In this document: piece after piece, positions 1 through 64,000 of the stretch
How the letters are laid out: each line of letters starts with the position of its first letter
Position numbering within the stretch: the first letter of the stretch is position 1
Source of the DNA: Candidatus Subterrananammoxibius californiae
GTDB lineage: Bacteria; Planctomycetota; Brocadiia; Brocadiales; Subterrananammoxibiaceae
DNA length: 64,000 bases
Direction: 5' to 3'
NCBI GenBank assembly: GCA_030586555.1
Contig: JAURAC010000006.1
Coordinates: 16,794-80,793 of the forward strand
The notes under the pieces: generated by a model
The model's database searches: none
The model's input: the letters and a program-made list of their open reading frames with translations, nothing else
Told to the model about the DNA's origin: nothing
Translations under genes and position numbers: made by a program

Positions 1-84
1 TTCATTATCTTCCTGTATGTGGCATCATCATCGCAAAAAAGCACTTTTAATTTTTTGTCCGTCACGCCTTCCTTCACCCTTTTG

Positions 85-1809
85 TCATTCCTGCGCAAGC
101 AGGAATCCATGTTTAATATCTAAGTTATACAGAACTAATTCACTACAAGGATTGTCAATGTATCTGTCGCTCCTGAAACGCTTCAAAAGCCTTAAACCAC
201 CAATAGCTGGAACTATGCCCTCTACCTGAGAAGTACACAAAACGGTCTCAGGTATTACAAGTGATGAGTTAATATCGTACTCAAGGTCGTTAATATTTCT
301 CGCCCTCCTAATATCCCAGCCGAAGGCATAATAGTCAAAGAGTCTTTTTGTATCCCAACAATAAAGCCTCGTTGACAGTTTATCGAAGTTGTCCGTTATG
401 TAATTCATAACCTGCACTTGAAGCGGCAGGGTCCACTTGTGTTTTATAATTAGCCTGAAGGAACTTACACCAAGTGTAATTATTAAAAGACCAATAATTA
501 TAGTTTTAAGAATGTTATTATAACCACCCCTCAATCCCCTCCTTGCGAAGGAGGGGATAAAGGGGAGGTCATAGATTGTATTGACCTTTTCCCTCCTTCG
601 CAAGGAGGGGATAAAGGGGAGGTTAAGGAGTGAAGGACTTATCCTAACCAGCCCATAAGAGAGACATATTAACAATATTGGAACCAAGGGTAGAACGTGC
701 CTCGGTTTTTCTAAGTTCTGGCAAAATAATACCCATACAGAGTAGGGTATCATATACAACAAGACAAATATACTTTGCTGATTCAATCTCAAAGATTGTG
801 TCAGCGTTTTTACGCCTGCCATTAATATTATAACAGATGGTATAAGACGTGTACCAGAAGTATCATGCCACCAAAATCCCAACCCGTTGCACAACAAACA
901 CCATAAAAACGCCAATAACCGTAGGGGCAGTTCTCTAACTGCCCCTACACCCGAGGACACCGTGCCGACAGCTCCACCCCAATCTGTAAAGTGTCCGTAT
1001 GTGAATGAGAGGGCATTCCCTAATAAATTTGTAAATTTTACATGGTGTATCATAGGAATAAGCCAGAGAGAGATACCAAACGCTAACGAAGCAACACCAC
1101 TACATATCGCAGTTACTCTGCCTTTTTGCCTACATATATGGATTAATGCAAATACCCAGATAGCGATAAAAGGGAAATAAGCCAATCGTATGCCTAAGGT
1201 TAGCGCAAAAACTATACCACCAGTAACAAAGTATGCCATTGAATATCTTTTAGGCTTTAAACCTGAAAATAACAACTGCGCCGATAGCATTAAAAAGAAC
1301 AAGCCCATAGAATCTGATGTAGGCTTTTCTGATTGCAGCCAGCAAAGCGGATTAACTATAAAGAGCAGCGCTGTTACAACTGCAACCTCTCTGGAAAACA
1401 TCTCTTTGGCAAGCGAGTAAAGCGGCATTATTGTCAGGGCGCCGAAGATTGCCCCCGGCAACGTGAGCGCAAGCGCATCGTTACTGAAAACCCTCGACAC
1501 AAGCCAGCAAAAGAATATATATACCGGATAGCCAGGAAATTGCGGCTGATAACGTGTGATGTCGTAGTCATGAAGGGCAAACGCAAAGTCCACATCATCC
1601 CACCCCTCCAGATACTCGCCCATAAAAGCTATGCGGAAAGCAAGACATACAAATAAGAGGGGAAATAGGGAATAGGGAATAGGGAATAGGGAACATGAGA
1701 ATTTGCTATTGGCTATTCCCTCTTGGCTATTCCCTTTTAGCTGTCCTGACTCCTGACTTCTGACCCCTGACCCCTGATTCCTGACGCTATGGTTATTGTT
1801 TGACATCAT
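85..1809 (-). CDS. GT-C fold (PMT/ArnT, GT39-like) membrane glycosyltransferase with several repeat-derived inserts
   Basis: WDDVDF..PQFPGYPVY first loop and many TM helices; N-terminus partly repeat-derived, so start is uncertain. Confidence 0.7.
   Translation of the reverse strand: MMSNNNHSVRNQGSGVRSQESGQLKGNSQEGIANSKFSCSLFPIPYSLFPLLFVCLAFRIAFMGEYLEGWDDVDFAFALHDYDITRYQPQFPGYPVYIFFCWLVSRVFSNDALALTLPGAIFGALTIMPLYSLAKEMFSREVAVVTALLFIVNPLCWLQSEKPTSDSMGLFFLMLSAQLLFSGLKPKRYSMAYFVTGGIVFALTLGIRLAYFPFIAIWVFALIHICRQKGRVTAICSGVASLAFGISLWLIPMIHHVKFTNLLGNALSFTYGHFTDWGGAVGTVSSGVGAVRELPLRLLAFLWCLLCNGLGFWWHDTSGTRLIPSVIILMAGVKTLTQSLRLNQQSIFVLLYMIPYSVWVLFCQNLEKPRHVLPLVPILLICLSYGLVRISPSLLNLPFIPSLRRREKVNTIYDLPFIPSFARRGLRGGYNNILKTIIIGLLIITLGVSSFRLIIKHKWTLPLQVQVMNYITDNFDKLSTRLYCWDTKRLFDYYAFGWDIRRARNINDLEYDINSSLVIPETVLCTSQVEGIVPAIGGLRLLKRFRSDRYIDNPCSELVLYNLDIKHGFLLAQE
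526..623. repeat. Two family-F palindromes (CCCTCCTT-GCG/CGC-AAGGAGGGG type), in frame in the glycosyltransferase
   Basis: tcccctccttgcgaaggagggga and ccctccttcgcaaggagggg; encode LPFIPSLRRRE / LPFIPSFARRG. Confidence 0.85.
921..948. repeat. Family-A REP-like palindrome GTAGGGGC...GCCCCTAC, in frame
   Basis: gtaggggcagttctctaactgcccctac encodes VGAVRELPL on the minus strand. Confidence 0.9.
1664..1786. repeat. Heptamer tandem arrays (AATAGGG)n and (TCCTGAC)n in the 5' part of the CDS
   Basis: aatagggaatagggaataggg...; tcctgactcctgacttctgacccctgac. Confidence 0.85.
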
Positions 1810-1880
1810 GGTTGTTATATTTTATACTTAACATCATCAAAAGTAAAACCAAACTTACTTTTTGAAAAAAGTGGGCTAAA

Positions 1881-3641
1881 ATGAACATTATCATAATATT
1901 ATCCGCTATTATCCTGTGCTTTTTTCTTGCCTGCCGGTTCTATGCCCGATATATTTCTAAGGCTATGGGGTTAGACCATCGCCGCATAACCCCCGCGCTG
2001 GAAAAGGATGATGGGCGTGATTATGTGCCAACCAAAACGCCCGTTGTGTTTGCCCACCATTTCGCCTCGATTGCAGGCGCAGGACCTATTATCGGTCCAA
2101 CCATTGCCCTTATCTATGGTTGGGGTCCTGCATGGTTATGGGTGGTTATAGGGGGTATATTCTTTGGGGCGGTCCATGATTTCTCAGCCATTTTTGTCAG
2201 CATTCGTGAGGGTGGCAAGTCAATTGCAGAGATAGCCCGTAAGACGCTCGGCAAGAATGGATTCATCATGATGATAGCCTTCGCCATAATTATGCTTGTC
2301 CTTGTTAATGCTACCTTCCTGAATGCCTCTGTTACAGCCCTGACCTCCATGATAGAGCCTGCACAATTGAATCTAAACAGCGAACAACATATCTTCCGAG
2401 AAATAGGAGAAGGCGCAGATAAAAAGATTGTCATCGGCGGGATTGCATCTGCATCCGTGGTCGTTATTACACTTTTTGCGCCGCTTTTAGGTTTCCTTTA
2501 TTTAAAGAAAAATGTCCCAGTTATCCTCTGCTCTTTATTTGCTATTATTGTCTGCGTTCTTTCTGTAACTATTGGTATTTACCGCCCAATCACTCTTAGC
2601 CCCCTTGTATGGATGACCTCAATCGCTGTTTATACATGGATTGCCGCTGGCATCCCTGTGTGGATATTCCTTCAGTCCAGGGATTTTATTAATGTGCACA
2701 TTCTTTATGCTGGCATAATTATACTCGTGGCTGGAATTTTTTCTTACGGCTTTAAAGGCGCCCAGATTAATTTCCCTGCCACAAATATTGTCGAAGGGGT
2801 TGACAATATCGGCTATATCTGGCCTGCCATCTTTATCACCATTGCATGTGGGGCTATTAGCGGCTTCCATTCGTTATGCGGAACGGGAACAACCTGTAAG
2901 CAGCTTAAAAGCGAATACTCAACACGACAGGTAGGCTATTACGCCATGCTCCTTGAATCATTCCTTGCAGCCAGCGTTATTGCCGTATTAGTAATTGGCA
3001 TTGACTTTAGCCATTATAAACAGCTTGTCTTTCCCGCCCTTAGTTCTGGTCAAAAGGGCAATCCGATTCTGGCGTTTTCTTTAGCCATGGGACACACCCT
3101 CGGGAACGGGCTCGGACTACCGGTGGCATTCGGCACAATCTTTGGCATGTTGTTACTTGAGGGTTTTATCGTAACGTCACTCGATACCGCCGTACGTTTG
3201 AACCGATACCTCTTTGAGGAACTCTGGCACGTCATCTTCTCAAGACCGCCTGCATTCTTACGCCACTATATGTTCAACTCTGGGCTGGCAGTAGTTTTAA
3301 TGTTTTGCCTTGCCCGTAACAACACGGTAGCCACTATATGGTCAATCTTTGGCGCCGCAAACCAATTGCTTGCCGCCCTTTCCCTACTTGCGGTCTCCTT
3401 CTGGCTACTAAATAATGGCAAAAGGCTCTGGTACACAATTATCCCTGCAAGCTTTATGCTAATAACGACCATCTCTATGTTAGTAATCTTGCTTATTACT
3501 AATTACCTGCCGAACGGCAACTATCCATTAATAATAGCAAGCATACTGCTTTTGTGTCTGGCGGCGGGAATTATTGGAACCGCCATTAATGTGTATGGCA
3601 GGTATCTTAGAAATTCCTGTAAAATGGTAGTGAGAACATGA
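1881..3641 (+). CDS. cstA: Carbon starvation protein A family transporter
   Basis: DGRDYVPT, HHFASIAGAGPIIGP, ITIACGAISGFH motifs. Confidence 0.92.
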   Translation: MNIIIILSAIILCFFLACRFYARYISKAMGLDHRRITPALEKDDGRDYVPTKTPVVFAHHFASIAGAGPIIGPTIALIYGWGPAWLWVVIGGIFFGAVHDFSAIFVSIREGGKSIAEIARKTLGKNGFIMMIAFAIIMLVLVNATFLNASVTALTSMIEPAQLNLNSEQHIFREIGEGADKKIVIGGIASASVVVITLFAPLLGFLYLKKNVPVILCSLFAIIVCVLSVTIGIYRPITLSPLVWMTSIAVYTWIAAGIPVWIFLQSRDFINVHILYAGIIILVAGIFSYGFKGAQINFPATNIVEGVDNIGYIWPAIFITIACGAISGFHSLCGTGTTCKQLKSEYSTRQVGYYAMLLESFLAASVIAVLVIGIDFSHYKQLVFPALSSGQKGNPILAFSLAMGHTLGNGLGLPVAFGTIFGMLLLEGFIVTSLDTAVRLNRYLFEELWHVIFSRPPAFLRHYMFNSGLAVVLMFCLARNNTVATIWSIFGAANQLLAALSLLAVSFWLLNNGKRLWYTIIPASFMLITTISMLVILLITNYLPNGNYPLIIASILLLCLAAGIIGTAINVYGRYLRNSCKMVVRT

Positions 3642-3862
3642 AAATTCAATACGATGCAGAGGTAGACGCACTCTACATTGAGTTTCGCCCACTTGAGCCA
3701 GGAACTGCCGATAACAGGGAATTGAGTGAGGATATTATAGCCAACTACGGACCCGATGGTAAACTGTCAGGTCTTGAGATACTTAATGCAAGTGTTGTTT
3801 TAGGTGAAAAGCTAAATAAGGTAATTGTAGAAGCAAGCCCTGTTCCCTATAGTGCTGTTTAA
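3638..3862 (+). CDS. DUF2283-like small protein (TA-associated, orphan)
   Basis: MKIQYDAEVDALYI...GLEIL signature; ATGA overlap with the cstA stop. Confidence 0.8.
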   Translation: MKIQYDAEVDALYIEFRPLEPGTADNRELSEDIIANYGPDGKLSGLEILNASVVLGEKLNKVIVEASPVPYSAV

Positions 3863-3895
3863 TATCATCATTCTCAGTTTAATGGAAGCCATTTT

Positions 3896-3950
3896 GCGCA
3901 GGCTAAAGTTCGCCACGGCGAATCTGCCTCAGGCACGACCTACGACTACA
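3896..3950. repeat. REP-like hairpin (CGCAGGCTAAAGCCT.CG) interrupted by 30-bp element B (3909-3938)
   Basis: gcgcaggctaaag[ttcgccacggcgaatctgcctcaggcacga]cctacgactaca. Confidence 0.85.
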
Positions 3951-4005
3951 CGTTGTAATCCGTTATAACAATTTTCAATGTCTATTTTTGGGTAGGGGTT
4001 TTTGC

Positions 4006-4033
4006 TTGCAAATTGGACTTAATATGATATAAT
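4006..4033 (+). promoter_or_regulatory. Putative sigma70 promoter of the CBS/transporter operon
   Basis: TTGCAA-16 nt-TATAAT with extended -10 TG. Confidence 0.55.
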
Positions 4034-4089
4034 TCTCCCCAATTGTTTTTGGTAAACAGGCAGGTTCAAAATTTTAAGGAGACAAGGCG

Positions 4090-4557
4090 TTGAAGATAGA
4101 AAAATGTATGACATGGAATCCGTTTTTCTTGAAGTCTGGGACTCCTATAAGGGAGGCGGCAAAGGTTTTTATTGCGAGGAAGTTTGGCGCACTGCCAATA
4201 CTTGACAAGCGAGACAAACTAATTGGCATCGTTACCATCATGGATTTGCTTAAGGTGTTCCTGCCTGATTTTGTACCTTTAGTAGACATTGACTTCATAA
4301 AAGATTATGGTGCGCTTGAGATTCAGGAGAAGGACATAGAGAAAATCGAAAGCCTTGTGGTAGATGATATTATGACAAAAAAAGTTATTTCTGTGGATTC
4401 TGATTGTCCATTAACGAGGGCTATATCCCTGATGAAGAAACACGATTTCAGGCACCTGCCGGTAGTAAAGGAAGGGAAGCTTATAGGAATGGTGTCAAGT
4501 ACTGATATATGCCGCCGCTTCCTTGAAATCTGGGAAGCCAAAAACAAGAAAGATTGA
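4090..4557 (+). CDS. CBS domain pair protein
   Basis: Two CBS repeats (LPILD..LIGIVT; RHLPVV..GKLIGMVS). Confidence 0.9.
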   Translation: MKIEKCMTWNPFFLKSGTPIREAAKVFIARKFGALPILDKRDKLIGIVTIMDLLKVFLPDFVPLVDIDFIKDYGALEIQEKDIEKIESLVVDDIMTKKVISVDSDCPLTRAISLMKKHDFRHLPVVKEGKLIGMVSSTDICRRFLEIWEAKNKKD

Positions 4558-4666
4558 ATCAACGAACATGGCAGACAACAAGGTTTTACCTTCGGCTGAG
4601 CAGTTCGACCCTGAGCTCACTGCCGAAGGGCTCAGGTCGAAGCCTCATTGAGAAAGGATAAAGGAG

Positions 4667-6127
4667 ATGGAATTTATATCACAGATAGGTCTGGGTTTAA
4701 TTTTCATTGCCGTTATTGTGACGCTTATTTATGTGAAGGCGCATAGAACGCTTATTATCTTATTAGCAAGCGCACTTATGGGCGCTGCCGGCGCCGCCGC
4801 TGGAACACATTACGAAAAGGTTGAGCCAGAGCGCCTGCATCAATATATCGCAGGCTTCATCTTCATTGTAGTATTTGGCATAATTATATCAGAGAAAATA
4901 CACAGAACTATCATAGCCCTGGTAGGGGCGGTGATAATGGTCCTTGTAGGTATGTACCTTGGCTTCTATTCTCAGGGCGAGGCGCTAAAGGCGATAGATT
5001 TTAATACCATTGGTCTGCTAATGGGCATGATGATTATTGTAAACATGCTTAAGAGGACAGGCTTTTTTGAGTACCTCGCCACCATTGCGGCAAAAAAGAC
5101 AAAAGGAAGCCCCTGGCTGCTGATGCTAATTCTTGGTTCCATCACGACATTTGTCTCCATGGTAATTGATAACGTAACGACTGTGGTGTTGATGGTTCCC
5201 ATCACGATAATCGTTGCGGAGATTATTGGTATAAACCCCCTCCCTATCCTTTTAGCCGAAGCCCTGCTTTCAAATACCGGTGGCACTGCCACACTTATTG
5301 GCGACCCGCCAAACATAATGATTGGTACTGCCGCCAATTTAAGCTTTAACGATTTTCTTGTCAAGCTGTTTCCTATCGTGATGCTGATATGGGTTTCTTC
5401 AGTGGTGTTGTTAAAATTTGTCTTTCGGAAGGAGTTACGTGAGAAACCACGGAATATTGAAGCCCTTTTAAAATTAGACGAAAAGCAGGCTCTAAAAGAC
5501 CCAAAATCGTTAAAGAAGATATTGTTTTCGCTCGCCATTGTTTTAGTACTGTTTTTTATTCATCACATATTCCATTTTCAGAGTTCCTTTGTCGCCCTGA
5601 TTGGCGCAGCCATTTCATTTCTATGGGTTCGTCCCCACCCCGATGAAATCCTTAAGGAGGTTGAATGGACGGTACTGCTCTTCTTTGCCTGCCTCTTTGT
5701 TGTCGTGGGGGGTGTTGAAAAGACAGGGTTACTGGATGTTGCGGCGGAGCAGATTGGCCATCATGCTACAGGAAGCCTTATTGTAACGACATTAATAATT
5801 ATATGGGTCTCTGCATTTCTCTCTGCCATTATTGATAATATCCCGTTTACTATGGCAATGATTCCTGTTTTACAGCACCTTGAGACGCAGGGAATAAACA
5901 TCACCCCACTGTGGTGGGCGCTTGCCCTCGGTGTCGGTTTTGGCGGTAACGGGACGCCTATCGGCTCATCTGCTGGTGTTGTTACCATGGCAATGAGCGA
6001 ACGCACAAAATTCCCTATCACATTCAGGAATTGGTTCAAGTCAGGCTCTATTTTGATGATTGCCAACTGTATCTTTGCCTCAATACTTGTGGTTGTATTC
6101 TTTAAATTTCTTTCCACACCACGATGA
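4667..6127 (+). CDS. ArsB/NhaD (IT superfamily) ion transporter
   Basis: IDNVTTV, SNTGGTATLIGDPPNIMIG, IDNIPF motifs. Confidence 0.88.
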   Translation: MEFISQIGLGLIFIAVIVTLIYVKAHRTLIILLASALMGAAGAAAGTHYEKVEPERLHQYIAGFIFIVVFGIIISEKIHRTIIALVGAVIMVLVGMYLGFYSQGEALKAIDFNTIGLLMGMMIIVNMLKRTGFFEYLATIAAKKTKGSPWLLMLILGSITTFVSMVIDNVTTVVLMVPITIIVAEIIGINPLPILLAEALLSNTGGTATLIGDPPNIMIGTAANLSFNDFLVKLFPIVMLIWVSSVVLLKFVFRKELREKPRNIEALLKLDEKQALKDPKSLKKILFSLAIVLVLFFIHHIFHFQSSFVALIGAAISFLWVRPHPDEILKEVEWTVLLFFACLFVVVGGVEKTGLLDVAAEQIGHHATGSLIVTTLIIIWVSAFLSAIIDNIPFTMAMIPVLQHLETQGINITPLWWALALGVGFGGNGTPIGSSAGVVTMAMSERTKFPITFRNWFKSGSILMIANCIFASILVVVFFKFLSTPR

Positions 6128-7245
6128 AGGTCTTTCTTTCCTTAAGTTGTAGGGGCGTATTGTTCGCCATGGCGAATCTGCCTCAGGCACGACAATACGC
6201 CCCTACGGTTGTCATTCTGCTTTATATTCTATCCACCTCTGCCTTCGGTGAAACCCGGGTACTCTTTTCCCCCGAAGGTAGTATAAGGGACTGTATCCTT
6301 GAAAATATCGGCGGTTGCAGTTCATCCATTGAAATAGCGGTATACGACTTCGCCTCGGGCGATATTGCAGAAGCCCTCATTAACGCCAAAAATAGAGGCA
6401 TAAAAATAAGGGTTGTGCTGGACAAGAAGCAAGCAGAGAAGGAAGGCTCTTTATACGGCTTCCTTAAGGATGAGGGTTTTGACGTGCTATTGGTGAAGGG
6501 CAGGGTTGGCGGAAGTATGCACAACAGCTTTGTGATATTTGATAACAAACTCGTGTTGACAGGCTCATACAACTGGACGGAATATGCAGAAAAATTTAAC
6601 TATGAAAACGTAATCCTTACTGACGAAAAAGCGGTGGTTGAAATGTATCAAAACGAGTTTGAGAGATTGCGTGTGGGTACGGAGATAGTAGAAAGGAAAC
6701 AAGAGCCTGTTACCCAAATCCAGCCTCCTGCTCCCTTGAAAGCAGCGCCACAGGAAGAAATAAAGACAGAGGAGTTAAAAGCAGATACGGGAAAACAAGA
6801 CAGCAAGTCCTGGTTAGATTTCCTTTCAACATATCCTAAAAAACCTCCTCCTCCCTCACCAGCAGAAGGCGCCCCAGAAAAGGAATTTTTAGATATATCT
6901 TTTGAAGAGCTTGATAAGATTTTTGGTAATGAAAGTACGCTCTCAAAGGCTGAAAAAAACGAAAAATGGGAGCAGTATAAGGGAAAATACGTGAGATGGA
7001 CGGGCGAGGTTGTGTACAGGGGCATTGGCCGCACCGATTGGAACAGGATGGGGGTTAAGCATACAAATACGGATAAGTTAGATGTTGAACTGTGGTTCGA
7101 TTATAGAATGATGGATACGGTCTTAAGTATTAATAAAGGGAATATCATTACCTATACAGGCATGCTATCTATCAGGCGTGGTTACAATTCGCCTTATAGA
7201 ATCAAAAATGCCTGGATAGAGGAGTATCTCCATCAAAAACCGTAG
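6124..7245 (+). CDS. PLD-like nuclease-fold protein with variant HKD motif and C-terminal probable OB-fold
   Basis: FSP, IAVYDF, MHNSFVIFD..TGSYNWT..NYEN; Pro-rich linker. Confidence 0.75.
   Translation: MKVFLSLSCRGVLFAMANLPQARQYAPTVVILLYILSTSAFGETRVLFSPEGSIRDCILENIGGCSSSIEIAVYDFASGDIAEALINAKNRGIKIRVVLDKKQAEKEGSLYGFLKDEGFDVLLVKGRVGGSMHNSFVIFDNKLVLTGSYNWTEYAEKFNYENVILTDEKAVVEMYQNEFERLRVGTEIVERKQEPVTQIQPPAPLKAAPQEEIKTEELKADTGKQDSKSWLDFLSTYPKKPPPPSPAEGAPEKEFLDISFEELDKIFGNESTLSKAEKNEKWEQYKGKYVRWTGEVVYRGIGRTDWNRMGVKHTNTDKLDVELWFDYRMMDTVLSINKGNIITYTGMLSIRRGYNSPYRIKNAWIEEYLHQKP
6149..6206. repeat. Family-A palindrome carrying element B at its centre; read through in frame
   Basis: gtaggggcgtattg[30 bp]caatacgcccctac; identical to 9226-9283. 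Confidence 0.92.
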
Positions 7246-7393
7246 CAACAAGGAGATGAAAGTCAAATGGGGGGTAAAAAATGACCTTCATAACAGGCTT
7301 TCCTTTGGAGTTCATTGAACATGTCAATAAACGTACCCAGCTTCGGGTGAGCTGGACTCCAAAGCGAACCCTGTTAGTTTCCCCTTGTTGCTA
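7243..7393. other. ~150-nt multi-stem structure between convergent genes (candidate ncRNA or complex terminator)
   Basis: Perfect 11-bp closing stem tagcaacaagg/ccttgttgcta enclosing two further hairpins. Confidence 0.45.
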
Positions 7394-7420
7394 TTTCTTC
7401 AATAAACCCATGGCAAGATT

Positions 7421-7657
7421 TTAGTCGAACCCGCCAAACCATTCATCAAACTGGTAGTTCGTTGAGTACACCCTTGGTTCATAAAAGGCATTTTCGCCTG
7501 CCTGCGCAATCTTCAGGTTGCATCTCTTACATCTGCGGTTGTGAGGTCCTTTACTGAGAAATGCCTTTCCACACATAAGACATCTTCGCCTCTTAACCAT
7601 TGGTTTTCTTAATGAAAACCTCTTTTCTCTATATTCAATCGCATCACTGCGCCTCAT
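7421..7657 (-). CDS. Small basic zinc-ribbon protein
   Basis: CLMC..F.S.GPHNR.CKRC; ATG at 7657 preferred. Confidence 0.65.
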   Translation of the reverse strand: MRRSDAIEYREKRFSLRKPMVKRRRCLMCGKAFLSKGPHNRRCKRCNLKIAQAGENAFYEPRVYSTNYQFDEWFGGFD

Positions 7658-7672
7658 AGTCTTTCCCCTTTT

Positions 7673-7792
7673 GGTAGACAACAAACCCATGAATCACGTT
7701 CAGGGCATGTTTTATGTTCTTTTGGTCAAAGATTCGCCAAAGGCGAACACCAACGCGCCCACGAAGTGGGCACCCGAACCTCATTGTCTACC
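7673..7792. repeat. Family-E double-hairpin repeat (GGTAGACAAC...TTGTCTACC) expanded by nested hairpins
   Basis: Ends match 35650-35730 and 46525-46582; internal ttcgccaaaggcgaa and gcccacgaagtgggc hairpins. Confidence 0.7.
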
Positions 7793-7937
7793 ACCTGTTA
7801 TCATTTATCATTTTGTTGCTATTCCTGTTACTTCATATTTAGATGTAATATTTTGGTTAAAGATTCACAGATTAACCGTGAACCAAAGACGGAATTTGGC
7901 TTGACAGGTTTTTTGACATAAGTTATGTTATTTATGG

Positions 7938-8405
7938 ATGAAATTTTTTTTGAAGCCTTATTGTGCAATCTGGGCTATAATTATATTATCGGTAGCATGT
8001 TCAAGAAGCGTAACCTCTCCTACTTACAAGTGTAATGGGGTTATTGACGGCGATACCATAGTAGTGGAAGGGGTGGGCAAGGTGAGACTCCTCGGCGTAA
8101 ATGCTCCAGAGATAAAGGATACGCACAGGGGCGTTCAACGATTCGGTATGGAATGCACCATGTTCACTGAGCAAAATCTTCTGGGCAAGCAGGTAAGGCT
8201 TGAATACGATGAAATGAGGATGGATAGTTTTGGCAGAACCCTGGCATACGTTTATGTGGACGATACCCTTTTTAATGCTGAACTGGTAAAGCAGGGCTAT
8301 GCTTTAGTGTATGCTAAGTATCCTTTCAAGTACCTCGATGAATTTCGAAGGTTTGAAATGGATGCAAAAAAGAACGGCAGGGGGATATGGTCTTATCAAA
8401 GGTAG
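7938..8405 (+). CDS. Thermonuclease (SNase) family lipoprotein
   Basis: VIDGDTI, VRLLGVNAPE, DSFGRTLAYVY; lipobox-like SVAC. Confidence 0.92.
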   Translation: MKFFLKPYCAIWAIIILSVACSRSVTSPTYKCNGVIDGDTIVVEGVGKVRLLGVNAPEIKDTHRGVQRFGMECTMFTEQNLLGKQVRLEYDEMRMDSFGRTLAYVYVDDTLFNAELVKQGYALVYAKYPFKYLDEFRRFEMDAKKNGRGIWSYQR

Positions 8406-8413
8406 CACTAAGT

Positions 8414-9229
8414 ATGTTCGTAATTGAGGGTTATAAATTCCAGGCTTTCAATCGTAGAGATGGACACAGGGCAAATTATGCCATCTTAAGTAATGGTTTT
8501 GATGACCTCATGGGGATAAAGTATTCCCCGGATTTCGAATTTTCCCACGAATTTAATATCCTCTCGAAACTCAATCACGAACAAATTCCACACGCTTATG
8601 ACATGGGGCAAGGCGATTTGTACGAAGATGGCAGGTTCATAATATCCCAGAATTTCATGGTGCTTGAGCATTTCCCGGGTATTGATTTGGTCGAGTATTA
8701 CAAGGAAAAGAACTTACTCGATACCAGACAGATTGACAGCGTTATTAAGCATTTTATTACACTTTGCAACCCGCTTCAGTATCTTCACGAGAAGGGCTAT
8801 ATTCACGGTGATATAAAACCTGGGCATCTTCTTTTGAATAGGAGCACAGGCAGGGTATGCCTGATTGATTTCGAGTGCGCTGTAAAGCAAGGGGAGCTGA
8901 TTGGAGGCAGCACCCGTGGGTACGCATCCCCGGAACAGGAATTACAGATGTTAATAATAAAGGATTTTTTCAAATATTATAAACATCCAGAAAACGAGGC
9001 AAAGTTATTTATTGATGGTAGAACCGACTTATATTCTCTCGGAGTTGTTCTGTACCAAATACTAACGAACAAACTCTGGAGCGAGTCGCTGAGTCCCCCC
9101 AGCCATATTAATAAAGAAATTCCACAAAAGCTCGATAATATAGTGTTGGGGCTGTTAGAAACGAAAATTTCTGACAGAATAAGCTCCGCAGAAGAATTGA
9201 AAAGAGAATTAAATAGTGTTTTGCTGTAG
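8414..9229 (+). CDS. Ser/Thr protein kinase-like protein with variant motifs
   Basis: HGDIKPGH, LIDFE, YASPEQ, DLYSLGVVLY. Confidence 0.8.
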   Translation: MFVIEGYKFQAFNRRDGHRANYAILSNGFDDLMGIKYSPDFEFSHEFNILSKLNHEQIPHAYDMGQGDLYEDGRFIISQNFMVLEHFPGIDLVEYYKEKNLLDTRQIDSVIKHFITLCNPLQYLHEKGYIHGDIKPGHLLLNRSTGRVCLIDFECAVKQGELIGGSTRGYASPEQELQMLIIKDFFKYYKHPENEAKLFIDGRTDLYSLGVVLYQILTNKLWSESLSPPSHINKEIPQKLDNIVLGLLETKISDRISSAEELKRELNSVLL

Positions 9230-9283
9230 GGGCGTATTGTTCGCCATGGCGAATCTGCCTCAGGCACGACAATACGCCCCTAC
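9226..9283. repeat. Family-A palindrome plus element B; supplies the kinase TAG stop
   Basis: 58/58 identical to 6149-6206. Confidence 0.92.
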
Positions 9284-9353
9284 AATATTTTTGCCTTGAC
9301 ATATACATTGAAAATTCATTATATATAGGACAATTTGATGTGCAAAGCGGGGT

Positions 9354-9384
9354 GGGTGGCATGGACAAACTTGTTTGTCCGTGC
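9354..9384. repeat. Family-D REP-like hairpin (GGTGGCATGGACAAACTTGTTTGTCCGTGC)
   Basis: Same sequence at 15126-15156 and inverted at 26778-26808 and 35550-35580. Confidence 0.9.
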
Positions 9385-9410
9385 TTCCCCTGAGCAACAA
9401 GGTATTGAAA

Positions 9411-9830
9411 ATGTTTAGGTACGTTTCGATATACATACTATTTAGCGCCTTCTGCTGGCTTTCAAGCGCATTAGCCGTTACTTATGACCCGATTGAACCC
9501 GTAACGCTATTAAAGAGCGCTTCCGAACATGCAGGAAAGTTTGTAACGTTTCAGGCAAAATTTTTAGATACGTCACCCAAGACTAAGGAGCTTCTCAGCG
9601 CCCTTACCGGCGCAAGGGTTGATTTAAATAACTATGATAGCTTTGTGGTGTATGGAAATGGATTCGTTTTCCCGCGTATGCTTATATCAAAGCAAAAGGG
9701 GAGCGACATCCTTTATAAATTAAAATCTGATACCACTGTTGCTATTTACGGCGAAGTTTACAGGGTAAATATGGTTGGAGAGCCTATTATCATCGTTCAC
9801 AAAATAGAGAAGACTGGCGCCCTCCCATAG
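9411..9830 (+). CDS. Exported hypothetical protein, possible OB-fold
   Basis: Signal-peptide-like N-terminus; GKFVTF..VAIYGEV pattern. Confidence 0.6.
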   Translation: MFRYVSIYILFSAFCWLSSALAVTYDPIEPVTLLKSASEHAGKFVTFQAKFLDTSPKTKELLSALTGARVDLNNYDSFVVYGNGFVFPRMLISKQKGSDILYKLKSDTTVAIYGEVYRVNMVGEPIIIVHKIEKTGALP

Positions 9831-9880
9831 GGTTGAATGGCAGACAACTGACTTCATGTCCATTGAAATTGGAAAGGAAA

Positions 9881-9964
9881 GGTAGACAACGGTGTTTATC
9901 ATCGTTGAAATCAACGAACATAAAGTTGCAAACCCGCCGTTTTTGGGGTGGGTTCGTTGTCTAC
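9881..9964. repeat. Family-E repeat with nested hairpin insert
   Basis: ggtagacaacgg...tcgttgtctac with an extra aacccgcc..ggtgggtt hairpin. Confidence 0.75.
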
Positions 9965-9997
9965 TTCTGAAAATGTAAGCGAAAGGAGAGAAAGAGG

Positions 9998-10201
9998 ATG
10001 AAACTACTTCTGGGATTTATTTCTTTGGCAGCGTTAACGCTTATTTCATTTGTGTTAATAGTTTCAGGTTTTATTCGTTTGTTTAACGCCGCAAGGGAAG
10101 GCTTGGCGATAACGCCCGGTCATCTATTTATTTGTTTTGCCTCGTTTATATTAGGCTCGTTGATATTAGGTTTTGTCTTCGCTCAATCAGCAAAGGATTA
10201 A
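9998..10201 (+). CDS. Small two-TM membrane protein
   Basis: RBS (aaggag/gagg) and two hydrophobic segments. Confidence 0.6.
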   Translation: MKLLLGFISLAALTLISFVLIVSGFIRLFNAAREGLAITPGHLFICFASFILGSLILGFVFAQSAKD

Positions 10202-10238
10202 GGACCGAGCTTGCCTTATCTTTTTAAAAGAGTGATAA

Positions 10239-10616
10239 ATGGCTAAAGAAGCGCTGAAATACTTACAAAATGCAAAGGAGGTTTTAAGCAAGTCTCCTAT
10301 AGAGAATGACACCTATACAAAAATTAAGCCAGTAAGAGAAGCCTTTGGAACGGCGTATCTGGCAGTCTTAGAGGCTATTAACGAGGTGCTAATAGAAAGG
10401 GGACTTACTAAAAAAGAGCTCCCAAAATCTGTCGAAGAATATAGACAGGTATTACGAAAATATTTTGCCGTGCATAATGGGAAGCTTCTAAGGGAGTTTG
10501 AAAAACTTTATGATGTGCTTCACATAGCAGGTTATTACAGAGGACTTCTTTATGATGTGAATATAGTTAAAGATGCTTTTAAAGCTGCCAGGGCTTTTAT
10601 AGAGAAAATCAAGTAA
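10239..10616 (+). CDS. DUF5618-like (HEPN-related) protein
   Basis: EALKYLQNAKE.L...AYLAVLEA...YDVLHIAGYY pattern. Confidence 0.65.
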   Translation: MAKEALKYLQNAKEVLSKSPIENDTYTKIKPVREAFGTAYLAVLEAINEVLIERGLTKKELPKSVEEYRQVLRKYFAVHNGKLLREFEKLYDVLHIAGYYRGLLYDVNIVKDAFKAARAFIEKIK

Positions 10617-10626
10617 GAGTAAATTT

Positions 10627-10827
10627 TTACCGGCATAACATTGCCACTAAATAGGTTGCCTCCTTAATTATACCTGCCCCTAAGGCGATAATAAATGCAA
10701 CGGCTACATATTTTATAACCGCCTTGCGTCTGGATGCCACTGAGATTCTCTTGCGTATATTAGCAAGGCATCGGTCTTCATTCCAATTTGCTTTCCGACG
10801 AGACGAAGGATTTACCTGACGCATCAT
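10627..10827 (-). CDS. Hypothetical small protein with C-terminal TM helix
   Basis: RBS gaaggag before ATG; basic region followed by a hydrophobic helix. Confidence 0.4.
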   Translation of the reverse strand: MMRQVNPSSRRKANWNEDRCLANIRKRISVASRRKAVIKYVAVAFIIALGAGIIKEATYLVAMLCR

Positions 10828-11226
10828 GTCTCCTTCAAAAATAGGGATGTCACTGAAGAATATACTTACCTCCTCTAAAATATGAAGCAAGTAATGTGCC
10901 AAAAGGTATATCATTTGCCTGTAAATACTTACGACTTTGCAAATTGCTTCTGTTGTACATATAGCGAAAAAAATAATACAAAGTTGTACTTACAAGGGTT
11001 AAAAGCGTCCGCCTCAGGCGGACTCATAGATGACAAAAAAGGGCTTTTTCAGGTGAAGAAAATTTTCTTGTTTTTATCGTTCTAATGGACTAAACTTAAC
11101 GCATATTCGTAGCGAATGACGGCTTGAAAGGAGAAATTTTTCTTTAAGGTGAAGGAGGTGATGTCCCTTAATGTATTGTAAGGTTGTTTGATGGTATTTT
11201 TCAGACGAAAACGGAGGTACTTAAAT

Positions 11227-11598
11227 ATGAAGCTTATAAATCGAATTTTTGCGCCAATTTTGTTTGTAACCTTCCTGGTTCCTTTTACTGCCTTCTGGCA
11301 GGAAGAAGTTTTAGCCTCTTCCGGGACATGTGATGAGGTTCTTGATATAGACATTACCGTTGTAGGAACAGGAAAGAATAAACAGCAAGCATTGGAGGAC
11401 TTAGACAATAAAATAGCGGACGAAGCCAATGCTATGTGTTATGACCCTGCCTCTTGTCCTGGTGCGGAGTGCGAAGCCGTATCCATCACAACAACAACCC
11501 CTAAGTGTAAGTATAGCCGCCGTGATAGAAGTTGGCGCTGTACCGCTAAGATAAAAAGGGTTGAGTGCGGTTGCGTGGAAGGTGATGTGCATCATTAG
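11227..11598 (+). CDS. Secreted cysteine-rich protein (8 Cys)
   Basis: GGAGG RBS, signal peptide, eight Cys in the mature part. Confidence 0.7.
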   Translation: MKLINRIFAPILFVTFLVPFTAFWQEEVLASSGTCDEVLDIDITVVGTGKNKQQALEDLDNKIADEANAMCYDPASCPGAECEAVSITTTTPKCKYSRRDRSWRCTAKIKRVECGCVEGDVHH

Positions 11599-11611
11599 CG
11601 GGAGGGGCGGT

Positions 11612-11662
11612 AAAGAACAAGTTCGGGGGACTTGTTTTTACCCTCGAACTTGCTCTTTATTT
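11612..11662. terminator. Probable bidirectional terminator hairpin
   Basis: aaagaacaagttcgggg...ccctcgaacttgctcttt between convergent genes. Confidence 0.6.
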
Positions 11663-11674
11663 TAGGGTGATGCC

Positions 11675-12919
11675 TTAACCACTTTTTAACAAATTAAGGC
11701 GCACAATATTTAACGCCTCCAGCGCGGCTTGACGTTTAATGTTTAACCTCTCGCCGAAGAATCGGCGCTCTTTGCATATAAAATCGCCCTTAGTTGCAAT
11801 GGCAATATAGACAAGTCCTACGGGCTTATCTGCCGTTGCCCCGGTCGGACCAGCTATACCTGTAATCCCAAGTCCTATATCTGCATTCACACTCTTCCTC
11901 ACACCGCTTGCCATGGCGCATGCAACCTCTGGACTGACAGCGCCAACAGTATTAATGAGCCTCTCTGGAACGCCGAGGACTTCAACCTTAGCCTTATTAC
12001 TATAAGCCACGACTCCTTCAATAAAATAGTTTGAAATGCCAGGCACGTTAGTCAGCAAGTCCGATACAAGGCCTCCAGTACACGACTCCGCAGTTGCAAT
12101 CGTTTTATCACTCCTCTTCAGCAAATACGCAACGGCATGTTCAAGCCTTTCCTCATCAATACCAAAAACAGCCTCACCGAGAAGATGCCGAACCTCTCGC
12201 TCTGTGGCGCCAAGAAGCTCAAGTGCCTTAGTCCTCGACTCAGCATCTGCATAAAGGCAAATAGATACAATACCTTCGCTGACCATCGTACCTGCTCTCG
12301 GATTATTACCCTGCTTCATCAAGTGCTTAATTTTTTCATTCACCATAGACTCTGACATCCCTAATGTATGAATATGCCTCAGAACTTTCGTTCTCCCCAA
12401 TCCTGTTTTTTTCAGGACGTGAGTAACAACCCATTCTTCAAACATCTGCTTCATCTCGGCAGGCACGCCTGGCAAGCAGATAATCTCCGCTCCTTTAAAG
12501 TTTACAGCAAATCCTGATGCAGTGCCGACTTTATTAGGAATAATCGTTCCGCCAGTTGGTATCATCGCTTGAATCTTATTAGCAGGGGGCATTTCGATAT
12601 GACGTAATACAAATAGTTCTTGAACATGACGAAAAACCTCTTCGTTGAGGCTTAGTTCTACACCGAGGAATGCAGCAATCGCTTGCCGTGTAACGTCATC
12701 CTCCGTGGGACCTAATCCTCCTGTGATTATAATGAATTCTGCCCTTTCGGTTGCTATCTGGAGAGCCGTCCTTAAGGCAGTAATATCATCCCCTACCGCG
12801 GTCTTGTATCGGACATTAAATCCATATTCAGCAAGCCTTCTGGCAAGATAAGCGGCATTTGTATCAAGGACCTGACCCAAAAGGAGTTCAGTGCCTACGG
12901 AAATAATCTCTGCATTCAT
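11675..12919 (-). CDS. cinA: Competence/damage-inducible protein CinA (with NMN deamidase domain)
   Basis: AEIISVGTELLLG, GGLGPTEDD, AESCTGG; start moved past the REP-derived extension. Confidence 0.95.
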   Translation of the reverse strand: MNAEIISVGTELLLGQVLDTNAAYLARRLAEYGFNVRYKTAVGDDITALRTALQIATERAEFIIITGGLGPTEDDVTRQAIAAFLGVELSLNEEVFRHVQELFVLRHIEMPPANKIQAMIPTGGTIIPNKVGTASGFAVNFKGAEIICLPGVPAEMKQMFEEWVVTHVLKKTGLGRTKVLRHIHTLGMSESMVNEKIKHLMKQGNNPRAGTMVSEGIVSICLYADAESRTKALELLGATEREVRHLLGEAVFGIDEERLEHAVAYLLKRSDKTIATAESCTGGLVSDLLTNVPGISNYFIEGVVAYSNKAKVEVLGVPERLINTVGAVSPEVACAMASGVRKSVNADIGLGITGIAGPTGATADKPVGLVYIAIATKGDFICKERRFFGERLNIKRQAALEALNIVRLNLLKSG

Positions 12920-12938
12920 TAGATGTCTGTTACGTAAT

Positions 12939-12967
12939 GTAGGGGCAGGTTTAAAACCTGCCCCTAC
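12939..12967. repeat. Family-A palindrome, intergenic
   Basis: gtaggggcaggtttaaaacctgcccctac. Confidence 0.9.
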
Positions 12968-12988
12968 GGCAGGCAATAACATTTCCCC

Positions 12989-14068
12989 CTAAACGCTGAA
13001 ACGAAAATTTATTATATCCCCGTCCTTTACAATATAGTCCTTACCCTCAAGTCTTAGCTTACCATGTGCCTTTAAATCTTTCATGGAGCCAAGTTGTTTT
13101 AAATCGTCAAAATGCACAACCTCTGCCCTGATGAATCCACGTGCCATATCGGTGTGAACCTTTCCTGCCGCAGTTGGAGCATTATCGCCCTCAGAGATAG
13201 TCCATGCCCTTACCTCATCCTCTCCAACCGTGAAGAATGAGCAGAGATGCAATATCTCGTACGATAACCTTATTAACTTACTGGCTGACAGTTCATCAAT
13301 CCCCATGTCCTTCAGAAATTCTCCCCGCTCCTGCTCCTCCAATCCTTCCAGCTCCATCTCAAGCTTACCGCACATGCTTATTACACCTGCTGCGTCTGAT
13401 ATGCCCTTTTCAATGGTTTTGTCTCCTAATTGGTCTTCACCTATGTTTAGGACAACTATTCTGGGTTTCTGCGTAAGAAAGCAGAAGCTTTTTACAGTCT
13501 TCTTCTGCACATCGGTTAAATGAACGCTACCAATCCCGTGCTCCTTTTCGAGCGCATCCTTGCACTTGAGTAACATCTCAAGCTCCTCTTTATCCTGCTG
13601 CTGAGTCTTTGCGGGCTTGGTGATGGATTTCTTAAGCCTATCCACCCTCTTTTCAACAATCCCTAAATCCGTTATAAGTAATTCTGAATATATTTCCCTT
13701 AAATCCCTTTGCGGGTCAATTGAGCCCTTGGGATGCGGCACGCTGTCATCTTTAAATACCCTTACGACCTCAATAATTGCATCGGACTCCCTGAGTAAGC
13801 CCATAGCAGTTGCCACCTCAGGCTTACCGGCACTTTTTTCTGCAAAAATATCACCTACGTCTATGAATTCAACGGTGGCTAAGGTAAATTTCTTAGGGTT
13901 GTACATCTGCCTTAAAAATTCCATACGCTCGTCTGGCACCCTTACCACGGCAACGTTTGTCCCAACGTGCCCTGTCCCATGTACACCCGTTTCTTTATGG
14001 GCGCCGGTTAGCGCATTAAAAATTGTTGTCTTGCCACTCTGTGGAAGACCTATGATTGCTATTCTCAT
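12989..14068 (-). CDS. ychF: Ribosome-binding ATPase YchF
   Basis: GLPQSGKTT, VPDER, FFTVGEDEVRAWTI, GFIRAEV, YIVKDGD. Confidence 0.95.
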   Translation of the reverse strand: MRIAIIGLPQSGKTTIFNALTGAHKETGVHGTGHVGTNVAVVRVPDERMEFLRQMYNPKKFTLATVEFIDVGDIFAEKSAGKPEVATAMGLLRESDAIIEVVRVFKDDSVPHPKGSIDPQRDLREIYSELLITDLGIVEKRVDRLKKSITKPAKTQQQDKEELEMLLKCKDALEKEHGIGSVHLTDVQKKTVKSFCFLTQKPRIVVLNIGEDQLGDKTIEKGISDAAGVISMCGKLEMELEGLEEQERGEFLKDMGIDELSASKLIRLSYEILHLCSFFTVGEDEVRAWTISEGDNAPTAAGKVHTDMARGFIRAEVVHFDDLKQLGSMKDLKAHGKLRLEGKDYIVKDGDIINFRFSV

Positions 14069-14085
14069 TTACATTTTCCCCTATC

Positions 14086-14153
14086 TTTGCGTTCTTTGCG
14101 CTTGGTTTGTGTTCTTTGCGAGAAATACGTTTTTTTCACGCAAAGGGTGCAAA
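14086..14153. repeat. Inverted ~9-10-mer array (CTTTGCG / CGCAAAG)
   Basis: ctttgcgttctttgcg...cacgcaaagggtgcaaag. Confidence 0.6.
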
Positions 14154-14169
14154 GTTATTGCCCATTTTT

Positions 14170-15315
14170 TCATGTTGGTTGGGGCTTGCTTACTTTAGCA
14201 TTACTAAAAGTTGCCATCTGGGTAAGGATTTTTACTCCCGCCTCAACGAGACTCATCCCCAATGCAGCGCCAGTCCCCTCGCCGAGTCGAAGGTTGAGGT
14301 CAAGAAGGGGCTTCTTTCCGAGGTACTCAAGCACGAATCCATGTCCTTTTTCAACCGATTTATGAGAGGCTATAAGATAATTGTTTACCTTCGGAGATAG
14401 CCTGCATGCTATAAGAGCACCCACAGTGGAAATGAACCCATCAAGTAATACTGGAATCCTGTGCCGTGCCGCAGCAAGGCATAACCCTGCAATGGCACCA
14501 ATTTCAAACCCACCGACCTTTGCAAGGACATCTACGGGGTCTGAAACATCGGGCTTGTTGACTTTAAGAACCTGCTTGATTGTTGCGATTTTCTTTTTAA
14601 GCGCAATATCATCCAATCCCGTTCCCCTTCCCGTAACCTCTTCAATGTCTGTCCCTGTTAGCACTGCAAGGATTGCACTGCTTGGAGTGGTGTTGCCGAT
14701 GCCCATATCACCGGTACCTGCAATGTCTATTCCATCGGGCAATTCCTCTTCAAAAACCTCTATGCCTCCCTCGATGGCACGCATTGCCTCACCCCTCGAC
14801 ATAGCAGGACCCTTAAGCATATTCTTTGTCCCGTAACCAATCTTCTTGATGCAAAATCGAGGACTCGTACTATTGTTATACCCCCCCTTATCCCCCCCTT
14901 GCGAAGGGGGGGATTGAGGAGGGGTTATATTGCCGAAATCCGATGCCACACCACAATCAACCACAATAACCCTTGCCCCCACATGCCTTGCCAGCACATT
15001 AATTGCCGCCCCGCCATCGATGAAATTCAGAACCATCTGCCTTGTTACCTCCTGAGGAAATAGGCTCACACCTTCCTCCACAATCCCATGGTCACCTGCC
15101 ATAGTAAATATTACCTTGTGCATTTGGGTGGCATGGACAAACTTGTTTGTCCGTGCAGTACCCCTTATAGAGGCATAGACTATAGCAAGCTCCTCAAGCC
15201 TTCCGAGACTTTTCCTCGGGATGGCAAGCTCATCCAGCCGCGCTCGAATAGCACCATCCGCATCTATCTTAATCTCTTCTATATTTTCAATGGTTTTGTC
15301 TAAAAGTGTTGCCAT
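14170..15315 (-). CDS. cobT: Nicotinate-nucleotide-dimethylbenzimidazole phosphoribosyltransferase with two in-frame repeat inserts
   Basis: SLGRLE, AGDHG, GDMGIGNTT, LRLGEGTGA. Confidence 0.95.
   Translation of the reverse strand: MATLLDKTIENIEEIKIDADGAIRARLDELAIPRKSLGRLEELAIVYASIRGTARTNKFVHATQMHKVIFTMAGDHGIVEEGVSLFPQEVTRQMVLNFIDGGAAINVLARHVGARVIVVDCGVASDFGNITPPQSPPSQGGDKGGYNNSTSPRFCIKKIGYGTKNMLKGPAMSRGEAMRAIEGGIEVFEEELPDGIDIAGTGDMGIGNTTPSSAILAVLTGTDIEEVTGRGTGLDDIALKKKIATIKQVLKVNKPDVSDPVDVLAKVGGFEIGAIAGLCLAAARHRIPVLLDGFISTVGALIACRLSPKVNNYLIASHKSVEKGHGFVLEYLGKKPLLDLNLRLGEGTGAALGMSLVEAGVKILTQMATFSNAKVSKPQPT
14881..14926. repeat. Family-F palindrome in frame in cobT
   Basis: Encodes TPPQSPPSQGGDKGG. 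Confidence 0.85.
15126..15156. repeat. Family-D hairpin in frame in cobT
   Basis: Encodes ARTNKFVHAT; exact copy of intergenic 9354-9384. Confidence 0.92.
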
Positions 15316-15444
15316 GTAACAAATCTCTTATTTTGGAGTGCATTGAGCACACACCCCTTTCTCCCCTCTTAACAGGGAGCAGTATATAATTTCTGCAAGT
15401 TTAGTAGATATTTTATCTATTTTGTTTTTGCCCGTATTTTGTTC

Positions 15445-16194
15445 TTATTTATTATTTTCTATAAAAAAATAAGCTTCCCTAGTCAACTTTAGCAATGGTA
15501 GGAAGTATTCCCCTGATTCTGGTTTAATGTTATGCTCGATACGTTTTTTTAAATGTAAATAAGCTATTGCAGAATTTAGACGCCTTGGACCCCACTTAAA
15601 TTGCCTATCAACATATTCTGGTGAAGCAGAATCTTGTTTATTGTCAACAAGCAGTTCAACAACTTTCTTTGCATCCTGTACGGGATCCCATTTTTGAAAA
15701 AGACGGTCAGTCTTACAAAAGAAGTATTTTTTAGGGCTAATAATAGCGTAAGGATGTCTGTGAATTAAGTCTTCTTTTTCAAGTTCATGCACAACAAGTT
15801 TTAACTCTTTTTCCGGACCTTCAACAGTGGGTATATTATTCTTAATTATCCTGATACATTCGTTGCACTCAATAAAGGGGTCGTTTTCCCGACCAAATTT
15901 TGATCTAACATTGATTTCCTTTAGAAGAGCCATACAGGACTCGGCTTTTCTAAAGTTAAAATTTGGGACCAACTCATTATTTTCAATCAATTTCAAGGAC
16001 TTGAGAATAGGGACTTCGAACGATAACAAAGGGTTCTTATCAATGACATTCCAGATTTTTTCTATTTCATATTTTACATCTTTTAATTTCAAATCATTCT
16101 TTATAGAATCCAATTTACGAACAATCGGGCCCATGTTAGGCACAAAAGATAAAACATCCAGAAATATATCGAACCACTTGCTTTCAATGGTCAT
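15445..16194 (-). CDS. AT-rich hypothetical protein
   Basis: 249-aa ORF with gagg RBS; no motif recognised. Confidence 0.6.
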   Translation of the reverse strand: MTIESKWFDIFLDVLSFVPNMGPIVRKLDSIKNDLKLKDVKYEIEKIWNVIDKNPLLSFEVPILKSLKLIENNELVPNFNFRKAESCMALLKEINVRSKFGRENDPFIECNECIRIIKNNIPTVEGPEKELKLVVHELEKEDLIHRHPYAIISPKKYFFCKTDRLFQKWDPVQDAKKVVELLVDNKQDSASPEYVDRQFKWGPRRLNSAIAYLHLKKRIEHNIKPESGEYFLPLLKLTREAYFFIENNK

Positions 16195-16263
16195 TTTGAT
16201 ACCTCTTCTTGATTTGATAGCAAAATCTTGATAATCTTGGCAAATTTAATTCCATGAACCAAA

Positions 16264-16290
16264 TCACTCCAAAAGCAGCAACCCAAAATA
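16264..16290 (-). repeat. Duplicate of the last 9 codons of the DUF2284 gene (17086-17112)
   Basis: 25/27 identical; both read YFGLLLLE-stop. Confidence 0.85.
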
Positions 16291-16315
16291 CCTTTTTCGC
16301 TATCCCTTTGCTGTC

Positions 16316-16882
16316 CTATCCTGTTTCAGCTTCATTCTGTAAACGTTTCCATAGCGATTCAATATCCAATTTTTTTGCCCAATGTTCCAGATAATTTATG
16401 TCCAGTTTCCCAAATTGCACCTCATAAACCCGCAGGGCATCAATGAATTGTTTCTCACTACCTCCAGAAAGTTTTGCCCATCTTAATTTTGCAAGGATTG
16501 TATCTTCAGGACTCGAAACCTGCATCCTTAGCCCAAAGACTTCTTCAATATACCTCCGTGAAAAGCGTGATTGGTCAAAGGGTTCACTGGTTAATATCCA
16601 GAAATCAACCTTATCTCCTTCTTTTGCATCAATTAGGTTGAACATGGTATGCTTGTTAATTGCATTGACAGCACTGGCTTCATCTAAATAATAACCAGGC
16701 GGTGGAAAAGCTTTAACTAATTCCTTTACATCCGATTCCTGAATGGCGACTATTATATCTATATCATGGGTGGTTCGTGGCTCGCCTTGCAGGCTTGAAG
16801 CGACAGCCCCTGTTACCATATATTGGATCCCAGCGTCTTCAAGTACCTGAATAACCTTTTTTAATAATTTCTGTTGTGACAT
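16316..16882 (-). CDS. Nucleotidyltransferase-fold protein (DUF6036-like, TA-associated)
   Basis: YMVTGAVAS..GEPRTTHDIDI, SPEDTILAKL.W. Confidence 0.75.
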   Translation of the reverse strand: MSQQKLLKKVIQVLEDAGIQYMVTGAVASSLQGEPRTTHDIDIIVAIQESDVKELVKAFPPPGYYLDEASAVNAINKHTMFNLIDAKEGDKVDFWILTSEPFDQSRFSRRYIEEVFGLRMQVSSPEDTILAKLRWAKLSGGSEKQFIDALRVYEVQFGKLDINYLEHWAKKLDIESLWKRLQNEAETG

Positions 16883-17085
16883 TTATCCATACGTTTTAAA
16901 AGTAAATTTTGAAATTCATCCTCTGGTAGGTCTGGGAATCTTTTGCGCAATCCATGAACAAAAAGTTGCCTTGTAAATTCTGTCAGCTCAAATGCCTTGA
17001 GCAATCTTTTTTCAGGCATCATTTGTCGAAGCACTTGAATATACACCTTATGATTTAAGCTTTTTTTTGCATTCATAGGCTGCAT
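16861..17085 (-). CDS. Small partner protein of the nucleotidyltransferase (putative antitoxin)
   Basis: LRQM.PEKRL..AFEL..GLRKRFP pattern; overlaps the downstream gene. Confidence 0.65.
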   Translation of the reverse strand: MQPMNAKKSLNHKVYIQVLRQMMPEKRLLKAFELTEFTRQLFVHGLRKRFPDLPEDEFQNLLLKRMDKCHNRNY

Positions 17086-17598
17086 TTACTCCAAAAGCAA
17101 CAACCCAAAATATTTTACGTATTCCCCCTTCTTTTCGAGGAATTTAATTTCAAAGCCGTTGTTGCGAACGGTCTGGAAGACGTCTATCCCGCATGATTCC
17201 ATAGAGGGTCTTGCCCTGTGCGGCTGAATGCATGGTTCATCCGGCGGACATTCAGGACAAAGCGAGCAAGGTCCTGCCCCCATAACAAATGCCTTGTGAT
17301 ACCCCGTAATATTAGCCTGTAATTCCAGTTTAAGGAGCATCTCGTTAAATTCACGCCCCGGCGGTTGCCCTTCAACCAAGATTGCCTGCTTATAGCTTGC
17401 AAGTATGACCTTTGTATCTTCATATTTCGGGGAAAAAGGGGGACACGTTTTGGATTTACCGTACCTCGGACAACCATAAAGGCATTTCAGTTGCACCCAG
17501 GGTTCTACCGCTATGCTGTTAATCGGAATAAGCTTTGCCTCTGTAGCCCCTGCCCTCGTTACAAAATTACATAGTTGCAAGACCGTATTTTCGTTCAT
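17086..17598 (-). CDS. DUF2284 metal-binding protein
   Basis: KC.YGC..YGK..TCPP, GPC.LC..C, RPSMESCGIDV. Confidence 0.88.
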   Translation of the reverse strand: MNENTVLQLCNFVTRAGATEAKLIPINSIAVEPWVQLKCLYGCPRYGKSKTCPPFSPKYEDTKVILASYKQAILVEGQPPGREFNEMLLKLELQANITGYHKAFVMGAGPCSLCPECPPDEPCIQPHRARPSMESCGIDVFQTVRNNGFEIKFLEKKGEYVKYFGLLLLE

Positions 17599-17623
17599 AC
17601 TTTAATAGCCAGGAAATTCAAAG

Positions 17624-17690
17624 AGATTCCGAAACAAGTTCGGAATGACAGGTAAAAGCGCAACGTCATGCTGAACTTGGTTCAGCATCT
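17624..17690. repeat. Family-H inverted REP pair (GTCA...GAAC..GTT..G.ATCT)
   Basis: agattccgaaacaagttcggaatgac and gtcatgctgaacttggttcagcatct; related cluster at 50974-51083. Confidence 0.8.
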
Positions 17691-17835
17691 AACTATCCTG
17701 ACCCTATTATTTCAATTCCCTATGGAATGTCAATATGAAAAGTTTTGTATTGAATTAGCCCTAAAAGTGGTTAAAATTATATTGGGTTATAGATGATGGG
17801 TGATTGGTCATAGTTAAGCTGAAAGATAAAGAAAA

Positions 17836-20439
17836 ATGACAAAAAGAGAATATAATTTTAAGGAAATCGAGCCGAAATGGCAGAAGTTCTGGAATGATAT
17901 CGGGCTCTTTCGTCTCGATGAAAAAAGTAAGAAGGAAAAGTTTTACTGCCTTGTGATGTTCCCATATCCATCGGGGACGTTGCATGTGGGGCACGGGAGA
18001 AATTACATTATCGGCGATGTGGTTACCCGCTATAAGATTATGAAGGGCTATAACGTCCTCTCACCCATGGGATGGGATGCCTTTGGTTTGCCAGCCGAAA
18101 ACGCCGCCATTAAGAGCGGCATACATCCTGGCATTCACACAAAAAACAATATTAGCGCCATGAAGAAGCAACTCCACCGCTGGGGGGTTGGCTATGACTG
18201 GGACAGGGAGGTTACAGCCTGCGAGCCTGATTATTACAAGTGGACGCAATGGATATTCTTAAAACTTTACGAACATGGTCTTGCATACAAGAAAAAGGCA
18301 TACGTGAACTGGTGTCCCTCCTGCGCAACGGTGCTGGCAAATGAGCAGGTTATTGATGGCCTTTGCGAACGCTGCGATAGTAAGGTCAAACAAAAAGAAC
18401 TTGAGCAGTGGTTCTTCAAAATCACAGATTATGCCCAAAGGCTTCTCGACGACATGGCGCTGCTCACCAAATGGCCTGAAAAGGTAAAGCTCATGCAGGC
18501 GAACTGGATTGGCAGGAGTGAGGGGGCAAGAATTGACTTTCTAATCCCCCCTCACCCCCCTTTAATAAAGGGGGGAATAGGGGGGATTAAAATTAGTTGC
18601 TTTACCACCCGTCCCGATACACTTTACGGGGTTACATTCATGATACTTGCCCCTGAGCATCCCATTATTGAGGAATTAGTTGCCGGCGCAGAAACATATA
18701 AAGATATAATGGCTTTCGTTGAAAAGGCAAAAAGTGAGAGTTTTCTTGAGCGTTCTGCAGAATGGGCGGAAAAGGAAGGGGTCTTCACGGGAAGACATGC
18801 TATAAACCCGATAAATGGGGAAAAGGTGCCTATCTGGGTTGCAAACTATGCCCTCATGGAATATGGAACTGGAGCGGTTATGGCAGTTCCTGCGCATGAC
18901 CAGCGGGACTTTGAATTTGCAAAAAAATATAACCTCTCGATAAGGGTTGTCATACAGCCTGAAGGACAAAGCCTCGACCCTCAAACAATGAAAGAAGCTT
19001 ATATAGGGGATGGCATCCAGGTCAATTCAGGAGACTTTAACGGCTTGCCAAATAGGCAGGCAATGTCAAAGATTATTGAATATCTTGGGAAAAAAGACAT
19101 TGGTAAAGCGGCAGTGAGCTACAAGCTAAGGGATTGGCTCATCTCTCGGCAAAGGTACTGGGGAGCGCCTATTCCCATAGTTTATTGCAATAAATGTGGC
19201 ACGGTTCCCATGCCTGAAAAGGACTTACCCGTCCTTTTACCTGAAAAGGTTGAGTTTAAGCCTCATGGACAATACAGTATTGTATCTACTGACAGGGGTC
19301 CAGTTTATGTGCCGGAAAAGGTTGAGTTTAAGCCTTATGGACAAAGCCCCCTCGCATACGTAGAGGAATTTACAAATACCAAGTGTCCAAAATGTGGTGG
19401 AAGCGCACAAAGGGAAACCGATACGATGGATACATTTGTCGATTCGGGCTGGTATTACCTCCGTTATCTCTCTCCCCACGATGATAGCAAGGCATTTGAC
19501 ACTGAAAAGGTAAATAAGTGGCTGCCTGTTGACCAATATATAGGCGGTGTTGAACATGCCATATTACATTTATTATATTCGAGGTTCATAACAAAGGTTC
19601 TTTTTGATATGGGCCTCGTCAATTTTAATGAGCCCTTCAAAAACCTCTTTACGCAGGGGATGATTATTAAAAATGGGGCAAAGATGTCGAAGTCTAAGGG
19701 AAACGTGGTCAGCCCTGACGTTCTTATAGACAAATACGGCGCAGATACGCTGCGCCTTTATACCCTCTTTATAGGACCCCCAGAACGTGACGCAGAATGG
19801 AGCGACAGAGGGGTTATTGGCGCATACCGTTTCCTTAATCGCCTGTGGCAAAAAGTCATGGAGTTCAAGAGTCAAGAGTCAGGAGTCAGGAGTCAGATAT
19901 CGGGACTCAATACTTTTGACTCAAGACTCTTGACTCAAGACTCAAAGACTCTTTACAGGCAAACCCATCTTACTATTAAAAAGGTAACAGAGGATATAGA
20001 AGACTCATGGCACTTTAATACGGCAATAGCCTCGATAATGGAGTTATTTAATTCCGTTGAGAAATTCAATCCTTTACCTACCGAAACAGATAGTTTCAAA
20101 GTCTTACGGTTTTCTCTGGAAACAATTATCGTCCTGCTTACCCCTCTTGTTCCTCATATAAGTGAGGAACTCTGGGAGATGATGGGGCATGAACCAAGTA
20201 TCTTTTCACTGCCCTGGCCCACTTATGATGAAGAAGCCACAAAGGCAGAGGAAATAGAGACGGTCATTCAGATAAATGGCAAGGTGCGAAGTCGTCTTGT
20301 AGTGCCCGTTGATATACCAGAGGACGACTTGAGACGGCGTGCATTAGAAGATGAAAGGGTAAAAGAATTTCTTGACGGGAAGAAGATTAGCAAGGTTATT
20401 CTGGTACAAAAGAAATTGGTTAATATTGTAACAGCCTAA
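17836..20439 (+). CDS. leuS: Leucine--tRNA ligase carrying three in-frame inserts
   Basis: MFPYPSG.LHVGH, GTGAVMAVPAHDQRD, KMSKS. Confidence 0.98.
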   Translation: MTKREYNFKEIEPKWQKFWNDIGLFRLDEKSKKEKFYCLVMFPYPSGTLHVGHGRNYIIGDVVTRYKIMKGYNVLSPMGWDAFGLPAENAAIKSGIHPGIHTKNNISAMKKQLHRWGVGYDWDREVTACEPDYYKWTQWIFLKLYEHGLAYKKKAYVNWCPSCATVLANEQVIDGLCERCDSKVKQKELEQWFFKITDYAQRLLDDMALLTKWPEKVKLMQANWIGRSEGARIDFLIPPHPPLIKGGIGGIKISCFTTRPDTLYGVTFMILAPEHPIIEELVAGAETYKDIMAFVEKAKSESFLERSAEWAEKEGVFTGRHAINPINGEKVPIWVANYALMEYGTGAVMAVPAHDQRDFEFAKKYNLSIRVVIQPEGQSLDPQTMKEAYIGDGIQVNSGDFNGLPNRQAMSKIIEYLGKKDIGKAAVSYKLRDWLISRQRYWGAPIPIVYCNKCGTVPMPEKDLPVLLPEKVEFKPHGQYSIVSTDRGPVYVPEKVEFKPYGQSPLAYVEEFTNTKCPKCGGSAQRETDTMDTFVDSGWYYLRYLSPHDDSKAFDTEKVNKWLPVDQYIGGVEHAILHLLYSRFITKVLFDMGLVNFNEPFKNLFTQGMIIKNGAKMSKSKGNVVSPDVLIDKYGADTLRLYTLFIGPPERDAEWSDRGVIGAYRFLNRLWQKVMEFKSQESGVRSQISGLNTFDSRLLTQDSKTLYRQTHLTIKKVTEDIEDSWHFNTAIASIMELFNSVEKFNPLPTETDSFKVLRFSLETIIVLLTPLVPHISEELWEMMGHEPSIFSLPWPTYDEEATKAEEIETVIQINGKVRSRLVVPVDIPEDDLRRRALEDERVKEFLDGKKISKVILVQKKLVNIVTA
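18544..18587. repeat. Family-F palindrome in frame in leuS
   Basis: Encodes IPPHPPLIKGGIGGI. Confidence 0.88.
19240..19344 (+). repeat. 33-bp direct repeat inside leuS (72-bp offset)
   Basis: PEKVEFKPHGQ / PEKVEFKPYGQ. Confidence 0.9.
19865..19951. repeat. Inverted heptamer arrays in frame in leuS
   Basis: (gagtcar)n ... (gactcaa)n encoding KSQESGVRSQ...DSRLLTQDSKT. Confidence 0.85.
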
Positions 20440-20446
20440 AAACCAA

Positions 20447-20503
20447 GCGATGAGCAAAGGGCAATGAGTAATACTCATTGCTTTGCACTCATTGCTCATT
20501 ACT
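20447..20503. repeat. Inverted heptamer array between leuS and holA
   Basis: gcaatgagtaatactcattgc core with flanking units. Confidence 0.7.
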
Positions 20504-20509
20504 TTAATT

Positions 20510-21514
20510 ATGGACTTTGAACATTTCAAAAGGGTAATTTCTAAGGGTCAGGTTGCCCCACTGTATGTGCTTCACGGCGAGGAAGAATTCTTTATCCGTG
20601 AGTCTCTGTCACTGCTGAAATCAATGTTCTTGAAGGGTTCGGACCCTTCCACGTCCCTTACTGAATTTGACGGCATGGATGCTACAGACCCGCCTCAGGC
20701 TGGCATCTTTAATGAATTGCGGACAACACCACTCCTTGGAGCAGCAGGCAAGCGCATGGTCATAGTTGAGAATGCAGACGATTTTATCGGAAAATACAAA
20801 AATCTTCTGGAGAAATATCTTGAGACGCATGCGCCGTATAGCTGTCTGGTTCTAATATGTAAGAAGTTTGACAAAAGAACAACCCTTTCTGCAAAGATTA
20901 ATCGAATCGGAGGTGAGATTGAGTGCAAAAGACTGAACGAATTTGAACTTTCTTTATGGATTCAACAAAGGGCAAGACATTACGGTAAAACGGTAACACC
21001 ACAAGCTATACAGTCCCTTATGGAAGCCATAGGAAATAAACCTGCGCTAATTGATAAGCACCTTGAAAAGCTATCCATATACCTTGACAAAAGACCAACA
21101 ATACAGGAAGACGATGTTGAAAACCTTGTAAGGGTTAACAGGACCCGTACCGTATTTGAACTAACAGAGGCGATTGCACAAAAGAATACAGAAAAGGCAT
21201 TAAAAGTATTGAATCAGCTTTTAGTCGCAGGCGAGGAGGGCGTCAAAATAATAAGTATGCTTACATGGCAAATAAGACGCTTGTGGCAGGCAAAGCACAT
21301 TTTAAGCACAGGGAAAAAGGCAGAGACGGTTGCTTCGGAACTGAAGATTAATCCCTATTATCTAAAGGATTTTATTAAACAAACCGGGCATTTTACCGAA
21401 GTATCCTTACAAAAAAAGTACGAACACATCCTCCTTGCAGATTTCCAGAAAAAGACAAGCGCAATGGATGAGCAATTGCTCTTGGAATGCCTCGTATATA
21501 AATTGTGCGGGTAA
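20510..21514 (+). CDS. holA: DNA polymerase III delta subunit
   Basis: YVLHGEEEF, LEKLSIY, VFELTEAI; follows leuS. Confidence 0.9.
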   Translation: MDFEHFKRVISKGQVAPLYVLHGEEEFFIRESLSLLKSMFLKGSDPSTSLTEFDGMDATDPPQAGIFNELRTTPLLGAAGKRMVIVENADDFIGKYKNLLEKYLETHAPYSCLVLICKKFDKRTTLSAKINRIGGEIECKRLNEFELSLWIQQRARHYGKTVTPQAIQSLMEAIGNKPALIDKHLEKLSIYLDKRPTIQEDDVENLVRVNRTRTVFELTEAIAQKNTEKALKVLNQLLVAGEEGVKIISMLTWQIRRLWQAKHILSTGKKAETVASELKINPYYLKDFIKQTGHFTEVSLQKKYEHILLADFQKKTSAMDEQLLLECLVYKLCG

Positions 21515-21544
21515 GAAAAAAATAATATAAGCTTTTAAGGTTCG

Positions 21545-23152
21545 TTATCTCTTTTTATACACAAAAAGCTTATTATAAAATGTACAGTTGTCATCACGAA
21601 ATGTGTAATTATAGTAAAATTTATAAAAGGGCTTTCTCAAATCTTTTACTTTCCTTGAAAAGAAACGGGTATCAAGTCTGTGTTTAAGAATTTCGCCGAT
21701 TTCGGTATCATGACCATAAAGTAACCATATTTTTGCATTATTATTTTTAATTAAAATGTCATTTATGTAGCTTACAACGCTGTCCGCATCACTTTCCAGT
21801 ATCTGTTTCTGGCTTAACATTTTATTTACATCTCGCCAGCCAGGATGTAAGGCTAATTCTTGAGGGAAAGAAATCTTAATAAAAGCCTTATCTGACTTCA
21901 TTAAAGACAAATAATAATCAATGGGTCGGAGACTCAAACTGGTATGTATGAGAATATCATTATTATCAGCATGTTTTATTAAATATTCAGTTGTTGATTT
22001 ATCAGTACATTGTTTAGGAGTAAATCTGTAACCTACAAAACTGATAGAGGTTTCAATTAGTAAAATATAGCAGCAGGCAATGATAATACGACTATTTCCA
22101 AACCTGCTCAACAATGACCCGACAAGCATAACAAAAGGAGGGAGCGCTATTATAGTATATCTCGTCGGCACATAAATTGGCTTTGCCTGAGAAATAATTA
22201 GTGGAACTAATAATGAAACGGATAGAAATATCAAAAACACAGGGTTTTGCTTCTGAATGATAAACTCTTTTAAGGCAGATATATTCCAGAATCTTATTTT
22301 AAACCCTACAACTTTAAACACTATAAGCACTAAGAACGCAACATAAACAAGCACCGCCCGTTTCCAGTTCACGCCTCCACAAAAATCAAATAATGTAGAT
22401 ACCAACTCACGAATACCGGGTTTTACTATCCAGGAGACATGAGTCCTGTTAGCTTGTGATAAAAAGACTGGTATCCATAATATCAAAAAGGGCGCAACTG
22501 ATATAAAAATTGCTACTGAAAACTTTTTAAATGACGACCTGGGAAATAGTAGAAGATGGGAAACTATTTGTGAAAAAATCATAAAAAAGAACCAGTAATG
22601 GGTAAAAATACCAATCATATTAACAATAATGTATAAAGCAAGGTCCTTTTTTGAATTATTTTTAAGAAGAAATAACCTTAAAAAGAATAGCGTTGAAAGT
22701 ATTACCAATAACCCTAAAAGCGAATACATCCTTGCGTTTTGAGCGTGTTTAATAGCGAGAGGGCTTAACATATACAAAAACGAACACAATAAGCCTGTTT
22801 TCCTGTCGTTATAAATAGATTTACCTAAAACGTAAACGGCAACCAAACTAAGCATATAAAATATGGCAGATGGACTCCTAACCGCAAGTTCGCTTATTCC
22901 GAATATCCGTATCCATACGGCAAGAAAAAGAAAATACAAAGGCGGGCTCGATTCCGTTAGCTTCACTTCACGAATAATACCTTCCCAATCATGACCTGCC
23001 TCAAAAACACTACAAGCTTCGTCAAACCAGATAGACCTATTAATACCAAAAAAGGAAAAAAGGGCTATTGCCAATACCGACATAATGGTTAGAGGTAACA
23101 GAAATATCCACTGATTATTTTTATTTTCTATGATAGGGATATCCTTTCCCAT
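21545..23152 (-). CDS. GT39/ArnT-like membrane glycosyltransferase, paralog 1
   Basis: SIWFDE, PPLY, AQNARMY; multiple TM helices. Confidence 0.85.
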   Translation of the reverse strand: MGKDIPIIENKNNQWIFLLPLTIMSVLAIALFSFFGINRSIWFDEACSVFEAGHDWEGIIREVKLTESSPPLYFLFLAVWIRIFGISELAVRSPSAIFYMLSLVAVYVLGKSIYNDRKTGLLCSFLYMLSPLAIKHAQNARMYSLLGLLVILSTLFFLRLFLLKNNSKKDLALYIIVNMIGIFTHYWFFFMIFSQIVSHLLLFPRSSFKKFSVAIFISVAPFLILWIPVFLSQANRTHVSWIVKPGIRELVSTLFDFCGGVNWKRAVLVYVAFLVLIVFKVVGFKIRFWNISALKEFIIQKQNPVFLIFLSVSLLVPLIISQAKPIYVPTRYTIIALPPFVMLVGSLLSRFGNSRIIIACCYILLIETSISFVGYRFTPKQCTDKSTTEYLIKHADNNDILIHTSLSLRPIDYYLSLMKSDKAFIKISFPQELALHPGWRDVNKMLSQKQILESDADSVVSYINDILIKNNNAKIWLLYGHDTEIGEILKHRLDTRFFSRKVKDLRKPFYKFYYNYTFRDDNCTFYNKLFVYKKR

Positions 23153-23274
23153 AAAAGTAATGTCCTATAACCCCTGAAAATAGTATTGAAGGAGGAACAA
23201 AACCATCAAAGGCGCGGAGGAGCAAGATGCCTCCATAAATTATATTCAGCAACGAGGTATCGTCTGCGGAGTTT

Positions 23275-23503
23275 TATTGTAAGTAATTTATCAACTTAGG
23301 CACAGGGTGAAAGGCAGAAACGGTTGCTTCGGAACTGAAAATTAATCCCTACTATCTAAGAGATTTTATTAAACAAACCGAGCACTTTACCGAGGCATCC
23401 TTACAAAAAAAGTACGAACATATCCTCCTTGCAGATTTCCAGAGAAAGACAAATGCAATGGATGAGCGATTACTCTTAGATTACCTTGTGTATAAATTGT
23501 GTA
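23275..23503. pseudogene. Duplication junction: accD 3'-end remnant (23275-23295, -) abutting a holA 3'-end remnant (23296-23503, +)
   Basis: Matches 25180-25201 and 21302-~21507 respectively. Confidence 0.88.
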
Positions 23504-23536
23504 CAGGTCAATTGCGATCCCGAGATGCAGCCAAAT

Positions 23537-25120
23537 CTATTTTTGATACACAAAAATTTTATTATAATATGTATGACCCTCAAAAGAAGTATAATTATTA
23601 TTAAATGGGTGAAATAATTTTCGAAGATTTATTTCTCTACTTAGAAAGAAACGTGTATCAAGCCTATTTTTAAGAATATTACCGACTTCGGGATTACAAC
23701 CATAAAGTAACCATATTTTTGTATCATTGTTTTTAATTGTAACTTTATTTTTGATTATAAGGGTGTCCAAGTAACGCACAAAATTGTCCACTTTGCTTTC
23801 CAGCACATGTTTTCTCTTGTCGGTGTCCGATAGAAAAGAAAGCGTAGTAAAAGTGTTGTTCGGCTTCATCAGGCGTAGATAATAGTCAATGCCTGCCCGG
23901 CTCCAACCAGTAAAAATGATAATATCGTTATCATGGGCATGTGTTATTAAATATTTGGTTGTTGATTTATCCGAATAATATTGCTTGGGTGTAAATCCGC
24001 AACTTACAAAACTAATTGTAGCTTCTATAAGTAAAATATAACAAAAGGCTAATACGACGTGTTTATTCCCGAATCTACTTAATAATGACCCAATAACCAC
24101 AACGAAAGGAGGGAGTGCAATTATAGTATATCTCGTTGGCACATAAATGGGCTTTACCTGGGAAATAATAAATGGAACTAATAATGAAATGGCAAAAAAT
24201 ATCAAGAATGCAAGGTTTTGTTTTTGAATGATAAACTCTTTTAAGGTAGAAATATTCCAGAATCTTATTTTAAAACCTTCAACTTTAAATACTATAAGCG
24301 CCAAAAATGCGGCATAAACAAGCGCCGCTCGTATCGCACTGTTGCCCCCATAAAACCTTCGAAAAGTAGATACTAAAGCATGAAAACCTGGCTTACTTAT
24401 CCAGGAATAAACGCCACGTTCTACCTGTGATAAAAAGATAGGTGACCATAATACCAAAAAGGGCATAAGTGATAAGAAAATTGCAATGCAGAACGTTTTA
24501 AGTGACGTTCTGGAAAACAAAAGAATATAGGAAACTATTTGCGATAAAATCACAAAAAAGAAATAGAAATGCGTAAAAGTGCCAATGATATTAACAATAA
24601 TGTATAAAACAAGGTCTTTTTTTGAATTGGTCTTGATAAGAAATAACCTCGAAAAGAATAGCGTTGAAAGTATTGCTAATAACCCTAAGAGAGAATACGG
24701 TCTTGCGTTTTGTGCATGTATAATAGCCAGCGGGCTTAACATATAAAGAAACGAACACAATAAGCCTGTACGCTTGTCATTATAAATGGATTTGCCTAAA
24801 ACATAAATGGCAACCAGACTGAGTATATAAAATATACTGGATGGGCTCCTGACTGCAAGCTCGCTCATTCCAAATGCCCGTGTCCATAAGGCAAGAAAAA
24901 GATGATACAAAGGCGGGTGGCTAATCTTTTTCACTGCGTTAATAATGCCTTCGTGGTCATGACTTGTTAAAAGAACACTATGGGCTTCATCAAACCAAAT
25001 AGACCTATCAATATTAAAAAAGGAAAATAGGGCTACTGCCAATACCGACATAATGATTAGAGGTAATAGAAATACCCTCGAATTATTTTTATTTTCTATC
25101 ACAGGGATATCCTTCCCCAT
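23537..25120 (-). CDS. GT39/ArnT-like membrane glycosyltransferase, paralog 2
   Basis: Colinear with paralog 1 (MGKDIP..SIWFDE..HPPLY). Confidence 0.85.
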   Translation of the reverse strand: MGKDIPVIENKNNSRVFLLPLIIMSVLAVALFSFFNIDRSIWFDEAHSVLLTSHDHEGIINAVKKISHPPLYHLFLALWTRAFGMSELAVRSPSSIFYILSLVAIYVLGKSIYNDKRTGLLCSFLYMLSPLAIIHAQNARPYSLLGLLAILSTLFFSRLFLIKTNSKKDLVLYIIVNIIGTFTHFYFFFVILSQIVSYILLFSRTSLKTFCIAIFLSLMPFLVLWSPIFLSQVERGVYSWISKPGFHALVSTFRRFYGGNSAIRAALVYAAFLALIVFKVEGFKIRFWNISTLKEFIIQKQNLAFLIFFAISLLVPFIISQVKPIYVPTRYTIIALPPFVVVIGSLLSRFGNKHVVLAFCYILLIEATISFVSCGFTPKQYYSDKSTTKYLITHAHDNDIIIFTGWSRAGIDYYLRLMKPNNTFTTLSFLSDTDKRKHVLESKVDNFVRYLDTLIIKNKVTIKNNDTKIWLLYGCNPEVGNILKNRLDTRFFLSREINLRKLFHPFNNNYTSFEGHTYYNKIFVYQK

Positions 25121-25179
25121 AAAAGTAATGCCCTATAACCCCTGAAAAGGTATTGGAGATGAAGCGGGGGGACGCAGTT

Positions 25180-25992
25180 TTATTGTAAATAATCTATCAA
25201 CGTTGCGAGTTCGTGTTTGAGGTCTTTTCTCTCAACAATCCTGTCAATAAAGCCGTGCGCAAGTAAGAATTCGGCGGTTTGGAAGCCGTGTGGAAGGGTT
25301 TTCTTGATTGTTTCCTGGATAACGCGTGGGCCGGCAAAGCCTATCAATGCCTTTGGCTCTGCGAGGATAATGTCGGCTAAGGACGCAAAACTTGCAGTAA
25401 CGCCGCCGAGGGTTGGGTCTGTCAGTACCGATGCATATAAGATAGAGGATTCGTGAAGTTTAGCTATAGCTGCGCTTGTCTTTGCCATCTGCATAAGAGA
25501 GATGGCGCCTTCCTGCATGCGAGCCCCACCGCCTGAGCCTGAAACAATTATAAGCGGCAATCGTTCCTCCAGGGCTTTTTCCGCGGCACGGGTAATCTTT
25601 TCTCCTACCACAGAGCCCATGCTACCCATAATGAAATTTGAATCGGTTACGCCAAAAATGACCGCCTTCCCCTCTATCCTGCCTTTTCCTACTATTGCAG
25701 CCTCTTTCAGACCTGTCTTTAGTTGTTCAGCCTCTAACCTTTCTTTGTACGTAATGCGGTCCTTAAAGTTAAGAGGGTCTGCAGGAAGCATATTTGCCCA
25801 GTATTCTTCAAAGCTGTTTTCATCTAACAGTATCCTTATACGCTCCCGGCCTGTTATCCGAAAGTGGTAGTTGCACTCTGGACAGACGCTTAACTTCTCC
25901 TCAACAGCCTTTTTATAAACAACACCCTTACATCCGTCGCATCTTGTCCAGAGCCCATCGGGCATACTCCTTTTTCTTCTGAATAAAGCCAT
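25180..25992 (-). CDS. accD: Acetyl-CoA carboxylase carboxyltransferase beta subunit
   Basis: CxxC..CxxC zinc finger, [26 protein letters not shown]. Confidence 0.97.
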
Positions 25993-26675
25993 TATGGATC
26001 CAGTCCAAAAAGCTTTAACCCATGCTCGGCGCCGAGCCGTAAGTCCTGCACGGCTTGATAGGGGTCGTCTGCCTTAAAGATTGCAGTAGCCGCCGCAAAG
26101 ACATTTGCGCCGTTGCTGGCAACTTGCTCTATTGTGTCCTTTGTAATGCCGCCATCAACCTTGATGTCTAACCCTTCAGGGGCTATCATTCTAAGTTCTT
26201 TAATTTTTGGCACAGCATTCCAGATAATGGATTGCCCATCGTATCCGGGGTTTACAGTCATGACAAGTATCATATCCACAAGCCCTATAATTTCAGTTAC
26301 GGATTGTACTGCCGTGACAGGGTTAAGGGCAACCGCAGGCTTTAATCCTGCTTTTCTTATCAAAGCAATAAGCTCCTTTGGCTCATTGGTTGTCTCGATA
26401 TGGAATGTGAAGAAGTCCCCCTTTCTTGCCGCATCGGCAAAAGGGACGAGAAATTGAGCAGGGTTTTGAACCATGAGATGGATGTCAATGGGGACTCGGA
26501 TTACCTTCTTCAGTCCCTTAACAATAAATGGGCCCATTGTAAGGTTAGGAACAAAATGTCCATCCATTACGTCAACGTGAATGAAGTCTACCCCTGCATC
26601 TTCAACACTTTTTATATCTTCACCGAAGCGCGCCGGATTGGCTGCCAGGATTGATGCGGAGATTTTGACTTTCAA
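25992..26675 (-). CDS. rpe: Ribulose-phosphate 3-epimerase
   Basis: [26 protein letters not shown] start after GGAGG preferred. Confidence 0.95.
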
Positions 26676-26720
26676 AGTAATGCTGCCTCCCATACGAGTA
26701 AAACGATAGCCCCTACAAAC

Positions 26721-26848
26721 GGGTGGCATGGACAATCCGCTCAGGCGGATTGTCCGTGTTCTTCCTGAAAACAAGAGGCACGGACAAACAAGTTTGTCCA
26801 TGCCACCCCAATGTGGAGGAATCAACGAGGTAAAACCTCGTTGTCTAC
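26721..26848. repeat. Mosaic of an inverted family-D pair (one with family-C loop) and a half family-E unit
   Basis: ggacaa[tccgctcaggcgga]ttgtcc; gcacggacaaacaagtttgtccatgccaccc; caacgaggtaaaacctcgttgtctac. Confidence 0.85.
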
Positions 26849-26852
26849 TTTT

Positions 26853-28046
26853 TTACTCTTTTTTATCGGTAAGCGCTGCTATTCCTGGAAGTTCTTTACC
26901 TTCCAGAAGTTTCAGGAATGCACCGCCACCCGTTGATATGAAGGATACATTGTGTGATTCTCCTGCGCGCAAAAAAGCGAGGTCGGTATCCCCTCCACCC
27001 ACGATTGTCAAGGCATGGGAACTGGCAATTGCCTCAACCATTGCGAAGGTTCCCCTGCTAAAGGCATCAATTTCAAAGACGCCCATCGGCCCATTCCATA
27101 TCACGGTTTTTGCATTCTGTAAGACTTCCGAGAATAATCTCGTGCTGGCAGGACCAATGTCAAGGGCTATCCAGTTGGGGGGAATTTCTTGAAAGGCTAC
27201 GACCTTAGTTTCAGCCTTGCCGTTAAAGGATTCAGCAACTACAAAATCTACAGGAAGATAAAACTTTGTGCCGTTAAGATGAACATTATCAAGAATACTC
27301 GAGACTTCGTCAATCATACTGTCTTCTACGAGTGATTTACCTATATCATTGCCAAGCGCCTTTAAGAATGTAAATGCCATTGCACCCCCTATAATTATCT
27401 TATCCACCTTTCCCACAAGGTTTTCTATGACATGTATTTTATCCGAGACCTTCGCCCCACCCAGCATTGCAACGACAGGCCTCATAGGATTGGTAATAGC
27501 CTTCTCAAAGTAATCGAGTTCTTTTTTTATCAGAAACCCTGCGACTGCGACCGGCACGAACTTATTTATGCCAACCATCGAGGCATGCGCCCTGTGGCAA
27601 TTCCCGAAGGCATCCTGAACAAAGACATCGGCAAGACTTGCCAGCGCCTTTGCAAATTCGGGGTCATTTTTTTCCTCCCCTTCATGGAATCGTAGATTTT
27701 CCAGCATTATCACATCGCCGGGTTTCATCTGGTCAATAAGGTTTTTGACCTTTTCACCTATACAGTCATCTGCAAGTATAACCTCCTTATCGAGCAGCCT
27801 TTTGAGCCTCTTTACAACAGGTCTCAAGCTAAGATTAGGAACAACCTTTCCTTTAGGCCTTCCGAGATGAGAGGCTATAATAATCCTTGCATCTTCATCC
27901 AGCAGAAAATTAATCGTAGGTAATGCCGCCCTGATGCGTGCATCATCTACAATGTTGCCTTGCTCGTCCAAGGGGACGTTAAAATCTACCCTGACAAGCA
28001 CCTTCTTTTGCCTTAATGGAACTTCTGTAAGGAAAAGTTTATTCAA
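26853..28046 (-). CDS. pgk: Phosphoglycerate kinase
   Basis: RVDFNVP, SHLGRP, LENLRF, GGAKVSDK, STGGGA; TTG start with GGAGG RBS. Confidence 0.97.
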   Translation of the reverse strand: MNKLFLTEVPLRQKKVLVRVDFNVPLDEQGNIVDDARIRAALPTINFLLDEDARIIIASHLGRPKGKVVPNLSLRPVVKRLKRLLDKEVILADDCIGEKVKNLIDQMKPGDVIMLENLRFHEGEEKNDPEFAKALASLADVFVQDAFGNCHRAHASMVGINKFVPVAVAGFLIKKELDYFEKAITNPMRPVVAMLGGAKVSDKIHVIENLVGKVDKIIIGGAMAFTFLKALGNDIGKSLVEDSMIDEVSSILDNVHLNGTKFYLPVDFVVAESFNGKAETKVVAFQEIPPNWIALDIGPASTRLFSEVLQNAKTVIWNGPMGVFEIDAFSRGTFAMVEAIASSHALTIVGGGDTDLAFLRAGESHNVSFISTGGGAFLKLLEGKELPGIAALTDKKE

Positions 28047-28074
28047 TGTCCCCTCCCATTTCCAAAAAAGCACT

Positions 28075-28134
28075 GGTGGCATGGACAAACTTGTTCGCCA
28101 AGGCGAATCTGCCTCAGGCACGATTTGTCCGTGC
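28075..28134. repeat. Family-D hairpin interrupted by element B (28094-28123)
   Basis: ggacaaacttg[ttcgccaaggcgaatctgcctcaggcacga]tttgtccgtgc. Confidence 0.92.
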
Positions 28135-28145
28135 CGTGCCTTGCC

Positions 28146-29165
<1,020 letters not shown>

Positions 29166-29440
29166 TTATAAGAAGTAGTAGCTACAGACTTTAGCCACAT
29201 AAAACACTACTCCCCGCCCTTAACGAAACCTGCTTCTTTAAAAACCCCGATGGAATTGCGCTTTGAGGAAGGACATAAATGGTATTTTAACAAACACAAG
29301 GGATTTGTCAAGGGTAAAAAGAGAACACACTCCCACCCCCCTCTTTTTAGAGGGGAGCTATTTCAAAGCCGAAAATTCGCATTGACATTTGCCACTTGGT
29401 GGGATATAAATAACAACCAACCTGCAGTGGGAGGGCTGCG

Positions 29441-29923
29441 ATGATACCCCAACATTCTGCACGCAAGGTCCACCAAATACTAAAAAGGTTGCTATTATTG
29501 TTCCTTTGGACAATAGCAACCTCGACAACAATATCTGCAATTGTTGCACCTTACTTAGAATATCACAGAATCCTCTGTGCGCAAAACATTTACCACTTCT
29601 TACACTTTTTCTGTCATCAAATCCCCTCAAGATGTTTTTGGATATATGATTCTAATATGGGTTTATGCTCACGCTGTTTTAGTATATATGCATCGTTTTC
29701 CTTTTGTATAATTATCTTATTTTGTTTAAGGTTTTACAGAACACTAAAAAAAAGCTTTATGCTTTATCTTGGAATAGTCTTGATTATTCCATGTTTAGCT
29801 GATGGAACATTATCCACGGTAACAAACTATATAAGCAGTAGTCTCACTCGTTCTATAACAGGTTTTTTGTGTGGTACCGGTTTTGGATTAATTTCATTAA
29901 TAACAAAGAAAGGGGGAAAATAA
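29441..29923 (+). CDS. DUF2085-like membrane protein
   Basis: CHQ.PSR.F...CSRC with TM helices; TTGACA-17-TATAAA upstream (29382-29410). Confidence 0.7.
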   Translation: MIPQHSARKVHQILKRLLLLFLWTIATSTTISAIVAPYLEYHRILCAQNIYHFLHFFCHQIPSRCFWIYDSNMGLCSRCFSIYASFSFCIIILFCLRFYRTLKKSFMLYLGIVLIIPCLADGTLSTVTNYISSSLTRSITGFLCGTGFGLISLITKKGGK

Positions 29924-30459
29924 TGATTAAGTATATAGTGGGAGCGATTGGTTGTTTTTCATTTCTTGTTAGTAACGTCCTTTATGCGGAAACAAAAGAG
30001 GTAACATTAAAGGCTGGCACTGTTGTGTTGTTGGCGGTAGATAAAAACGTAACAAGTAAAGATGCAAGCATTGGAGATATTGTACAATTAAAGGTAATAA
30101 GGCCTGTCAAAGTAGATGAGATAGTAGTAATCAAAGCAAACACTCCGGCTACAGGTAAAATTGCTGAGTTGAAAAAAGCAAAGGGATGGGGAATAAAGGG
30201 AGAAATTTCTATGAGCATCAACTCAACTACTGCTGTAGACGACACAGAGGTGTTGTTAAGTGCTTATCAAAAACGAGAAGGAGGAGGCAATGTTGGAGTA
30301 GCGACGGCAGTGGGTGTCGGTACTGGAGTATTATGCCTTCCAGTTGCCGCAACTGGGTTTTTAATAAAAGGGAAAGAAGGTGAAATACCTTTAGGTTATG
30401 AGATAAAGGCTTATACAATTGAGGATGTTAAACTTAAGGTAGACCTTGAGTCCTCTTAA
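29923..30459 (+). CDS. Exported hypothetical beta-rich protein
   Basis: Signal peptide, AGT..V.SK.A..GD pattern and Gly-rich C-terminal segment. Confidence 0.7.
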   Translation: MIKYIVGAIGCFSFLVSNVLYAETKEVTLKAGTVVLLAVDKNVTSKDASIGDIVQLKVIRPVKVDEIVVIKANTPATGKIAELKKAKGWGIKGEISMSINSTTAVDDTEVLLSAYQKREGGGNVGVATAVGVGTGVLCLPVAATGFLIKGKEGEIPLGYEIKAYTIEDVKLKVDLESS

Positions 30460-30479
30460 ATGTGTTATTCCTCTGCTGA

Positions 30480-30512
30480 TGCTGGTTCTATCTACAAGAT
30501 AGAACCAGCAGG
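30480..30512. terminator. Hairpin between convergent genes
   Basis: tgctggttctatc-tacaa-gatagaaccagca. Confidence 0.55.
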
Positions 30513-30516
30513 ATTA

Positions 30517-30861
30517 TTAGATACGTTTTTTAAGGAATCGGTTGATTTCTTTTGCCACGATGAAGATGTTTTTCTTTGGGTTGCCTCCGAGGGAAGAAGG
30601 ATAAACATCTCCTTCTTCAGAATGAAAGTGATGAGGAAAGTTTGGTAAGTCAGGATGATGAGGAGAATTATCCCAGCCTATAATACGGCTATCTTTAACA
30701 AGCGTAAATGAATAATTTCTATTTTTGGAGCGATAAAATACATCGAACAAAAAGTTACCCGAAAGGTGAAACCTAACCTTGGTTGGAAGATACTCTACGA
30801 AAAGGACATACTTGCATTTATTTCTAAATATCCCAGCTATCCTAAGGAGTTCGCTGTCCAT
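30517..30861 (-). CDS. DUF6516/TumE-like putative toxin
   Basis: GWDNSPHHPDLPNFPHHFH signature. Confidence 0.7.
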   Translation of the reverse strand: MDSELLRIAGIFRNKCKYVLFVEYLPTKVRFHLSGNFLFDVFYRSKNRNYSFTLVKDSRIIGWDNSPHHPDLPNFPHHFHSEEGDVYPSSLGGNPKKNIFIVAKEINRFLKKRI

Positions 30862-31154
30862 TTCAGGGCTTGCTTTACGGTTTTAAGTCGTTCTAATTCG
30901 TCAAGGGCATTTCCCCATTCAATAGCTTCCTCCCAACATGGGTGTTCTGCAACCTCTCCGGATTTTATCTTGCCTTCAAATTCCTCGAGATTGCAATTAT
31001 ACTTCTTGTTAAAACTCCTTGCAATCCTTCTGTATAATGCTATCCTACCAGATATATCCCTTTCAATGGCGTGTAACTGTTCAATGTCCATATTGTACGG
31101 TAAAGCGCCCCTGCTCAGTTTCTGAACCCCCTTTTTATGAATAGCTTTAGGCAT
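30837..31154 (-). CDS. Putative antitoxin partner
   Basis: F.KKY...LEEFE...WEEAIEW pattern; overlaps the toxin start. Confidence 0.6.
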   Translation of the reverse strand: MPKAIHKKGVQKLSRGALPYNMDIEQLHAIERDISGRIALYRRIARSFNKKYNCNLEEFEGKIKSGEVAEHPCWEEAIEWGNALDELERLKTVKQALKWTANSLG

Positions 31155-31256
31155 GTCTCAACCCCCTCTAAAATAAGAGCATAAAAAACAGGCCCATTGA
31201 ACTTACTTTTCACCCTCAAATTTACTATACAAGACAATAAGATTCAAGGTTAAAAA

Positions 31257-31643
31257 TCACAGGTTCTTCCTTATCTCTTTTAAAACATGCAAAGAAAGGG
31301 ATTCGTCCCCAAAAACCCCAACGCGGATTTTAACCTCGGTCAAGCTTTCCGATATTTTCTTGAGTTTAATTTCAATCTTTTTATCGTTTGCTTCACGCGC
31401 AATCAACTTGGCGGATAAGGCGTCCTTTTGTTTGCTCGTAACAAGAAATTCCAAGTCATCCATGGCTTTTTGCGCTGCCTGCCAGGTTTTTTCGATGGAT
31501 GCTTCCTCCGTTGACTTCAGTTCTCCCATTATATAGGCGGCAGTTCCAGCACCGGCACCGCCTCCTACTAACAGCGCACCCGCACAACCACCAGTGGAAA
31601 ACAAAATACCAAGCAACGTAATAAACGTAAAGTTCTTAGTCAT
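31257..31643 (-). CDS. DUF3568-like lipoprotein
   Basis: Lipobox GGC, GAGAGTAAY..GEL, IRVGVFGDE. Confidence 0.8.
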   Translation of the reverse strand: MTKNFTFITLLGILFSTGGCAGALLVGGGAGAGTAAYIMGELKSTEEASIEKTWQAAQKAMDDLEFLVTSKQKDALSAKLIAREANDKKIEIKLKKISESLTEVKIRVGVFGDESLSLHVLKEIRKNL

Positions 31644-31683
31644 TGTAATCTAAACTCCTTTCATAAGGACAAATGGAACACAT

Positions 31684-31749
31684 GGGGACACTTCCCATAT
31701 TTTTTAACAAGCCATCTATTCTTTATCGAAAAATATGGGAAGTGTCCCC
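31684..31749. repeat. Perfect 21-bp inverted repeat
   Basis: ggggacacttcccatattttt ... aaaaatatgggaagtgtcccc. Confidence 0.85.
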
Positions 31750-33315
31750 TCACTCTCCCTCGCTATGTATAAAGGCATGGGTAATCTCAGGATCGAACTG
31801 TCGTCCTGCAAAATTGCTAAGTTCTGATAACGCATCCTTTTTGGGTTTTGCTGGCCTATAAGGCCTTTCTGAAGTCATTGCGTCAAAGGCATCTACAACG
31901 GTCATAATCCTTGTCAGGAGGGGAATTTCATGCCCCTTTAAGCCGTCGGGATAACCGCTTCCATCCCAGTGCTCATGATGATTCCTTATCAGATGTCTGA
32001 TATCCTTGAGAAAATCTAATGGCTCAAGGATTTTCTCCCCTGTAACGGGATGCTGCTTTATTTTATCAAATTCACCGGTTGTGAGCCTGCCCGGCTTGTT
32101 TAGTATGCTCTCCGAGATTCCAATCTTGCCGATGTCGTGAAGCTGCGCTGCGTAGCGGAGCATGTCTTTTTCCTTTTTTGCCAGGTTTAGCGTATCTGCA
32201 ATCCTTGAGGCATAATCCGTTACCCTTTGAGAATGTCCACTGGTATAGGGACACTTTGCATCAAGGCTTGAAGCAAGCGCCTTAACCGTATTAAAACAGT
32301 TTTCCTCGAGTGTTTCGTAAAGGCTGGCATTTTCCATGGCTATGCTTATAGGCGCCGCAAGGGTAACGAGCAGACTGACATCGGATTCCGAGAAGTCCTC
32401 TCCGGACAACTTATCCACCGCATTTATAACCCCCAGAAGCTTCTTGTTCATTGAAAGTGGTGAAGAGACAAATGATTTGGTCTTATAAGGCAAGCGGTTT
32501 TTAGCCTTAAATCTTGAATCGGTATCTATATCTATCACAAGCACAGGCTCTCTATGTTTTGCAACCCATCCAGCAATTCCTTCGCCTATCTTCTCCCTTA
32601 CGCCTATAATTTGCTCACGCCTGTACCCCTTTGCCGCCTTAACAATAAGCTCATCGGTTTTCTCATCCAGGAGCATCACGGAACTATGGCTCACCTCGAG
32701 CCGGTCGTTAATCAGTTCTAAGCAGAGTCCGAGTAACTCCTCCAGGTCTAATACCGCAGTGATTGCCTTGCTAATCTGGTTTATCGTGGCGAGTTCATTT
32801 ACACGTTGCCTGAGCCTCTTATTGCATTCATATAAATGCTGGCTCACTTCCTCCACCTTACCGGTTAACTTCTGCTTATGGAAAGAAAGTTCAATATTTG
32901 CTTCTTTCAGATGATGAAAGAGTTCCTTATTTTCCATAGCCATCTGGCGGGTATTTAACGTCTGCTTTACAACCTTCTTAAGTTCGTTAATATTAAAAGG
33001 TTTTGTTATATAATCATCAACGCCGAACCTCAGGGCAAGGACTGCGTTTTCAACGGTTGCATAACCTGTAATCATCACAGTTGCCATATCAGGTCTGCCT
33101 TTTTTTGCCTGCCTTATTAACTCAAACCCATCCATCCCTGGCATCTTCAGGTCAGAAATCAGCAACTGATAATCGCATTTTTCAATCATATCAAGCGCCT
33201 CAATCCCCGAAAGAGAAGTGTCAATCCGGTACTGTTCGCGTTCGAGGAGTTCCTTGATAAATTGGCATATCCTCGGTTCGTCATCAACTACAAGTATTCT
33301 TGTTTGTTCATACAT
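31750..33315 (-). CDS. Response regulator with GAF and HD-GYP phosphodiesterase domains
   Basis: ILVVDDE..DLKMPGMDG; LHDIGKIG; HHEHWDGSGYP. Confidence 0.93.
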   Translation of the reverse strand: MYEQTRILVVDDEPRICQFIKELLEREQYRIDTSLSGIEALDMIEKCDYQLLISDLKMPGMDGFELIRQAKKGRPDMATVMITGYATVENAVLALRFGVDDYITKPFNINELKKVVKQTLNTRQMAMENKELFHHLKEANIELSFHKQKLTGKVEEVSQHLYECNKRLRQRVNELATINQISKAITAVLDLEELLGLCLELINDRLEVSHSSVMLLDEKTDELIVKAAKGYRREQIIGVREKIGEGIAGWVAKHREPVLVIDIDTDSRFKAKNRLPYKTKSFVSSPLSMNKKLLGVINAVDKLSGEDFSESDVSLLVTLAAPISIAMENASLYETLEENCFNTVKALASSLDAKCPYTSGHSQRVTDYASRIADTLNLAKKEKDMLRYAAQLHDIGKIGISESILNKPGRLTTGEFDKIKQHPVTGEKILEPLDFLKDIRHLIRNHHEHWDGSGYPDGLKGHEIPLLTRIMTVVDAFDAMTSERPYRPAKPKKDALSELSNFAGRQFDPEITHAFIHSEGE

Positions 33316-34426
33316 TACAGTTATTCCTTGGCCCGCATGAGGCGGAGGAAACATTATTTACTGGCAGGGTAATGGTGAATGTAGTGCCTTTGCCTTTTTC
33401 ACTCTCTACTGATAGAGCGCCGCCGTGGTTCTTGATAATTCTGTAGGAAACGCAAAGGCTCAGGTCCGTCTCTTCTCCCCCATTATTAATTGCATAGAAC
33501 GGGTCAAAAATCCGACCGATTATATTTGAAGGAATTCCCGGGCCTGTGTCCTTAAAACTTATCTGTACAAGGTTAGAATTTTGTGCCTTTGTCACAACCT
33601 CGAGTTTACCCTTGCCACGCATAGACCTTTTTGAATTGTTAACTATGTTCTTACAAGAGAGTTTCAATTGCTTGCTGTTGGCATTGATTTTTGGTAAATC
33701 AGGTTGTAAATTCTGGGTTACAATAATACCTGCATTTAGTTCATCCTTAGTAAGCGGAGTCAGCACCTCTTTTAAAAGGCTATTTAAGTCAACGGGTGTT
33801 TGGTCAGAATCCATCGGTTGGGCGAATGTTAGCAAATTCTTTACAAGGTCAGCAATGCGCTGTGCTTCTTCCTCCATTATGGCGTAAACACGAAAATTCT
33901 GGTTCTTCTCCCCGGCATCTGCAATAAGCATTTGAAGATGGCCGGAGATAGTTGTTAGAGGGTTATTAATCTCGTGGGCAATCCGTGTGGCTAAACGTTC
34001 CAAAGGCTGTTGCAATCCGCCTGAGGCGGATTGCGGAGTGCGGATTTCAGATTGCGGAATAACTTTGAACTCTCTTTGAACAATACAGTGTAATTCGCTT
34101 AAAGAAAGGGGTTTTAAAATATAGGAACTGGCGCCCTGTTCCAGCGCCTTTGTTGCTTTCTCACGATTTCCTATAGAGAAGGAAACCAAAATGCGTATAC
34201 CCGGCTTGATTTCCCTTGCTGCATCAATAAATTGCATCTCCTTATTGCCGATGTCATCAATATCAAGGATGACCAGGTCAATTTTTTTCTCTGCAATCAT
34301 GGAAATGGCACGAAAGAGATTAGATTCACTAAAGATGGTGTATCCTTCTTTAGATAACAGGTTAACAGCCATCTTCATGTTCGTGTCGTTTTCGTATACA
34401 GCAAGAATTGCAGGATTAGAGGACAT
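33308..34426 (-). CDS. Receiver-like domain plus histidine kinase, degenerate motifs
   Basis: AHEINNPL, DTGPGI, IFDPF; G2 box reads ETDLSL. Confidence 0.85.
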   Translation of the reverse strand: MSSNPAILAVYENDTNMKMAVNLLSKEGYTIFSESNLFRAISMIAEKKIDLVILDIDDIGNKEMQFIDAAREIKPGIRILVSFSIGNREKATKALEQGASSYILKPLSLSELHCIVQREFKVIPQSEIRTPQSASGGLQQPLERLATRIAHEINNPLTTISGHLQMLIADAGEKNQNFRVYAIMEEEAQRIADLVKNLLTFAQPMDSDQTPVDLNSLLKEVLTPLTKDELNAGIIVTQNLQPDLPKINANSKQLKLSCKNIVNNSKRSMRGKGKLEVVTKAQNSNLVQISFKDTGPGIPSNIIGRIFDPFYAINNGGEETDLSLCVSYRIIKNHGGALSVESEKGKGTTFTITLPVNNVSSASCGPRNNCNV

Positions 34427-34444
34427 TTTTTATTACCCGAACTT

Positions 34445-34473
34445 GTAGGGGCAGGTTTGAAACCTGCCCCTAC
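34445..34473. repeat. Family-A palindrome, intergenic
   Basis: gtaggggcaggtttgaaacctgcccctac. Confidence 0.9.
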
Positions 34474-35525
34474 TACCTATCTAAAAGAGGCGCCAATAGT
34501 GGCAAAGTAACGGTAATTACCGTTCCTTCTCCCACCGTACTTTTTAGACTCAATCTTCCTTCATGTTCTTCAATAATTTTTTTGCAAACAAAGAGGCCAA
34601 GTCCTGTTCGGCGTACCTGTCCATTACTTGTATAAAAGGGTTCAAACACTTTATTAAGGTTTTCCGGGGGTATCCCACAGCCTGTATCTCGAATCTCCAC
34701 TTCTACGTTGTTTCCTTCCGAATGACGCATGCTGACAGACAATTTGCCCCCGTTTGGCATCGCATCCCTTGCATTTTGTATCAGATTAAGGAAGAGTTGC
34801 TTTAGCTTGTACGGGTCGGCAAACACCCTTATTGATGCAGGGATTGAAGTAGGGGCAGGTTTTAAACCTGCCCCTACCAGCTCTGCGGGCTCGAAATTCT
34901 TCACAATTTCAATATTTTCCACCCTCATCTGGTATCCAACCAATAGTAGCACATCTTCGAGTACCTTTTTCAGGTCAACCTCCCTTTTCTCAGAGGCTCG
35001 CTGCGCTGCAAAGTCCAGGAGTTCATTTACTATCTTTGAAATTCGTTCAGATTCTTCGGTGAGCATTCTGAAGGTAAGTTTTTTTGGGTCTGTTTCTGGC
35101 AACTCGGCAGAAAGCATCTGTAAATAACCTGATACATAAGTTAGTGGATTCCTGATTTCATGAGCTATGCCAGCGATTATCTCGTTAAGGCAGAGTATCT
35201 TATTCAGTTGAACAAATGAGTAAAATTTGCCTGTATCTTCCGCTCTCCTGACCGCTATCAAAAAGCCGTTCGTATCCTTTCCAAAGTATTTATAAACGGT
35301 CAGTTCAAACGTTTTGTCATCTTTCGTTACGATGTGTCTTTCCGGATATGTGCTATCATCCTTGGGGAATATGCTCACAGGGAACAACTCGTACCAGTGT
35401 CTGCCTAATATGATATTGTTAATTCCCAGTCCCTTCATGCCTTCGCTGAAGGCGTTTACGACCCCATTCTCATCGGCCACGAGGATGCCAAAAGGCACCT
35501 CAATCTCAGTTAAAGAGTCTGGCAT
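34473..35525 (-). CDS. Sensor histidine kinase (PAS-like N-terminus)
   Basis: AHEIRNPL, NLIQNA, DTGCGI, TGLGL. Confidence 0.9.
   Translation of the reverse strand: MPDSLTEIEVPFGILVADENGVVNAFSEGMKGLGINNIILGRHWYELFPVSIFPKDDSTYPERHIVTKDDKTFELTVYKYFGKDTNGFLIAVRRAEDTGKFYSFVQLNKILCLNEIIAGIAHEIRNPLTYVSGYLQMLSAELPETDPKKLTFRMLTEESERISKIVNELLDFAAQRASEKREVDLKKVLEDVLLLVGYQMRVENIEIVKNFEPAELVGAGLKPAPTSIPASIRVFADPYKLKQLFLNLIQNARDAMPNGGKLSVSMRHSEGNNVEVEIRDTGCGIPPENLNKVFEPFYTSNGQVRRTGLGLFVCKKIIEEHEGRLSLKSTVGEGTVITVTLPLLAPLLDR
34849..34877. repeat. Family-A palindrome in frame in the histidine kinase
   Basis: Encodes VGAGLKPAPT. Confidence 0.92.
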
Positions 35526-35549
35526 ATTTCCTTTCGCTCACATGATGCG

Positions 35550-35580
35550 GCACGGACAAACAAGTTTGTCCATGCCACCC
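35550..35580. repeat. Family-D hairpin (inverted)
   Basis: gcacggacaaacaagtttgtccatgccaccc. Confidence 0.9.
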
Positions 35581-35649
35581 ATAATGAATATTAACCATAC
35601 ATTAAAAAATTAAAATGTCAACCAAATTCTCTTACTTTTTGGAAAAAGC

Positions 35650-35730
35650 GGTAGACAACGAACTTTATGTTCGTTGTGTCGAAGAGCCACCTAAGGCGGA
35701 CATCAACGAGGTAAAACCTCGTTGTCTACC
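35650..35730. repeat. Family-E repeat with central nested insert
   Basis: ggtagacaacgaactttatgttcgttg[...ccacctaaggcgga...]caacgaggtaaaacctcgttgtctacc. Confidence 0.85.
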
Positions 35731-35747
35731 GGCTTGAAAAAAGTGGG

Positions 35748-36425
35748 TTAGTGGAGAATAATGACCATAATGCCTATAAAAATAAGTATAGCCCCTACAA
35801 GCTCTCTTTCATACCGTTCGAGTCTTTCAAATTTTAACCTTTGTACGCCCCGATAGGCAAAGGTAGTCAGGGCAAGCATCCCCAAAAGGGTTGATGTAGT
35901 AAGGATAATCGCCATAGTAAGCAAGATGCCCCAACTCATAGCGCTTGCCGCTAAAAAGATTGGTAAAGCCGCCTCACAAGGGGAAAAGCACAGCATAGTA
36001 AAAAGCGATGTAGTGGCAACCTTGTCTGACAAATAATGGGCAGAATCGCTGGTGCCCTCAAAGCGGGTACTTGCTATCTTTGGCATGGAATGTACCGCGT
36101 GGGTTTGCAATCTAACTCGACGCCATCTGCTCAGGACTACGTAAGCAATACCGAGGATAATCAATATAATCCCCGTCAGGTATACTATACGGCTTTCAAC
36201 ATACCTTGTGACTTGGTATCCCATTACTGCCACTACAAAGCCAATAACACAGGTTATTATAGAGTGCCCGAGGCTCGCTATACCAGTAATCGTAAGCATC
36301 CTTGTTATGCTCCAGCCCTGTGCCTTGCTGACGAGTACAAATGGCATCCAGTGATTGGGCATCACAGCGTGCAAAAGAGCCACGCCAAAGGTTGCAGCAA
36401 TTAGGCCTATGGTCGTCTGGTACAT
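35748..36425 (-). CDS. Putative Ni/Co transporter-like membrane protein (HoxN/UreH-like)
   Basis: LLHA.MPNHW, GHS, SPCE motifs; TM helices. Confidence 0.6.
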   Translation of the reverse strand: MYQTTIGLIAATFGVALLHAVMPNHWMPFVLVSKAQGWSITRMLTITGIASLGHSIITCVIGFVVAVMGYQVTRYVESRIVYLTGIILIILGIAYVVLSRWRRVRLQTHAVHSMPKIASTRFEGTSDSAHYLSDKVATTSLFTMLCFSPCEAALPIFLAASAMSWGILLTMAIILTTSTLLGMLALTTFAYRGVQRLKFERLERYERELVGAILIFIGIMVIILH

Positions 36426-36749
36426 AAATGAAATACCTCCGTAGAAAGTGATAAGTGCCGAGGTGATAGTGGCAAGTGAAAAAATGTTCCATTGGTTTGA
36501 TTGGTTAAATTGGTTAAACCAATAAAACTAATTGAACTGTATATTTTGACTAACACCTTACCACTCGTCACTCGTCACTAAAAGTTCGTTGTCTACCGAA
36601 AACCCCTGATTCCTGAACCCCTGATTTAATCAGGGGCAGGAACAGGTTTTCGGATTGACACAATACTATCCCCATGTATTTATTATGTCAAGTTTAAAAG
36701 CAGGATAGGCTTGCTGCGAAATAACGTTGTTGCGGATTATATTTTGGGC

Positions 36750-36778
36750 TTGACAGTGTGATTCCATTTAGGTAGGAT
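36750..36778 (+). promoter_or_regulatory. Putative sigma70 promoter
   Basis: TTGACA-17 nt-TAGGAT. Confidence 0.6.
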
Positions 36779-36827
36779 TTTACGATATTATCGTGCTTAC
36801 TTTTTTAAAAGAGAGGAGATACTGGTC

Positions 36828-36953
36828 ATGTCAGAAGATTTTAAGGTAGCATTGGGACTTGCACTAACTATGAGCCTTTTTGGTTTATTCGGGTTCCTGC
36901 CATCCATATTACATCTTGTACGTGGAATACTCAAAAAACTTGAAGAAAAGTAG
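36828..36953 (+). CDS. 41-aa single-TM small protein (not in ORF track)
   Basis: GAGGAG RBS; MSEDFKVALGLALTMSLFGLFGFLPSILHLVRGILKKLEEK. Confidence 0.65.
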   Translation: MSEDFKVALGLALTMSLFGLFGFLPSILHLVRGILKKLEEK

Positions 36954-36962
36954 CACTGAAAG

Positions 36963-38240
36963 ATGATTCTTCCTGCACACGATATGGAGCCGACCTCGTG
37001 GGAAAATGCACTCAGGCAGTTTAACGAGGCGGCAAAAATTCTTGGGTTAGACAGTAATTTACTCGAGATCCTGACAAATCCGAAGCTAATCATTCAAGTC
37101 TCAATCCCTGTTCGGATGGATGACTGCTCTGTGAAGGTATTTCAGGGCTTCCGGGTTCAATTCAACGATTTCCCAGGACCGACGAAAGGGGGGATAAGAT
37201 TCCACCCCGAAGTTACCTTAGACGAGGTTAAGGCATTGGCATTCTGGATGACGTGGAAGAATATCATTGCCGACATCCCTTACGGGGGTGCAAAAGGGGC
37301 AGTTGTTTGCGATACCAAGACCTTATCCGAAACCGAGCTCGAACGGCTCAGCCGTGGGTATGTGCAGGCTATACGAAAATTTATTGGACCGAGAGACGAC
37401 ATACCAGCCCCGGATGTCTATACCAATGAAACCATAATGGCATGGATGATGGATGAATATAGCAAGTTAGTTGGGCATAATGTCTATGGAGTGTTTACGG
37501 GCAAACCAGTCGAACTCGGCGGTTCAGAGGGCAGGATTGAGGCAACGGCAAGGGGCGGGTTTTTTGTCCTCAGGGAGGCGCTCAAGAAAAAACGGCTGAA
37601 AGGTCAAAGGATAGCCATTCAAGGTTTTGGCAACGTCGGTTCTGAAATGGCACGGATACTCTTTGAAAACAGTTTCAAGGTTATCGCCGTTTCGGATTCA
37701 AAAGGTGGCATCTACAAAGAAGATGGCATAGATATTAATAATCTGTTAGCCTTTAAAAAAGAAACCAACAGTGTAACCGGGTTCAAACGTTGCAAAGCCA
37801 TTACGAATGAAGAACTACTTGAAATTAATTGCGACATCCTCATCCCCGCAGCGCTACAAAATCAAATAACCGATGCAAATGCAAAAAACATCAAGGCGGG
37901 CATTGTGTTAGAACTTGCAAATGGACCCCTTACAGCCGAAGCGAGAAGAATCCTGTACGATAAAGGAATATTAGTTGTGCCTGACATGCTTGCCAATTCA
38001 GGCGGGGTAACGGTTAGCTATTTTGAATGGGTTCAAAATAATATCGGATATTTCTGGGATAGAGCCACGGTGGAAACCGAACTCGAAAAAAAGATGGTTA
38101 AAGCCTTTAATAACATCTATGAGACCTCAAAGGATTTCAACGTTAACCTGGGGACGGCAGCCTACATCTTTGCCGTGCAAAAGATGGTAAGGATAATTGA
38201 GCTAAGAGGGTTTTATAAACACGGGGTGTGCAAATACTGA
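36963..38240 (+). CDS. gdhA: Glu/Leu/Phe/Val dehydrogenase (glutamate dehydrogenase)
   Basis: GPTKGGIRF, GGAKG, PAPDV, QGFGNVG, GGVTVSYFEW. Confidence 0.93.
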   Translation: MILPAHDMEPTSWENALRQFNEAAKILGLDSNLLEILTNPKLIIQVSIPVRMDDCSVKVFQGFRVQFNDFPGPTKGGIRFHPEVTLDEVKALAFWMTWKNIIADIPYGGAKGAVVCDTKTLSETELERLSRGYVQAIRKFIGPRDDIPAPDVYTNETIMAWMMDEYSKLVGHNVYGVFTGKPVELGGSEGRIEATARGGFFVLREALKKKRLKGQRIAIQGFGNVGSEMARILFENSFKVIAVSDSKGGIYKEDGIDINNLLAFKKETNSVTGFKRCKAITNEELLEINCDILIPAALQNQITDANAKNIKAGIVLELANGPLTAEARRILYDKGILVVPDMLANSGGVTVSYFEWVQNNIGYFWDRATVETELEKKMVKAFNNIYETSKDFNVNLGTAAYIFAVQKMVRIIELRGFYKHGVCKY

Positions 38241-38254
38241 ATTTGAGGTGTAAA

Positions 38255-38998
38255 ATGGGAATACAGGGAAAAACTGCCATCGTTACTGGTGGAACAAGAG
38301 GCATCGGAAAGGCTATCGTTCTGGAGCTTGCCAGGCAGGGCGCAAATGTTGCTTTTACCTACGTTAAGAGCGCAGAACAGGCAAATGCCCTTGCAGGTGA
38401 GATAAGCAAGGATGGCATGAGGGCCATGGCGGTGCAAAGCGACTCATCCAATTTTAACCAATCAAAACAAATGGTGGACGGCGTAATAAAGAATTTTGGC
38501 AGGGTGGACGTACTCGTTAATAATGCAGGTATCACAAGAGATAAGGCGCTTATGATGATGTCAGAGGAGGACTGGCGCCAGGTTATAGACACAAACCTCA
38601 CCGGAGTATTCAACTGTACCCGCGCCGTCATTGTCCCCATGATGAAGCAAAAGAGCGGTTCTATTATAAATATTACATCTGTAAGCGGTGTCGTAGGTAT
38701 GGCGAGACAGGTAAATTATTCATCCTCAAAGGCAGGGATAATTGGCTTCACAAAAGCCCTTGCAAAGGAAGTGGCAAGATATGGGATAACGGTTAACTCC
38801 GTTGCGCCTGGTTTTATAGAAACCGAAATGGTCGAGGTGTTAGATAAGAAGTACCTTGAGGAGATATTGAGGTTTGTCCCCATGGGTCGTATGGGAAAAG
38901 CCGAAGAGGTTGCCGAGGTCGTCTCATTCTTAATTTCTGATGCGGCAAGATACATCACTGGACACGTACTTAATGTTGACGGCGGAATGGCGATGTAA
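38255..38998 (+). CDS. fabG: 3-oxoacyl-ACP reductase (SDR)
   Basis: TGGTRGIG, NNAGITRD, YSSSK, PGFIET. Confidence 0.9.
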   Translation: MGIQGKTAIVTGGTRGIGKAIVLELARQGANVAFTYVKSAEQANALAGEISKDGMRAMAVQSDSSNFNQSKQMVDGVIKNFGRVDVLVNNAGITRDKALMMMSEEDWRQVIDTNLTGVFNCTRAVIVPMMKQKSGSIINITSVSGVVGMARQVNYSSSKAGIIGFTKALAKEVARYGITVNSVAPGFIETEMVEVLDKKYLEEILRFVPMGRMGKAEEVAEVVSFLISDAARYITGHVLNVDGGMAM

Positions 38999-39088
38999 GA
39001 CGTGAGGTGAAGAGGCAAAAAGGCTAAAAGACAAAAAAAGGACCTATTAACCTTTTAACTTCTTAGCCTTTTAGCCTAAGGAGATACT

Positions 39089-39430
39089 ATGTTATTCCTC
39101 GTAAAGGTAGAAATCGAGCAATTGCCAAAGATTCCAATGACAGACTTCTTTGAACTGGTAATTAAGGAATGGGAATATTTTGAAAGGATGAAAAACAAGG
39201 GCAAGGTGCTTGCCGGGGGCAAACTGGCAGGAAGAAGGGGGGCTGCCGCCGTATTTGATGCAGAAAATAACGAGGAGATAGAAAAGTTAGTCGTTCAATT
39301 GCCACTATTCCCCTACTTTACAAACATTGAAATTACCCCGCTCGTGCCGCAGGAAAAGGCACTTCAGGATACAAAGAGGATGTACGAGCTAATAAAGAGG
39401 GCAGAAGTTATAAGAACAAAGGATGCTTAA
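39089..39430 (+). CDS. Muconolactone delta-isomerase-like protein
   Basis: MLFLV...LPLFPY..IEITPL. Confidence 0.7.
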   Translation: MLFLVKVEIEQLPKIPMTDFFELVIKEWEYFERMKNKGKVLAGGKLAGRRGAAAVFDAENNEEIEKLVVQLPLFPYFTNIEITPLVPQEKALQDTKRMYELIKRAEVIRTKDA

Positions 39431-39723
39431 TTAGACTTACGAATCTTTTTTAAGGCAAACATACAAAGTACCGTAATACAAAAAACAATTAACGTCCCGG
39501 CAATCCCGGCAAGGGCTGTTGAAATTCTTGTATTTCTAACAAACGGCGTTTCATAATCAGGCAGGGGAGCTTTAGTAATCTCCTTTTCCTTCACAACGAA
39601 TCCTAATTTCCCAACCACCCATTCCAAACCGTCCGGCAGGGAAGAGGCAAAGGGAGAAATAATGCCTGCCAAACCTAATGAAATCAATAACCCTATTAGA
39701 ATAATCTTCGTTCCTTGCCTCAT
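39427..39723 (-). CDS. PDGLE domain ECF transporter accessory subunit (NikN-like)
   Basis: SPFASSLPDGLEWV; start moved past the REP mosaic. Confidence 0.88.
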   Translation of the reverse strand: MRQGTKIILIGLLISLGLAGIISPFASSLPDGLEWVVGKLGFVVKEKEITKAPLPDYETPFVRNTRISTALAGIAGTLIVFCITVLCMFALKKIRKSN

Positions 39724-39732
39724 GTGATGTCG

Positions 39733-39847
39733 CCCCCTCACCCTATCCCTCCCCCTCGAGGGGGAGGGTGACATGGATAAACTTGTTTATCCGTGTCCGC
39801 CTGAGGTGGATTGGGCAGCACGGACAAACACAGTTTGTCCATGCCAC
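39733..39847. repeat. Mosaic of families F, D, C and inverted D
   Basis: ccctccccctcgagggggaggg / catggataaacttgtttatccgtg / tccgcctgaggtgga / gcacggacaaacacagtttgtccatgccac. Confidence 0.85.
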
Positions 39848-39856
39848 TCCATTTTA

Positions 39857-40492
39857 CTATATCTTTTGAATCTCAAGTAAATCTGGCCGTACTTTCATAA
39901 TAAAACTTAACGCCGCACAGGTGATTAAACCTTCAACCACCCCAATTATAGTATGTGTGCCAACCATAGCTATAAGTGTTACCTTTAAAGGCACTGTGCC
40001 AGATAAGGCGAGTTCAAATGCACAGCAAGCAGATGCGCTAATTATAGAAAACCATGCGCCTATCCCTGCGCCAACAAAAAAGCCTTTTTTATCACCAATA
40101 AGGTTTCTTATAGCGTAAAAGAAATAATATCCTATGAACCCAGCCACCACACCCATATTAAAAATATTTGCCCCTAAAGCCGTAAGCCCGCCATCTTGAA
40201 ATACAAAGCACTGAACTGAAAGGATGGTCGTCATAATAAGAACCGCCGCCCACGGACCAACAAGAATAGCGAGTAAAGCTGCGCCCATAAAGTGTCCGCT
40301 TGTACCCCCTGCCACTGGGAAATTTAGCATCTGTGCGGCAAAGACAAATGCCGATAAAACCCCTAAAACGGGAATGTGTTTTTCTGTGAGCCTTCTATTG
40401 GCAATCATCACAACAGCTGTTATTGTTCCAGCAGAAATTCCCATCATAGGAATCCATATCTTTGCTGCAAGGAAACCATCTGGTAGGTGCAT
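39857..40492 (-). CDS. cbiM: ECF Ni/Co transporter substrate component (CbiM/NikM)
   Basis: N-terminal MHLPDGFL, GTSGH, DGGLTALGAN. Confidence 0.92.
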   Translation of the reverse strand: MHLPDGFLAAKIWIPMMGISAGTITAVVMIANRRLTEKHIPVLGVLSAFVFAAQMLNFPVAGGTSGHFMGAALLAILVGPWAAVLIMTTILSVQCFVFQDGGLTALGANIFNMGVVAGFIGYYFFYAIRNLIGDKKGFFVGAGIGAWFSIISASACCAFELALSGTVPLKVTLIAMVGTHTIIGVVEGLITCAALSFIMKVRPDLLEIQKI

Positions 40493-40599
40493 TTCTAAAA
40501 CCTCGTGCTTTTTTGAAAAAGAGTATAAAAGTTCACCATCCCTTAATCCCCTCCTTGGTAAGGAGGGGACAAAGGGGAGGTCTTAAGACAGATTGAAGT

Positions 40600-41400
40600 T
40601 TATTCCCTATTCTCGTGGTCGTGCTCGTGAAGATGCGCATGTTCGTGTTCCACAACAAACCTTTCATGACGATGCCTGTGCTGATGAATAAGGTTATTCT
40701 TTAAGAGAAGTTCTTGGTTTGATAAAATTTCTTTAAAAGGTCCGTCAGCTACAATAGTCTTTTCTTCACTGAGCACACAAACCCTATCAGCAATCTCTGA
40801 TACCATGTGAAGGTCATGGCTTGTGGCAAGGATTGTTTTACCCTGGTCTTTTAACACGTACAAGATTTCAATCAATTCCGTGCAACTCCTGGGGTCAAGA
40901 CCGCCTGTGGGTTCGTCCATTAATAATATTTGAGGCTTCATGGAGAGCAGGGTCGCAATAGCGACCCTCTTCTTTTCCCCAAAGCTAAGATGATGCGAAG
41001 GCCTGGACTCAACTTTCTCCATCCTAACCAACGCTAAGGCATTTCTGGATTCCTGCAATACAACATCTCTATCCCACCCTAAATTTACGGGACCAAATGC
41101 AACGTCGTCAAGCACCGTAGGACAAAACAACTGGTCGTCAGGGTTTTGAAAAACCAAGCCCATCTCCTTCCTTATGGTTCTCAAATTTTTATCATTAAGG
41201 ACGTTTCCAAGGATCTCAATCTCACCTCTACCGCGCAGGATACCTATTAGGTTTAAAAGCAAGGTGGATTTACCTGTTCCGTTAGCGCCTATAATAATAA
41301 CCGTCTCGCCCTTCGCCACGTCAAGATTTATATCCTGCAGTCCTACGGTCTTATCCGGGTAGGTATAAAATAGATGTCCAACTTTTATAGCTTCTGACAT
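40600..41400 (-). CDS. cbiO: ECF transporter ATPase (CbiO/NikO) with His-rich tail
   Basis: GANGTGKST, VFQNPDDQLF, LSFGEKKR, MDEP. Confidence 0.92.
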   Translation of the reverse strand: MSEAIKVGHLFYTYPDKTVGLQDINLDVAKGETVIIIGANGTGKSTLLLNLIGILRGRGEIEILGNVLNDKNLRTIRKEMGLVFQNPDDQLFCPTVLDDVAFGPVNLGWDRDVVLQESRNALALVRMEKVESRPSHHLSFGEKKRVAIATLLSMKPQILLMDEPTGGLDPRSCTELIEILYVLKDQGKTILATSHDLHMVSEIADRVCVLSEEKTIVADGPFKEILSNQELLLKNNLIHQHRHRHERFVVEHEHAHLHEHDHENRE

Positions 41401-41404
41401 AGCC

Positions 41405-42181
41405 CTAATCAGTAGTTAGTAGAAAGTAGACAGGGAACAGGAAAACAAATGTTACCATTAGAAAAATGACGTCTGTGAAAGAAAATTTGAGCACGTTAAC
41501 CGTCTTAATCCGCCCTGTAAAACCTCTAACAACCATCGCCGCATAGATTCTTTCAGCCCGCTCGTATGTACGAATAAAAAGGACCCCAACCATATTCCCA
41601 AAAACAGGTATCTGGCTCAAGAACCTGCCACCAAAGTAACGCACATTTCGAGCTCGCATAAGATGAACCGCCTCGTCAATAAGGACAAAAATATATCGGT
41701 ACATAAATGACATCATCAGGACAATAATTTGTGGAGCCTTCAACAATTCCACCCCACTTAGCAAGTCCTCAAATCTCGTAGTTAACATCATTGCAGTAAG
41801 TGTAACAACGGAAAGCCATGATTTGACCAAAACGTTTAATAATATATTTATTCCCTCATAAGTAATGCGAAGTTTGAACAGCACAAAGTCAATCTCTTTG
41901 ATAATCCTGCCTTCGGTGAAAAACACAGCCAAGCCTGCAACAACCATAACAAACGGAAGTATAATAATTGACCTCTTGAATATATAAACAGGAGAGATTC
42001 GGGCAATAAAGATAATCGTTAAAATAAGAACAAAATAGAAGCCAAACCTTTCAATTTCCTTTACAGGGGTCAAGACCATCAATACCAAAAAGGTAAGGGA
42101 AAATATCAGCTTCGTCCTCGGGTCTAATCTGTGAATTAAGTTATTTCTATCAGTATTCTTTTCAAAGATGTCGAATCCCAT
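41405..42181 (-). CDS. cbiQ: ECF transporter T component (CbiQ/NikQ)
   Basis: HRLDPRTK, YRYIFVL, ERAERIY.AM..RG. Confidence 0.92.
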   Translation of the reverse strand: MGFDIFEKNTDRNNLIHRLDPRTKLIFSLTFLVLMVLTPVKEIERFGFYFVLILTIIFIARISPVYIFKRSIIILPFVMVVAGLAVFFTEGRIIKEIDFVLFKLRITYEGINILLNVLVKSWLSVVTLTAMMLTTRFEDLLSGVELLKAPQIIVLMMSFMYRYIFVLIDEAVHLMRARNVRYFGGRFLSQIPVFGNMVGVLFIRTYERAERIYAAMVVRGFTGRIKTVNVLKFSFTDVIFLMVTFVFLFPVYFLLTTD

Positions 42182-42238
42182 AGCCACCTCAATAATTACA
42201 CAACATGATGACACGATACTCCAATTTTGTCAACCTTT

Positions 42239-43000
42239 TTAAAAATTGAGCCGAATGCCTATATAGCCAAGCAAATGCGGTTCACCGCTGCTTCTCTCTC
42301 CAAGGCTCCTACCTGCCGAACCCATTACGGAAAAAAGTTTACTGAACCTGTACCTGAAGCCAGCATTAAATAGCGGTGGATTAACCTCTGTGTATTCTGG
42401 TATAAGCCCAAAAATCTCTCCTACGGCATCAAGTCTCTTTAGAACAGGATACTCGCCAAAAAAGCCATAAAACAATTCATTGTTTTCGTCTTTTTCACGA
42501 TGTATTAAATATCCTATCTGAGAACCCATATAAAGGGATTTAATATGGATGTCAAATTCCAATGGCAAAAAGTAATAAGGCTTGGTATGTTCACTACTCG
42601 TTGGTATAAATACCGCTGGTGTAGCAGAGACGGACGGGAATAAGCCTGTTTCGTCTATAAACCTGTATTTCGTTGCGAACTGGATGTCCCCAAGACCGCT
42701 ATCTTTACCGTTTTCATCGTGGTCTAAAGAGTTATGAGGTATCACTAAATTTAGTTGCGTTCTCTCTCCAAGCCCATAATTGGCATCAACAATGAATCCC
42801 GTGGCTCTTTCGTGAATCGTATTTCTTGTGGTGTAAGCAAGATTAATTTCCCATCTGTTATGACCCGGCGTGCCTGTGTCGTCTGTAATGAGTGGAGGTC
42901 CCCCACCTAAAAGTAGGGGCAATTCATGAATTGCCCCTACAAAATTTTCAAATACAAAGCAGGTAAACATAAATGATAAAGAAAAACAAGACAACTTCAT
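42239..43000 (-). CDS. Putative outer-membrane beta-barrel/transporter
   Basis: GPPLITDDTGT, GLGDI, C-terminal Phe; lies in the NikR operon. Confidence 0.65.
   Translation of the reverse strand: MKLSCFSLSFMFTCFVFENFVGAIHELPLLLGGGPPLITDDTGTPGHNRWEINLAYTTRNTIHERATGFIVDANYGLGERTQLNLVIPHNSLDHDENGKDSGLGDIQFATKYRFIDETGLFPSVSATPAVFIPTSSEHTKPYYFLPLEFDIHIKSLYMGSQIGYLIHREKDENNELFYGFFGEYPVLKRLDAVGEIFGLIPEYTEVNPPLFNAGFRYRFSKLFSVMGSAGRSLGERSSGEPHLLGYIGIRLNF
42913..42940. repeat. Family-A perfect palindrome in frame
   Basis: gtaggggcaattcatgaattgcccctac encodes VGAIHELPL. Confidence 0.92.
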
Positions 43001-43013
43001 TAAGGTTCCTTTT

Positions 43014-43040
43014 GTGCTACTATTTTTATATTCGTGCTAC
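43014..43040. promoter_or_regulatory. Putative NikR operator
   Basis: GTGCTAC-13 nt-GTGCTAC, same spacing as 43490-43516. Confidence 0.55.
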
Positions 43041-43063
43041 CATTAGACAAAAAAATATATGCC

Positions 43064-43471
43064 TTATTCAATGTCCATGCCAGTACTTGACATACTCAGC
43101 GTTCCGTGCTTTACCCCTTTTATAGACCTTAAAGTATCAGCCAGTTTCTTGGCTTCCTCAGGCATCCCCTTTACTGCGATTATCTCCAGGCAATTATCGT
43201 GGTCTAAATGAATGTGTTGGGTTGAGATGATTATTTTTTGAAAATCATGCTGGATATCGGTAAGTTTATCTACTAACTGCCTTCTGTGATGGTTATAAAT
43301 AACAGTAATAGCTCCAGCAACCTCCTTGCCTTCCAGCCACTCTTTCTTTACTAATTCCTGGCGGATTAAGTCCCTGATGGCTTCTGAGCGGTTACTGTAG
43401 TTCTTCTCTCTTATCAACCGGTCAAATTTCTCAAGTAGTTCTTTCTCTAACGAGACCCCAAACCTAAGCAA
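43064..43471 (-). CDS. nikR: Nickel-responsive regulator
   Basis: RFGVSL, NRSEAIRDLIR, HIHLDHDNCLE. Confidence 0.96.
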   Translation of the reverse strand: MLRFGVSLEKELLEKFDRLIREKNYSNRSEAIRDLIRQELVKKEWLEGKEVAGAITVIYNHHRRQLVDKLTDIQHDFQKIIISTQHIHLDHDNCLEIIAVKGMPEEAKKLADTLRSIKGVKHGTLSMSSTGMDIE

Positions 43472-43489
43472 TCGAAAACCTCCCCTATT

Positions 43490-43516
43490 GTGTTACTTTT
43501 TTCATAATTGTAGCAC
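43490..43516. promoter_or_regulatory. Putative NikR autoregulatory operator
   Basis: GTGTTAC-13 nt-GTAGCAC near-palindrome just upstream of nikR. Confidence 0.7.
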
Positions 43517-43666
43517 AACATATTTGCCTTGTCAAGATTTTTCTAAGACATTTCCAAAAAAAGCTTGCTATTTTGAAAATTTTTGTTTATATTACGGGAC
43601 TTTTAAGTACAGGCAGTGTTCTAAGTATTAACATAATTTTATAATTCAGAAAAGGAGGAATATGAA

Positions 43667-45361
43667 GTGTTAAGTGACATTGAAATTGCCCGCGGGGTAA
43701 AGATGAAACCTATTGTGGAGATTGCTGGTGAACTCGGCATAAATCGGGATGAGATTGAATTGTATGGTGATTATAAGGCAAAGGTAAGGCTTGAGATTCT
43801 GGACAGGGTTAAGAATAGACCGAATGGCAAGTACATAGACGTAACGGCTATTACCCCTACCCCACTCGGCGAGGGGAAGACGGTTAACACACTGGGGCTT
43901 GCCCTTGGACTCAATAAGATTGGAAAGAATGCTATAGCCTGCATCCGTCAGCCATCGCTCGGTCCTGTCTTCGGTATAAAGGGAGGCGCTGCTGGTGGTG
44001 GTTATTCACAGGTGGTTCCTATGGAGGATGTGAACCTGCATCTTACTGGCGACATGCATGCCGTTAGCGTTGCGCATAATCTATTAGCGGCTTTTTTAGA
44101 TACCTCCGTACTGCTTAAAAACCCCTTAAATATTGACCCCCTCACTATCGGTTGGAAACGGGTAGTGGATGTAAATGACCGGGCTTTGAGGGATATTATA
44201 ATCGGTTTGGGCGGTAAGGAAAATGGTATACCAAGAGAAACAGGTTTTGAACTAAGCGCAGCCTCTGAGGTGTTAGCCATTCTTGCATTGACCACAGGTC
44301 TTCAAGATATGAGAAAGAAGCTTAGCAGTATTATAGTAGCCTACACACACAATGGAAAACCCGTTACCGCGGATGGCCTGAAATGCGCAGGCTCAATGGC
44401 TGTCTTGCTCAGGGACGCCATCAAACCAAACCTCTTACAGACTACAGAAAACACACCCGTGTTTGTACATACAGGTCCTTTTGGCAATATTGCACATGGC
44501 AATAGCTCCATACTGGCTGACCAGATAGCCATTAAATTAGGTGAATACGTTGTAACAGAAAGCGGGTTTGGAGCCGATATGGGCATGGAAAAATTCTTTA
44601 ACATCAAATGCAGGTACAGCGGATTAATCCCCAACGCCGTTGCCATTGTTACAAGTATCAGAGCGCTGAAGATGCACAGTGGCAAATTTACAATTATCCC
44701 AGGTAAGCCTTTAGACAAGGGTCTTATCGAGGAAAATATAGACGCTGTTGTGGAGGGTTGTTCCAATCTTGCCAAACATATCAAGAACGTCAAGACATAC
44801 GGTATTCCATCGGTCGTTGCCATAAATAGATTTACTAAGGATACAGACCACGAGATTGAATCGGTAAGAAAGGAAGCCCTCGCTGCTGGCGCTGAGGGTG
44901 TTGTGGTAAGTGAGGTATGGGCAAAGGGTGGTAAAGGCGGTAGAGAATTTGCCGAAGCTATTGTGGCGGCAGCCAACAAGAAGAGTAACTTCAATTTCCT
45001 CTACGAGCTTGACTGGTCAATAGAGCAGAAGATAGAAACCATCGCCACGAGGACATACGGCGCAAAAGAAGTAGAATTCCATCCTTTAGCCAAGGAAAAG
45101 ATACACAAGCTTAATCGTCTCGGCTTAAATAACCTGCCTGTATGTATGGCAAAGACGCACCTCTCTATCTCACACGACCCAAAGTGTCTGGGGGCTCCAT
45201 CTGGTTATGTGTTCCCCGTACGCGATATAAAGGTTTCTGCAGGCGCTGGCTTCCTTTATGCCCTGTGCGGAGACATTAGAACAATGCCCGGTCTTGGTTC
45301 TAAACCAGCAGGTCAAGACATTGATGTTGATGAAAATGGAGATATTTTAGGTTTATCATAA
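43667..45361 (+). CDS. fhs: Formate--tetrahydrofolate ligase
   Basis: TPLGEGKT, KGGAAGGGYSQV, GPFGNIAHG, TMPGL. Confidence 0.97.
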   Translation: MLSDIEIARGVKMKPIVEIAGELGINRDEIELYGDYKAKVRLEILDRVKNRPNGKYIDVTAITPTPLGEGKTVNTLGLALGLNKIGKNAIACIRQPSLGPVFGIKGGAAGGGYSQVVPMEDVNLHLTGDMHAVSVAHNLLAAFLDTSVLLKNPLNIDPLTIGWKRVVDVNDRALRDIIIGLGGKENGIPRETGFELSAASEVLAILALTTGLQDMRKKLSSIIVAYTHNGKPVTADGLKCAGSMAVLLRDAIKPNLLQTTENTPVFVHTGPFGNIAHGNSSILADQIAIKLGEYVVTESGFGADMGMEKFFNIKCRYSGLIPNAVAIVTSIRALKMHSGKFTIIPGKPLDKGLIEENIDAVVEGCSNLAKHIKNVKTYGIPSVVAINRFTKDTDHEIESVRKEALAAGAEGVVVSEVWAKGGKGGREFAEAIVAAANKKSNFNFLYELDWSIEQKIETIATRTYGAKEVEFHPLAKEKIHKLNRLGLNNLPVCMAKTHLSISHDPKCLGAPSGYVFPVRDIKVSAGAGFLYALCGDIRTMPGLGSKPAGQDIDVDENGDILGLS

Positions 45362-45419
45362 TATGTGTCTTGGTGGCAGACTCTACCAAGGTGATAGGTT
45401 GTTAGGGTCTCAGACTACA

Positions 45420-45465
45420 AAAAACAAAGGGGTAGGTAACTTAAAATCGTTACCTACCCCATTTA
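45420..45465. terminator. Bidirectional terminator
   Basis: ggggtaggtaac-loop-gttacctacccc with A/T tracts. Confidence 0.75.
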
Positions 45466-45501
45466 TGCTTTATAAAGAATCCTTCTTTTCAAACACCCTG
45501 A

Positions 45502-45951
45502 TTACGGATTAGTCGGAACCCATACCTTATGAGCAGGTACCCATTGGCCGCCTACCCACTGTCCCGGGATTTCAACCCAATGCCCAGCAGGCGCTTGAAG
45601 GGCAGGTTGCCCACCTTCTGCTTCTGCTGGAGCCTGTGGGGGAGGACCGCCATAAGCTGGTTGCCGCTGTTGCTGCTTAAGTTGCTCTATCTCCTGCTGT
45701 TGCTGCTCAATCTGCTGTCTCGTTTCCTGCTTCTCCATCTCGCTGCCTACCGCACCGCCCAATAAAGCCCCTGCACCTGCTCCGATAAGGGTACCTGCGG
45801 TATTACCTCCTATAGCCTGGCCCATCAACGCGCCACCAGCAGCGCCAATCCCTGTACCCATTGTAGACTTTGAAGGAGGCCCCTGGCATCCACTAAACAC
45901 CATTGCCACCATTCCTAATCCACCCAACAAAATAAACAACTTTTTCATCAA
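45502..45951 (-). CDS. Glycine-zipper lipoprotein
   Basis: Lipobox FSGC; GAAGGA..GAGAGALLGG; Trp-rich repeat tail. Confidence 0.82.
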   Translation of the reverse strand: MMKKLFILLGGLGMVAMVFSGCQGPPSKSTMGTGIGAAGGALMGQAIGGNTAGTLIGAGAGALLGGAVGSEMEKQETRQQIEQQQQEIEQLKQQQRQPAYGGPPPQAPAEAEGGQPALQAPAGHWVEIPGQWVGGQWVPAHKVWVPTNP

Positions 45952-46113
45952 TACTTACCTCCTACCAAAAACACCTCCACAAAAATACGTAACAGATACA
46001 TTTGTTGCAATTTCATTATAAGTATACGTGATATTTGCACTCTTGTCAAGTAATTTTCCTCTCATCAGGTGCGCTTGTCCACAAAAAAATTAGCTCTATG
46101 CGTTACTTTCGTG

Positions 46114-46142
46114 TTGACAACGAGCTAAAAGCAATATATACT
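46114..46142 (+). promoter_or_regulatory. Putative sigma70 promoter
   Basis: TTGACA-17 nt-TATACT. Confidence 0.7.
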
Positions 46143-46230
46143 CATGCCTTGTGGGGAAAAGGCTGCGGTGGCAAATTTCACAGGCACGGCATTATTGCTG
46201 TGTAATGCCTAAATGAAAGGAGGAGATAAG

Positions 46231-46512
46231 ATGTCAGTATTAAGTCTTTTTCGCATTGAAGTAAATCCTGCCGAGGAGAAGAATTTTTTAAATGATTTTA
46301 CCACGTTATTACCAGTAGCCAAGAAGCAAAAGGGCTTGCGTTATGCAGAGGCATTTATACCTGTCGGGTCAAAGAACACGTACCTCTTAATCACAGAGTG
46401 GGATTCTGAGGCAGACATAGCTGCATGGAAGAAGGTCGAACAACACGTAGGGATTATGGCAAAAGCGGGTAGATATGTGGCAAAACACAATATAAAAAGA
46501 TACAAATCATAG
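46231..46512 (+). CDS. Antibiotic biosynthesis monooxygenase (ABM)-like protein
   Basis: AGGAGG RBS; YLLITEWDSE....AW....H. Confidence 0.75.
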   Translation: MSVLSLFRIEVNPAEEKNFLNDFTTLLPVAKKQKGLRYAEAFIPVGSKNTYLLITEWDSEADIAAWKKVEQHVGIMAKAGRYVAKHNIKRYKS

Positions 46513-46524
46513 AACACCCTGTAC

Positions 46525-46582
46525 GGTAGATAACGGACTTTATGTCCGTTGATTTCAACGATGGTAAACATCGTTGCCTACC
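46525..46582. repeat. Family-E repeat, minimal 58-bp form
   Basis: ggtagataacggactttatgtccgttgatttcaacgatggtaaacatcgttgcctacc. Confidence 0.85.
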
Positions 46583-46628
46583 AAATTACCGCATCATTTT
46601 GTTGCCACCGTAGCGCCCTAAACAGATA

Positions 46629-46698
46629 GGCTGAGGGCTGAAGAAAAGACAGGCTGAAGGATAAAGAATTGGTTCTTCAGCCTTCAGCCTTCAGCCTT
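46629..46698. repeat. Inverted heptamer array (GGCTGAA / TTCAGCC)
   Basis: ggctgagggctgaag...cttcagccttcagccttcagcc. Confidence 0.8.
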
Positions 46699-47385
46699 AT
46701 GGTCGAACTCAAGAAAATCAAATTTGCAATACTTGGCATAATCGGTTCCCTTGTCATCCGCGTTCTTGTTAGGACGCTAAGGGTTGAGGAAAAACCAAGA
46801 GATTTGAGGCAAAGGTTTGAGGGGCGAGGTGAAGGACTAATCTATGCCTTCTGGCATTGTATGATGCTCGTCCTGGCATCTGTGGGGAAGAACTCTAACA
46901 TACATGTACTTATCAGCCAGCACACAGACGGCGAATACATTGCACAGATTATTAAGCGTCTTGGTTACGGCGTAATTCGTGGCTCAACCACACGCGGTGG
47001 GGCAAGGGCGATGATAAGTCTTGTAAAGAAAGCACGGTCAGGCTTCCCTATCGCAATCACACCCGACGGACCTCGCGGCCCACGTCACGTTGTACAGATG
47101 GGGGTTATATACCTGGGACAGAAAGCTGGCGTCCCAATCCTTCCCGCGGCTCTCGGTCTTTCGAGTTATTGGGAGCTACCAAGCTGGGACAGGTTTATCA
47201 TACCAAAACCATTCTCAAAGGCGCTACTCCTCTATGGACAGCCAATCCACATCCCTCCGAAACTCAACGAGGAACAACTCGAGGAGTATCGGTTACGATT
47301 ACAGAAGGCGCTTGAAGAAATAACAGAAACAGCGCAAAAGACCGTCGCTCGCCACCCGTCTCACGTCGCTCGTGAAAAGATATGA
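46699..47385 (+). CDS. DUF374 / lysophospholipid acyltransferase-like protein
   Basis: AFWH, ISQHTDGE, RGSTTRGG, TPDGPRGP, SWDRF. Confidence 0.88.
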   Translation: MVELKKIKFAILGIIGSLVIRVLVRTLRVEEKPRDLRQRFEGRGEGLIYAFWHCMMLVLASVGKNSNIHVLISQHTDGEYIAQIIKRLGYGVIRGSTTRGGARAMISLVKKARSGFPIAITPDGPRGPRHVVQMGVIYLGQKAGVPILPAALGLSSYWELPSWDRFIIPKPFSKALLLYGQPIHIPPKLNEEQLEEYRLRLQKALEEITETAQKTVARHPSHVAREKI

Positions 47386-47747
47386 AGATAAAAGATTATA
47401 AAGATTTAAAGGTCTGGCAAAAGGGAATTGAAATTGTAGATAAAATATATTTAATAACCAATAATTTCCCAAAAGATGAATTGTATGGTTTAACCAGCCA
47501 GATGAAGAGAGCCGCAATATCTATTCCATCAAACATAGCTGAAGGATTTGTAAGACACCATACTAAAGAATACATACAGTTTCTATATGTGTCATTAGGT
47601 TCATGTGCAGAATTAGATACACAGCTTGTTGTTGCCAGCAAAAGGAATTATGTAACAAAAGAGAAATTGGACGAGCTATCGGAAGATATAAATCACGAAG
47701 CTCGTATGCTTGTGAGTCTTATTAATACGGTAACCCGTCACTCGTAA
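47382..47747 (+). CDS. Four-helix-bundle protein (23S rRNA IVS protein / Avd-like)
   Basis: DLKVWQK, FPKDELYGLTSQ.KRAAISIPSNIAEG, GS..ELDTQL. Confidence 0.93.
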   Translation: MKIKDYKDLKVWQKGIEIVDKIYLITNNFPKDELYGLTSQMKRAAISIPSNIAEGFVRHHTKEYIQFLYVSLGSCAELDTQLVVASKRNYVTKEKLDELSEDINHEARMLVSLINTVTRHS

Positions 47748-47795
47748 TTATCATCCCTGTAACGGGCGACGAGCCCCGAGTGACAAGCAACGGAT

Positions 47796-49610
47796 TTACA
47801 GCGCCCCACGGTATTTAAAAATTTCAAGGATGCGCATAATATCGTTTCTCGTGGCATAGATAACAAGGCTTATAATAAGAGCAAACCCTATATAATGCGC
47901 TATTGTAAAGGTTCGTTCGCTTACAGGGGAACCCTTGAGCTTCTCTATACCCAGGAATAAAAGGTGCCCCCCATCGAGGACAGGAATTGGAAGTATATTT
48001 AGAATGGCAAGGTTAAGACTGAGTATGCCGATAAAGTATATGAGCTTCCCAATACCAAGTTTGGCAGATTCGTACGATGCCTGAGCAATTAAGATAATTC
48101 CGCCAATTGTCTTCGAGGATACCTGTTTTGTAAGAAGGCCCTTTACCGACAGATATATCATCTTAACATTTACTATTGCCTTAACGCTACCAACTTGACA
48201 AGCCCCTAAGAAGCCGTATTGCTTCGTTATCTTCTTTTCTCTGAAAACAACGCCTGTGCTGCCTTCTGCCTTTCTCGGTGTAACCCTTTTTGCAATGGTT
48301 TCCGTGCCCCGTTCCCACACTATCTCCATTTCCTTGCCTTCGCCACCCCTAACGGCATAAAGCAGGTCTTCCCAGCCCCCTAATTTCCTACCGCTTATAG
48401 AAACAAGACGGTCGCCAGGCATTAAGCCAATTTCGCTTGCTGGAAACCCTTCCACAACCATGTCCACCGTTAAGCCAAGTAAAGGAAAAATACCGCCAAG
48501 GAAATTTTCTTTGGCTTCTGCATCCTTAATGGGTAGTTCAAGTGTTCTTATTTGACCGTTTCTTTTTACACTTAGATTAATTGACTTTTCCGAAGCACTC
48601 GTAATCCTATTTTTTAATTCAGACCAACCTGTAACACTTTTATTATCCACGCCGATGATTTCGTCATCACTCTGTAAGCCTATAGCATGAGCAATACTGT
48701 CTTTTTTAATGCCGTCTATCCTGGGTGTTGCACAGGACAGGCCAAGCTTCCACTGGGTTGGTACTGGCGTCACCTTTAGGTCAATCGGTTTGTCATCCCT
48801 GAGAACGGTCAGGATGAGCTCTTCCCCGGCATGCGTGGCTTCTACCTCTAAAAATTCCTCCGCCATGGAAATCCGCTCGCCATTGACTGCAATAATAGTA
48901 TCACCAACTTGAATACCCGCTTCCTGTGCAGGGGAGTGACCGTTCTTATATGCATAAATCTTATCAACAACCAGACTCAGAGCTGGCTGAATGCCAATAA
49001 TCTTGTATCCAATCCTCTCGCTATATTCAGGATACACAACGACATCAAGACTTTCACCACCTCTATCTATCTTTAGTGGGATTCCATTCGGTGCGTTGCT
49101 AAGAGCGATGGTAGTGTGCACGTCTTCAAAGTCCGGATCAATGGTATTTCCAATTTTGACAATCTTATCTCCAGCCTTTAGCCCCGCTTCCCAGGCAGGT
49201 TTGCCAGGACTCACCGCTCCTATTTCTGCTGTTTCGAAAGGTACGCCAATACGAAATGCAACTATAAAAGCAATGAATGCAAGCGCCGCATTTAGCGCCA
49301 CCCCGGCTGCAAACACCATGGCGCGCTGACCGGCGCTCTTTGACATAAGTTCCCAGCTTGCACCCACGCCCTTCTCACTTGGCGTTTCCCCTGCCAGCTT
49401 AACATACCCCCCAAGGGGTATCATTGAGAGCCTGTATTCCGTTTCACCAAACTTCCTCTTAAACAAGGGCGGGCCAAACCCCAAAGAGAAAATAAATACC
49501 CTCACACCAAGCTTCTTTGCCATAAGAAAATGGCCAAGCTCGTGGATAAAGATAAGAAGCCCTATTCCTAAGACTACCAATAAGATATTAGATGACGTTT
49601 CTGCAAACAT
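47796..49610 (-). CDS. rseP: RIP metalloprotease RseP with multiple PDZ domains
   Basis: HELGH, PLGGYV, NILPIPVLDGG. Confidence 0.95.
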   Translation of the reverse strand: MFAETSSNILLVVLGIGLLIFIHELGHFLMAKKLGVRVFIFSLGFGPPLFKRKFGETEYRLSMIPLGGYVKLAGETPSEKGVGASWELMSKSAGQRAMVFAAGVALNAALAFIAFIVAFRIGVPFETAEIGAVSPGKPAWEAGLKAGDKIVKIGNTIDPDFEDVHTTIALSNAPNGIPLKIDRGGESLDVVVYPEYSERIGYKIIGIQPALSLVVDKIYAYKNGHSPAQEAGIQVGDTIIAVNGERISMAEEFLEVEATHAGEELILTVLRDDKPIDLKVTPVPTQWKLGLSCATPRIDGIKKDSIAHAIGLQSDDEIIGVDNKSVTGWSELKNRITSASEKSINLSVKRNGQIRTLELPIKDAEAKENFLGGIFPLLGLTVDMVVEGFPASEIGLMPGDRLVSISGRKLGGWEDLLYAVRGGEGKEMEIVWERGTETIAKRVTPRKAEGSTGVVFREKKITKQYGFLGACQVGSVKAIVNVKMIYLSVKGLLTKQVSSKTIGGIILIAQASYESAKLGIGKLIYFIGILSLNLAILNILPIPVLDGGHLLFLGIEKLKGSPVSERTFTIAHYIGFALIISLVIYATRNDIMRILEIFKYRGAL

Positions 49611-49785
49611 TTTTTTATCCCTCTTTAGCCCTCAGTTCTGAGGACAAAATCTAAATACCAAAACAAATCCCAGACGGAAAAGAATGGCCAAATCACAATT
49701 ACCAATGTCCAATTTGGGATTTGAGTCCGCCTGAGGCGGATGGATTTGGCAATTGTAAATTGGGATTTGGAGTTCTCCTCAGTCT

Positions 49786-50952
49786 TCAGCCTGTCGCCTT
49801 CTGCCTTTCTCGTGCCTCATGCCTTGCCCATTTATCCACAGCCATTGTTTCCTCAAGGGTGGGGTTCTCTCCTGAGGCGGATGAAGAATGCTTATTCATA
49901 ACGTTTTCAATAAGCGTAGTAATATCCGTAAATTTAATCTGCCCATCTAAGAATGCCTGAACTGCAACCTCATTTGCAGCGTTCATGACGGTACCCATTG
50001 TCCCGCCCAGTCGTGCAGCCTCAAAACCAAGCCTGAGGGCGGGAAATTTTTCAGGCTCTGCCTTAAAGAAGGTTAACTCCCCTGTTTTAGCCAGGTTTAA
50101 TGATTGCAGCCTCGAATTTTTACGATTCGGATAAGTAAAGGCATATTGAATGGGTACCTTCATATTAGGCATGCCCATCTGGGCAACGACAGAACTATCG
50201 CAAAACTCTACCATTGAATGGACGATGGATTGAGGATGGATTAAGACCTCAATCTGGGATGGGTCTAAATCAAAAAGCCACTTAGCCTCGATAATTTCAA
50301 GAGCCTTGTTCATCAGGGTTGCCGAATCAATGGTTATCTTCCGCCCCATGCGCCATGTCGGATGATTTAAGGCTTGTTCTACTGTTACCTCTTTCAATTC
50401 TTCAACGGACAATTTAAAGAAAGGGCCTCCAGACGCCGTTAGTATAACCTTTTTCACCTCTTTGCGCTTTCCAGCCTGAAGTGCCTGAAATATTGCGCTA
50501 TGCTCGCTGTCAACCGGCAAGATTTTTACCCCATTTTTCTTCGACATCGGCATCACTATCCCGCCAGCCATAACAAGGGGTTCTTTATTAGCAAGCGCCA
50601 GTGTCTTACCACACCTGATAGCCTCAAGAACAGCAGGGAGCCCTGCCGCACCTACGATTGCAGAGAGGACAATATCCACTTCATCCTTTGCAACGATTTC
50701 TTTGATGCTGTCAGGTCCGGCAAGAATCTCGACCTCATTGTTTGACACCCTTTCTCGCAATTTAGGAAGGAGTGATTCATCAGTTAGCGCTGCCCATCTG
50801 GGACGAAACTCCTCAATTTGCTCCGACAGGACATCCCATCGTGAGTTTGCGGAAAGGCCAGCAACCTTATACCCCCTCCCGAGATTGCGTATGACTTCAA
50901 GCGCATTCCTGCCTATAGAACCTGTAGAACCCAGAATTACGATATTCTTCAT
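49786..50952 (-). CDS. dxr: 1-deoxy-D-xylulose-5-phosphate reductoisomerase
   Basis: LGSTGSIG, LANKE, PVDSEH, HPTW.MG.KITIDSAT. Confidence 0.97.
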   Translation of the reverse strand: MKNIVILGSTGSIGRNALEVIRNLGRGYKVAGLSANSRWDVLSEQIEEFRPRWAALTDESLLPKLRERVSNNEVEILAGPDSIKEIVAKDEVDIVLSAIVGAAGLPAVLEAIRCGKTLALANKEPLVMAGGIVMPMSKKNGVKILPVDSEHSAIFQALQAGKRKEVKKVILTASGGPFFKLSVEELKEVTVEQALNHPTWRMGRKITIDSATLMNKALEIIEAKWLFDLDPSQIEVLIHPQSIVHSMVEFCDSSVVAQMGMPNMKVPIQYAFTYPNRKNSRLQSLNLAKTGELTFFKAEPEKFPALRLGFEAARLGGTMGTVMNAANEVAVQAFLDGQIKFTDITTLIENVMNKHSSSASGENPTLEETMAVDKWARHEARERQKATG

Positions 50953-50973
50953 ACACTGCCTGTATACACCTTG

Positions 50974-51083
50974 TGTCATGCCGAACTCATTTCAGCATCT
51001 ACTTGTTTCAGCATCTCTTTGTCCTTACCCAACGAGACCCTGAAATAAATTCAGGGTGACGGGATGAGCAGTTCGGGGTGACA
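50974..51083. repeat. Family-H REP cluster
   Basis: gtcatgccgaactcatttcagcatct ... agaccctgaaataaattcagggtgac. Confidence 0.75.
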
Positions 51084-51114
51084 TTCGATGTTCCTACGGA
51101 TACTAAACAAGAAC

Positions 51115-51397
51115 CTAAGGGTTTTTCAAGACTTCATCATGATTGCCTACCACCCTTAAAAATACAGTGTCTTGAATAATCTCAAACGTCAACCGATAAG
51201 AGATGTCTACCCTCACTTCCCAAATCCCTTTACTACCTTTTATTTTCTTATTATGTAATGATGGATGTCGAAAGTCCTTTGAGAGAAGGGAAATTTGTTT
51301 ATCAACCTTTTTCTGAATATTTTTAGGTAAATACTGGTAACATTTCCTAAATCTTTCATACGCCTTTCCCCATTTTCATGAGGACAAGTATCTTCAC
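51115..51397 (-). pseudogene. RelE/ParE-family toxin frameshifted by a 22-bp hairpin insert (51363-51384)
   Basis: Removing the insert restores an 86-aa ORF MKILAYERFRKCY...HPSL..KK..GIWEVRV...YRLTF...VGNHD; GTG overlaps the antitoxin stop. Confidence 0.8.
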
Positions 51398-51645
51398 GTC
51401 TTAAGCTTTTTCAGGAGGTCTTTTGCCGTTCCATCTCCAACGATATTACCCGCCTCTTTGTCCTTATCCGCTTCTTTTTCCATTTCCTGCCACTTTTTTG
51501 TCCAGAAATAAACTTGAGAAGGGTCAATGGCTTTTTTTGCTTTAATGAAACAGACAAAATCTATGACCTCCTTAATTTCTTCAGAAGGTAATTCCTCAAC
51601 TTCTTTTAAAAGCTCTTTTCTATATTTAGTTGCTAAAGACTTCAT
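51394..51645 (-). CDS. DUF2281-like antitoxin
   Basis: LP.E..KEV.DFV.F; IDPSQ.YFWT..WQ..E.EAD.D. Confidence 0.75.
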   Translation of the reverse strand: MKSLATKYRKELLKEVEELPSEEIKEVIDFVCFIKAKKAIDPSQVYFWTKKWQEMEKEADKDKEAGNIVGDGTAKDLLKKLKT

Positions 51646-51743
51646 AAAAATTCTATACAGGCGCTCGTCCCTGTATGTATTGAACAGGGAAAGGCTTCGC
51701 AGAGTTGAGAGTTACGAGTTGCGAGTTATGAGTTAAAAACCCT

Positions 51744-52838
51744 TCAACTCTCAACTCCTACAACCTCCATTGGTTTCGCTTCCCTCACCACAAGCTTTTC
51801 TATCTCTGCAAGTAGCTCTGCGACCATCTGTGATTCAGGTATCCTTCTGACCTTTTGCCCCTTCTTGAAGAGGAACCCAAAACCCTTTCCGCCTGCAATC
51901 CCTATATCCACTTCCTTCGCCTCGCCGGGTCCGTTGACAACACAACCCATTATGGCTATTTGTAAACCTTTAAGATGTGGGGGAAGTTTTTCCTTAACCT
52001 CATTAACGATTTTTACAAGGTCAATTTCGCATCGTCCGCATGTGGGACATGATATGAGTTCTGCCTCACGGGATTTTGATAGTCCGAGCGACTCAAGGAT
52101 TTCATACCCGCATTCTACTTCCATTGAAGGGGGACCCGTAAAAGATACTCGTAAAGTATCTCCGATACCCTCTGAAAGAAGGCCGCCTATGCCAATTGCT
52201 GATTTTATCGTGGCTGTACTCGGCGGACCCGCAGCCGTTATTCCGAGATGAAGCGGATAGTCGCACTGCTTTGCTACCGACCTGTACGCCTCCATGGTTC
52301 TTGGAACATCCGAGGCTTTAAGCGATAAGACTATATCCTTGAATCCGAGGGATTCAAAATATTCACAGTATTCGAGCGTCTTTTTTACCATTAACTCCGT
52401 AAGTTCGCCTTCCTCATTTTCCTTACCACGAATGGAACCAGAGTTGACCCCAATCCTGATGGATACCCCCTTATTTTTTGCCGCCAGCACAATCTGCTCC
52501 ACCTTCGCCTTATCCTTGATGTTTCCAGGGTTTATACGAATCTTATCAACGCCCTGGGCGATTGCCTCAAGCGCAAGTTGTGCGCTAAAGTGTATATCGG
52601 CAACAAGTGGGATTTTAATGCCCTTTTTAATCTCACCGAGGCTTTTAGCATCGTTGATGGTGGGCACTGCGACACGAATTATATGACAGCCTATCTCTTC
52701 CAGTTCCTTTATCTGTCTTATCGTGCCAGCAATATCATCGGTATGTGTTTTTGCCATTGATTGGACGGAGATGGGAGCGCCGCCGCCAATCTGCACCGAC
52801 CCAGCAAAAACTGCCCTTGTTTTACGTCGAGTTATCAT
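51744..52838 (-). CDS. ispG: 4-hydroxy-3-methylbut-2-enyl diphosphate synthase
   Basis: VQSM, ADIHF, RINPGN, CPTCGRC, GCVVNGPGE. Confidence 0.97.
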   Translation of the reverse strand: MITRRKTRAVFAGSVQIGGGAPISVQSMAKTHTDDIAGTIRQIKELEEIGCHIIRVAVPTINDAKSLGEIKKGIKIPLVADIHFSAQLALEAIAQGVDKIRINPGNIKDKAKVEQIVLAAKNKGVSIRIGVNSGSIRGKENEEGELTELMVKKTLEYCEYFESLGFKDIVLSLKASDVPRTMEAYRSVAKQCDYPLHLGITAAGPPSTATIKSAIGIGGLLSEGIGDTLRVSFTGPPSMEVECGYEILESLGLSKSREAELISCPTCGRCEIDLVKIVNEVKEKLPPHLKGLQIAIMGCVVNGPGEAKEVDIGIAGGKGFGFLFKKGQKVRRIPESQMVAELLAEIEKLVVREAKPMEVVGVES

Positions 52839-52922
52839 TAAATATAAAGCATTAATGTAAAAATATCTAAAATATGCTACGTTGTCCCATTATAGCTACA
52901 ATGAGAATATTGTCAATGAAAA

Positions 52923-53666
52923 TTAACCTCCACATTCCGTACTCCGCATTCCGGCGATAGCCTCGGCAAGCGCTAAATCCTCAGGCGTAGTAATCTTTAT
53001 ATTAATATCGCTGTCTCGTACGATTGCCACCTTATAGCCGAATCTTTCTGCCACTTCGGCGTCATCCGTAACTTCCGCATCTGTGGCAAGAAGTTTTTTG
53101 TATGCGTCCATAATAATGTGTTTCTTAAAGCCCTGGGGTGTCTGCGCCATCCAGAGGTCAGCCCTGGGCACAGTACGGGAAATAAGTAGGGGCGTATTGC
53201 AATACGCCCCTACTTGCTTTACCGTATCTTTTATTGGCACTGCGGCGATTGCCGCGCCATGTTCTTCTACCTTCTTGATAACAGCCTCGATAATCTCCTT
53301 TGTGACAAAGGGCCTAACAGCATCGTGAATCAGAACTATATCACAGTTAGCATCCAACTGTAGAAGCCCATTATAAACGCTGTCCTGCCTTCTTTTGCCG
53401 CCGGGAATAATCTTTGTCCTCTTTTGCTCACTAAGGCGGTCGTTCCACTCATTAACAACCGCAGAATGGTCATCAGGATTTACGACAAGGATTATCTCAT
53501 GAACACATTCAAAGCAAGAGAACTTCTCAAAGGTGTGGAGAAGTATCGGTTTGCCATTAATACTCAGAAATGGCTTCCTTACATTTCCACCCATGCGCAA
53601 ACCAAGCCCTGCTGAGGGGATAATTACAGAGACATTCGATACGTTCGCTTCGCTCAGTACAGGCAT
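52923..53666 (-). CDS. ispD: 2-C-methyl-D-erythritol 4-phosphate cytidylyltransferase
   Basis: AG.G.RM, RQDSV, IHDAVRP, QTPQ, TDD, KITTPEDL; start uncertain. Confidence 0.95.
   Translation of the reverse strand: MPVLSEANVSNVSVIIPSAGLGLRMGGNVRKPFLSINGKPILLHTFEKFSCFECVHEIILVVNPDDHSAVVNEWNDRLSEQKRTKIIPGGKRRQDSVYNGLLQLDANCDIVLIHDAVRPFVTKEIIEAVIKKVEEHGAAIAAVPIKDTVKQVGAYCNTPLLISRTVPRADLWMAQTPQGFKKHIIMDAYKKLLATDAEVTDDAEVAERFGYKVAIVRDSDINIKITTPEDLALAEAIAGMRSTECGG
53186..53213. repeat. Family-A palindrome in frame in ispD (empty form of 6149 and 9226)
   Basis: gtaggggcgtattgcaatacgcccctac encodes VGAYCNTPL. Confidence 0.93.
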
Positions 53667-53917
53667 GATGGCATTATACAAAAATTCCCATTAAAAGCAA
53701 GTAATCGGCAGGGGCAACCTTTAGTGTTGGAAAAAGCTCCCCAACATGTTATAATTTTGCAGTAATGCTGGTAGCGACACAGGCTCAGGATTTTATTGAC
53801 CGCTTCAATGCTGCGATTATTGTCAGTTATACAATAATTCATCCAGATTGGGCATATACAAATTGATATAGACCTGAACGTGTTAAATACAATTCAGCAT
53901 AGTAAGGATAAAAGAAT

Positions 53918-54601
53918 ATGAGTCAAACCCAAACAATATATATCAATCTTCAAAGGTTGCGTTCTTGTGGTGATACTGCATCTATAATAATCCGTCTCAT
54001 GATGGCTTGTAACGATATTTCTCTGGCGAACCAATGTCTTTCAAAATTTAAAGAAGATCAACCTTCAATCCGCAAGCATGTCCAACAAGGTGCGTTGATG
54101 TACTTCGTACGGTTACAGTGTGGGCATTTGAATGAAGCAATGAAAATCATCCAAGAAATCAAAGATGCCCAAAATCTTTGTGTTAGTGTTAAACTCTGTT
54201 CCCAAATGGCTCAGGACTCATTTAATAAATTGACCAACTGCTTGCAAGGCGGACCAGATTATTGTAATTTTCAAAAGTATATCGGAAGGATAAGACAAAA
54301 TACAGCTTTTCACTATGACGGGAAGTTGGCTGATAGAGCCTTATCTGATAGGTCTAATAGACCAGAAGCAAGTCTGTCTAAAATTACAAGAGGCGATCAT
54401 ATCAGTCTTTTGCGTTTTGAACTTGCTGATGATATCATAGATAGTATTGTATGTCGTCAAATTTGGGAAATTCCAAGAAATGTTGATCTTCGTCAAGAAG
54501 CAGATCGAATCGCGTATTTCGGGTCTGAACTGTGTAGATCCTTTCTTAATTTTTGTGTTGAATTTATTTTCCAATATATTCAGGAGTATGCAGCGATTTA
54601 A
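53918..54601 (+). CDS. Hypothetical protein with HEPN-like RxxxxxH motif
   Basis: IRQNTAFHYD in an apparently all-helical, AT-rich 227-aa ORF. Confidence 0.55.
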   Translation: MSQTQTIYINLQRLRSCGDTASIIIRLMMACNDISLANQCLSKFKEDQPSIRKHVQQGALMYFVRLQCGHLNEAMKIIQEIKDAQNLCVSVKLCSQMAQDSFNKLTNCLQGGPDYCNFQKYIGRIRQNTAFHYDGKLADRALSDRSNRPEASLSKITRGDHISLLRFELADDIIDSIVCRQIWEIPRNVDLRQEADRIAYFGSELCRSFLNFCVEFIFQYIQEYAAI

Positions 54602-54636
54602 TTTATTTGTTATATCATGTTTTGGTCTACAACTGC

Positions 54637-54705
54637 ATTTAACACGTAACAAACGGCTAATGCTAAAATTTCTTTGCAACTTCGTTTGTGCCGAAACAGT
54701 TATAC
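54637..54705 (+). mobile_element. Degenerate integron attC-like site
   Basis: ATTTAAC..ACAAACG...CGTTTGT..GTTATAC; ATTTAAC complements GTTAAAT at 53882 before the gene. Confidence 0.4.
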
Positions 54706-54820
54706 TAAAGACTGTTTAAAGAGAAGCCTGCTAAGAAAACTATTTGGAGAGAATGGGGGCTTGATAATAATCCAGCACATTCACCTCACTGAGTTCATGC
54801 TTGCTTTTCTCCATTTTACA

Positions 54821-54869
54821 TTGTAACATGGCAATTTTACGCGACTACCATTTACAAAATATGACTTAA
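54821..54869 (+). repeat. Decayed copy 1 of the psd 5' end
   Basis: gcgactaccatttacaaaatatgacttaa vs gcgactgccatttgcaaagtatgggttaa. Confidence 0.75.
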
Positions 54870-54930
54870 TGAAATTGAGTATATTTGGGGATATTTTTGT
54901 CTTCGGTGTTCATATTCGTTAAAGGAGAAA

Positions 54931-55237
54931 TAGGGGGTCCGTAGGGCAACTGCAAGCCAGAAATCTAGCTTTCCCTTAGTCAGGATGTGGAGAATCCTAG
55001 CTACGAAAGAGGTAAGTCTCCTAAAAAGACAGAGGGGTAAGGGTACAACCCCTCCTTGTTTGGGGTACAACAACAAGGCACTTGTCTCTTATCTATTATC
55101 TTTGGATAGGGTGGCAAGGGTACAACCCTCCTTGTTTGGGGTATAACCAAAGCAAATCCTTGGGGAACCTCGGAATGCTGGCCTCATGGCCTCTGCACCC
55201 TGAAAAGCTATTCTCCACATAGTCTGGGACCCCCCTA
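54931..55237 (+). ncRNA. Candidate ~310-nt structured RNA of unknown class
   Basis: Two nested long-range stems, two 32-33 nt internal repeats, and a hairpin with four G-U pairs on the + strand. Confidence 0.5.
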
Positions 55238-55249
55238 CCCTATTGGCTT

Positions 55250-55294
55250 GTAACTATATGCAACTACCATTTGCAAAATATGGGTTAAGGGACT
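55250..55294 (+). repeat. Copy 2 of the psd 5' end
   Basis: Reads MQLPFAKYGLR vs MRLPFAKYGLR. Confidence 0.85.
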
Positions 55295-55459
55295 ACAGAA
55301 AAAAATTGGAAATTAGAAAATGCAAATTTAAAATTTTCAATTTACAAACTGCATTTTCCAATTCTTTTCCCCGTTTACAAAGAGGGAGGTCAATGTGTTG
55401 CTTGGTTATAATCAATTAGAGATTACAGAGCCTTCTATGCTATAAAGGAGGGAATAAAA

Positions 55460-55648
55460 ATGCCTTATTTTAGTGAGTTTTATCAAGTAGAGGTAAGAGA
55501 CGAGATTGCCAGAGAGTTTACTAATTCTCTTGGGGAAGTAGATGATATGATGGCTGGCCTTCATGAAGTCCGCGTAAGAAGAGCCGAAAAGGAATACGAT
55601 TTAGAGGCATTGGCAAAGAGGCAGAAACTTTTGCAGACTACTAAATAG
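55460..55648 (+). CDS. 62-aa hypothetical protein
   Basis: Strong AAGGAGG RBS; helical, charged. Confidence 0.65.
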   Translation: MPYFSEFYQVEVRDEIAREFTNSLGEVDDMMAGLHEVRVRRAEKEYDLEALAKRQKLLQTTK

Positions 55649-55704
55649 GTTTTCACCCGGGAATAACCCCTTTTTGTAATTCTGATTGTAGTGTGGTAAT
55701 TTAT

Positions 55705-56352
55705 ATGCGACTGCCATTTGCAAAGTATGGGTTAAGAGAACTTGTAATCTTCGGAACTCTTTTGCTGACAGGTTTATTTCTGTGCCTTTTTTCCCTGCCA
55801 CAGTTGAGTCCAATCTTTATTCTTGGAATATTTTTTGTAGGATACTTTTTCAGGGACCCGGAAAGGGTTCCTCCTGATGGGGAGGAAAAACTCTTAGCTC
55901 CGGCAGATGGTACGGTTGTGGAAATTTCTAATGTGTATGAGGATAATTTCTTGAAATGCAGGGCAAGGAAGATTGGAATATTTATGTCAATCTTTGATGT
56001 CCATGTTAATCGAGCGCCTTGCAGCGGAGAGGTCGAATTTGTTGAGCACAAAAATGGCAAATTTCTGGATGCCCGACTTCAGGCATGTTCCGATGAGAAT
56101 GAGCGTAATCTGTTAGGATTGGCGGGGATAAACGGAAGGATACTTGTAAAGCAGATTGCTGGGCGCATAGCAAGAAGGATTGTATGCGACTGCTCAATCG
56201 GGCAAAATCTCCAGAGAGGGGAACGGTTTGGTATGATTAAGTTCGGGTCGAGATTAGAAGTCTTTATACCTGAGACTTTAAATATTGAACTCAATATTCT
56301 TAATGGGCAGAAAGTCACTGCAGGGGTAACAGTGTTGGGAGTCTTCAAATGA
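55705..56352 (+). CDS. psd: Phosphatidylserine decarboxylase proenzyme
   Basis: FFRDPER, APADG, FMS.FDVHVNR, IKFGSR. Confidence 0.93.
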   Translation: MRLPFAKYGLRELVIFGTLLLTGLFLCLFSLPQLSPIFILGIFFVGYFFRDPERVPPDGEEKLLAPADGTVVEISNVYEDNFLKCRARKIGIFMSIFDVHVNRAPCSGEVEFVEHKNGKFLDARLQACSDENERNLLGLAGINGRILVKQIAGRIARRIVCDCSIGQNLQRGERFGMIKFGSRLEVFIPETLNIELNILNGQKVTAGVTVLGVFK

Positions 56353-56828
56353 AAGATTATAAGAGAATATACGAAACGTATCTCGATTTCCTAAAACAGG
56401 AACTGAGAGATAATCTTGTTTCAGTTGTTCTTTATGGCTCTGTTGCAAGGGGGCAATACAGGGATGATTCGGATATAGACCTGCTTATTGTGTGTGAAGA
56501 CCTGCCTGATGACAGATTTAAAAGAAACGAGATATTTATTAATATAGAAGATAGGCTGCCAGAGGCGCTCGGGATTAACCCTCTTGAGGTTCCTTATATC
56601 TCAACTATTTCTAAGACGAGAGAAGGGGCTGGGTACCACTCCCCTCTTTACCTCGATATGGTTGAGGATGGCAAGATTCTTTTTGATAAAGGGGGATTCA
56701 TCCAGAAGGTCTTTAATGATATAAAAGAGAGGCTAAAGGAGCTTGGCGCAAAGAGGATATGGATTGGAGACAAATGGTACTGGGACCTGAAGCCTGATTT
56801 TAAGCCCGGTGAGGTAGTAGAAATATGA
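56349..56828 (+). CDS. Minimal nucleotidyltransferase (MNT) antitoxin
   Basis: LYGSVARG...SDIDL; WYWDLKP tail. Confidence 0.88.
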   Translation: MKDYKRIYETYLDFLKQELRDNLVSVVLYGSVARGQYRDDSDIDLLIVCEDLPDDRFKRNEIFINIEDRLPEALGINPLEVPYISTISKTREGAGYHSPLYLDMVEDGKILFDKGGFIQKVFNDIKERLKELGAKRIWIGDKWYWDLKPDFKPGEVVEI

Positions 56829-57240
56829 TAATGGAAAACCTTGCAAAGGTCTTGATGAAAGAGGCAGGCTATAGATATGAAGCGATGCTTAATTCATACG
56901 AAAACCAGCGATGGTCGTTTGTCGTCAGGCTTTCACAAGAATGTGTGGAATTAACGCTCAAAGCTATCTTAAGGTATTTCTGTATAGAACCCCAAAGTGG
57001 CATGATGTAGGCGCTATCTTTGAGCAAAATCAGCATAAGTTTACACCTCTCATTAGAGAAAAACTCGAAGACATTATAAAAATATCTAAAGAGTTGCGTA
57101 AGGACCGAGAACTAAGTATGTATGGCGACAAGGAGAGGGGTTTATCATCCATAGATTTATATAAAAAACCTCAGGCTACAGAGGCTAAGACGTGGGCTGA
57201 AGAAATATACAAGCTGGGAAAGGAAGTAATCCATGTTTAG
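56825..57240 (+). pseudogene. HEPN domain protein split by a 1-nt frameshift near 56990
   Basis: SQECVEL.LKA.L in one frame; PKWHDVG...RELSMYGD in the other. Confidence 0.8.
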
Positions 57241-57247
57241 AATTTAC

Positions 57248-57276
57248 TTGCTTTTACAATATAGGTTTGGTAACAT
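57248..57276 (+). promoter_or_regulatory. Putative sigma70 promoter
   Basis: TTGCTT-17 nt-TAACAT with extended -10 TG. Confidence 0.45.
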
Positions 57277-57298
57277 TTAAACACGGAGCGGAGAAACT

Positions 57299-57391
57299 AT
57301 GGCAAGCGGTTATAGCGGAAAAAAGAAACATCGTCTTAACAGGAGAAAATACGTCCTTAAAAGGCGCAGAAGAAAGTCTCTTAAGGGCTAA
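57299..57391 (+). CDS. 30-aa highly basic peptide (not in ORF track)
   Basis: GGAG RBS; MASGYSGKKKHRLNRRKYVLKRRRRKSLKG. Confidence 0.6.
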   Translation: MASGYSGKKKHRLNRRKYVLKRRRRKSLKG

Positions 57392-57566
57392 CTTACCTTT
57401 TTGAAAAAATGACTCAATAGAAATATCTAAATAGAAAACTAAAAAGTAAAACATGCATTTTAATTTTACATTTTTCGTTTGGATATTTTTATCTACTTTT
57501 TTTCAAAACACATCTTTCGATTATTCCTTCAGTCCCAACCATACCCCCCTTTTAAGGTAAACTTAC

Positions 57567-58052
57567 GTGATTAAGACCGCAATATTAACTATAAGCGACA
57601 AAGGCTCTCGGGGAGAGCGCGAGGACAAGAGCGGGCAAACAATCAGGGATATGCTTGGCTCCATCAATGCAGAGGTGTGCGTATACGAGATTATCCCGGA
57701 TGAGCGGGACTTAATTGCTCAGAGGCTGCGGGCTTTGGTCGAAAAGGTAGATTTAATACTAACGACAGGGGGTACGGGCGTAGGACCCAGGGACGTGACG
57801 CCCGAAGCAACAAGGACGGTAATAGAAAAGGAACTGCCCGGCTTTGGTGAGGTAATGAGAATGGCAGGTTTTAAGATTACACCCAGAGCCATAGGGTCCC
57901 GTGCCGTTGCCGGTATATACAAGCAAACCTTAATCATAAATCTTCCTGGAAGCCCTAAAAGCGTTTCGGAGTGTCTTGGAACAATTATACAATCAATTCC
58001 TCACACGATTGACCTCATAAAAGGAAAGGTTAATGAATGTGGGAGGACATAA
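57567..58052 (+). CDS. mog: Molybdopterin adenylyltransferase (MogA/MoaB)
   Basis: TISD, D.SG, TTGGTG..PRDVTPEAT, NLPGSP. Confidence 0.92.
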   Translation: MIKTAILTISDKGSRGEREDKSGQTIRDMLGSINAEVCVYEIIPDERDLIAQRLRALVEKVDLILTTGGTGVGPRDVTPEATRTVIEKELPGFGEVMRMAGFKITPRAIGSRAVAGIYKQTLIINLPGSPKSVSECLGTIIQSIPHTIDLIKGKVNECGRT

Positions 58053-58053
58053 A

Positions 58054-58106
58054 AGTTCATAGCTCATAGCTCATAGTTCATAGTTCATAGTTGATGGCTG
58101 ATAGCT
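58054..58106. repeat. Heptamer tandem array (AGYTCAT)n
   Basis: agttcatagctcatagctcatagttcatagttcatag. Confidence 0.85.
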
Positions 58107-58112
58107 TATATT

Positions 58113-58991
58113 ATGACCTTTCAAGAAATTATATTAAAACTGCAAAAATACTGGGCAGATTACGGCTGTGTGCTACTTCAGCCTTACGACATAGAGGTGG
58201 GAGCCGGGACGTTTAACCCGGCAACCTTTTTGAAGTCGCTCGGTCCGGAACCGTGGAAGACAGCATATGTGGAACCATCAAGAAGGCCCACTGACGGCAG
58301 GTATGGAGCCAATCCCAATAGACTCCAGCATTATTATCAATTCCAGGTCGTAATAAAGCCCGCACCGGATGACGCTCAGGACATTTACCTTAACAGCATG
58401 CGGCATCTTGGGATAGACCTTGTTTCGCATGACGTGCGTTTTGTAGAGGATGACTGGGAATCCCCCACGCTCGGCGCTACAGGGCTTGGCTGGGAGGTCT
58501 GGCTCGATGGGATGGAGGTAACCCAATTTACATACTTCCAGCAGGTGGGCGGCATCGAACTTGACACCATTTCCCTTGAACTCACGTATGGACTTGAACG
58601 CATAGCCATGTTCATCCAGCAAAAGGGCTCCGTCTTTGACATCGAGTGGGTTAATGGCTGTACATACGGTGATATACATCGTCAGGACGAGATACAATTT
58701 TCTATATATAACTTTGACATGGCTGACACCACCCTCCTCTTTCAATTGTTTGACCAGTACGAAAAGGAATGCAAACGGTTATTGAAAGAGGGTCTGATAC
58801 TTCCGGCATATGATTATGTGCTTAAGTGTTCTCATACATTCAACTTACTCGATGCCAGAAAGGCAATAGGCGTAACACAGCGCACAAGCTATATTGCACG
58901 TGTTAGAAATATAGCCAGAGCTTGCGCTGAAGGGTACTTGAAGATGAGGGAGGAACTCGGCTGGCCATTACTGAAAAAAAAAGATAGGTAA
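58113..58991 (+). CDS. glyQ: Glycine--tRNA ligase alpha subunit
   Basis: GAGTF, PSRRP.DGRYG.NPNRL, QFTYFQQ, TYGLER. Confidence 0.98.
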
Positions 58992-58999
58992 AAAAATAA

Positions 59000-59027
59000 A
59001 TAGGGGCACGTTACAACGTGCCCCTAT
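59000..59027. repeat. Family-A-like palindrome probably acting as bidirectional terminator
   Basis: ataggggcacgttacaacgtgcccctat between convergent genes. Confidence 0.7.
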
Positions 59028-59053
59028 TTCACTTCAGCAAATAAACAGTACAT

Positions 59054-59464
59054 TCACCTTATCAGGCAAAGGGTCTCTGCCACATACTTCCCGCCAATAA
59101 TGCTGAAAGTGGCTTTAATCCTATAGCCGACCCCGAGGGCATTAAAATCCAGTCTATCTGCTTCTGTGAACTGTGCGGCACCACGGACGTCTTCCAGATT
59201 GGTCTTCTCGCTACCTTTGTAAATCATTGTATTAGAACCTACACAGAGGGATTCATCACCGAGAATATCACTTCCTTCTATAAACAAGCAGTGATTCTGG
59301 GCATCAACCGACTTGACGGTACCTTCAATTACCTGGTACTTTACATAGCCTGAAGCACCCATTGGCCAATCCGCCGCTTTCCCAGCAAATGTGCTCGCGC
59401 TGAGGAAACACACTACCGTGGTAAAAACTATTAATGTGCCTAAAATCAGGCTCACCTTCTTCAT
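59054..59464 (-). CDS. Exported hypothetical protein (probable OB-fold), paralog 1
   Basis: Signal peptide; IEGTVKSVD..L.VG..I..TF. Confidence 0.75.
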   Translation of the reverse strand: MKKVSLILGTLIVFTTVVCFLSASTFAGKAADWPMGASGYVKYQVIEGTVKSVDAQNHCLFIEGSDILGDESLCVGSNTMIYKGSEKTNLEDVRGAAQFTEADRLDFNALGVGYRIKATFSIIGGKYVAETLCLIR

Positions 59465-59741
59465 AATAAAAGCCTCCTTTTAATTCGGAAATTCCTATAT
59501 AATCAGAAAATTCAATAACTTAAACTTGATATGGCAAAGCCTGAAAGTCATTAACAACTACTATTACTTTGCCATTTTAATTATACGACACCTTTTTGTT
59601 TTCGTCAAGTACGATTTAATAATAACAATCAACGGGGAATAATTATTAATAATTTACCTTAGGGGATGACACTTTATCCACAAGGATATTTACCGCATTT
59701 CAAAAACGCAAATAAGGGGTAGGGAATTAACTGGCTGTACC

Positions 59742-59795
59742 AAAAAAAGAGAGGGGTGAAAGGCACTTTACTTAAGTTTCCTTTTCACCCCCTCC
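59742..59795 (-). terminator. Intrinsic terminator after paralog 2
   Basis: gaggggtgaaagg...ccttttcaccccct with T tract on the minus strand. Confidence 0.6.
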
Positions 59796-59862
59796 AAACT
59801 GGTAAGTATGTACACCTCTGTACGCAATTGGCAGATAAGCTGAATCTTTACTTTTTACCAGA

Positions 59863-60279
59863 TTACTTGGACCTTATCTGGCAAAGGGTCACTGCCACAT
59901 GCTTACCTTCGATTATGCTAAAAGTGGTTCTAACCTTATCTCCGACCCCGAGGGCATTAAAATTCAGCTTATCTGCATCTGTGAATTGTGCGGCACTATG
60001 GATATCTTCCAGGTTCGTATTCTCAGTACCTTTGAAAATCTTTGTAGTAGAATCTACATAGAGAGGCTCGCTACCGAGAATATCGCTTCCTTCCACTGTG
60101 AAGCTACTATTCTTAGTATCAATCGATTTTACAGTTCCTTCAATTACCTGGAATTTTACATAGCCAACCGCACCCATTGGCCAATCTGCCGCTTTCCCGG
60201 CAAATACGTTTGCGCTGAGGAAGCAAACCATTGTGGCGAATATCACCAATGTCCCTAAAATTAAACTCGCCTTCTTCAT
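59863..60279 (-). CDS. Exported hypothetical protein, paralog 2
   Basis: Colinear with 59054-59464 (AGKAADWPMGA). Confidence 0.75.
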   Translation of the reverse strand: MKKASLILGTLVIFATMVCFLSANVFAGKAADWPMGAVGYVKFQVIEGTVKSIDTKNSSFTVEGSDILGSEPLYVDSTTKIFKGTENTNLEDIHSAAQFTDADKLNFNALGVGDKVRTTFSIIEGKHVAVTLCQIRSK

Positions 60280-60382
60280 GGTAAAGCCCTCCTTTTATTA
60301 AAAATTTTACATAAAATTAGGAAATTCAATATATTAAACCTGCTACTATAACGTCTGGAAATGCATAATAATAACCATTTCC

Positions 60383-60531
60383 TTGTTGTAAGTATACGAT
60401 ACATTTTTATTTTTGTCAAGTTCAAGTGAAAAATAGTCAGCAAAGAACTATTGCATACAGAATGAATAAAAATTGTCATTCCCATGCGACGGGATACAGT
60501 ACAAACTGGGAATGATTTATCATTTATCGAG
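60383..60531 (-). repeat. 149-bp promoter-containing direct repeat, copy 1
   Basis: Matches 62780-62927; TTGACA-17-TATACT on the minus strand. Confidence 0.9.
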
Positions 60532-60820
60532 CTGTTGTCCAGACCACGCCTTGTATAATTAGCGGCTTCTTTTTTACAATATAAAGATCTGTGTGATAAC
60601 AAGCCCAACAAGAGTTACGCTTGCCTACAGAGGAATCCCGAATATATGAAGATAGATCGCCATCAGGATCGAGTACGCATATCTCTGGTACACTACCAGA
60701 TGGTAGCAACTTCTGACGTCGAGCCTGCTTCAGCGAATTTGCCGGGTCAAAAACTGACGGTTTCCGGTAATGTTTATTTGCAAGTATTGGTATCATACAA
60801 TAATCTTTTACCTTATTCAT
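60524..60820 (-). pseudogene. N-terminal fragment of a nucleoside phosphorylase-family gene
   Basis: SVF.P...L..ARRQK....VPEICVLDPDGD...WACYHT, truncated at the repeat. Confidence 0.6.
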
Positions 60821-60960
60821 TTCACTCCAAACTTTCTCAGTATCCACATCATCGGGCACCAATTTGTAAATGCAGATTGAAAGAGACTAAGGCAGACAAA
60901 ACCTGTAAGCAGAAGCCATTTTCGAGTTACCAAATAGGCTAATATAAGACTAACGAGGAT
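60817..60960 (-). pseudogene. 5'-truncated DUF2892 (YgaP-like) membrane protein
   Basis: WLLLTGFVCLSLFQSAFTNWCPMMWILRKFGVK-stop; no in-frame start codon. Confidence 0.65.
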
Positions 60961-61070
60961 AATTTTAGAAATTAGAATTATGGCCTGTATAACTTATAAA
61001 AAAAGGGGTAGGATAAAATTTATTGCAAGCAACTTTTGGCGGGAAACTTAACTTTATTAATTTGGGGAAA

Positions 61071-61979
61071 TCAGGCTTTTTTTACGAACGTGCCATTGTT
61101 GTATTCCTCAAAAGCTTTTCTTAGCTCCTCTTGCGTATTCATGACAATAGGACCGTACCATGCCACCGGCTCCTTTAAGGGTTTTCCGGAAATCAGAAGA
61201 AATCTCACTGGTTTATCTTTTGTCGTAACATTAATTTCTTCCCCTTGTTCATAGAGTACGGCACTCTCCGACGTTATGAGGCACTCCCGTTTAAAATCAA
61301 AATAATTTGCGCCTTCGACTTCGTAGGCAAATGAATCTTTGCCTTTATCGAAATAGGCTTGGCCTTCAAATACGTAAGCAAAGACCGTATGGTCGGGCTT
61401 TACATTATGAATAAACATTGTCTTGGCAGGCACCGACACATCCAAATACTCCGGGTCAATTACGATATCGCTTACCGGGCCTTGTACGCCATCAACTTTT
61501 CCACAGATTATCTTAATTGCTGTTCCATCTTTATGCTTTACTTCTGGAATCGTATTTTTCTTCACATCGCGATAACGGGGATCCATCATCTTCCGGTTTG
61601 CCGGTAGATTTGCCCACAGCTGGAATCCCCCCATTAACCCTCTCTTGTCGCCCTTAGGCATCTCCTGGTGGATAACACCGCTACCCGCGGTCATCCACTG
61701 TACATCTCCGGGAGAAATGACGCCTTTATTGCCCATACTGTCACCATGCTCAACATATCCATTAAGCATATATGTGATAGTTTCTATTCCTCGGTGAGGA
61801 TGCCAAGGAAATCCCGGCACATAATAATCAGGATCATTGGAACGAAAATCATCTAACATCAGGAAAGGGTCTAACTGCGGTACATGGTAATATCCGAACG
61901 CCCTCTTCAGATGTACCCCGGCGCCTTCAATCGTAGGCTTACTCTTTAATATTTTATTAATTTTACGTATTGCTCCCAT
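61071..61979 (-). CDS. Pirin family protein
   Basis: DPFLMLD, HPHRGIET, WMTAGSG..HQE, FQLWANLP, GPIVMNT. Confidence 0.95.
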   Translation of the reverse strand: MGAIRKINKILKSKPTIEGAGVHLKRAFGYYHVPQLDPFLMLDDFRSNDPDYYVPGFPWHPHRGIETITYMLNGYVEHGDSMGNKGVISPGDVQWMTAGSGVIHQEMPKGDKRGLMGGFQLWANLPANRKMMDPRYRDVKKNTIPEVKHKDGTAIKIICGKVDGVQGPVSDIVIDPEYLDVSVPAKTMFIHNVKPDHTVFAYVFEGQAYFDKGKDSFAYEVEGANYFDFKRECLITSESAVLYEQGEEINVTTKDKPVRFLLISGKPLKEPVAWYGPIVMNTQEELRKAFEEYNNGTFVKKA

Positions 61980-62070
61980 AGCTTCTCTATCATTGAATCT
62001 CTCCGGGCTAAAGCCCGGAGTTTCCTGAATAACCCCGGCCAACTCGCGGCCACGGTCATTGTAGGCGCGA

Positions 62071-62718
62071 TTACTTCTGACGTGCAGCCTCTTGAGCCTT
62101 ATTGTGGCTCTCCATCAGCAACCGGTAATTCGGTATGATATGTTCGCCAAAGAGGTTGGCGTAACCCAAAGCATCAGGACGATTCCAGGTCTGCTGGAGT
62201 TCCCCTATAACGGCAAATGTATCAATCGGGACTACACCGGCCTGTGCAATGCGGGCGATAGTTAAATCTGTTGCCATCTGACTCCAGTTGCCTGAAGCAT
62301 CCACAACGGCATACACCTTGTAACCGGCTGCCACTGCGCTGATGGCCGGGAATGCCAGGCACACACTCGTGAGCGTACCTGTCATCACTACGGTCTTCCG
62401 TTTGGTCTCTTCAACGGCTCTTACGAACATGGGCACGTCCCATGCATTAATCTGGCCCTGACGCGGGACATATTTGGCGTGAGGAGCGAATTGTTGAATC
62501 TCTGGAATTACCGGGCCGTTCGGGCCTTCCGGCACGGACGCAGTAGTGATAACGGGAATTTTCAACATCGTGGCAACCTTGGCGAGAGCGATAACATTGT
62601 TTCGCAGTTGAGACACAGGCATGTCTTTGACAAGGTTGAACAAGCCACTTTGGTGATCAATTAATAACATAACGACGTCGTTTGGGTTAATCATGGCCTT
62701 TTCTTGTGGTTTACTCAT
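62071..62718 (-). CDS. Isochorismatase family hydrolase (YcaC-like)
   Basis: [29 protein letters not shown]. Confidence 0.92.
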
Positions 62719-62779
62719 CTTACTCTCCTTGCCCAGAAAGGGCACACTCGCGAAATTCAGGTAAGCGCAAGGTGTTTCG

Positions 62780-62927
62780 TTGTTGTAAGTGTACGATACA
62801 TTTTTATTTTTGTCAAGTTCAAGTGAAAAATAATCAACAAAGAACTATTGCATACAGAATGAATAAAAATTGGCATTTCCTTGTAGCGGATACCGTACAA
62901 AATGGGAACGATTTATCATTTATCGAG
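62780..62927 (-). repeat. Promoter-containing direct repeat, copy 2
   Basis: TTGACA-17-TACACT on the minus strand; matches 60383-60531. Confidence 0.9.
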
Positions 62928-62952
62928 GACAAAACAGGCAGGTTATCCAGCG

Positions 62953-64000
62953 TTACCTTTCTTCGCCATTTTGAGCAGTTGCGAACAGGGTAAGGTCTGT
63001 TGAATCATATACCGTCACGTTCACCAATTTTCCGGTAAGGTTAGAGGAGCCTTCAAAAACGGCAATCTGGTTTTGCCGCGTGCGGCATGTTAATTTTTTC
63101 GTGTCGGACTTGCTTGAACCTTCCACCAGCACCTCAACCGTTTTGCCAATCATCTTTCTGTTCGCTTCTGCGCTAATTCTCCTCTGCAATTCAAGCAATA
63201 GCTGATTTCTTTCCTTTTTTATTTCTTCCGGGACATCGTCCGTTAGTTCGGCGGCCTTTGTGCCGGGACGGGGAGAATATTTAAAAATAAAACTGCTTTG
63301 ATAACTTATATCCTTCATCATTTTGACCGTTTCCTCGAAGTCCTCATCCGTCTCGCCAGGAAAGCCTACAATGAAATCCCCAGCAATAGCGATTCCCGGA
63401 ACAAGTTCTTTTGCCAGCTCAATTAACTCCCGATAATAAGCGGTGGTATACACCCTGTGCATCCTTTTAAGCACCCTGTCCGAGCCTGACTGGGCGGGCA
63501 TGTGAAGGTATTCGCATACCTTTGGGAGATTGCCCATCGCCTCAAGCACATCTCTGGTCATATCCTTAGGGTGCGATGTAACAAACCTGATTCTTTCAAG
63601 CCCGTCAATCTGGTTAATCTCTTTGAGCAGGCATGCAAGATTGCCCTGCTTGCTATCATGGCCGTAAGAATTTACGTTCTGGCCAAGAAGCGTAATCTCT
63701 TTGCATCCATCCTCCGCCAGACGTCTCGCCTCCTCCACAATGTCCCCCACAGGCCTGCTACCCTCACGACCCCGGACATAAGGTACAATACAATAAGAAC
63801 AAAAATGGTTGCATCCCCGCATAATGGAAATATAGGCTTGATATTTGTTTGGACGGTGTGAAATAGACCTGCTAATGCTAACGACCTTATCCTCATCAAT
63901 TGCAAGGAGGTGTCTCCCGTTCTTTTTAACCTTTTCAAGTAAGGAGGGCAACGCAGAAAACATCCTTGTCCCGCAAACAAGGTCAACGTGCGGCATGCGC
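62953..64000 (-). CDS. miaB: tRNA-2-methylthio-N6-dimethylallyladenosine synthase (5' end outside window)
   Basis: CNHFCSYC radical SAM motif, [28 protein letters not shown] tail. Confidence 0.93.

Follow-up and report, generated by a model that had tools for sequence, protein, structure and literature searches.

Short palindromic repeats, probably of REP type, lie in frame inside core genes of an anammox-order planctomycete

The window, by which the whole 64-kb stretch of DNA analysed here is meant, belongs to the genome of an anammox-order planctomycete, and ten of its protein-coding genes hold short palindromic repeats within their reading frames (Table 1). Hydrazine-synthase domain hits point to the anammox order and not to a cyanobacterial source. 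The earlier note had placed such repeats at 14 coordinates, and each of the 14 does carry the repeat named there, read through in a Pfam-supported open reading frame (ORF). The frames give exactly the peptides that had been listed, i.e., VGAGLKPAPT, VGAYCNTPL, VGAIHELPL, ARTNKFVHAT and PPHPPLIKGG, and all 10 genes stay open through their repeats. The elements of the window are 13–59 nt long and code for 4–20 aa.

Table 1. In-frame repeats of the window, with host genes, strand and difference from aligned relatives
Feature and host gene	Position	Strand	Remarks
Two adjacent family-C hairpins in PMT_2 glycosyltransferase (85-1809)	519..627 (519-573, 577-627)	-	residues ~395-431, in frame
Family-A double-foot REP, 28 nt, VGAVRELPLR, glycosyltransferase	921..948	-	+7-8 aa vs 19/19 homologs, conserved stretch
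Inverted heptamer arrays (GGGAATA type), N-terminal extension of glycosyltransferase	1661..1738	-	alignment uninformative
Composite: family-A2 REP with 30-nt I element in loop, PLD-like protein (6124-7245)	6148..6206	+	20 aa in signal peptide
Family-C hairpin, CobT (14170-15315)	14879..14929	-	residues ~129-146; +21 aa vs 24/27 orthologs
Family-B REP (GTGG foot), ARTNKFVHAT, CobT	15125..15156	-	+6 aa vs 26/27 orthologs
Family-C hairpin, LeuRS (17836-20439)	18539..18592	+	residues ~235-253, editing-domain entry; about +13-14 aa
Inverted heptamer arrays (AGTCAAG type), LeuRS	19860..19950	+	residues ~675-705; net +5 aa vs 27/27 orthologs
Likely decayed family-E palindrome (1 mismatch), DPPQAG, HolA (20483-21514)	20690..20702	+	+3 aa
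Family-E palindrome + GCGGATT-type heptamers, hybrid kinase (33308-34426)	34005..34060	-	receiver-HisKA linker
Family-A1 double-foot REP, 29 nt, VGAGLKPAPT, histidine kinase (34473-35525)	34849..34877	-	16-aa insert
Family-A REP, VGAIHELPLL, Phenol_MetA_deg barrel (42239-43000)	42913..42940	-	signal-peptide end
Possible decayed family-E palindrome (2 mismatches), SSASGE, Dxr (49786-50979)	49868..49880	-	+3 aa vs 28/28 orthologs
Family-A2 double-foot REP, 28 nt, VGAYCNTPLL, IspD (52923-53681)	53186..53213	-	+4 aa vs 24/27 orthologs

Alignment to relatives places extra residues, from +2 to +24 aa, exactly at the repeat; this tally covers eight of the 10 genes (the N-terminus of the PLD-like protein is not alignable), and extra residues were found at every well-alignable site. 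The insert lengths are multiples of three, as had been proposed, and the window's own peptides are carried at the site by none of the aligned relatives. The paired hairpins of the glycosyltransferase lie between two hydrophobic stretches and add at least 19 aa relative to 19 aligned homologs. The gain at the first LeuRS site, given in Table 1 relative to the 21 of 27 orthologs that have no insert of their own, is +9 aa when counted against the T. thermophilus LeuRS 1h3n; at the second site the local sequence is replaced, with +6 aa against 1h3n. Replacement is also seen in the linker of the hybrid kinase, where the net gain is +2 aa relative to all six orthologs. The insert of the histidine kinase is absent from all six orthologs, and a sister family-A1 copy is located at the 3′ end of this gene (34445–34473). 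The barrel protein, whose start codon is conserved, exceeds the genome's own paralog and two orthologs by 6 aa (18 nt), and in the DNA alignment of barrel and paralog, a single case, the two feet of the element face 10 nt of the paralog and the net difference is +18 nt.

At the remaining sites the assignment is more graded. The glycosyltransferase has no start codon (ATG, GTG, TTG) between residue 3 and residue 62, hence between the repeat at its N-terminus and the conserved part, so that this repeat is probably translated. The same holds for the composite element of the PLD-like protein, which is probably translated because no ATG, GTG or TTG follows between it and the conserved part; an identical twin of this element (9225–9283) overlaps the stop codon of ORF 8387–9229 and is otherwise intergenic. 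The 13-nt palindrome of HolA, with its extra residues counted against 20 orthologs, those of the families designated f2, f4 and f5, is likely a decayed family-E copy. For Dxr such an origin is possible, the match being near chance level, with about 1.2 matches of this quality expected per window.

The earlier note had placed the inserts in surface loops, and this held for both proteins modelled, CobT and IspD. In the CobT model (mean pLDDT 87) residues 54–57, between a helix and a strand, and residues 137–148 are coil with pLDDT <50, and in the IspD model residues 158–166 form a β-hairpin loop that holds the insert. The net gains of +4, +6, +7 and +16 aa (12, 18, 21 and 48 nt) at elements of 28–29 nt do not equal the element length, which points to events that were not simple insertions, or to loops that were reshaped afterwards. 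No empty site was found in a close relative, the 40 relatives searched all coming from other families of the order, and a metagenome scan for a close relative gave a best match of 67% identity; insertion is therefore deduced from protein alignments at 45–70% identity.

Relatives use the same loops. Five of 27 LeuRS orthologs hold other REP-type peptides in the loop of the first site, and inserts of their own are found in three of 27 CobT orthologs, in the loops that hold the window's CobT copies. Across four species of one related genus, this LeuRS loop contains three different REP arrangements, which measure 30, 48 and 63 nt, keep the frame and have almost identical flanks. The relatives with in-loop repeats include genomes assembled in 1–10 contigs.

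That the repeats are dispersed palindromes, belong to several families and match the intergenic copies was borne out at the scale of the genome. Iterative consensus building recovered families D, B, A1, A4, A2 and A3 with GTAG or GTGG feet, as well as C, E and the heptamer families; single-linkage clustering chained 1464 of 2016 hairpins into one cluster and gave no family resolution, and the family classification rests on strict sequence patterns. The GTAG foot belongs to families A, A4 and D and the GTGG foot to B. Families A and A4 are double-foot elements, long single hairpins that open with GT[AG]G (5′) and close with C[TC]AC (3′). Neither C nor E nor the heptamer arrays have the GTAG foot, and these may represent repeats of another kind. 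Repeat 12-mers reach up to 149 copies in the 3.34-Mb genome, and pattern counts of copies with full flanks gave A 144, B 106, D 137, E 172 and C 49. Palindromes of the GTAG...CTAC type (pattern GTAG[GA]G[GA]C-N8-16-G[CT]C[CT]CTAC) number 145 genome-wide, of which 89 measure 28 nt and 48 measure 29 nt. Within the window, GTAGGGGC-N8-16-GCCCCTAC occurs six times versus 0.00 expected from 100 shuffles, and CCGCCTNAGGCGG, the 13-nt sequence of family E, nine times with up to two mismatches versus 1.21 expected; chance origin is excluded for the main families.

The 145 family-A copies have neither a target duplication nor conserved flanking bases, apart from a mild A/T enrichment at positions −1 and +1, and the terminal inverted repeats with target-site duplication of IS-type elements are not a feature of these copies. 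In at least 11 of 20 copies, a 30-nt element termed I is nested precisely within the loop of another hairpin (A2, A4, B and others). It adds 30 nt, with no duplication, in each of three different hosts, and this holds outside genes too; E-like cores form part of it, and it behaves as an inserted block. The 29-nt family-A1 palindrome was found letter for letter in metagenome-assembled genomes (MAGs) labelled Chloroflexota, Planctomycetota, Nitrospirae, Cyanobacteria, Latescibacterota, Gemmatimonadota, Zixibacteria and others. A string search of the literature with the exact palindrome and its peptides gave no match, 8-mers alone matching only irrelevant papers. Two CRISPR-like repeats located elsewhere in the genome are distinct from the elements described here, and inserts of 4–20 aa have no features of inteins or introns.

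The enzymes termed RAYT or TnpA_REP are HUH-Y1 proteins that act on single-stranded hairpin DNA by cutting and rejoining it. The genome gave eight matches to Y1_Tnp (PF01797), seven of them over the Pfam cut-off. NF047646 REP_Tyr_transpos is the best match for seven Y1 genes, five of which exceed its 80-bit cut-off, the remaining gene being of IS200 type; HUH and Y motifs are present in all seven RAYT-like genes. Cognate repeats adjoin four of these seven. Family-B copies flank the gene designated L094 on both sides, L092 is flanked on both sides by a 24-nt palindrome and L098 by a 21-nt palindrome, and L097 has a family-A copy upstream and a second one in frame within the gene (L097:1682–1711), read as CRGGSRTAPT directly after the HUH motif of a 187-aa ORF. 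The only family-E copy found near a RAYT gene lies 18 nt upstream of L095 (motifs DHVH and YIINNP). No repeat copies were found beside L093 and L096 (≤700 nt), and no family-C or -D repeats within 700 nt of the eight Y1 genes. The motifs of L097 (NHLH, WQ, YIINNP) appear close to the signature given for TnpA_REP subclass 2.4, i.e., NH[IFV]H, WQ and YIxNNP, in PMC6006769. As for activity, E. coli TnpA_REP is described in PMC3479197 and PMC8266576 as binding, cutting and rejoining REP as single-stranded DNA, and provides a precedent.

It is estimated that families A, B, C and E contribute 162 internal in-frame hairpins in 143 genes over 3.3 Mb. In a random sample of 40 such genes a Pfam family was recognised in 38, with a Pfam match on both sides of the repeat in 24, and in 18 of those 24 the repeat lies inside one domain stretch; MnmE, GatB, ValRS, UvrC, ArgJ, LpxK and CoaE are among the sampled genes. 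When a copy was counted as lying in a long ORF if the frame was open for 150 nt on both sides, the share was 47% for A (68/144), 42% for A4 (11/26), 43% for C (21/49), 45% for E (77/172), 28% for B (30/106) and 3% for D (4/137), versus 61% (1841/3000) of random positions. The extragenic location of REPs characterises family D and not A, A4, B, C or E, which does not exclude these from the REPs, as published REP families also have intragenic members. Among the 68 family-A copies in long open frames, 53 are read as GTA-GGG and 15 as xGT-AGG, and none is in the TAG frame. Extragenic copies are found near the 3′ ends of genes and are rare between divergent genes, a pattern already published for REPs (PMC3733652).

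Taken together, we consider it probable that the inserts are copies of several REP-type families, associated with RAYT/TnpA_REP (HUH-Y1) enzymes and kept in frame in loops. The host has hundreds of repeat copies and seven RAYT-like genes, which would be the enzymes that move the elements. REP copies would insert into short stretches of genes and of spacers, or be substituted for them. They would be retained where the net change is divisible by three, the frame read has no stop and the Gly/Pro/Ala-rich peptide falls in a loop, linker or signal peptide, and would then be translated within the protein. The inserted peptides would thus be made, and selection rather than mechanism would keep the frame. 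Most frames of the double-foot A and A4 and of the G/C-run families C and E code for loop-friendly peptides, and these families are common in genes; the classical single-foot family D, whose frames contain stops or hydrophobic codons, keeps to positions downstream of genes.

The earlier note had concluded that insertion is frequent and that only frame-preserving events in surface loops survive. This is reasonable as a filter model, but depletion from ORFs is weaker than random insertion with a filter predicts. Elements of 28–29 nt should shift the frame if simply inserted, yet the ORF share of families A, A4, C and E is 42–47% against 61% at random, so that a pure filter model would need a large number of unsuccessful insertions, or strong selection in the spacers too. 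These figures lend some weight to the view, which we consider rather unlikely, that the frame is kept by mechanism and not only by selection, the elements being adapted to coding sequence and moving in units with a net length divisible by three, or preferentially taking the place of earlier copies at a site through foot-to-foot exchange at GTAG/CTAC. The constant 30 nt of the nested I element in three hosts, also outside genes, would fit, as would the inserts that LeuRS and CobT orthologs have in the same loops and the LeuRS loop of the congeneric species, where different REP families are always in frame with length differences of 18 and 33 nt. However, the A elements themselves are of 28 or 29 nt (137/145), net gains vary, and no conserved flanking bases that would complete a 30-nt unit were found around the 145 A copies; moreover, structural tolerance equally predicts recurrence in the same loops, and frame-shifted events are invisible anyway. 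A stronger form of this idea, held with equal reserve and tentative at best, is that the double-foot palindromes together with C and E are a class of hairpins specialised for coding sequence, with entry into or swap within loops that keeps the frame, Gly/Pro-rich peptides in both orientations, turnover faster than that of the flanking codons and movement between phyla.

It is doubtful that some of the repeats, above all family E with its 13-nt palindrome CCGCCTNAGGCGG, are not mobile at all and are iterated palindromes, selected or driven by mutation, that accumulate in genes and spacers alike as HIP1 does in cyanobacteria. Family E is short and without the GTAG foot, its share in long open frames is close to the random rate, a single copy lies near a RAYT gene, and its core contains CCTNAGG, which we take to be a restriction-enzyme site. 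Against this, the E-like stretches of HolA, Dxr and the hybrid kinase fall where these proteins have residues that their orthologs lack, E-like cores occur in the nested element that acts as an inserted block, and the families of 28–59 nt would be left unexplained. That the repeats are present in DNA but removed from mRNA or protein, giving mature enzymes without the peptides, is highly improbable. Hairpins could in principle be RNA processing sites. Avoidance of the TAG frame (0/68) and preservation of the downstream frame are needed only if the repeats are translated, and an intein would require far more than ten residues. Furthermore, Rickettsia proteins with an N-terminal RPE-1 are reported in PMC3733652 to be expressed in vivo.

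Barely credible is the notion that in-gene copies are artefacts of MAG assembly, with repeat k-mers mis-threaded into genes, even though the assembly has 150 contigs and an estimated contamination of 5.1%, and public contigs from other runs break at repeats (loose ends at 534, 569 and 18542–18576). Random mis-threading would not leave 10 of 10 genes open through their repeats and the stop-bearing frame unused (0/68). Fourteen sequencing runs contain part of the 64-kb stretch, no RNA run being among those listed, and the runs of a second study contain 83–90% of the sampled words of 14000–21600. The earlier note had envisaged that the inserts might be missing from raw reads; one second-study contig begins within the LeuRS repeat and continues into the gene, although among the Logan contigs listed for four runs, which are short and end at repeats, none bridges a whole in-gene repeat and none skips one. 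Relatives, including those in 1–10 contigs, have repeats in the same loops, and intragenic cases are published for finished genomes (PMC3733652).

The preferred reading, that REP-type copies are kept in frame in loops, means that, in an uncultured bacterium of the anammox order, repeat-encoded peptides form part of dozens of housekeeping enzymes, and it affects gene calling, ortholog alignments and trees, structure prediction and metaproteomic searches in this anammox-order group. The contrast between families amounts to a natural experiment on selfish DNA in a compact genome, in which loop-friendly palindromes are tolerated in genes and the classical REP with its stops or hydrophobic codons is not. 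If the preservation of frame is mechanistic, or if the spread across phyla is real, the case would be of wider interest for protein evolution; and if a coding-specialised class of hairpins exists, the repeats would steadily supply essential enzymes with loop variation and would not be rare survivors of random insertion.

The earlier note had compared the repeats with Rickettsia palindromic elements (RPE), in place of which REP elements with RAYT transposases are the right comparison. RPEs, as reported by Ogata and colleagues in 2000, lie in frame in genes for functional proteins and are presumed to be tolerated on protein surfaces. RPE-1 type elements are about 100–150 nt long and code for tens of residues. 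In-frame position is the only feature shared: the elements described here are 13–59 nt long and mostly of GTAG type, and RPEs have no linked transposase, whereas this genome has RAYT genes. The SDRs of filamentous cyanobacteria are reported (Elhai and colleagues, 2008) to be mobile, nested elements of 20–30 nt that are associated with heptamer tandem repeats; by this description nesting and heptamer repeats are common to both, and the phylum differs.

Closest are the REPtrons, with hairpins of 20–40 nt, a GTAG or GTGG foot, high copy number, RAYT genes flanked by their own family and extragenic copies downstream of genes. The genome of Opitutus terrae, a species used for comparison here, is about 6 Mb. 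In the article by Di Nocera et al. (2013; PMC3733652) this species is named as having the most intragenic GTAG repeats, 70 rows being counted in Additional file 3 part 1, compared with the ~160 in-frame hairpins in ~143 genes of a 3.3-Mb genome described here. The same authors report GTAG REPs wholly inside ORFs of known proteins, including tRNA synthetases, where they code for 7–30 aa, propose neutrality through location in linkers or loops, and describe several REP families coexisting in one genome. The present genome differs in that four of its families occur in ORFs at close to the rate of random positions, and in that the GTAG foot is missing from families C and E and from the heptamer arrays. 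Double-foot REPs and in-frame REPs inside tnpA_REP genes are described by Quentin et al. (2018; PMC6006769), and their subclass 2.4 resembles the present case in the feet of A and A4, in the WQ and YIINNP motifs of L097 and in the in-frame REP inside a RAYT gene; the differences are NHLH of L097 versus NH[IFV]H, the proteome-wide spread of in-frame copies versus the REPs described there within tnpA_REP genes, and the A1 palindrome in MAGs labelled as many phyla versus REPs called species-specific. REPs within ORFs and within RAYT genes, as well as those of the double-foot type, have thus already been published (PMC3733652, PMC6006769), and the in-frame REPs found here are a dense example of a published phenomenon; what is new is the in-frame density, the weak depletion from ORFs, the nesting and the identity of the A1 palindrome across phyla.

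Short palindromic repeats are abundant throughout the window, and the observation of the earlier note that they lie in frame within ten of its genes is real. All ten genes, i.e., those for LeuRS, CobT, IspD, HolA, Dxr, a histidine kinase, a hybrid kinase, the barrel protein of the NikR operon (Phenol_MetA_deg), a PLD-like protein and a glycosyltransferase, have Pfam support, each repeat is translated without interruption in the frame of its own gene, and the peptides quoted for them were reproduced exactly. The size of the inserts was determined from alignments with orthologs, for which as many as 40 genomes of the order were used. None of the aligned relatives has the peptide of the window at the site concerned, so the observation withstands the refuting test on orthologs that the earlier note had set. 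In HolA and Dxr the extra residues coincide with E-like cores, that of Dxr having two mismatches and thus being within reach of chance. The regions around the signal-peptide copy of the PLD gene and the N-terminal heptamer array of the glycosyltransferase are not alignable; in both genes the stretch that leads from the repeat to the conserved part contains no start codon.

Inserts and other repeat features of the window
Feature	Position	Change or description	Compared with
LeuRS insert	18539-18592	about +13-14 aa; +9 aa	21/27 orthologs without insert there; T. thermophilus 1h3n
LeuRS insert	19860-19950	net +5 aa, local sequence replaced	27/27 orthologs
CobT insert, family B site		+6 aa	26/27 orthologs
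CobT insert, family C site		+21 aa	24/27 orthologs
IspD insert		+4 aa	24/27 orthologs
Histidine kinase insert		+16 aa	6/6 orthologs
Hybrid kinase linker insert		net +2 aa, sequence replaced	6/6 orthologs
Glycosyltransferase insert	921	+7-8 aa	19/19 homologs
Glycosyltransferase insert	519-627	at least +19 aa	19 homologs
Barrel insert		+6 aa (18 nt)	own paralog and two orthologs
HolA insert		+3 aa	20 orthologs of families f2, f4, f5
Dxr insert		+3 aa	28/28 orthologs
REP copies near ORF starts	12939-12967, 26727-26804, 39747-39768	within first 5-25 codons of called ORFs	
Composites with element I in A2/B hairpin loops	6148-6206, 9225-9283, 28079-28137, 3894-3952		
LeuRS tandem duplication	19240-19344	72 nt, in frame, +24 aa; 33-nt repeat ends 94% alike	T. 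thermophilus LeuRS, gapped there
Diverged tandem duplication	21302-23180 / 23296-25148	about 1.9 kb, 71-89% identity; paralogous genes of 535 and 527 aa	
Inverted repeat between two genes	31684-31749	perfect, 21 nt, 24-nt spacer	resembles palindrome on both sides of RAYT-like locus L092
Dispersed direct repeats around small ORFs	59049-59348 / 59864-60163	79% identity; unrelated to hairpin families	
Dispersed direct repeats around small ORFs	60378-60531 / 62775-62927	93-94% identity; unrelated to hairpin families	

The REP copies near the starts of called ORFs were left out of the intragenic count, since the true starts are probably located downstream. The 72-nt duplication of LeuRS appears to be polymorphic between strains, as contigs of three other runs (X5, X7, and X8) skip exactly these 72 nt. 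Through the duplication of about 1.9 kb, roughly the last 200 nt of holA are present twice as well, the second copy standing at 86% at the protein level and having an internal TGA.

The placement of the inserts in loops, which the earlier note had inferred, agrees with AlphaFold2 models of two of the proteins, built from ortholog alignments. In the CobT model (mean pLDDT 87, pTM 0.90) both inserts (residues 54-57 and 137-148) are coil with pLDDT <50, flanked by regular elements, and in the IspD model (mean pLDDT 87) the insert is the loop of a β-hairpin (residues 158-166). Of the other copies in the window, some occupy a receiver-kinase linker or a position flanked by hydrophobic stretches, and some are found within or adjoining signal peptides.

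The genome (G000; 3.34 Mb in 150 contigs, 42% G+C, in which the window is G000:C128:16794-80793) belongs to the anammox order of planctomycetes, as indicated by two matches to the hydrazine-synthase alpha domain; none of the 40 relatives searched belongs to its family. Its repeat 12-mers occur up to 149 times each; in the window the family A pattern was found 6 times vs. 0.00 expected, and the E core, with up to two mismatches, 9 times vs. 1.21. The most frequent words of the genome also include two CRISPR-like repeat consensuses from outside the window, of 36 nt and 32 nt, whose seed 12-mers occur 26 and 22 times. A simple codon-usage model called 3122 genes (87% coding), and 2016 hairpins with a stem of at least 10 and at most one mismatch were listed over the whole genome. 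A copy was regarded as internal when 40 or more codons separated it from the start and 15 or more from the stop, with a positive coding score on both sides, and by strict family patterns 162 such in-frame copies of A-type, B, C, and E were counted in 143 genes. In 38 of 40 genes drawn at random from these (the window's own genes and those longer than 4.5 kb excluded) a Pfam family was found; matched sequence lay on both sides of the repeat in 24, in 18 of which within a single domain stretch, on one side only in 14, and on neither in 2. The genes confirmed to carry in-frame repeats include MnmE, GatB, ValRS, UvrC, ArgJ, LpxK, CoaE, Fmt, and an ETF subunit. As a measure independent of gene calls, the share of copies whose frame stays open for 150 nt in either direction was obtained as well.

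Repeat families of the genome and their occurrence in reading frames
Family	Form	Internal in-frame copies	Open-frame share
A	GTAGGGGC-loop-GCCCCTAC; sub-families distinguished by inner stem	100/230 (A-type)	68/144 (47%, all A)
A4	GTAGAGACGCAA...		11/26 (42%)
B	GTGG-CATGGACAAAC...	26/110	30/106 (28%)
C	hairpin of about 50 nt, C and G runs	27/69	21/49 (43%)
D	GTAGACAACGA...		4/137 (3%)
E	13-nt core CCGCCTNAGGCGG	9/27	77/172 (45%)
Heptamer arrays	tandem heptamers arranged as inverted arrays		
Element I	30 nt; sits in loops of other repeats		
Random positions			1841/3000 (61%)

The TAG frame of family A holds a stop in 145/145 copies, and no A copy that lies in a long open frame uses it (n = 68), 53 being read as GTA-GGG and 15 as xGT-AGG. 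The open frames of A, C, and E give peptides rich in Gly, Pro, Ala, and Ser. In the commonest variant of D, judged from a reading of the consensus, one strand is closed by stops in each of its three frames and the other encodes hydrophobic peptides. Family D behaves as a classical REP: its copies are extragenic, their median distance to the nearest gene 3′ end is 41 nt, and they are rare between divergent genes (8/104 spacer copies vs. 19% of spacer length). We infer that the ranking of A, C, and E over B, and of B over D, is set by how well the encoded peptide is tolerated. The idea of the earlier note that frame-preserving events in loops are those that persist is reasonable. Nevertheless, a plain insertion of family A would shift the frame, since the element is 28 or 29 nt long in 137/145 copies; the net gains at measurable sites are 12, 18, 21, and 48 nt. 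A rough calculation from the open-frame shares of A, C, and E and the coding fraction of 87% suggests that a genic event survives about one third as often as a spacer event. Either a very large number of events fail, or selection is strong in the spacers too, or exchanges that keep the frame at existing sites are favoured by the mechanism.

The elements also nest within each other. Element I has 20 copies, of which at least 11 occupy precisely the loop of a hairpin (A2, A4, B, or another); every one of these lengthens its host by 30 nt without duplication. The two composites of A2 and I, one of them the copy in the PLD gene, show 100% identity throughout their 59 nt. The insert loops of the window are occupied by inserts of their own in 5/27 orthologs of LeuRS and 3/27 of CobT. 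The LeuRS loop that holds family C in the window takes three different arrangements, between nearly identical flanks, among four species of a related genus, i.e., a decayed A1 (30 nt), a GTGG hairpin with A1 (48 nt), and an A-type REP with an E-type element and a leftover A foot (63 nt), while in a species of another genus of the same family this loop is repeat-free.

It could be argued that the repeats inside genes were created during assembly, and public contigs do mostly end at repeats, none of those listed spanning a whole repeat inside a gene. However, one contig of a second study starts inside the family C repeat of LeuRS and runs on into the gene, and the runs of that study contain 83-90% of the sampled words of window 14000-21600. 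The frames of all ten genes are intact, the stop-bearing frame is avoided, and the same phenomenon is seen in relatives and in published finished genomes, which makes an assembly artefact very unlikely. The A1 palindrome of 29 nt, with 28 bases specified, occurs without mismatch in at least 119 stretches of a collection of species-representative genomes. Among the matches listed, record titles name Dehalococcoidia, Chloroflexia, Anaerolineae, Brocadia and other Planctomycetota, Nitrospirae, Oscillatoriales, Latescibacterota, Gemmatimonadota, Zixibacteria, Omnitrophota, Sumerlaeota, Binatia, Trueperaceae, several proteobacterial groups, and others. Most of these records are MAGs, so mis-binning is possible for single ones, yet it is hard to reconcile with the breadth of phyla. 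Among the listed copies with full flanks, the frame is open through the whole 329 nt in 13/81, and open-frame copies again read VGAG[LF]KPAPT or RGRF[QE]TCPY. REPs are called species-specific by Quentin et al. (2018, PMC6006769), and Di Nocera et al. (2013, PMC3733652) place some REP families in several species; a search for the exact strings of the palindrome or its peptides found no paper.

The elements are REP-type repeats that coexist with RAYT genes (REP-associated tyrosine transposases), and not counterparts of the Rickettsia palindromic elements of which they reminded the earlier note; families C, E, and the heptamer arrays, being without the GTAG foot, are candidate members of this type. 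Eight Y1-transposase matches are present in the genome; for seven the best model is the NCBIfam REP-associated tyrosine transposase and for one the IS200 type, and all seven RAYT-like proteins have the HUH and Y motifs. The repeats beside these genes are arranged as in published REPtrons: the gene at L094 is flanked on both sides by family B, those at L092 and L098 each by private palindromes on both sides, and that at L095 has a single E copy upstream. At L097 (G000:C59:10841-13999, RAYT-like ORF 1444-2004, minus strand) a double-foot REP of family A lies in frame just after the HUH motif, read as CRGGSRTAPT, and a second A copy lies just upstream of the gene. The motifs of this protein are NHLH, WQ, and YIINNP, and its layout is like that published for TnpA_REP subclass 2.4, whose signature is NH[IFV]H, WQ, and YIxNNP; the same source describes double-foot REPs with a GT[AG]G 5′ end and a C[TC]AC 3′ end and describes REPs inserted in frame within the transposase gene (Quentin et al., 2018).

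Intragenic in-frame REPs are already in print, and what is worth keeping from the present case is its scale, the contrast between families, the nesting, the speed with which repeats turn over at fixed loops, and the fact that one palindrome is identical across phyla. Di Nocera et al. (2013) report REPs with GTAG and GTGG feet, several families per genome, each with its own REPtron, and REPs wholly within ORFs of known proteins, tRNA synthetases included, whose neutrality was attributed to a location in linkers or loops; Opitutus terrae is named there as richest in intragenic GTAG repeats, with 70 rows counted in part 1 of Additional file 3. These points match the repeats described here, which are a new case of the published phenomenon (PMC3733652; PMC6006769).

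Follow-up and report, generated by a model that had tools for sequence, protein, structure and literature searches.

A gene-less stretch of 30 nt, filled end to end by two similar hairpins, occurs as a fixed unit of exact length at many unrelated sites, conserved genes among them, in the genome of Candidatus Subterrananammoxibius californiae, and is a true insertion. The reading favoured here, at a probability of roughly 0.55, is that this 30-mer is a non-autonomous mobile micro-element, directed to its sites by sequence through an enzyme acting in trans, and that its composites with REPs have been amplified secondarily. The non-autonomous status, which had been proposed in a first-pass annotation of the window (the whole 64,000-nucleotide stretch analysed), is supported.

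The consensus unit (5'-TTCGCC-NN-GGCGAA-TC-TGCC-TNN-GGCA-Y-GA-3') carries its hairpins in tandem; they are not identical (TTCGCC/GGCGAA versus TCTGCC/GGCAYGA), and the ends of the unit (TTCGCC... and ...GGCAYGA) do not form an inverted repeat. Across phyla, conservation extends to the stems and to the unpaired linker bases, the linkers being invariant, while the loops are free to vary and position 28 (C or T) is the only variable base outside them. Covariation within this genome is modest, with many stem positions never varying; both sides changed in 8 cells compared with 1.6 in shuffles, and none of 500 shuffles reached 8. The double change TCCGCC...GGCGGA appears in 23 of the 150 matches listed in relatives, and either change alone in none of those listed. 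The predicted DNA fold of a filled REP is a three-way junction with T15-A30 and C16-G29 pairs and base 28 bulged, and the RNA form of the 30-mer folds no less well than the DNA form. Neither GTAG nor CGTC is present on either strand of the consensus, GTGG being a chance product of AC in loop 1, and the covariance models of Rfam 15, run against window positions 3700-9600, which hold three of the 30-mers, gave no relevant match at E values up to 5.

Four near-identical copies lie in the window, where none is expected by chance (0 of 100 shuffles contained a match), and differ only at position 8 (C, T, T and A), in agreement with the first-pass annotation as to number, place (Table 1) and the single variable loop base. 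The three hosts that it described are likewise confirmed. Copy 1 lies in a degenerate hairpin (3897-3949) of the CGCAGGCTAAAG^CCTGCGGCTAC type, on the 3' edge of its loop; the host sequence, cgcaggctaaag^cctacgactac, is a degenerate form of that repeat. Copies 2 and 3 share the host A sequence GTAGGGGCGTATTG^CAATACGCCCCTAC and each lie centrally in a GTAG...CTAC "double-foot" REP palindrome (6149-6206 for copy 2, which stands exactly at the midpoint, and 9226-9283 for copy 3). Copy 4, which has PGK and GAPDH genes on either side, has the host sequence GGCATGGACAAACTTG^TTTGTCCGTGC and sits in a family D hairpin (GGACAAA/TTTGTCC, 28075-28135), on the 3' edge of its CTTG loop. Exact empty forms of hosts A and D are indeed present in the window, and host A sets the boundaries of the 30-mer, given that a shift of one base in either direction fails to restore the common empty form; the reading frames of the LeuC-like and RmlD genes discussed below agree with these boundaries. 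As to the statement that the window holds no candidate enzyme, its contig is devoid of Y1 genes.

Table 1. Copies of the 30-mer and empty paralogous hosts in the window.
Feature	Position	Strand	Detail
30-mer copy 1	3909..3938	+	loop 1 = AC
30-mer copy 2	6163..6192	+	loop 1 = AT
30-mer copy 3	9240..9269	+	loop 1 = AT
30-mer copy 4	28094..28123	+	loop 1 = AA
Empty paralogous host A	53186..53213	.	GTAGGGGCGTATTGCAATACGCCCCTAC
Empty paralogous host D	9354..9384	+	ggcatggacaaacttgtttgtccgtgc
Empty paralogous host D	15126..15156	+	

Genome-wide, 55 copies were counted (44 of 30 nt, three of 31 nt, one of 35 nt and seven of 36 nt), and a control search with the reversed pattern returned no match. The boundaries are identical in all 44 copies of 30 nt and across phyla, and in this genome hairpin 1 never occurs without hairpin 2, two long forms excepted. 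Elsewhere, the exact pattern occurs in at least 107 stretches on long MAG contigs; among the matches listed, the labels comprise Brocadiales, Phycisphaerae, Thermodesulfobacteriota/Deltaproteobacteria, Bacteroidota, Ignavibacteria, and Chlorobiaceae, and the host modules around the 30-mer differ by lineage. Distinct flank pairs other than REP-A number 36 in this genome and 62 among the matches listed in other genomes. Among close relatives the 30-mer is scattered, being present in 16 of 41 genomes. Its host is a planctomycete that does not photosynthesise, not a cyanobacterium (psbA gave no match, and HIP1 sites number only 2), and the host genome is dense with nested hairpin modules. Four metagenome runs gave no sign of recent movement in the form of a 30-nt filled/empty joint among the joints listed, which says nothing either way, since contigs break at these repeats.

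Orthologous genes record the insertion itself. Opposite the 30-mer in the LeuC-like gene, 29 of 29 orthologues have a gap of exactly 10 residues, and their empty DNA (e.g., "cat gctggt") is the same as the target reconstructed for the filled gene, catg^ctgg; an exact 10-residue gap is also found in the six nearest homologues of RmlD (6/6), and homologues in the PDB have the same gaps. Orthologous sites being empty, the filled state is derived rather than ancestral, and the insertion is precise and free of target duplication, as first proposed; neither duplication nor deletion was seen at the LeuC-like and RmlD sites, nor duplication at REP sites. The proposal that a length of 10 codons preserves the reading frame is borne out by at least 12 copies within Pfam-annotated domains or genes and by the LeuC-like and RmlD homologues that lack exactly 10 codons, the 10-residue inserts affecting conserved enzymes that include the LeuC-like protein, RmlD, HflX, and KsgA. 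It is because of this length that copies survive inside genes. They are found there in both orientations and in three reading frames, with 12 sense and 5 antisense copies, where stop-free frames, read directly from the sequence, predict about 3:2.

The insertion sites share the short motif WWG^CYKG. At the 25 unique sites of this genome, G precedes the junction in 22, C follows it in 21, and G stands at +4 in 23; the corresponding counts among 62 sites in the matches listed from other genomes are 34, 48, and 45, the right-hand CYKG (CMRG^ on the other strand) being the more universal half. The earlier statement that insertion always follows a G holds for the window (4/4) and for 52 of 55 copies in the genome but only for 76 of 108 copies among the matches listed in other genomes. 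Assignment of CYKG to the element instead of the target was considered and is contradicted by the empty RmlD and LeuC-like homologues.

The first-pass annotation had placed every copy at or beside a hairpin loop and had proposed that loops are targeted by structure, not sequence, by a RAYT/IS200-type Y1 HUH transposase in trans. This agrees with the window, where all four copies are so placed, with the apical position of 17 of 18 REP-A copies, and with the absence of target duplication; nevertheless, only 21 of the 55 junctions genome-wide are in apical loops, 17 of these in host A. Outside that one REP family, loops are not enriched, as 2 of 25 unique-context junctions lie at hairpin apices versus 197 of 3000 random TG^C control sites (6.6%), and flank complementarity does not exceed that of shuffles. 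Occupancy is also very uneven (filled/empty: A1, 13/33; A2, 6/9; D, 4/86; cgttg-REP, 1/27): family D, which outnumbers all other hairpin families sharing the same loop (CTTG, about 86 identical), is rarely filled, and the cgttg REPs have a TTG^CAA centre like host A yet are almost never filled. The REP-A centre, CAAT, fits CYKG poorly, and the high filling of the GTAG "double-foot" REPs looks like that of a co-amplified composite. Most GTAG...CTAC copies may thus have arisen by a second route, in which one REP was hit and the system that moves the REP then amplified it together with its 30-mer, the two being passed on jointly; such amplification would make the 30-mer look hairpin-targeted. The context GGGGCGTATTG^CAATACGCCCC recurs in several Brocadiales families among the matches listed.

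As regards the enzyme, the genome has seven Y1 genes, six of them RAYT-like, and the GTAG "double-foot" hosts belong to the RAYT world (PMC6006769), both of which suit a Y1 transposase. However, no 30-mer or half-element lies within about 1.5 kb of any of the seven, and the same search in five distant carrier genomes, around their 25 Y1 matches (best identity to the Y1 proteins of this genome, 45%) found no element hairpins nearby, so that the flanked RAYT/TnpA(Y1) gene anticipated at first pass was encountered in 0 of 7 + 25 cases. Nor do Y1 genes track the 30-mer: five types are present in 0-2 of 13 genomes of one related family, though 8 of the 13 carry it, and the sixth, although 13 of 15 carriers have it, is shared by 18 of 25 non-carriers. 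The IS200-type tnpA of the genome has hairpins that differ from those of the 30-mer, and a single TnpB-like match was obtained. No full-length element with the ends of the 30-mer was found in this genome, whose draft assembly could hide a repeated IS, and left-only and right-only halves were never paired on one contig. Orientation relative to local GC skew is unbiased (29 to 26), a weak test in a draft genome in which REP-borne copies may blur the signal. The suggested HUH/RAYT chemistry therefore agrees with the duplication-free insertion beside a short motif but not with the lack of a flanked or co-varying Y1 gene and of strand bias, and the structure-directed Y1 model as a whole is considered improbable.

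Somewhat less probable still is RNA-mediated spread, in which a transcribed copy would be reverse-transcribed or reverse-spliced into new sites. The quality of the RNA fold, the predominance of sense copies in genes, and the presence of an RT domain are all compatible with it, but stop-free frames alone would give about 3:2, not far from the observed 12:5, the RT domain is the only one in the genome and is part of a 1660-aa open frame, and there was no sign of a ribozyme-sized partner, of an Rfam match over window positions 3700-9600, or of poly-A or priming signatures. A comparably low probability is given to the absence of any dedicated enzyme, with replication template switching or gene conversion proceeding via short microhomologies (..TG / C..) at stalled hairpins. 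Nested hairpin modules would supply many substrates, and REP-A, the commonest donor context, has the same left flank (TTG/ATG) and the same base (C) immediately to the right; microhomology should nevertheless leave ragged ends in place of the identical ones observed, the donor flank of REP-A (CAAT) lacks the conserved +4 G, and no unpaired linker base varies from phylum to phylum. That the 30-mer is instead an immobile functional motif under selection, for example a protein-binding or regulatory double hairpin, would explain its strong cross-phylum conservation, unpaired bases included, but is very improbable and largely refuted because orthologous sites are empty; its interruption of conserved enzymes as a lineage-specific 10-codon insert, in either orientation and three frames, and its patchiness among close relatives also argue against this.

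For sequence-targeted insertion by an enzyme acting in trans, the preferred reading, a sequence-specific strand-transfer enzyme would bind both hairpins and cut at their feet, and the cut element would then be joined to a target beside WWG^CYKG ("insert 3' of CMRG" on the complementary strand). Assignment of this putative enzyme to the single-strand HUH class (IS200/IS605-like) is tentative. The stems of the single-stranded 30-mer may stack, with the 5' T abutting the 3' A as in a nicked 30-nt dumbbell, and inside a palindrome the two stems would form a perfect three-way junction. It is conceivable, at similarly guarded confidence, that some unrecognised enzyme of strand transfer, of none of the present Y1/RAYT types, has the 30-mer as its minimal substrate; this enzyme would recognise the stacked hairpins with abutting ends, excise a 30-nt dumbbell circle, and insert it at G^CYKG.

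The closest known systems are the SDRs of cyanobacteria, those REPs that have entered palindromes or genes, and the palindromic elements of Rickettsia (RPEs). Elhai and colleagues reportedly described SDR1-8 of Nostocaceae in 2008 as gene-less hairpin repeats of 21-27 nt with compensatory changes, located inside other repeats and nested in each other, and are said to have seen in them the smallest of mobile elements, moved by an enzyme not then known and spreading by way of RNA. The 30-mer is similarly very short, gene-less, dispersed, hairpin-forming, and found within other repeats, but it is 30 nt long, probably differs in sequence, resides in a planctomycete, is shared across phyla, and has in-frame gene insertions with orthologous empty sites. 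SDRs are reported from Nostocaceae only (PMC5861425). GTAG/CGTC-tagged REPs with RAYT (TnpAREP) include some families inside palindromes or in ORFs (Di Nocera et al. 2013, PMC3733652; Quentin et al. 2018, PMC6006769). REPs resemble the 30-mer as small dispersed hairpins, some within palindromes and some in-frame in genes, for which an HUH enzyme is suspected; the 30-mer differs in having no GTAG/GTGG/CGTC foot in its consensus, no adjoining Y1 gene, and two different tandem hairpins instead of the single hairpin or inverted pair of a REP/REPIN, and here REPs are the hosts and the 30-mer the guest.

IS200/IS605 elements show strong orientation bias, insert beside a short specific sequence without target duplication, and have end hairpins. 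With these elements and their derivatives (PATEs) the 30-mer shares duplication-free insertion, a specific short target (3' of the tetranucleotide CMRG^ on the other strand, as for a PATE), and similar hairpins at both ends; unlike them, it is only 30 nt long, has no linker or guide segments, is constrained at both flanks, and shows no strand bias, its hairpins stand at the extreme ends (unlike those of IS608), and a parent IS with matching ends was not encountered. It is also unlike a classical MITE, having neither terminal inverted repeats nor, at the LeuC-like, RmlD, and REP sites, target-site duplications. Fungal mitochondrial double-hairpin elements, in which, according to Paquin and colleagues in 2000, two adjacent hairpins reportedly form a mobile unit in genes and spacers, differ in their organelle setting and sequence and have no shown relation to the 30-mer. 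RPEs are about 100-150 bp long. They share in-frame gene insertion with the 30-mer but are far longer and confined to Rickettsia. They are described as palindromic repeats in-frame in genes that stay functional (PMC3733652).

The 30-mer is among the smallest mobile elements seen, and, if it proves to be a genuine transposable unit, a length of 30 nt would be a very low bound, with two hairpins sufficing. Its fixed ends, readable target motif, and orthologous empty sites, together with the occurrence of carriers and non-carriers in one order, ease the hunt for the enzyme. Tiny elements riding in REPs can mislead the inference of structure-directed targeting, and, for annotation, such inserts account for odd lineage-specific loops and many breaks in metagenome contigs. 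In-frame 10-residue inserts occur in conserved enzymes of uncultured anammox-related bacteria; should the enzyme reading be true, essential proteins could gain a 10-residue peptide in this way, and a transposon family that is conserved in sequence, and is smaller than all those characterised, would have crossed at least four bacterial phyla.

The 30-nt double-hairpin element (hereafter the 30-mer) behaves as a fixed unit dispersed throughout the genome of Candidatus Subterrananammoxibius californiae (3.34 Mb, 150 contigs, 42% G+C). The four copies claimed in the first-pass annotation are recovered by the pattern TTCGCCANGGCGAATCTGCCTCAGGCACGA, which gives a match in 0 of 100 shuffles, and they vary at position 8 alone; the host hairpins and empty forms in the window are likewise as that annotation described. 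Genome-wide, 42 copies are found when up to four mismatches are allowed, and a relaxed pattern permitting a larger first loop yields 55 (44 of 30 nt, three of 31, one of 35, and seven of 36), with 0 matches to a reversed-pattern control. Hairpin 1 is always accompanied by hairpin 2 in this genome, except in two 78-nt long forms in which a 48-nt multi-hairpin module is inserted after position 16, which makes the 30-mer a unit, and one that can host other modules. Parts of the 48-nt module stand alone in two related genomes (G036 and G012), and a copy in a third (G034) contains a reversed partial 30-mer. A search of the genome for head-to-tail junctions (GGCAYGA-TTCGCC) produced none that was convincing, and Rfam, applied to window positions 3700-9600 (three copies), returned nothing relevant.

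Coordinates of the features discussed (C-numbers, contigs of the genome; window, positions in the window)
Feature	Locus	Location
30-mer copy, + strand		window 3909
30-mer copy, + strand		window 6163
30-mer copy, + strand		window 9240
30-mer copy, + strand		window 28094
78-nt long form	L170	C41:30317-30394
78-nt long form	L169	C107:53975-54052
'Double-foot' palindrome, example		window 53186-53213
Family-D hairpin, example		window 9354-9384
Family-D hairpin, example		window 15126-15156
15-nt palindrome, example	L015	~1190-1215 of the locus
IS200-type tnpA	L011	C136:1402-1854
RAYT-like gene	L014	C150:44396-45016
Region holding the family-D copies downstream of L014	L172	C150:43900-44700
RAYT-like gene	L016	C132:4565-5062
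RmlD gene	L138	C44:62102-63142
36-nt skip, 10200/10237		window 10201-10236

Insertion can be read in protein-coding genes. The usual 30-mer sequence leaves five of its six reading frames open (read directly), and many copies fall within long open frames, 16 of 18 of which gave domain matches when checked against Pfam. In at least 12 of the frames checked, the 30-mer sits inside or between annotated domains, as in genes for an aconitase-family LeuC-like protein, RmlD, HflX (36-nt variant), KsgA, glycosyltransferases, TPR proteins, an MCP, and a histidine kinase; two paralogous Oxidored_FMN/Pyr_redox genes carry it at differing places. All 29 orthologues of the LeuC-like gene obtained from the 40 relatives lack precisely the ten residues VRQGESASGT, and the orthologous empty DNA (e.g., 'gcacat gctggt') equals the target catg^ctgg rebuilt from the filled genome. 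Similarly, VRHGESASGA of RmlD is exactly missing from all six of its nearest homologues (66-84% identical overall) in a search among 5.8 billion proteins, and PDB homologues agree with the ten-residue gaps. Hence, the filled state is derived and the insert is exactly 30 nt, with nothing duplicated or lost, which bears out the earlier claims that insertion leaves no target duplication and that a length of ten codons preserves the reading frame. Compared with those homologues, the same RmlD has three more inserts that are lineage-specific (approximately 21, 10, and 7 residues), one of which (IASSAS...) is partly common to one homologue. Logan contigs of four groundwater runs, compared with window positions 3600-23599, end at repeats, and no 30-mer is skipped among the joints listed, which has no bearing on filled/empty polymorphism. 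The one short joint, a 36-nt skip seen in two related groundwater populations (X7 and X8), is an ordinary intergenic indel with no hairpin element.

As for the target, the first-pass annotation had every copy at or beside the loop of another hairpin and proposed that structure, rather than sequence, guides insertion. The 55 copies comprise 18 in GTAG...CTAC palindromes, six in a GATTG^CTTCGCCTTCGGCTCGCAATGAC repeat, four in the GGACAAA/TTTGTCC hairpin (family D), two in CGCAGGCTAAAG^CCTGCGG, and 25 at unique sites elsewhere. If junctions are scored as apical where the loop that holds them tops a hairpin stem of 4 bp or more, the observation on loops holds for the GTAG palindromes (17 of 18) but not genome-wide (21 of 55), and the unique sites (2 of 25) compare with 197 of 3000 random TG^C sites. 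Outside the GTAG palindromes, flank complementarity is no higher than that of shuffled pairs (36 flank pairs in this genome and 62 in others). A sequence motif, by contrast, recurs: the unique sites have A/T at -3 (25/25), G at -1 (22/25), C at +1 (21/25), and G at +4 (23/25), and flanks in other genomes have C at +1 (48/62), C/T at +2 (52/62), G/T at +3 (49/62), and G at +4 (45/62), with G at -1 in just 34/62. This CYKG motif is part of the target and lies outside the element, since it is found at orthologous empty sites, where it makes Ala-Gly codons. Targeting by hairpin structure is therefore not borne out.

The copies that do reside in hairpins are unevenly shared among hosts. Repeats of the 'tattg^caata' type (A1) are filled in 13 cases and empty in 33, and GTAGAGACGCAATG repeats (A2) in six and nine, respectively; 'cgttg^caacg' repeats, with the same TTG^CAA centre, are filled once and empty 27 times, and family-D hairpins with a CTTG loop are filled four times and empty 86 times (Fisher tests for A1 occupancy: p = 0.012 vs cgttg repeats and p = 1.6e-4 vs family D). 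In other Brocadiales families too, the context met most often among the matches listed is the identical composite GGGGCGTATTG-30mer-CAATACGCCCC, and the centre of the composite repeat (CAAT) is a poor fit to CYKG. On these grounds, most REP-borne copies are read as the progeny of a few insertions amplified along with the REP, rather than as repeated structure-guided hits. The hosts themselves are abundant: 189 'double-foot' palindromes (GTAGGGGC...GCCCCTAC) of at least seven inner-stem subfamilies occur across the genome, many of the longer ones containing further nested hairpins, and family D gives 412 strand-wise matches (~206 sites), with a CTTG loop in 86. One family-D hairpin 3' of the RAYT-like gene L014 carries another guest of ~33 nt in its loop (ccacggcttcgctaaagcttcagcgatggcgag), such that other micro-elements share the same hosts. 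A 15-nt palindrome, TCCGCCTSAGGCGGA, which with its close variants gives 392 strand-wise matches (~196 sites), is far commoner than the 30-mer; it is found, for example, upstream of the Y1 gene L015 and within GTAG REPs, and is similar to hairpin 1 in the 31-nt variants.

As DNA, the 30-mer is predicted to form a hairpin with a 5-bp stem and 4-nt loop followed by one with a 4-bp stem and 3-nt loop, at a free energy (-5.8 kcal/mol, z ~ -1.5) that is unexceptional taken alone. Set in a REP palindrome, it is predicted to fold into a perfect three-way junction, in which C16-G29 and T15-A30 lengthen hairpin 2 and base 28 is bulged; modelling thus suggests a dumbbell that may become a three-way junction in such hosts. 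Among 85 distinct sequences, free variation is confined to the loops (7, 8, 22, and 23) and to the C or T of position 28; unpaired T15, C16, and T21 vary little or not at all. Covariation within the genome is modest but above control, with two-sided changes in 8 cells vs 1.6 +/- 1.2 in shuffles (0 of 500 shuffles reach 8) and pairing in 93.8% of cells for the structure vs 20-45% for slid controls. In relatives, the double change TCCGCC...GGCGGA is present in 23 among the 150 matches listed and neither change alone in any of them; hairpin 2 reads CGCC...GGCG in several copies.

Clean insertion without duplication beside a four-base motif, two similar terminal hairpins, and conserved unpaired bases together point to a site-specific strand-transfer enzyme that would act in trans to insert the 30-mer. 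Among known chemistries, single-strand HUH, as invoked in the first-pass annotation through RAYT/IS200-type enzymes, fits best; the assignment of enzyme class is nonetheless kept tentative and rather doubtful because none of its defining correlates turned up when sought: no gene cognate to the 30-mer, no parent element, and no strand bias. The genome has seven Y1 (HUH-type) matches, one IS200-type and six RAYT-like (four of the six over the NCBIfam cut-off), and neither the 30-mer nor its halves lie within ~1.5 kb of any of them; nor is a 30-mer near the 25 Y1 matches of five distant carriers, whose proteins have at most 45% identity to any Y1 protein here. The expectation that such genes would be flanked by these hairpins was thus borne out in 0/7 and 0/25 cases. 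When six query proteins were compared across 41 genomes of the order (L013 being covered only via its 38% similarity to L012), no Y1 type tracked the 30-mer: in family f2, the L011, L012, and L016 types occur in 0/13 genomes and the L014 and L015 types in 2/13; across the order, the L017 type occurs in 13/15 carriers and 18/25 non-carriers. Other enzyme classes fared no better, as the four IS110-type genes have no 30-mer nearby, and nothing links it to the single RT domain or to the single TnpB-like match; a search for IS91 Y2 enzymes gave no match, but its control was silent too. The strands of the copies show no bias relative to local GC skew (29 to 26).

The Y1 genes have cognate repeats of their own, given that L014 is followed by three family-D copies, two of them inverted, and that a GTAG palindrome precedes L017. 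L014, whose nearest orthologues are in family f5 (67-73% identity), looks like one half of a REPIN/RAYT pair with its downstream hairpins. L011 has mirror-image hairpin pairs on both sides (GCCCCAAAGGGGC and CCAGGGGTAAAGCCCCTGG types), an arrangement closer to that of a REPtron than to that of an IS. L016 has 92%-identical copies in two f5 genomes (G035 and G038) vs 70-80% for the LeuC-like gene, which suggests a recent transfer.

The genome-wide and wider searches proposed earlier revealed a broad distribution. Within the order, 16 of 41 genomes are carriers, this one counted (f2, 8/13; f3, 7/13; f4, 0/2; f5, 0/12), with 0 matches to a backwards control pattern. A one-genome-per-species scan returned at least 107 stretches with the pattern, several on contigs of 50-280 kb, and the record titles among the matches listed span several phyla: Brocadiales, Scalindua, and other Planctomycetota; Phycisphaerales and Sedimentisphaerales; Thermodesulfobacteriota, 'Deltaproteobacteria', and a 'Proteobacteria' MAG; Bacteroidota, Cytophagia, and Maribacter; Ignavibacteriae and Chlorobiaceae; and one archaeal MAG. 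Neighbouring modules differ by lineage (e.g., ...GAAG^CCGGAAACNGTAGTTTCCGG in Thermodesulfobacteriota MAGs), which argues against mis-binning of those matches. The archaeal case (a Hydrothermarchaeales bin) is probably a mis-binned bacterial contig, its 30-mer flanks being nearly those of a Scalinduaceae locus (L045). No exact match occurs in 2.9 million viral contigs. The repeats of this genome are Nostoc-like in look, yet a cyanobacterial host is rejected: psbA is missing, HIP1 sites number 2, and the relatives are Brocadiales.

The 30-mer belongs to a known kind, the very small hairpin mobile repeats. Among the nearest described are the SDRs of Nostocaceae, whose like is reported, in a paper that cites them, not to be found outside that family (PMC5861425), the Rickettsia RPEs, and REPs, which two papers describe as inserted within palindromes and genes (PMC3733652) and as 'double-foot' forms with in-frame inserts (PMC6006769). 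It differs from REP/REPINs and classical MITEs in the membership features tested, and from IS200/IS605 derivatives in all those tested except insertion without duplication beside a motif. A literature search with fragments of its sequence, covering main texts, found no description. Taken whole, the reading of a mobile micro-element that targets a sequence and, in part, hitch-hikes in REPs is given a probability of roughly 0.55; the components that are shown, a fixed unit and an exact insertion whose filled state is derived, stand much firmer. The 30-mer exceeds the view taken from the window, being genome-wide and cross-phylum, with orthologous empty sites.

Follow-up and report, generated by a model that had tools for sequence, protein, structure and literature searches.

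A strand-biased, folded insertion between copies of the psd start in Candidatus Subterrananammoxibius californiae, and its tentative reading as a structured RNA

What is the folded stretch of DNA, 307 nt long and lacking a credible gene, that lies upstream of psd in Candidatus Subterrananammoxibius californiae? The first-pass annotation of this locus described it as a candidate novel RNA with twin repeat hairpins, and linked it speculatively to a neighboring HEPN-like gene. The window, by which we mean the whole 64,000-nt stretch of DNA that was analyzed, lies on contig C128 of a 3.34-Mb assembly (150 contigs; completeness 95.8%), and the features discussed here are collected in Table 1. We find that the element is a real, non-random structure. 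The reading that we tentatively prefer is that of a lineage-specific structured RNA of the + strand, which would be carried on a small insertion and made by read-through in the leader of an ORF62-psd operon; its transcription, its processing and any function that it may have are inferred.

Table 1. Positions in the window of the folded element, its parts and the genes and psd-start copies around it.
Feature	Position	Strand	Sequence, pairing or basis
ispG	51744-52838	-	ORF list/Pfam
ispD	52923-53681	-	ORF list/Pfam
227-aa gene (plausibly HEPN-like)	53918-54601	+	ORF list
attC-like hairpin after the 227-aa gene	54631-54704 (about 70 nt)		54631-54700 ends in GTTATAC
Copy A, decayed psd 5' region (about -35 to +75)	54804-54917	+	local alignment to 55670-55780
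Inserted segment without psd homology, between copies A and B	54918-55240	.	alignment borders
Folded non-coding element, 307 nt	54931-55237	+	
P1 5' arm, outer stem	54931-54940	+	TAGGGGGTCC, pairs with 55227-55237
P2 5' arm	54981-55002	+	ATGTGGAGAAT..TAGCT at 54985-55002; pairs with 55206-55226
Repeat unit 1, 33 nt	55039-55071	+	two GGGTACAAC boxes and CCCCTCCTT
Central hairpin	55083-55116	+ (fold on + only)	arms 55083-55095/55103-55116
Repeat unit 2, 32 nt	55116-55147	+	GGGTACAAC, GGGGTATAAC, CCCTCCTT
P2 3' arm	55206-55226	+	AGCTATTCTCCACAT at 55206-55220
P1 3' arm	55227-55237	+	GGACCCCCCTA, one extra C
Copy B, second copy of psd 5' region (about -16 to +35)	55241-55292	+	alignment to 55689-55739
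ORF62 (62-aa ORF)	55460-55648	+	ORF list
Copy C, true psd 5' region	55670-55780	+	start codon 55705
psd	55705-56352	+	Pfam PS_Dcarbxylase 6.4e-45
MNT-type nucleotidyltransferase	56349-56828	+	
HEPN protein, separate from the 227-aa gene	56911-57240	+	
mog	57567-58052	+	
glyQ	58113-58991	+	

The two nested long-range stems that had been proposed can be read directly from the DNA. In the + strand ensemble the outer stem, P1, comprises 8 bp (GGGGGUCC/GGACCCCC) with a pair probability of 0.91, and the inner stem, P2, comprises 4 + 10 + 5 bp with a 3-nt bulge and pair probabilities of 0.63, 0.98 and 0.89, respectively; within P2 is an exact inverted repeat of 11 nt that runs from 54985 to 55210. 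Enclosed by these stems are two near-identical units, also found where they had been placed, which are identical at 31 of 32 positions and differ by one C indel and one C/T exchange. The units are spaced 44 nt apart; when the 5' extension is included, the alignment of the two covers 44 nt at 86%. They carry four GGGTAYAAC direct-repeat boxes (GGGUAYAAC in RNA), with a box spacing of 22 nt in each unit, and the twin-unit pattern has no occurrence in the genome outside the element. Between the units is the central hairpin, for which 15 bp and four G-U pairs had been claimed; the four G-U pairs are there, but the helix has 13 bp plus a 1-nt bulge (pair probability 0.98).

The predicted fold of the core departs from the earlier picture of equivalent twin hairpins, since the + strand ensemble folds the two units unlike each other. 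Its confident parts include a 7-bp hairpin, GAGGGGU/ACCCCUC (pair probability 0.97), and a GGCC/GGCC hairpin (pair probability 1.00), and the 3' half of unit 1 is paired with unit 2 in a long irregular helix. The annotation had also placed a CCTCCTT tract in the loop of each hairpin, which does not hold up. The tracts are mostly paired: CCCCUC in unit 1 has a predicted unpaired probability of 0.00-0.02 and CCCUCCUUG in unit 2 one of 0.06-0.50, and the ACCCC/GGGGU hairpins that would have exposed them have probabilities of ~0 and ~0.06. The unlike folds of the units, together with the paired CCUCCUU tracts, weaken a simple twin-hairpin or anti-Shine-Dalgarno mechanism.

How non-random is this structure, and to which strand does it belong? 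The minimum free energy of the whole element is -116.2 kcal/mol on the + strand (z -2.69; 1 of 100 shuffles was as good) and -110.3 kcal/mol on the - strand (z -2.22). Because a good overall fold is thus available to the - strand too, a large part of the structure is a palindrome at the level of DNA. When the stretch separating the psd copies (54874-55254) was dinucleotide-shuffled 2000 times, the nested arrangement with P1 outside P2 never appeared, and an exact long-range inverted repeat of at least 11 nt appeared 21 times. The core differs from the whole in that it is asymmetric. The twin domain (55028-55150) folds at -44.2 kcal/mol (z -3.96) on the + strand versus -31.4 kcal/mol (z -1.61) on the - strand, and the central hairpin at -11.2 kcal/mol (z -4.0) versus -0.7 kcal/mol (z +0.5). 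This asymmetry bears out the earlier suggestion that the + strand is favored, and it indicates a single-stranded form, whether RNA or ssDNA. The GC content of the element (0.44-0.54) is raised over that of the flanking windows (0.26-0.41).

We found no coding capacity to account for the element, in agreement with the annotation. The longest ORFs that overlap it have 74, 53, 49, 46 and 43 aa and no Pfam match at E up to 1, and the C indel between the units shifts the reading frame, such that ORFs are broken across the repeat. The Rfam scan that the annotation had called for matched no family: Rfam 15 at gathering thresholds gave 0 matches across the whole window, and a search of 54600-55500 at E up to 10 gave 16 weak matches, the best at 21.8 bits versus a gathering threshold of 44 and none spanning the element. 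ARAGORN detected no tRNA or tmRNA in the window. Diverged forms of RNase P RNA, tmRNA and 6S RNA were rejected on finding these RNAs on other contigs, namely RF00010 at 287 bits on C16, RF00023 at 177.9 bits on C90 and RF00013 at 67.1 bits on C117, which for the first two upholds what the annotation had said. A CRISPR mini-array or CreA-like RNA was rejected as well; the CRISPR arrays of the genome are on C88 and C110, and by eye their repeats are unlike the 33-nt unit. No promoter-like site was found on the + strand over 53796-55306, and the sole terminator-like site is weak and lies inside unit 2, so that a promoter or typical terminator of the element's own was dropped after the scan. At the level of titles, the literature on small or non-coding RNA of anammox bacteria and on small RNA of integron cassettes surfaced no such RNA.

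Dispersal in many copies had been named in the annotation as the outcome that would reveal a MITE. The element is the only match to itself in its own genome, both by BLAST and by R1, a covariance model built from the one sequence and its minimum-free-energy fold, and the stem arms have no second paired occurrence and no diverged copies there. R1 found nothing in 91 genomes of the same order or in 150 genomes of the phylum, and among 100 collected loci it gave only 4 matches, all at 10.7 bits or less. BLAST of the element found nothing in 40 same-order genomes, and the twin-unit pattern with 2 mismatches found nothing in 400 genomes of the phylum. A looser version of the pattern hit 63 loci in metagenome contigs, none with extended similarity (the best had 47 nt at 81% in an unrelated context), and 3 loci in viral contigs, which had no covariance-model match. 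The P2-arm pattern had 0 hits in viral contigs, and blastn against phage and plasmid collections had 0 as well. As a single copy, the element is unlike a dispersed MITE in its behavior.

DNA of the locus is present in groundwater metagenome runs from two studies; RNA runs were 0 among the 10 public runs found for this DNA. In a run from the independent study (X2), one contig spans the element with 0 differences, is identical over 54300-55346 and ends only in an AT-rich, multi-copy palindrome downstream of the element. This palindrome has 59 BLAST matches in the source genome and a summed depth of 409 versus 8.5. Because the X2 copy is letter-identical, it offers no sequence variation to compare.

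The annotation had noted that duplicates of the end of psd bracket the element; the bracketing copies exist, but they derive from the start of the gene. The psd start is present three times, at 54836-54873, 55255-55292 and 55702-55739, the copies being spaced by 419 and then 447 nt. Of the three, the last contains the genuine start codon, the ATG at 55705, and the N-terminus that follows is conserved in 29 psd loci of the same order. Copies A and B have decayed to 79-89%, with copy A having its ATG changed to ACG and copy B (89% over 38 nt) keeping its ATG. Homology between copies A and C stops at 54917 and homology between copies B and C starts at 55241, and the segment left between these borders is almost exactly the fold, which suggests that the fold is the cargo of an insertion. 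The element's earlier description as acquired cargo thus fits a segment without psd homology that sits between psd-start copies.

A second unit, consisting of the AT-rich palindrome plus ORF62, is likewise framed, here by copies B and C. From its pattern of substitution ORF62 seems to be a genuine gene, as 6 of the 8 listed differences in a ~92%-identical relative, a partial list, are at third codon positions; it was found in 0 of 30 high-quality same-order genomes. In none of the 29 same-order psd loci did a search of 1.5 kb upstream, requiring at least 26 of 38 matching positions, reveal a duplicate, and ispD, ORF62 and an MNT gene are likewise missing from their vicinity. The arrangement is therefore lineage-specific, and an 'empty site' is not definable from these loci. 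Two successive accessory units framed by copies of a gene start are the most unusual aspect of the locus.

Relatives of ORF62 and psd occur in three further metagenome runs (X7, X8 and X9), for example over 55441-55870 with 36 differences and 5 gaps. The contigs of these runs do not cover 54769-55237, a hole in cover from which nothing follows by itself. In X9, one contig connects 55742 back to 55390. In addition, the letters at a loose contig end before 55704 agree by eye with ~25 of 30 letters upstream of copy A, and this end may come from a relative that has one psd-start copy and does not have the RNA segment.

The 227-aa gene upstream of the element had been called HEPN-like and placed 330 bp before it. 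The distance is correct (the stop codon ends at 54601, and 330 nt separate it from the element), and the assignment is plausible, with fold scores that are not decisive. The protein belongs to a family of 130 clusters at E up to 0.001, in which R126 and H132 (Rx5H) are invariant among 32 aligned members, as befits the Rx4-6H motif of HEPN proteins, and its predicted model is all-helical and confident (pLDDT 89.6). It has no match in Pfam, NCBIfam or PADLOC and none under E 0.1 in a sequence search of the PDB, and Foldseek with the model gave nothing at E <=0.001. VIA-align paired the model with the HEPN toxins 8xdj_A (Z 8.2), 5yep_B (Z 7.4) and 7ae2_A (Z 6.8), scores that are below the telling level for helical bundles, and the integron cassette protein 3jrt_A (Z 9.3) was among its best structural neighbors. 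Structural leads from the Atlas were HepT-like (TM 0.41/0.58) and HEPN_AbiU2 (0.85) proteins. The family is patchy, being present in 2 of 91 other same-order genomes and at 44 loci across many phyla, and its neighbors vary in the manner of defense islands (TIR, AbiEii, DUF5677 and a position between hsdM and hsdS).

Several features mark the 227-aa gene as self-contained. GTTAAAT lies 30 nt before its start codon and ATTTAAC 35 nt after its stop codon, and the attC-like hairpin that follows ends the cassette 230 nt upstream of the element. Of 34 family loci, 11 have an R''-type box in the 45 nt that follow the stop codon (control 6%), 9 have an R'-type box in the 60 nt that precede the start codon (control 8%) and 5 have both (control 0.3%), and several family loci have textbook attC-like sites. 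The genome itself has no integron integrase above the curated cut-off (best 79.8 bits versus 265). On these sequence marks the 227-aa gene forms an integron-type cassette of its own, complete with an attC-like site, and the attC-like hairpin between gene and element puts the element beyond the cassette boundary. The co-occurrence check that the annotation had proposed was run over the 46 other loci of the family and returned no match to the element by BLAST, nor an element-like match by R1 (the loci being among the 100 collected).

Is the element, then, an integron cassette that lacks an ORF? An attC site is a hairpin of ~57-141 nt closed by an RYYYAAC/GTTRRRY box pair. A scan of 53600-55800 for AAC...GTT pairs spaced by 40-160 nt, in which 6 or more of the 7 box bases are complementary, gave three candidates on the + strand, none of them inside the element and none with paired boxes in the fold. 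A canonical attC or ORF-less integron cassette was thus rejected, as no box pair closes the element or lies within it, the element measures 307 nt and the integrase is lacking above the cut-off. The locus has one clear cassette, that of the 227-aa gene, and no further attC-like site after it that would extend it to an array. The psd-start copies were rejected as attC-like 3' halves, with fold z-scores of +0.96, +0.16 and +0.10 for 55650-55745, 55222-55295 and 54755-54880, respectively.

The main alternative to an RNA is that the element is gene-less mobile DNA or ssDNA, i.e., a foldback, MITE-like unit or hairpin-type recombination cassette with no function as RNA, which we consider a serious though doubtful possibility. 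The outer inverted repeats would then be termini, the four GGGTAYAAC repeats, regularly spaced in each unit, would bind a recombinase or transposase, and any importance of the fold would be at the stage of insertion, in double- or single-stranded DNA. Terminal inverted repeats such as those of MITEs are present (10/11 nt in the outer and 11 nt exact in the inner repeat), and the two ends of the inserted segment are no farther than 13 nt and 3 nt from the outer pair. The inner repeat stands between AGTCAGG and AGTCTGG, which match at 6 of 7 positions and resemble a 7-bp target duplication; the same bases can also pair within P2. The element adjoins both the attC-like cassette and the multi-copy palindrome, both of its strands fold well overall, and attC sites have been picked up earlier as 'RNA motifs' (PMC5737381). 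Against mobile DNA are the single copy in a 96%-complete assembly with no diverged arm copies, a length far above that of the ~70-nt attC-like hairpin next door, the lack of a box pair at the element ends or an attC-like candidate inside, the lack of an integrase above the cut-off, and a flanking duplication of 50-90 nt where a short target-site duplication would be expected. The units also hold no significant inverted copy of the psd start (p 0.27-0.62), and the core folds on one strand only, although an ssDNA would share this last property. A variant that joins both ideas, and that we regard as unlikely, is a self-contained mobile non-coding unit (RNA or ssDNA) that would move with a copy of the 5' end of its target, psd, and so build a gene-start-flanked cassette array without attC or a recognizable integrase. 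In such an array the RNA unit would come before the ORF62 unit.

The remaining explanations carry less weight with us. Neutral debris, left as a palindrome by successive insertions, duplications and deletions where psd begins and now without an RNA or mobility function, is quite unlikely in our view. It would suit the decay of copies A and B, the lost ATG of copy A, the lack of homologues of the element in our searches and a patchwork of accessory DNA that genomes of the order lack (2 of 91 have the 227-aa gene, 0 of 30 have ORF62), but the stems are nearly perfect, with exact arms of 10 and 11 nt, the units have stayed 31/32 identical while the neighboring psd copies fell to 79-89%, and the core fold is strand-specific at z -4. 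The element could instead be a cis-acting leader of the ORF62-psd operon in which the CCUCCUU tracts or alternative folds control translation or read-through, and this we judge to be decidedly improbable. It does precede ORF62 and psd, shares their strand and is not divided from them by a typical terminator, ORF62 appears genuine, and CCCUCCUU is complementary to AAGGAGGG before ORF62 (55447-55454). Such complementarity to a strong Shine-Dalgarno sequence is, however, expected of any CCUCC tract, most of the two tracts is paired according to the ensemble, ~220 nt with copy B and the mobile palindrome separate the element from the ORF62 ribosome-binding site, and nothing of the kind precedes psd in the 29 same-order loci. 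Least probable by far is the idea, raised in the annotation, that the element is an RNA antitoxin or other partner of the HEPN-like protein. The gene is nearby on the same strand, the protein has the invariant Rx5H and weak HEPN-type fold matches, and the element has repeated units as do type III antitoxins. In known type III systems, however, the repeats lie upstream of the toxin gene; here the gene has its own cassette frame and the element lies beyond both the cassette boundary and copy A. The other family loci, in addition to having no counterpart of the element and widely varying neighbors, seldom leave room for one: the next ORF follows at a median gap of 81 nt (34 of 36 loci tabulated), with at least 300 nt at only 5 of 34. 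By sequence comparison the element is an orphan so far, unrelated to the HEPN-like cassette.

We return to the structured RNA of the + strand as our preferred, if tentative, reading. It is favored by the nested stems (0 of 2000 shuffles), the z-score of the whole element and the raised GC content, as well as by the strand asymmetry of the core, for which a signal in double-stranded DNA would have no need. The absence of coding capacity and of a housekeeping RNA identity, the single copy and the correspondence between fold and cargo argue for it further, and there is precedent in ORF-less integron cassettes that encode regulatory RNAs, which are on record (PMC8876359). The same reading is weakened by the lack of a homologue in any search, and hence of covariation support, by the identical X2 copy, by the missing promoter-like site and the weak terminator inside unit 2, and by the good overall fold of the - strand, the unlike folds of the units and the paired CCUCCUU tracts. 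It is weakened also by the patch of mobile DNA, with attC cassette and multi-copy palindrome, in which the element is found, and by the point, made in PMC5737381, that sequence analysis cannot separate ssDNA structures from RNA structures.

If the element is indeed an RNA, its transcript would probably be read through on the + strand from upstream, for example from a displaced psd promoter region kept with copy A; we propose read-through since our scan assigned the element neither a promoter-like nor a typical terminator-like site of its own. P1 and P2 together would form a 27-bp closing helix around a branched core that holds the two units and the G-U-rich hairpin. One possibility is that the closing helix stabilizes a discrete RNA, and another is that it marks the RNA for excision, like the long-range stems recognized by double-strand-specific RNases. 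Were the RNA active, our best guess would be that it binds a protein through the four GGGUAYAAC boxes, the likeliest recognition elements; titration of Shine-Dalgarno sequences by the two CCUCCUU tracts would be less likely.

Should the element be transcribed and stable, it would be an undescribed structured RNA in anammox-related planctomycetes and an example of an RNA-only cargo moved as a discrete insertion. The framing by starts of a housekeeping gene, which is seen twice, hints at a mechanism of insertion unlike integron attC recombination or transposition. If, on the other hand, the element is only a relic of mobile DNA, it serves as a warning that GC-rich, folding, ORF-free stretches beside cassettes can pass for RNA genes.

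The closest known systems share some features with the element and differ from it in others. RsaE/RoxS-type sRNAs use C-rich motifs to pair with Shine-Dalgarno sequences, and the element has two CCUCC-containing tracts able to pair with AGGAGG; unlike these sRNAs, however, it is ~3x longer, has its tracts predicted paired and has no Rfam match. An anti-Shine-Dalgarno C-rich sRNA was rejected on the ground that the tracts are not predicted to be exposed. Type III toxin-antitoxin RNAs are ToxI-type tandem repeat arrays. The element shares with them units of ~33-36 nt in a non-coding candidate beside a gene for a putative RNase-like toxin, but there are two units, 44 nt apart, downstream of the gene and outside its cassette, with no co-occurrence at 46 loci. 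The MITE and foldback types of bacteria include Correia, ERIC and RUP elements. Like them, the element is intergenic and has terminal inverted repeats at the ends of the insert, internal repeats and possibly a short duplication; unlike MITEs, it has one copy, none in 91 same-order or 150 phylum genomes, a core that folds on one strand and a far longer flanking duplication.

In PMC5737381, attC sites and ssDNA structures are described that had earlier been found as 'RNA motifs', among them the Transposase-resistance and DUF1874 motifs. Those motifs are repeated from one intergenic region to the next and are shared by many genomes, whereas the element is unique so far, but it resembles them in having a strand-specific fold in a cassette-rich region for which RNA and ssDNA are inseparable by sequence. 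ORF-less integron cassettes offer the other parallel, and some of these encode regulatory RNAs, such as sRNA-Xcc1 of Xanthomonas campestris (PMC8876359). The element differs from them in having no attC-type box pair or attC-size hairpin at its 3' end and in being bordered by copies, 50-110 nt long, of the 5' end of the housekeeping gene next to it, and its transcription is inferred. Like ORF-less cassettes, it is a cargo a few hundred bases long that encodes no protein and was gained as one discrete piece, and, in a CALIN-like situation, it sits beside an attC-like gene cassette in a genome without an integrase above the cut-off.

Judged from its sequence, the gene for the 227-aa HEPN-like protein upstream of the folded candidate RNA forms an integron-type cassette. 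The start codon has GTTAAAT 30 nt 5' of it, the stop codon is followed by ATTTAAC and by a hairpin with GTTATAC at its end, and the gene is enclosed by a perfect 11-bp inverted repeat (ACGTGTTAAAT / ATTTAACACGT). A matching frame of boxes occurs at about a third of 34 loci of the 227-aa family in other phyla. The family, in which the Rx5H motif is invariant, is without a model in Pfam, NCBIfam and PADLOC.

In another groundwater run (X8), one contig aligns to the 3' half only of the attC-like hairpin (54649-54691), and 5' of this half it carries dissimilar sequence with GGCTAAC. Such a pattern would fit an attC-like hairpin that is common to different cassettes.

Features around the candidate RNA and CRISPR arrays elsewhere in the genome
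Feature	Position	Remark
Predicted integron-type cassette with the 227-aa HEPN-like gene	53883-54704	basis: flanking boxes and hairpin
Copy A, psd 5' region	54804-54917	homology about -35 to +75
Copy B, psd 5' region	55241-55292	
AT-rich palindrome, about 72-80 nt	55293-55375	multi-copy repeat
ORF62, 62 aa	55460-55648	between psd-start copies B and C
GGGAATAACCCCTTTTTGT	55659-55682	directly 3' of the ORF62 stop codon
Copy C, psd 5' region	55670-55780	
MNT-type nucleotidyltransferase gene, then small HEPN protein gene	56349-57240	
CRISPR array, about 22 repeats	C88:9313-10865	outside the window
CRISPR array, about 21 repeats	C110:1234-2569	outside the window

The psd 5' region is present three times. 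Copy A, the oldest of these, has ACG where psd has ATG; copy B retains the ATG, and from it starts a 53-aa frame that crosses the AT-rich palindrome. One possibility is that these 50-110-nt duplications of the psd start stem from small circles that integrated site-specifically or by a single crossover. The palindrome appears to have been inserted 3' of copy B. Its sequence, compared by eye, is unlike that of the GTAG...CTAC palindromes of this genome. It gave 59 BLAST matches in the organism's own genome, its summed depth in the groundwater run X2 was 409 vs 8.5, and contigs of that run end inside it.

ORF62 is probably a real gene, since third codon positions hold six of the eight differences listed in a relative. 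It is single-copy and preceded by a strong ribosome-binding site; it matched no family, and a search of 30 same-order genomes did not find it. The stretch GGGAATAACCCCTTTTTGT is identical at 15 of 19 positions to GGGTACAACCCCTCCTTGT, the 5' half of the candidate RNA's 33-nt unit, a resemblance that may reflect chance or common descent. Each also looks like a short hairpin of the form GGG-N5-CCC with a T-rich run behind it.

The two CRISPR arrays, on other contigs of the same genome, differ in repeat type.

Immediately 3' of psd, the gene for the MNT-type nucleotidyltransferase has a 4-nt overlap with psd at the psd stop codon, and the next gene encodes a small protein in which Pfam identifies a HEPN domain. 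The two are likely a type VII toxin-antitoxin pair.
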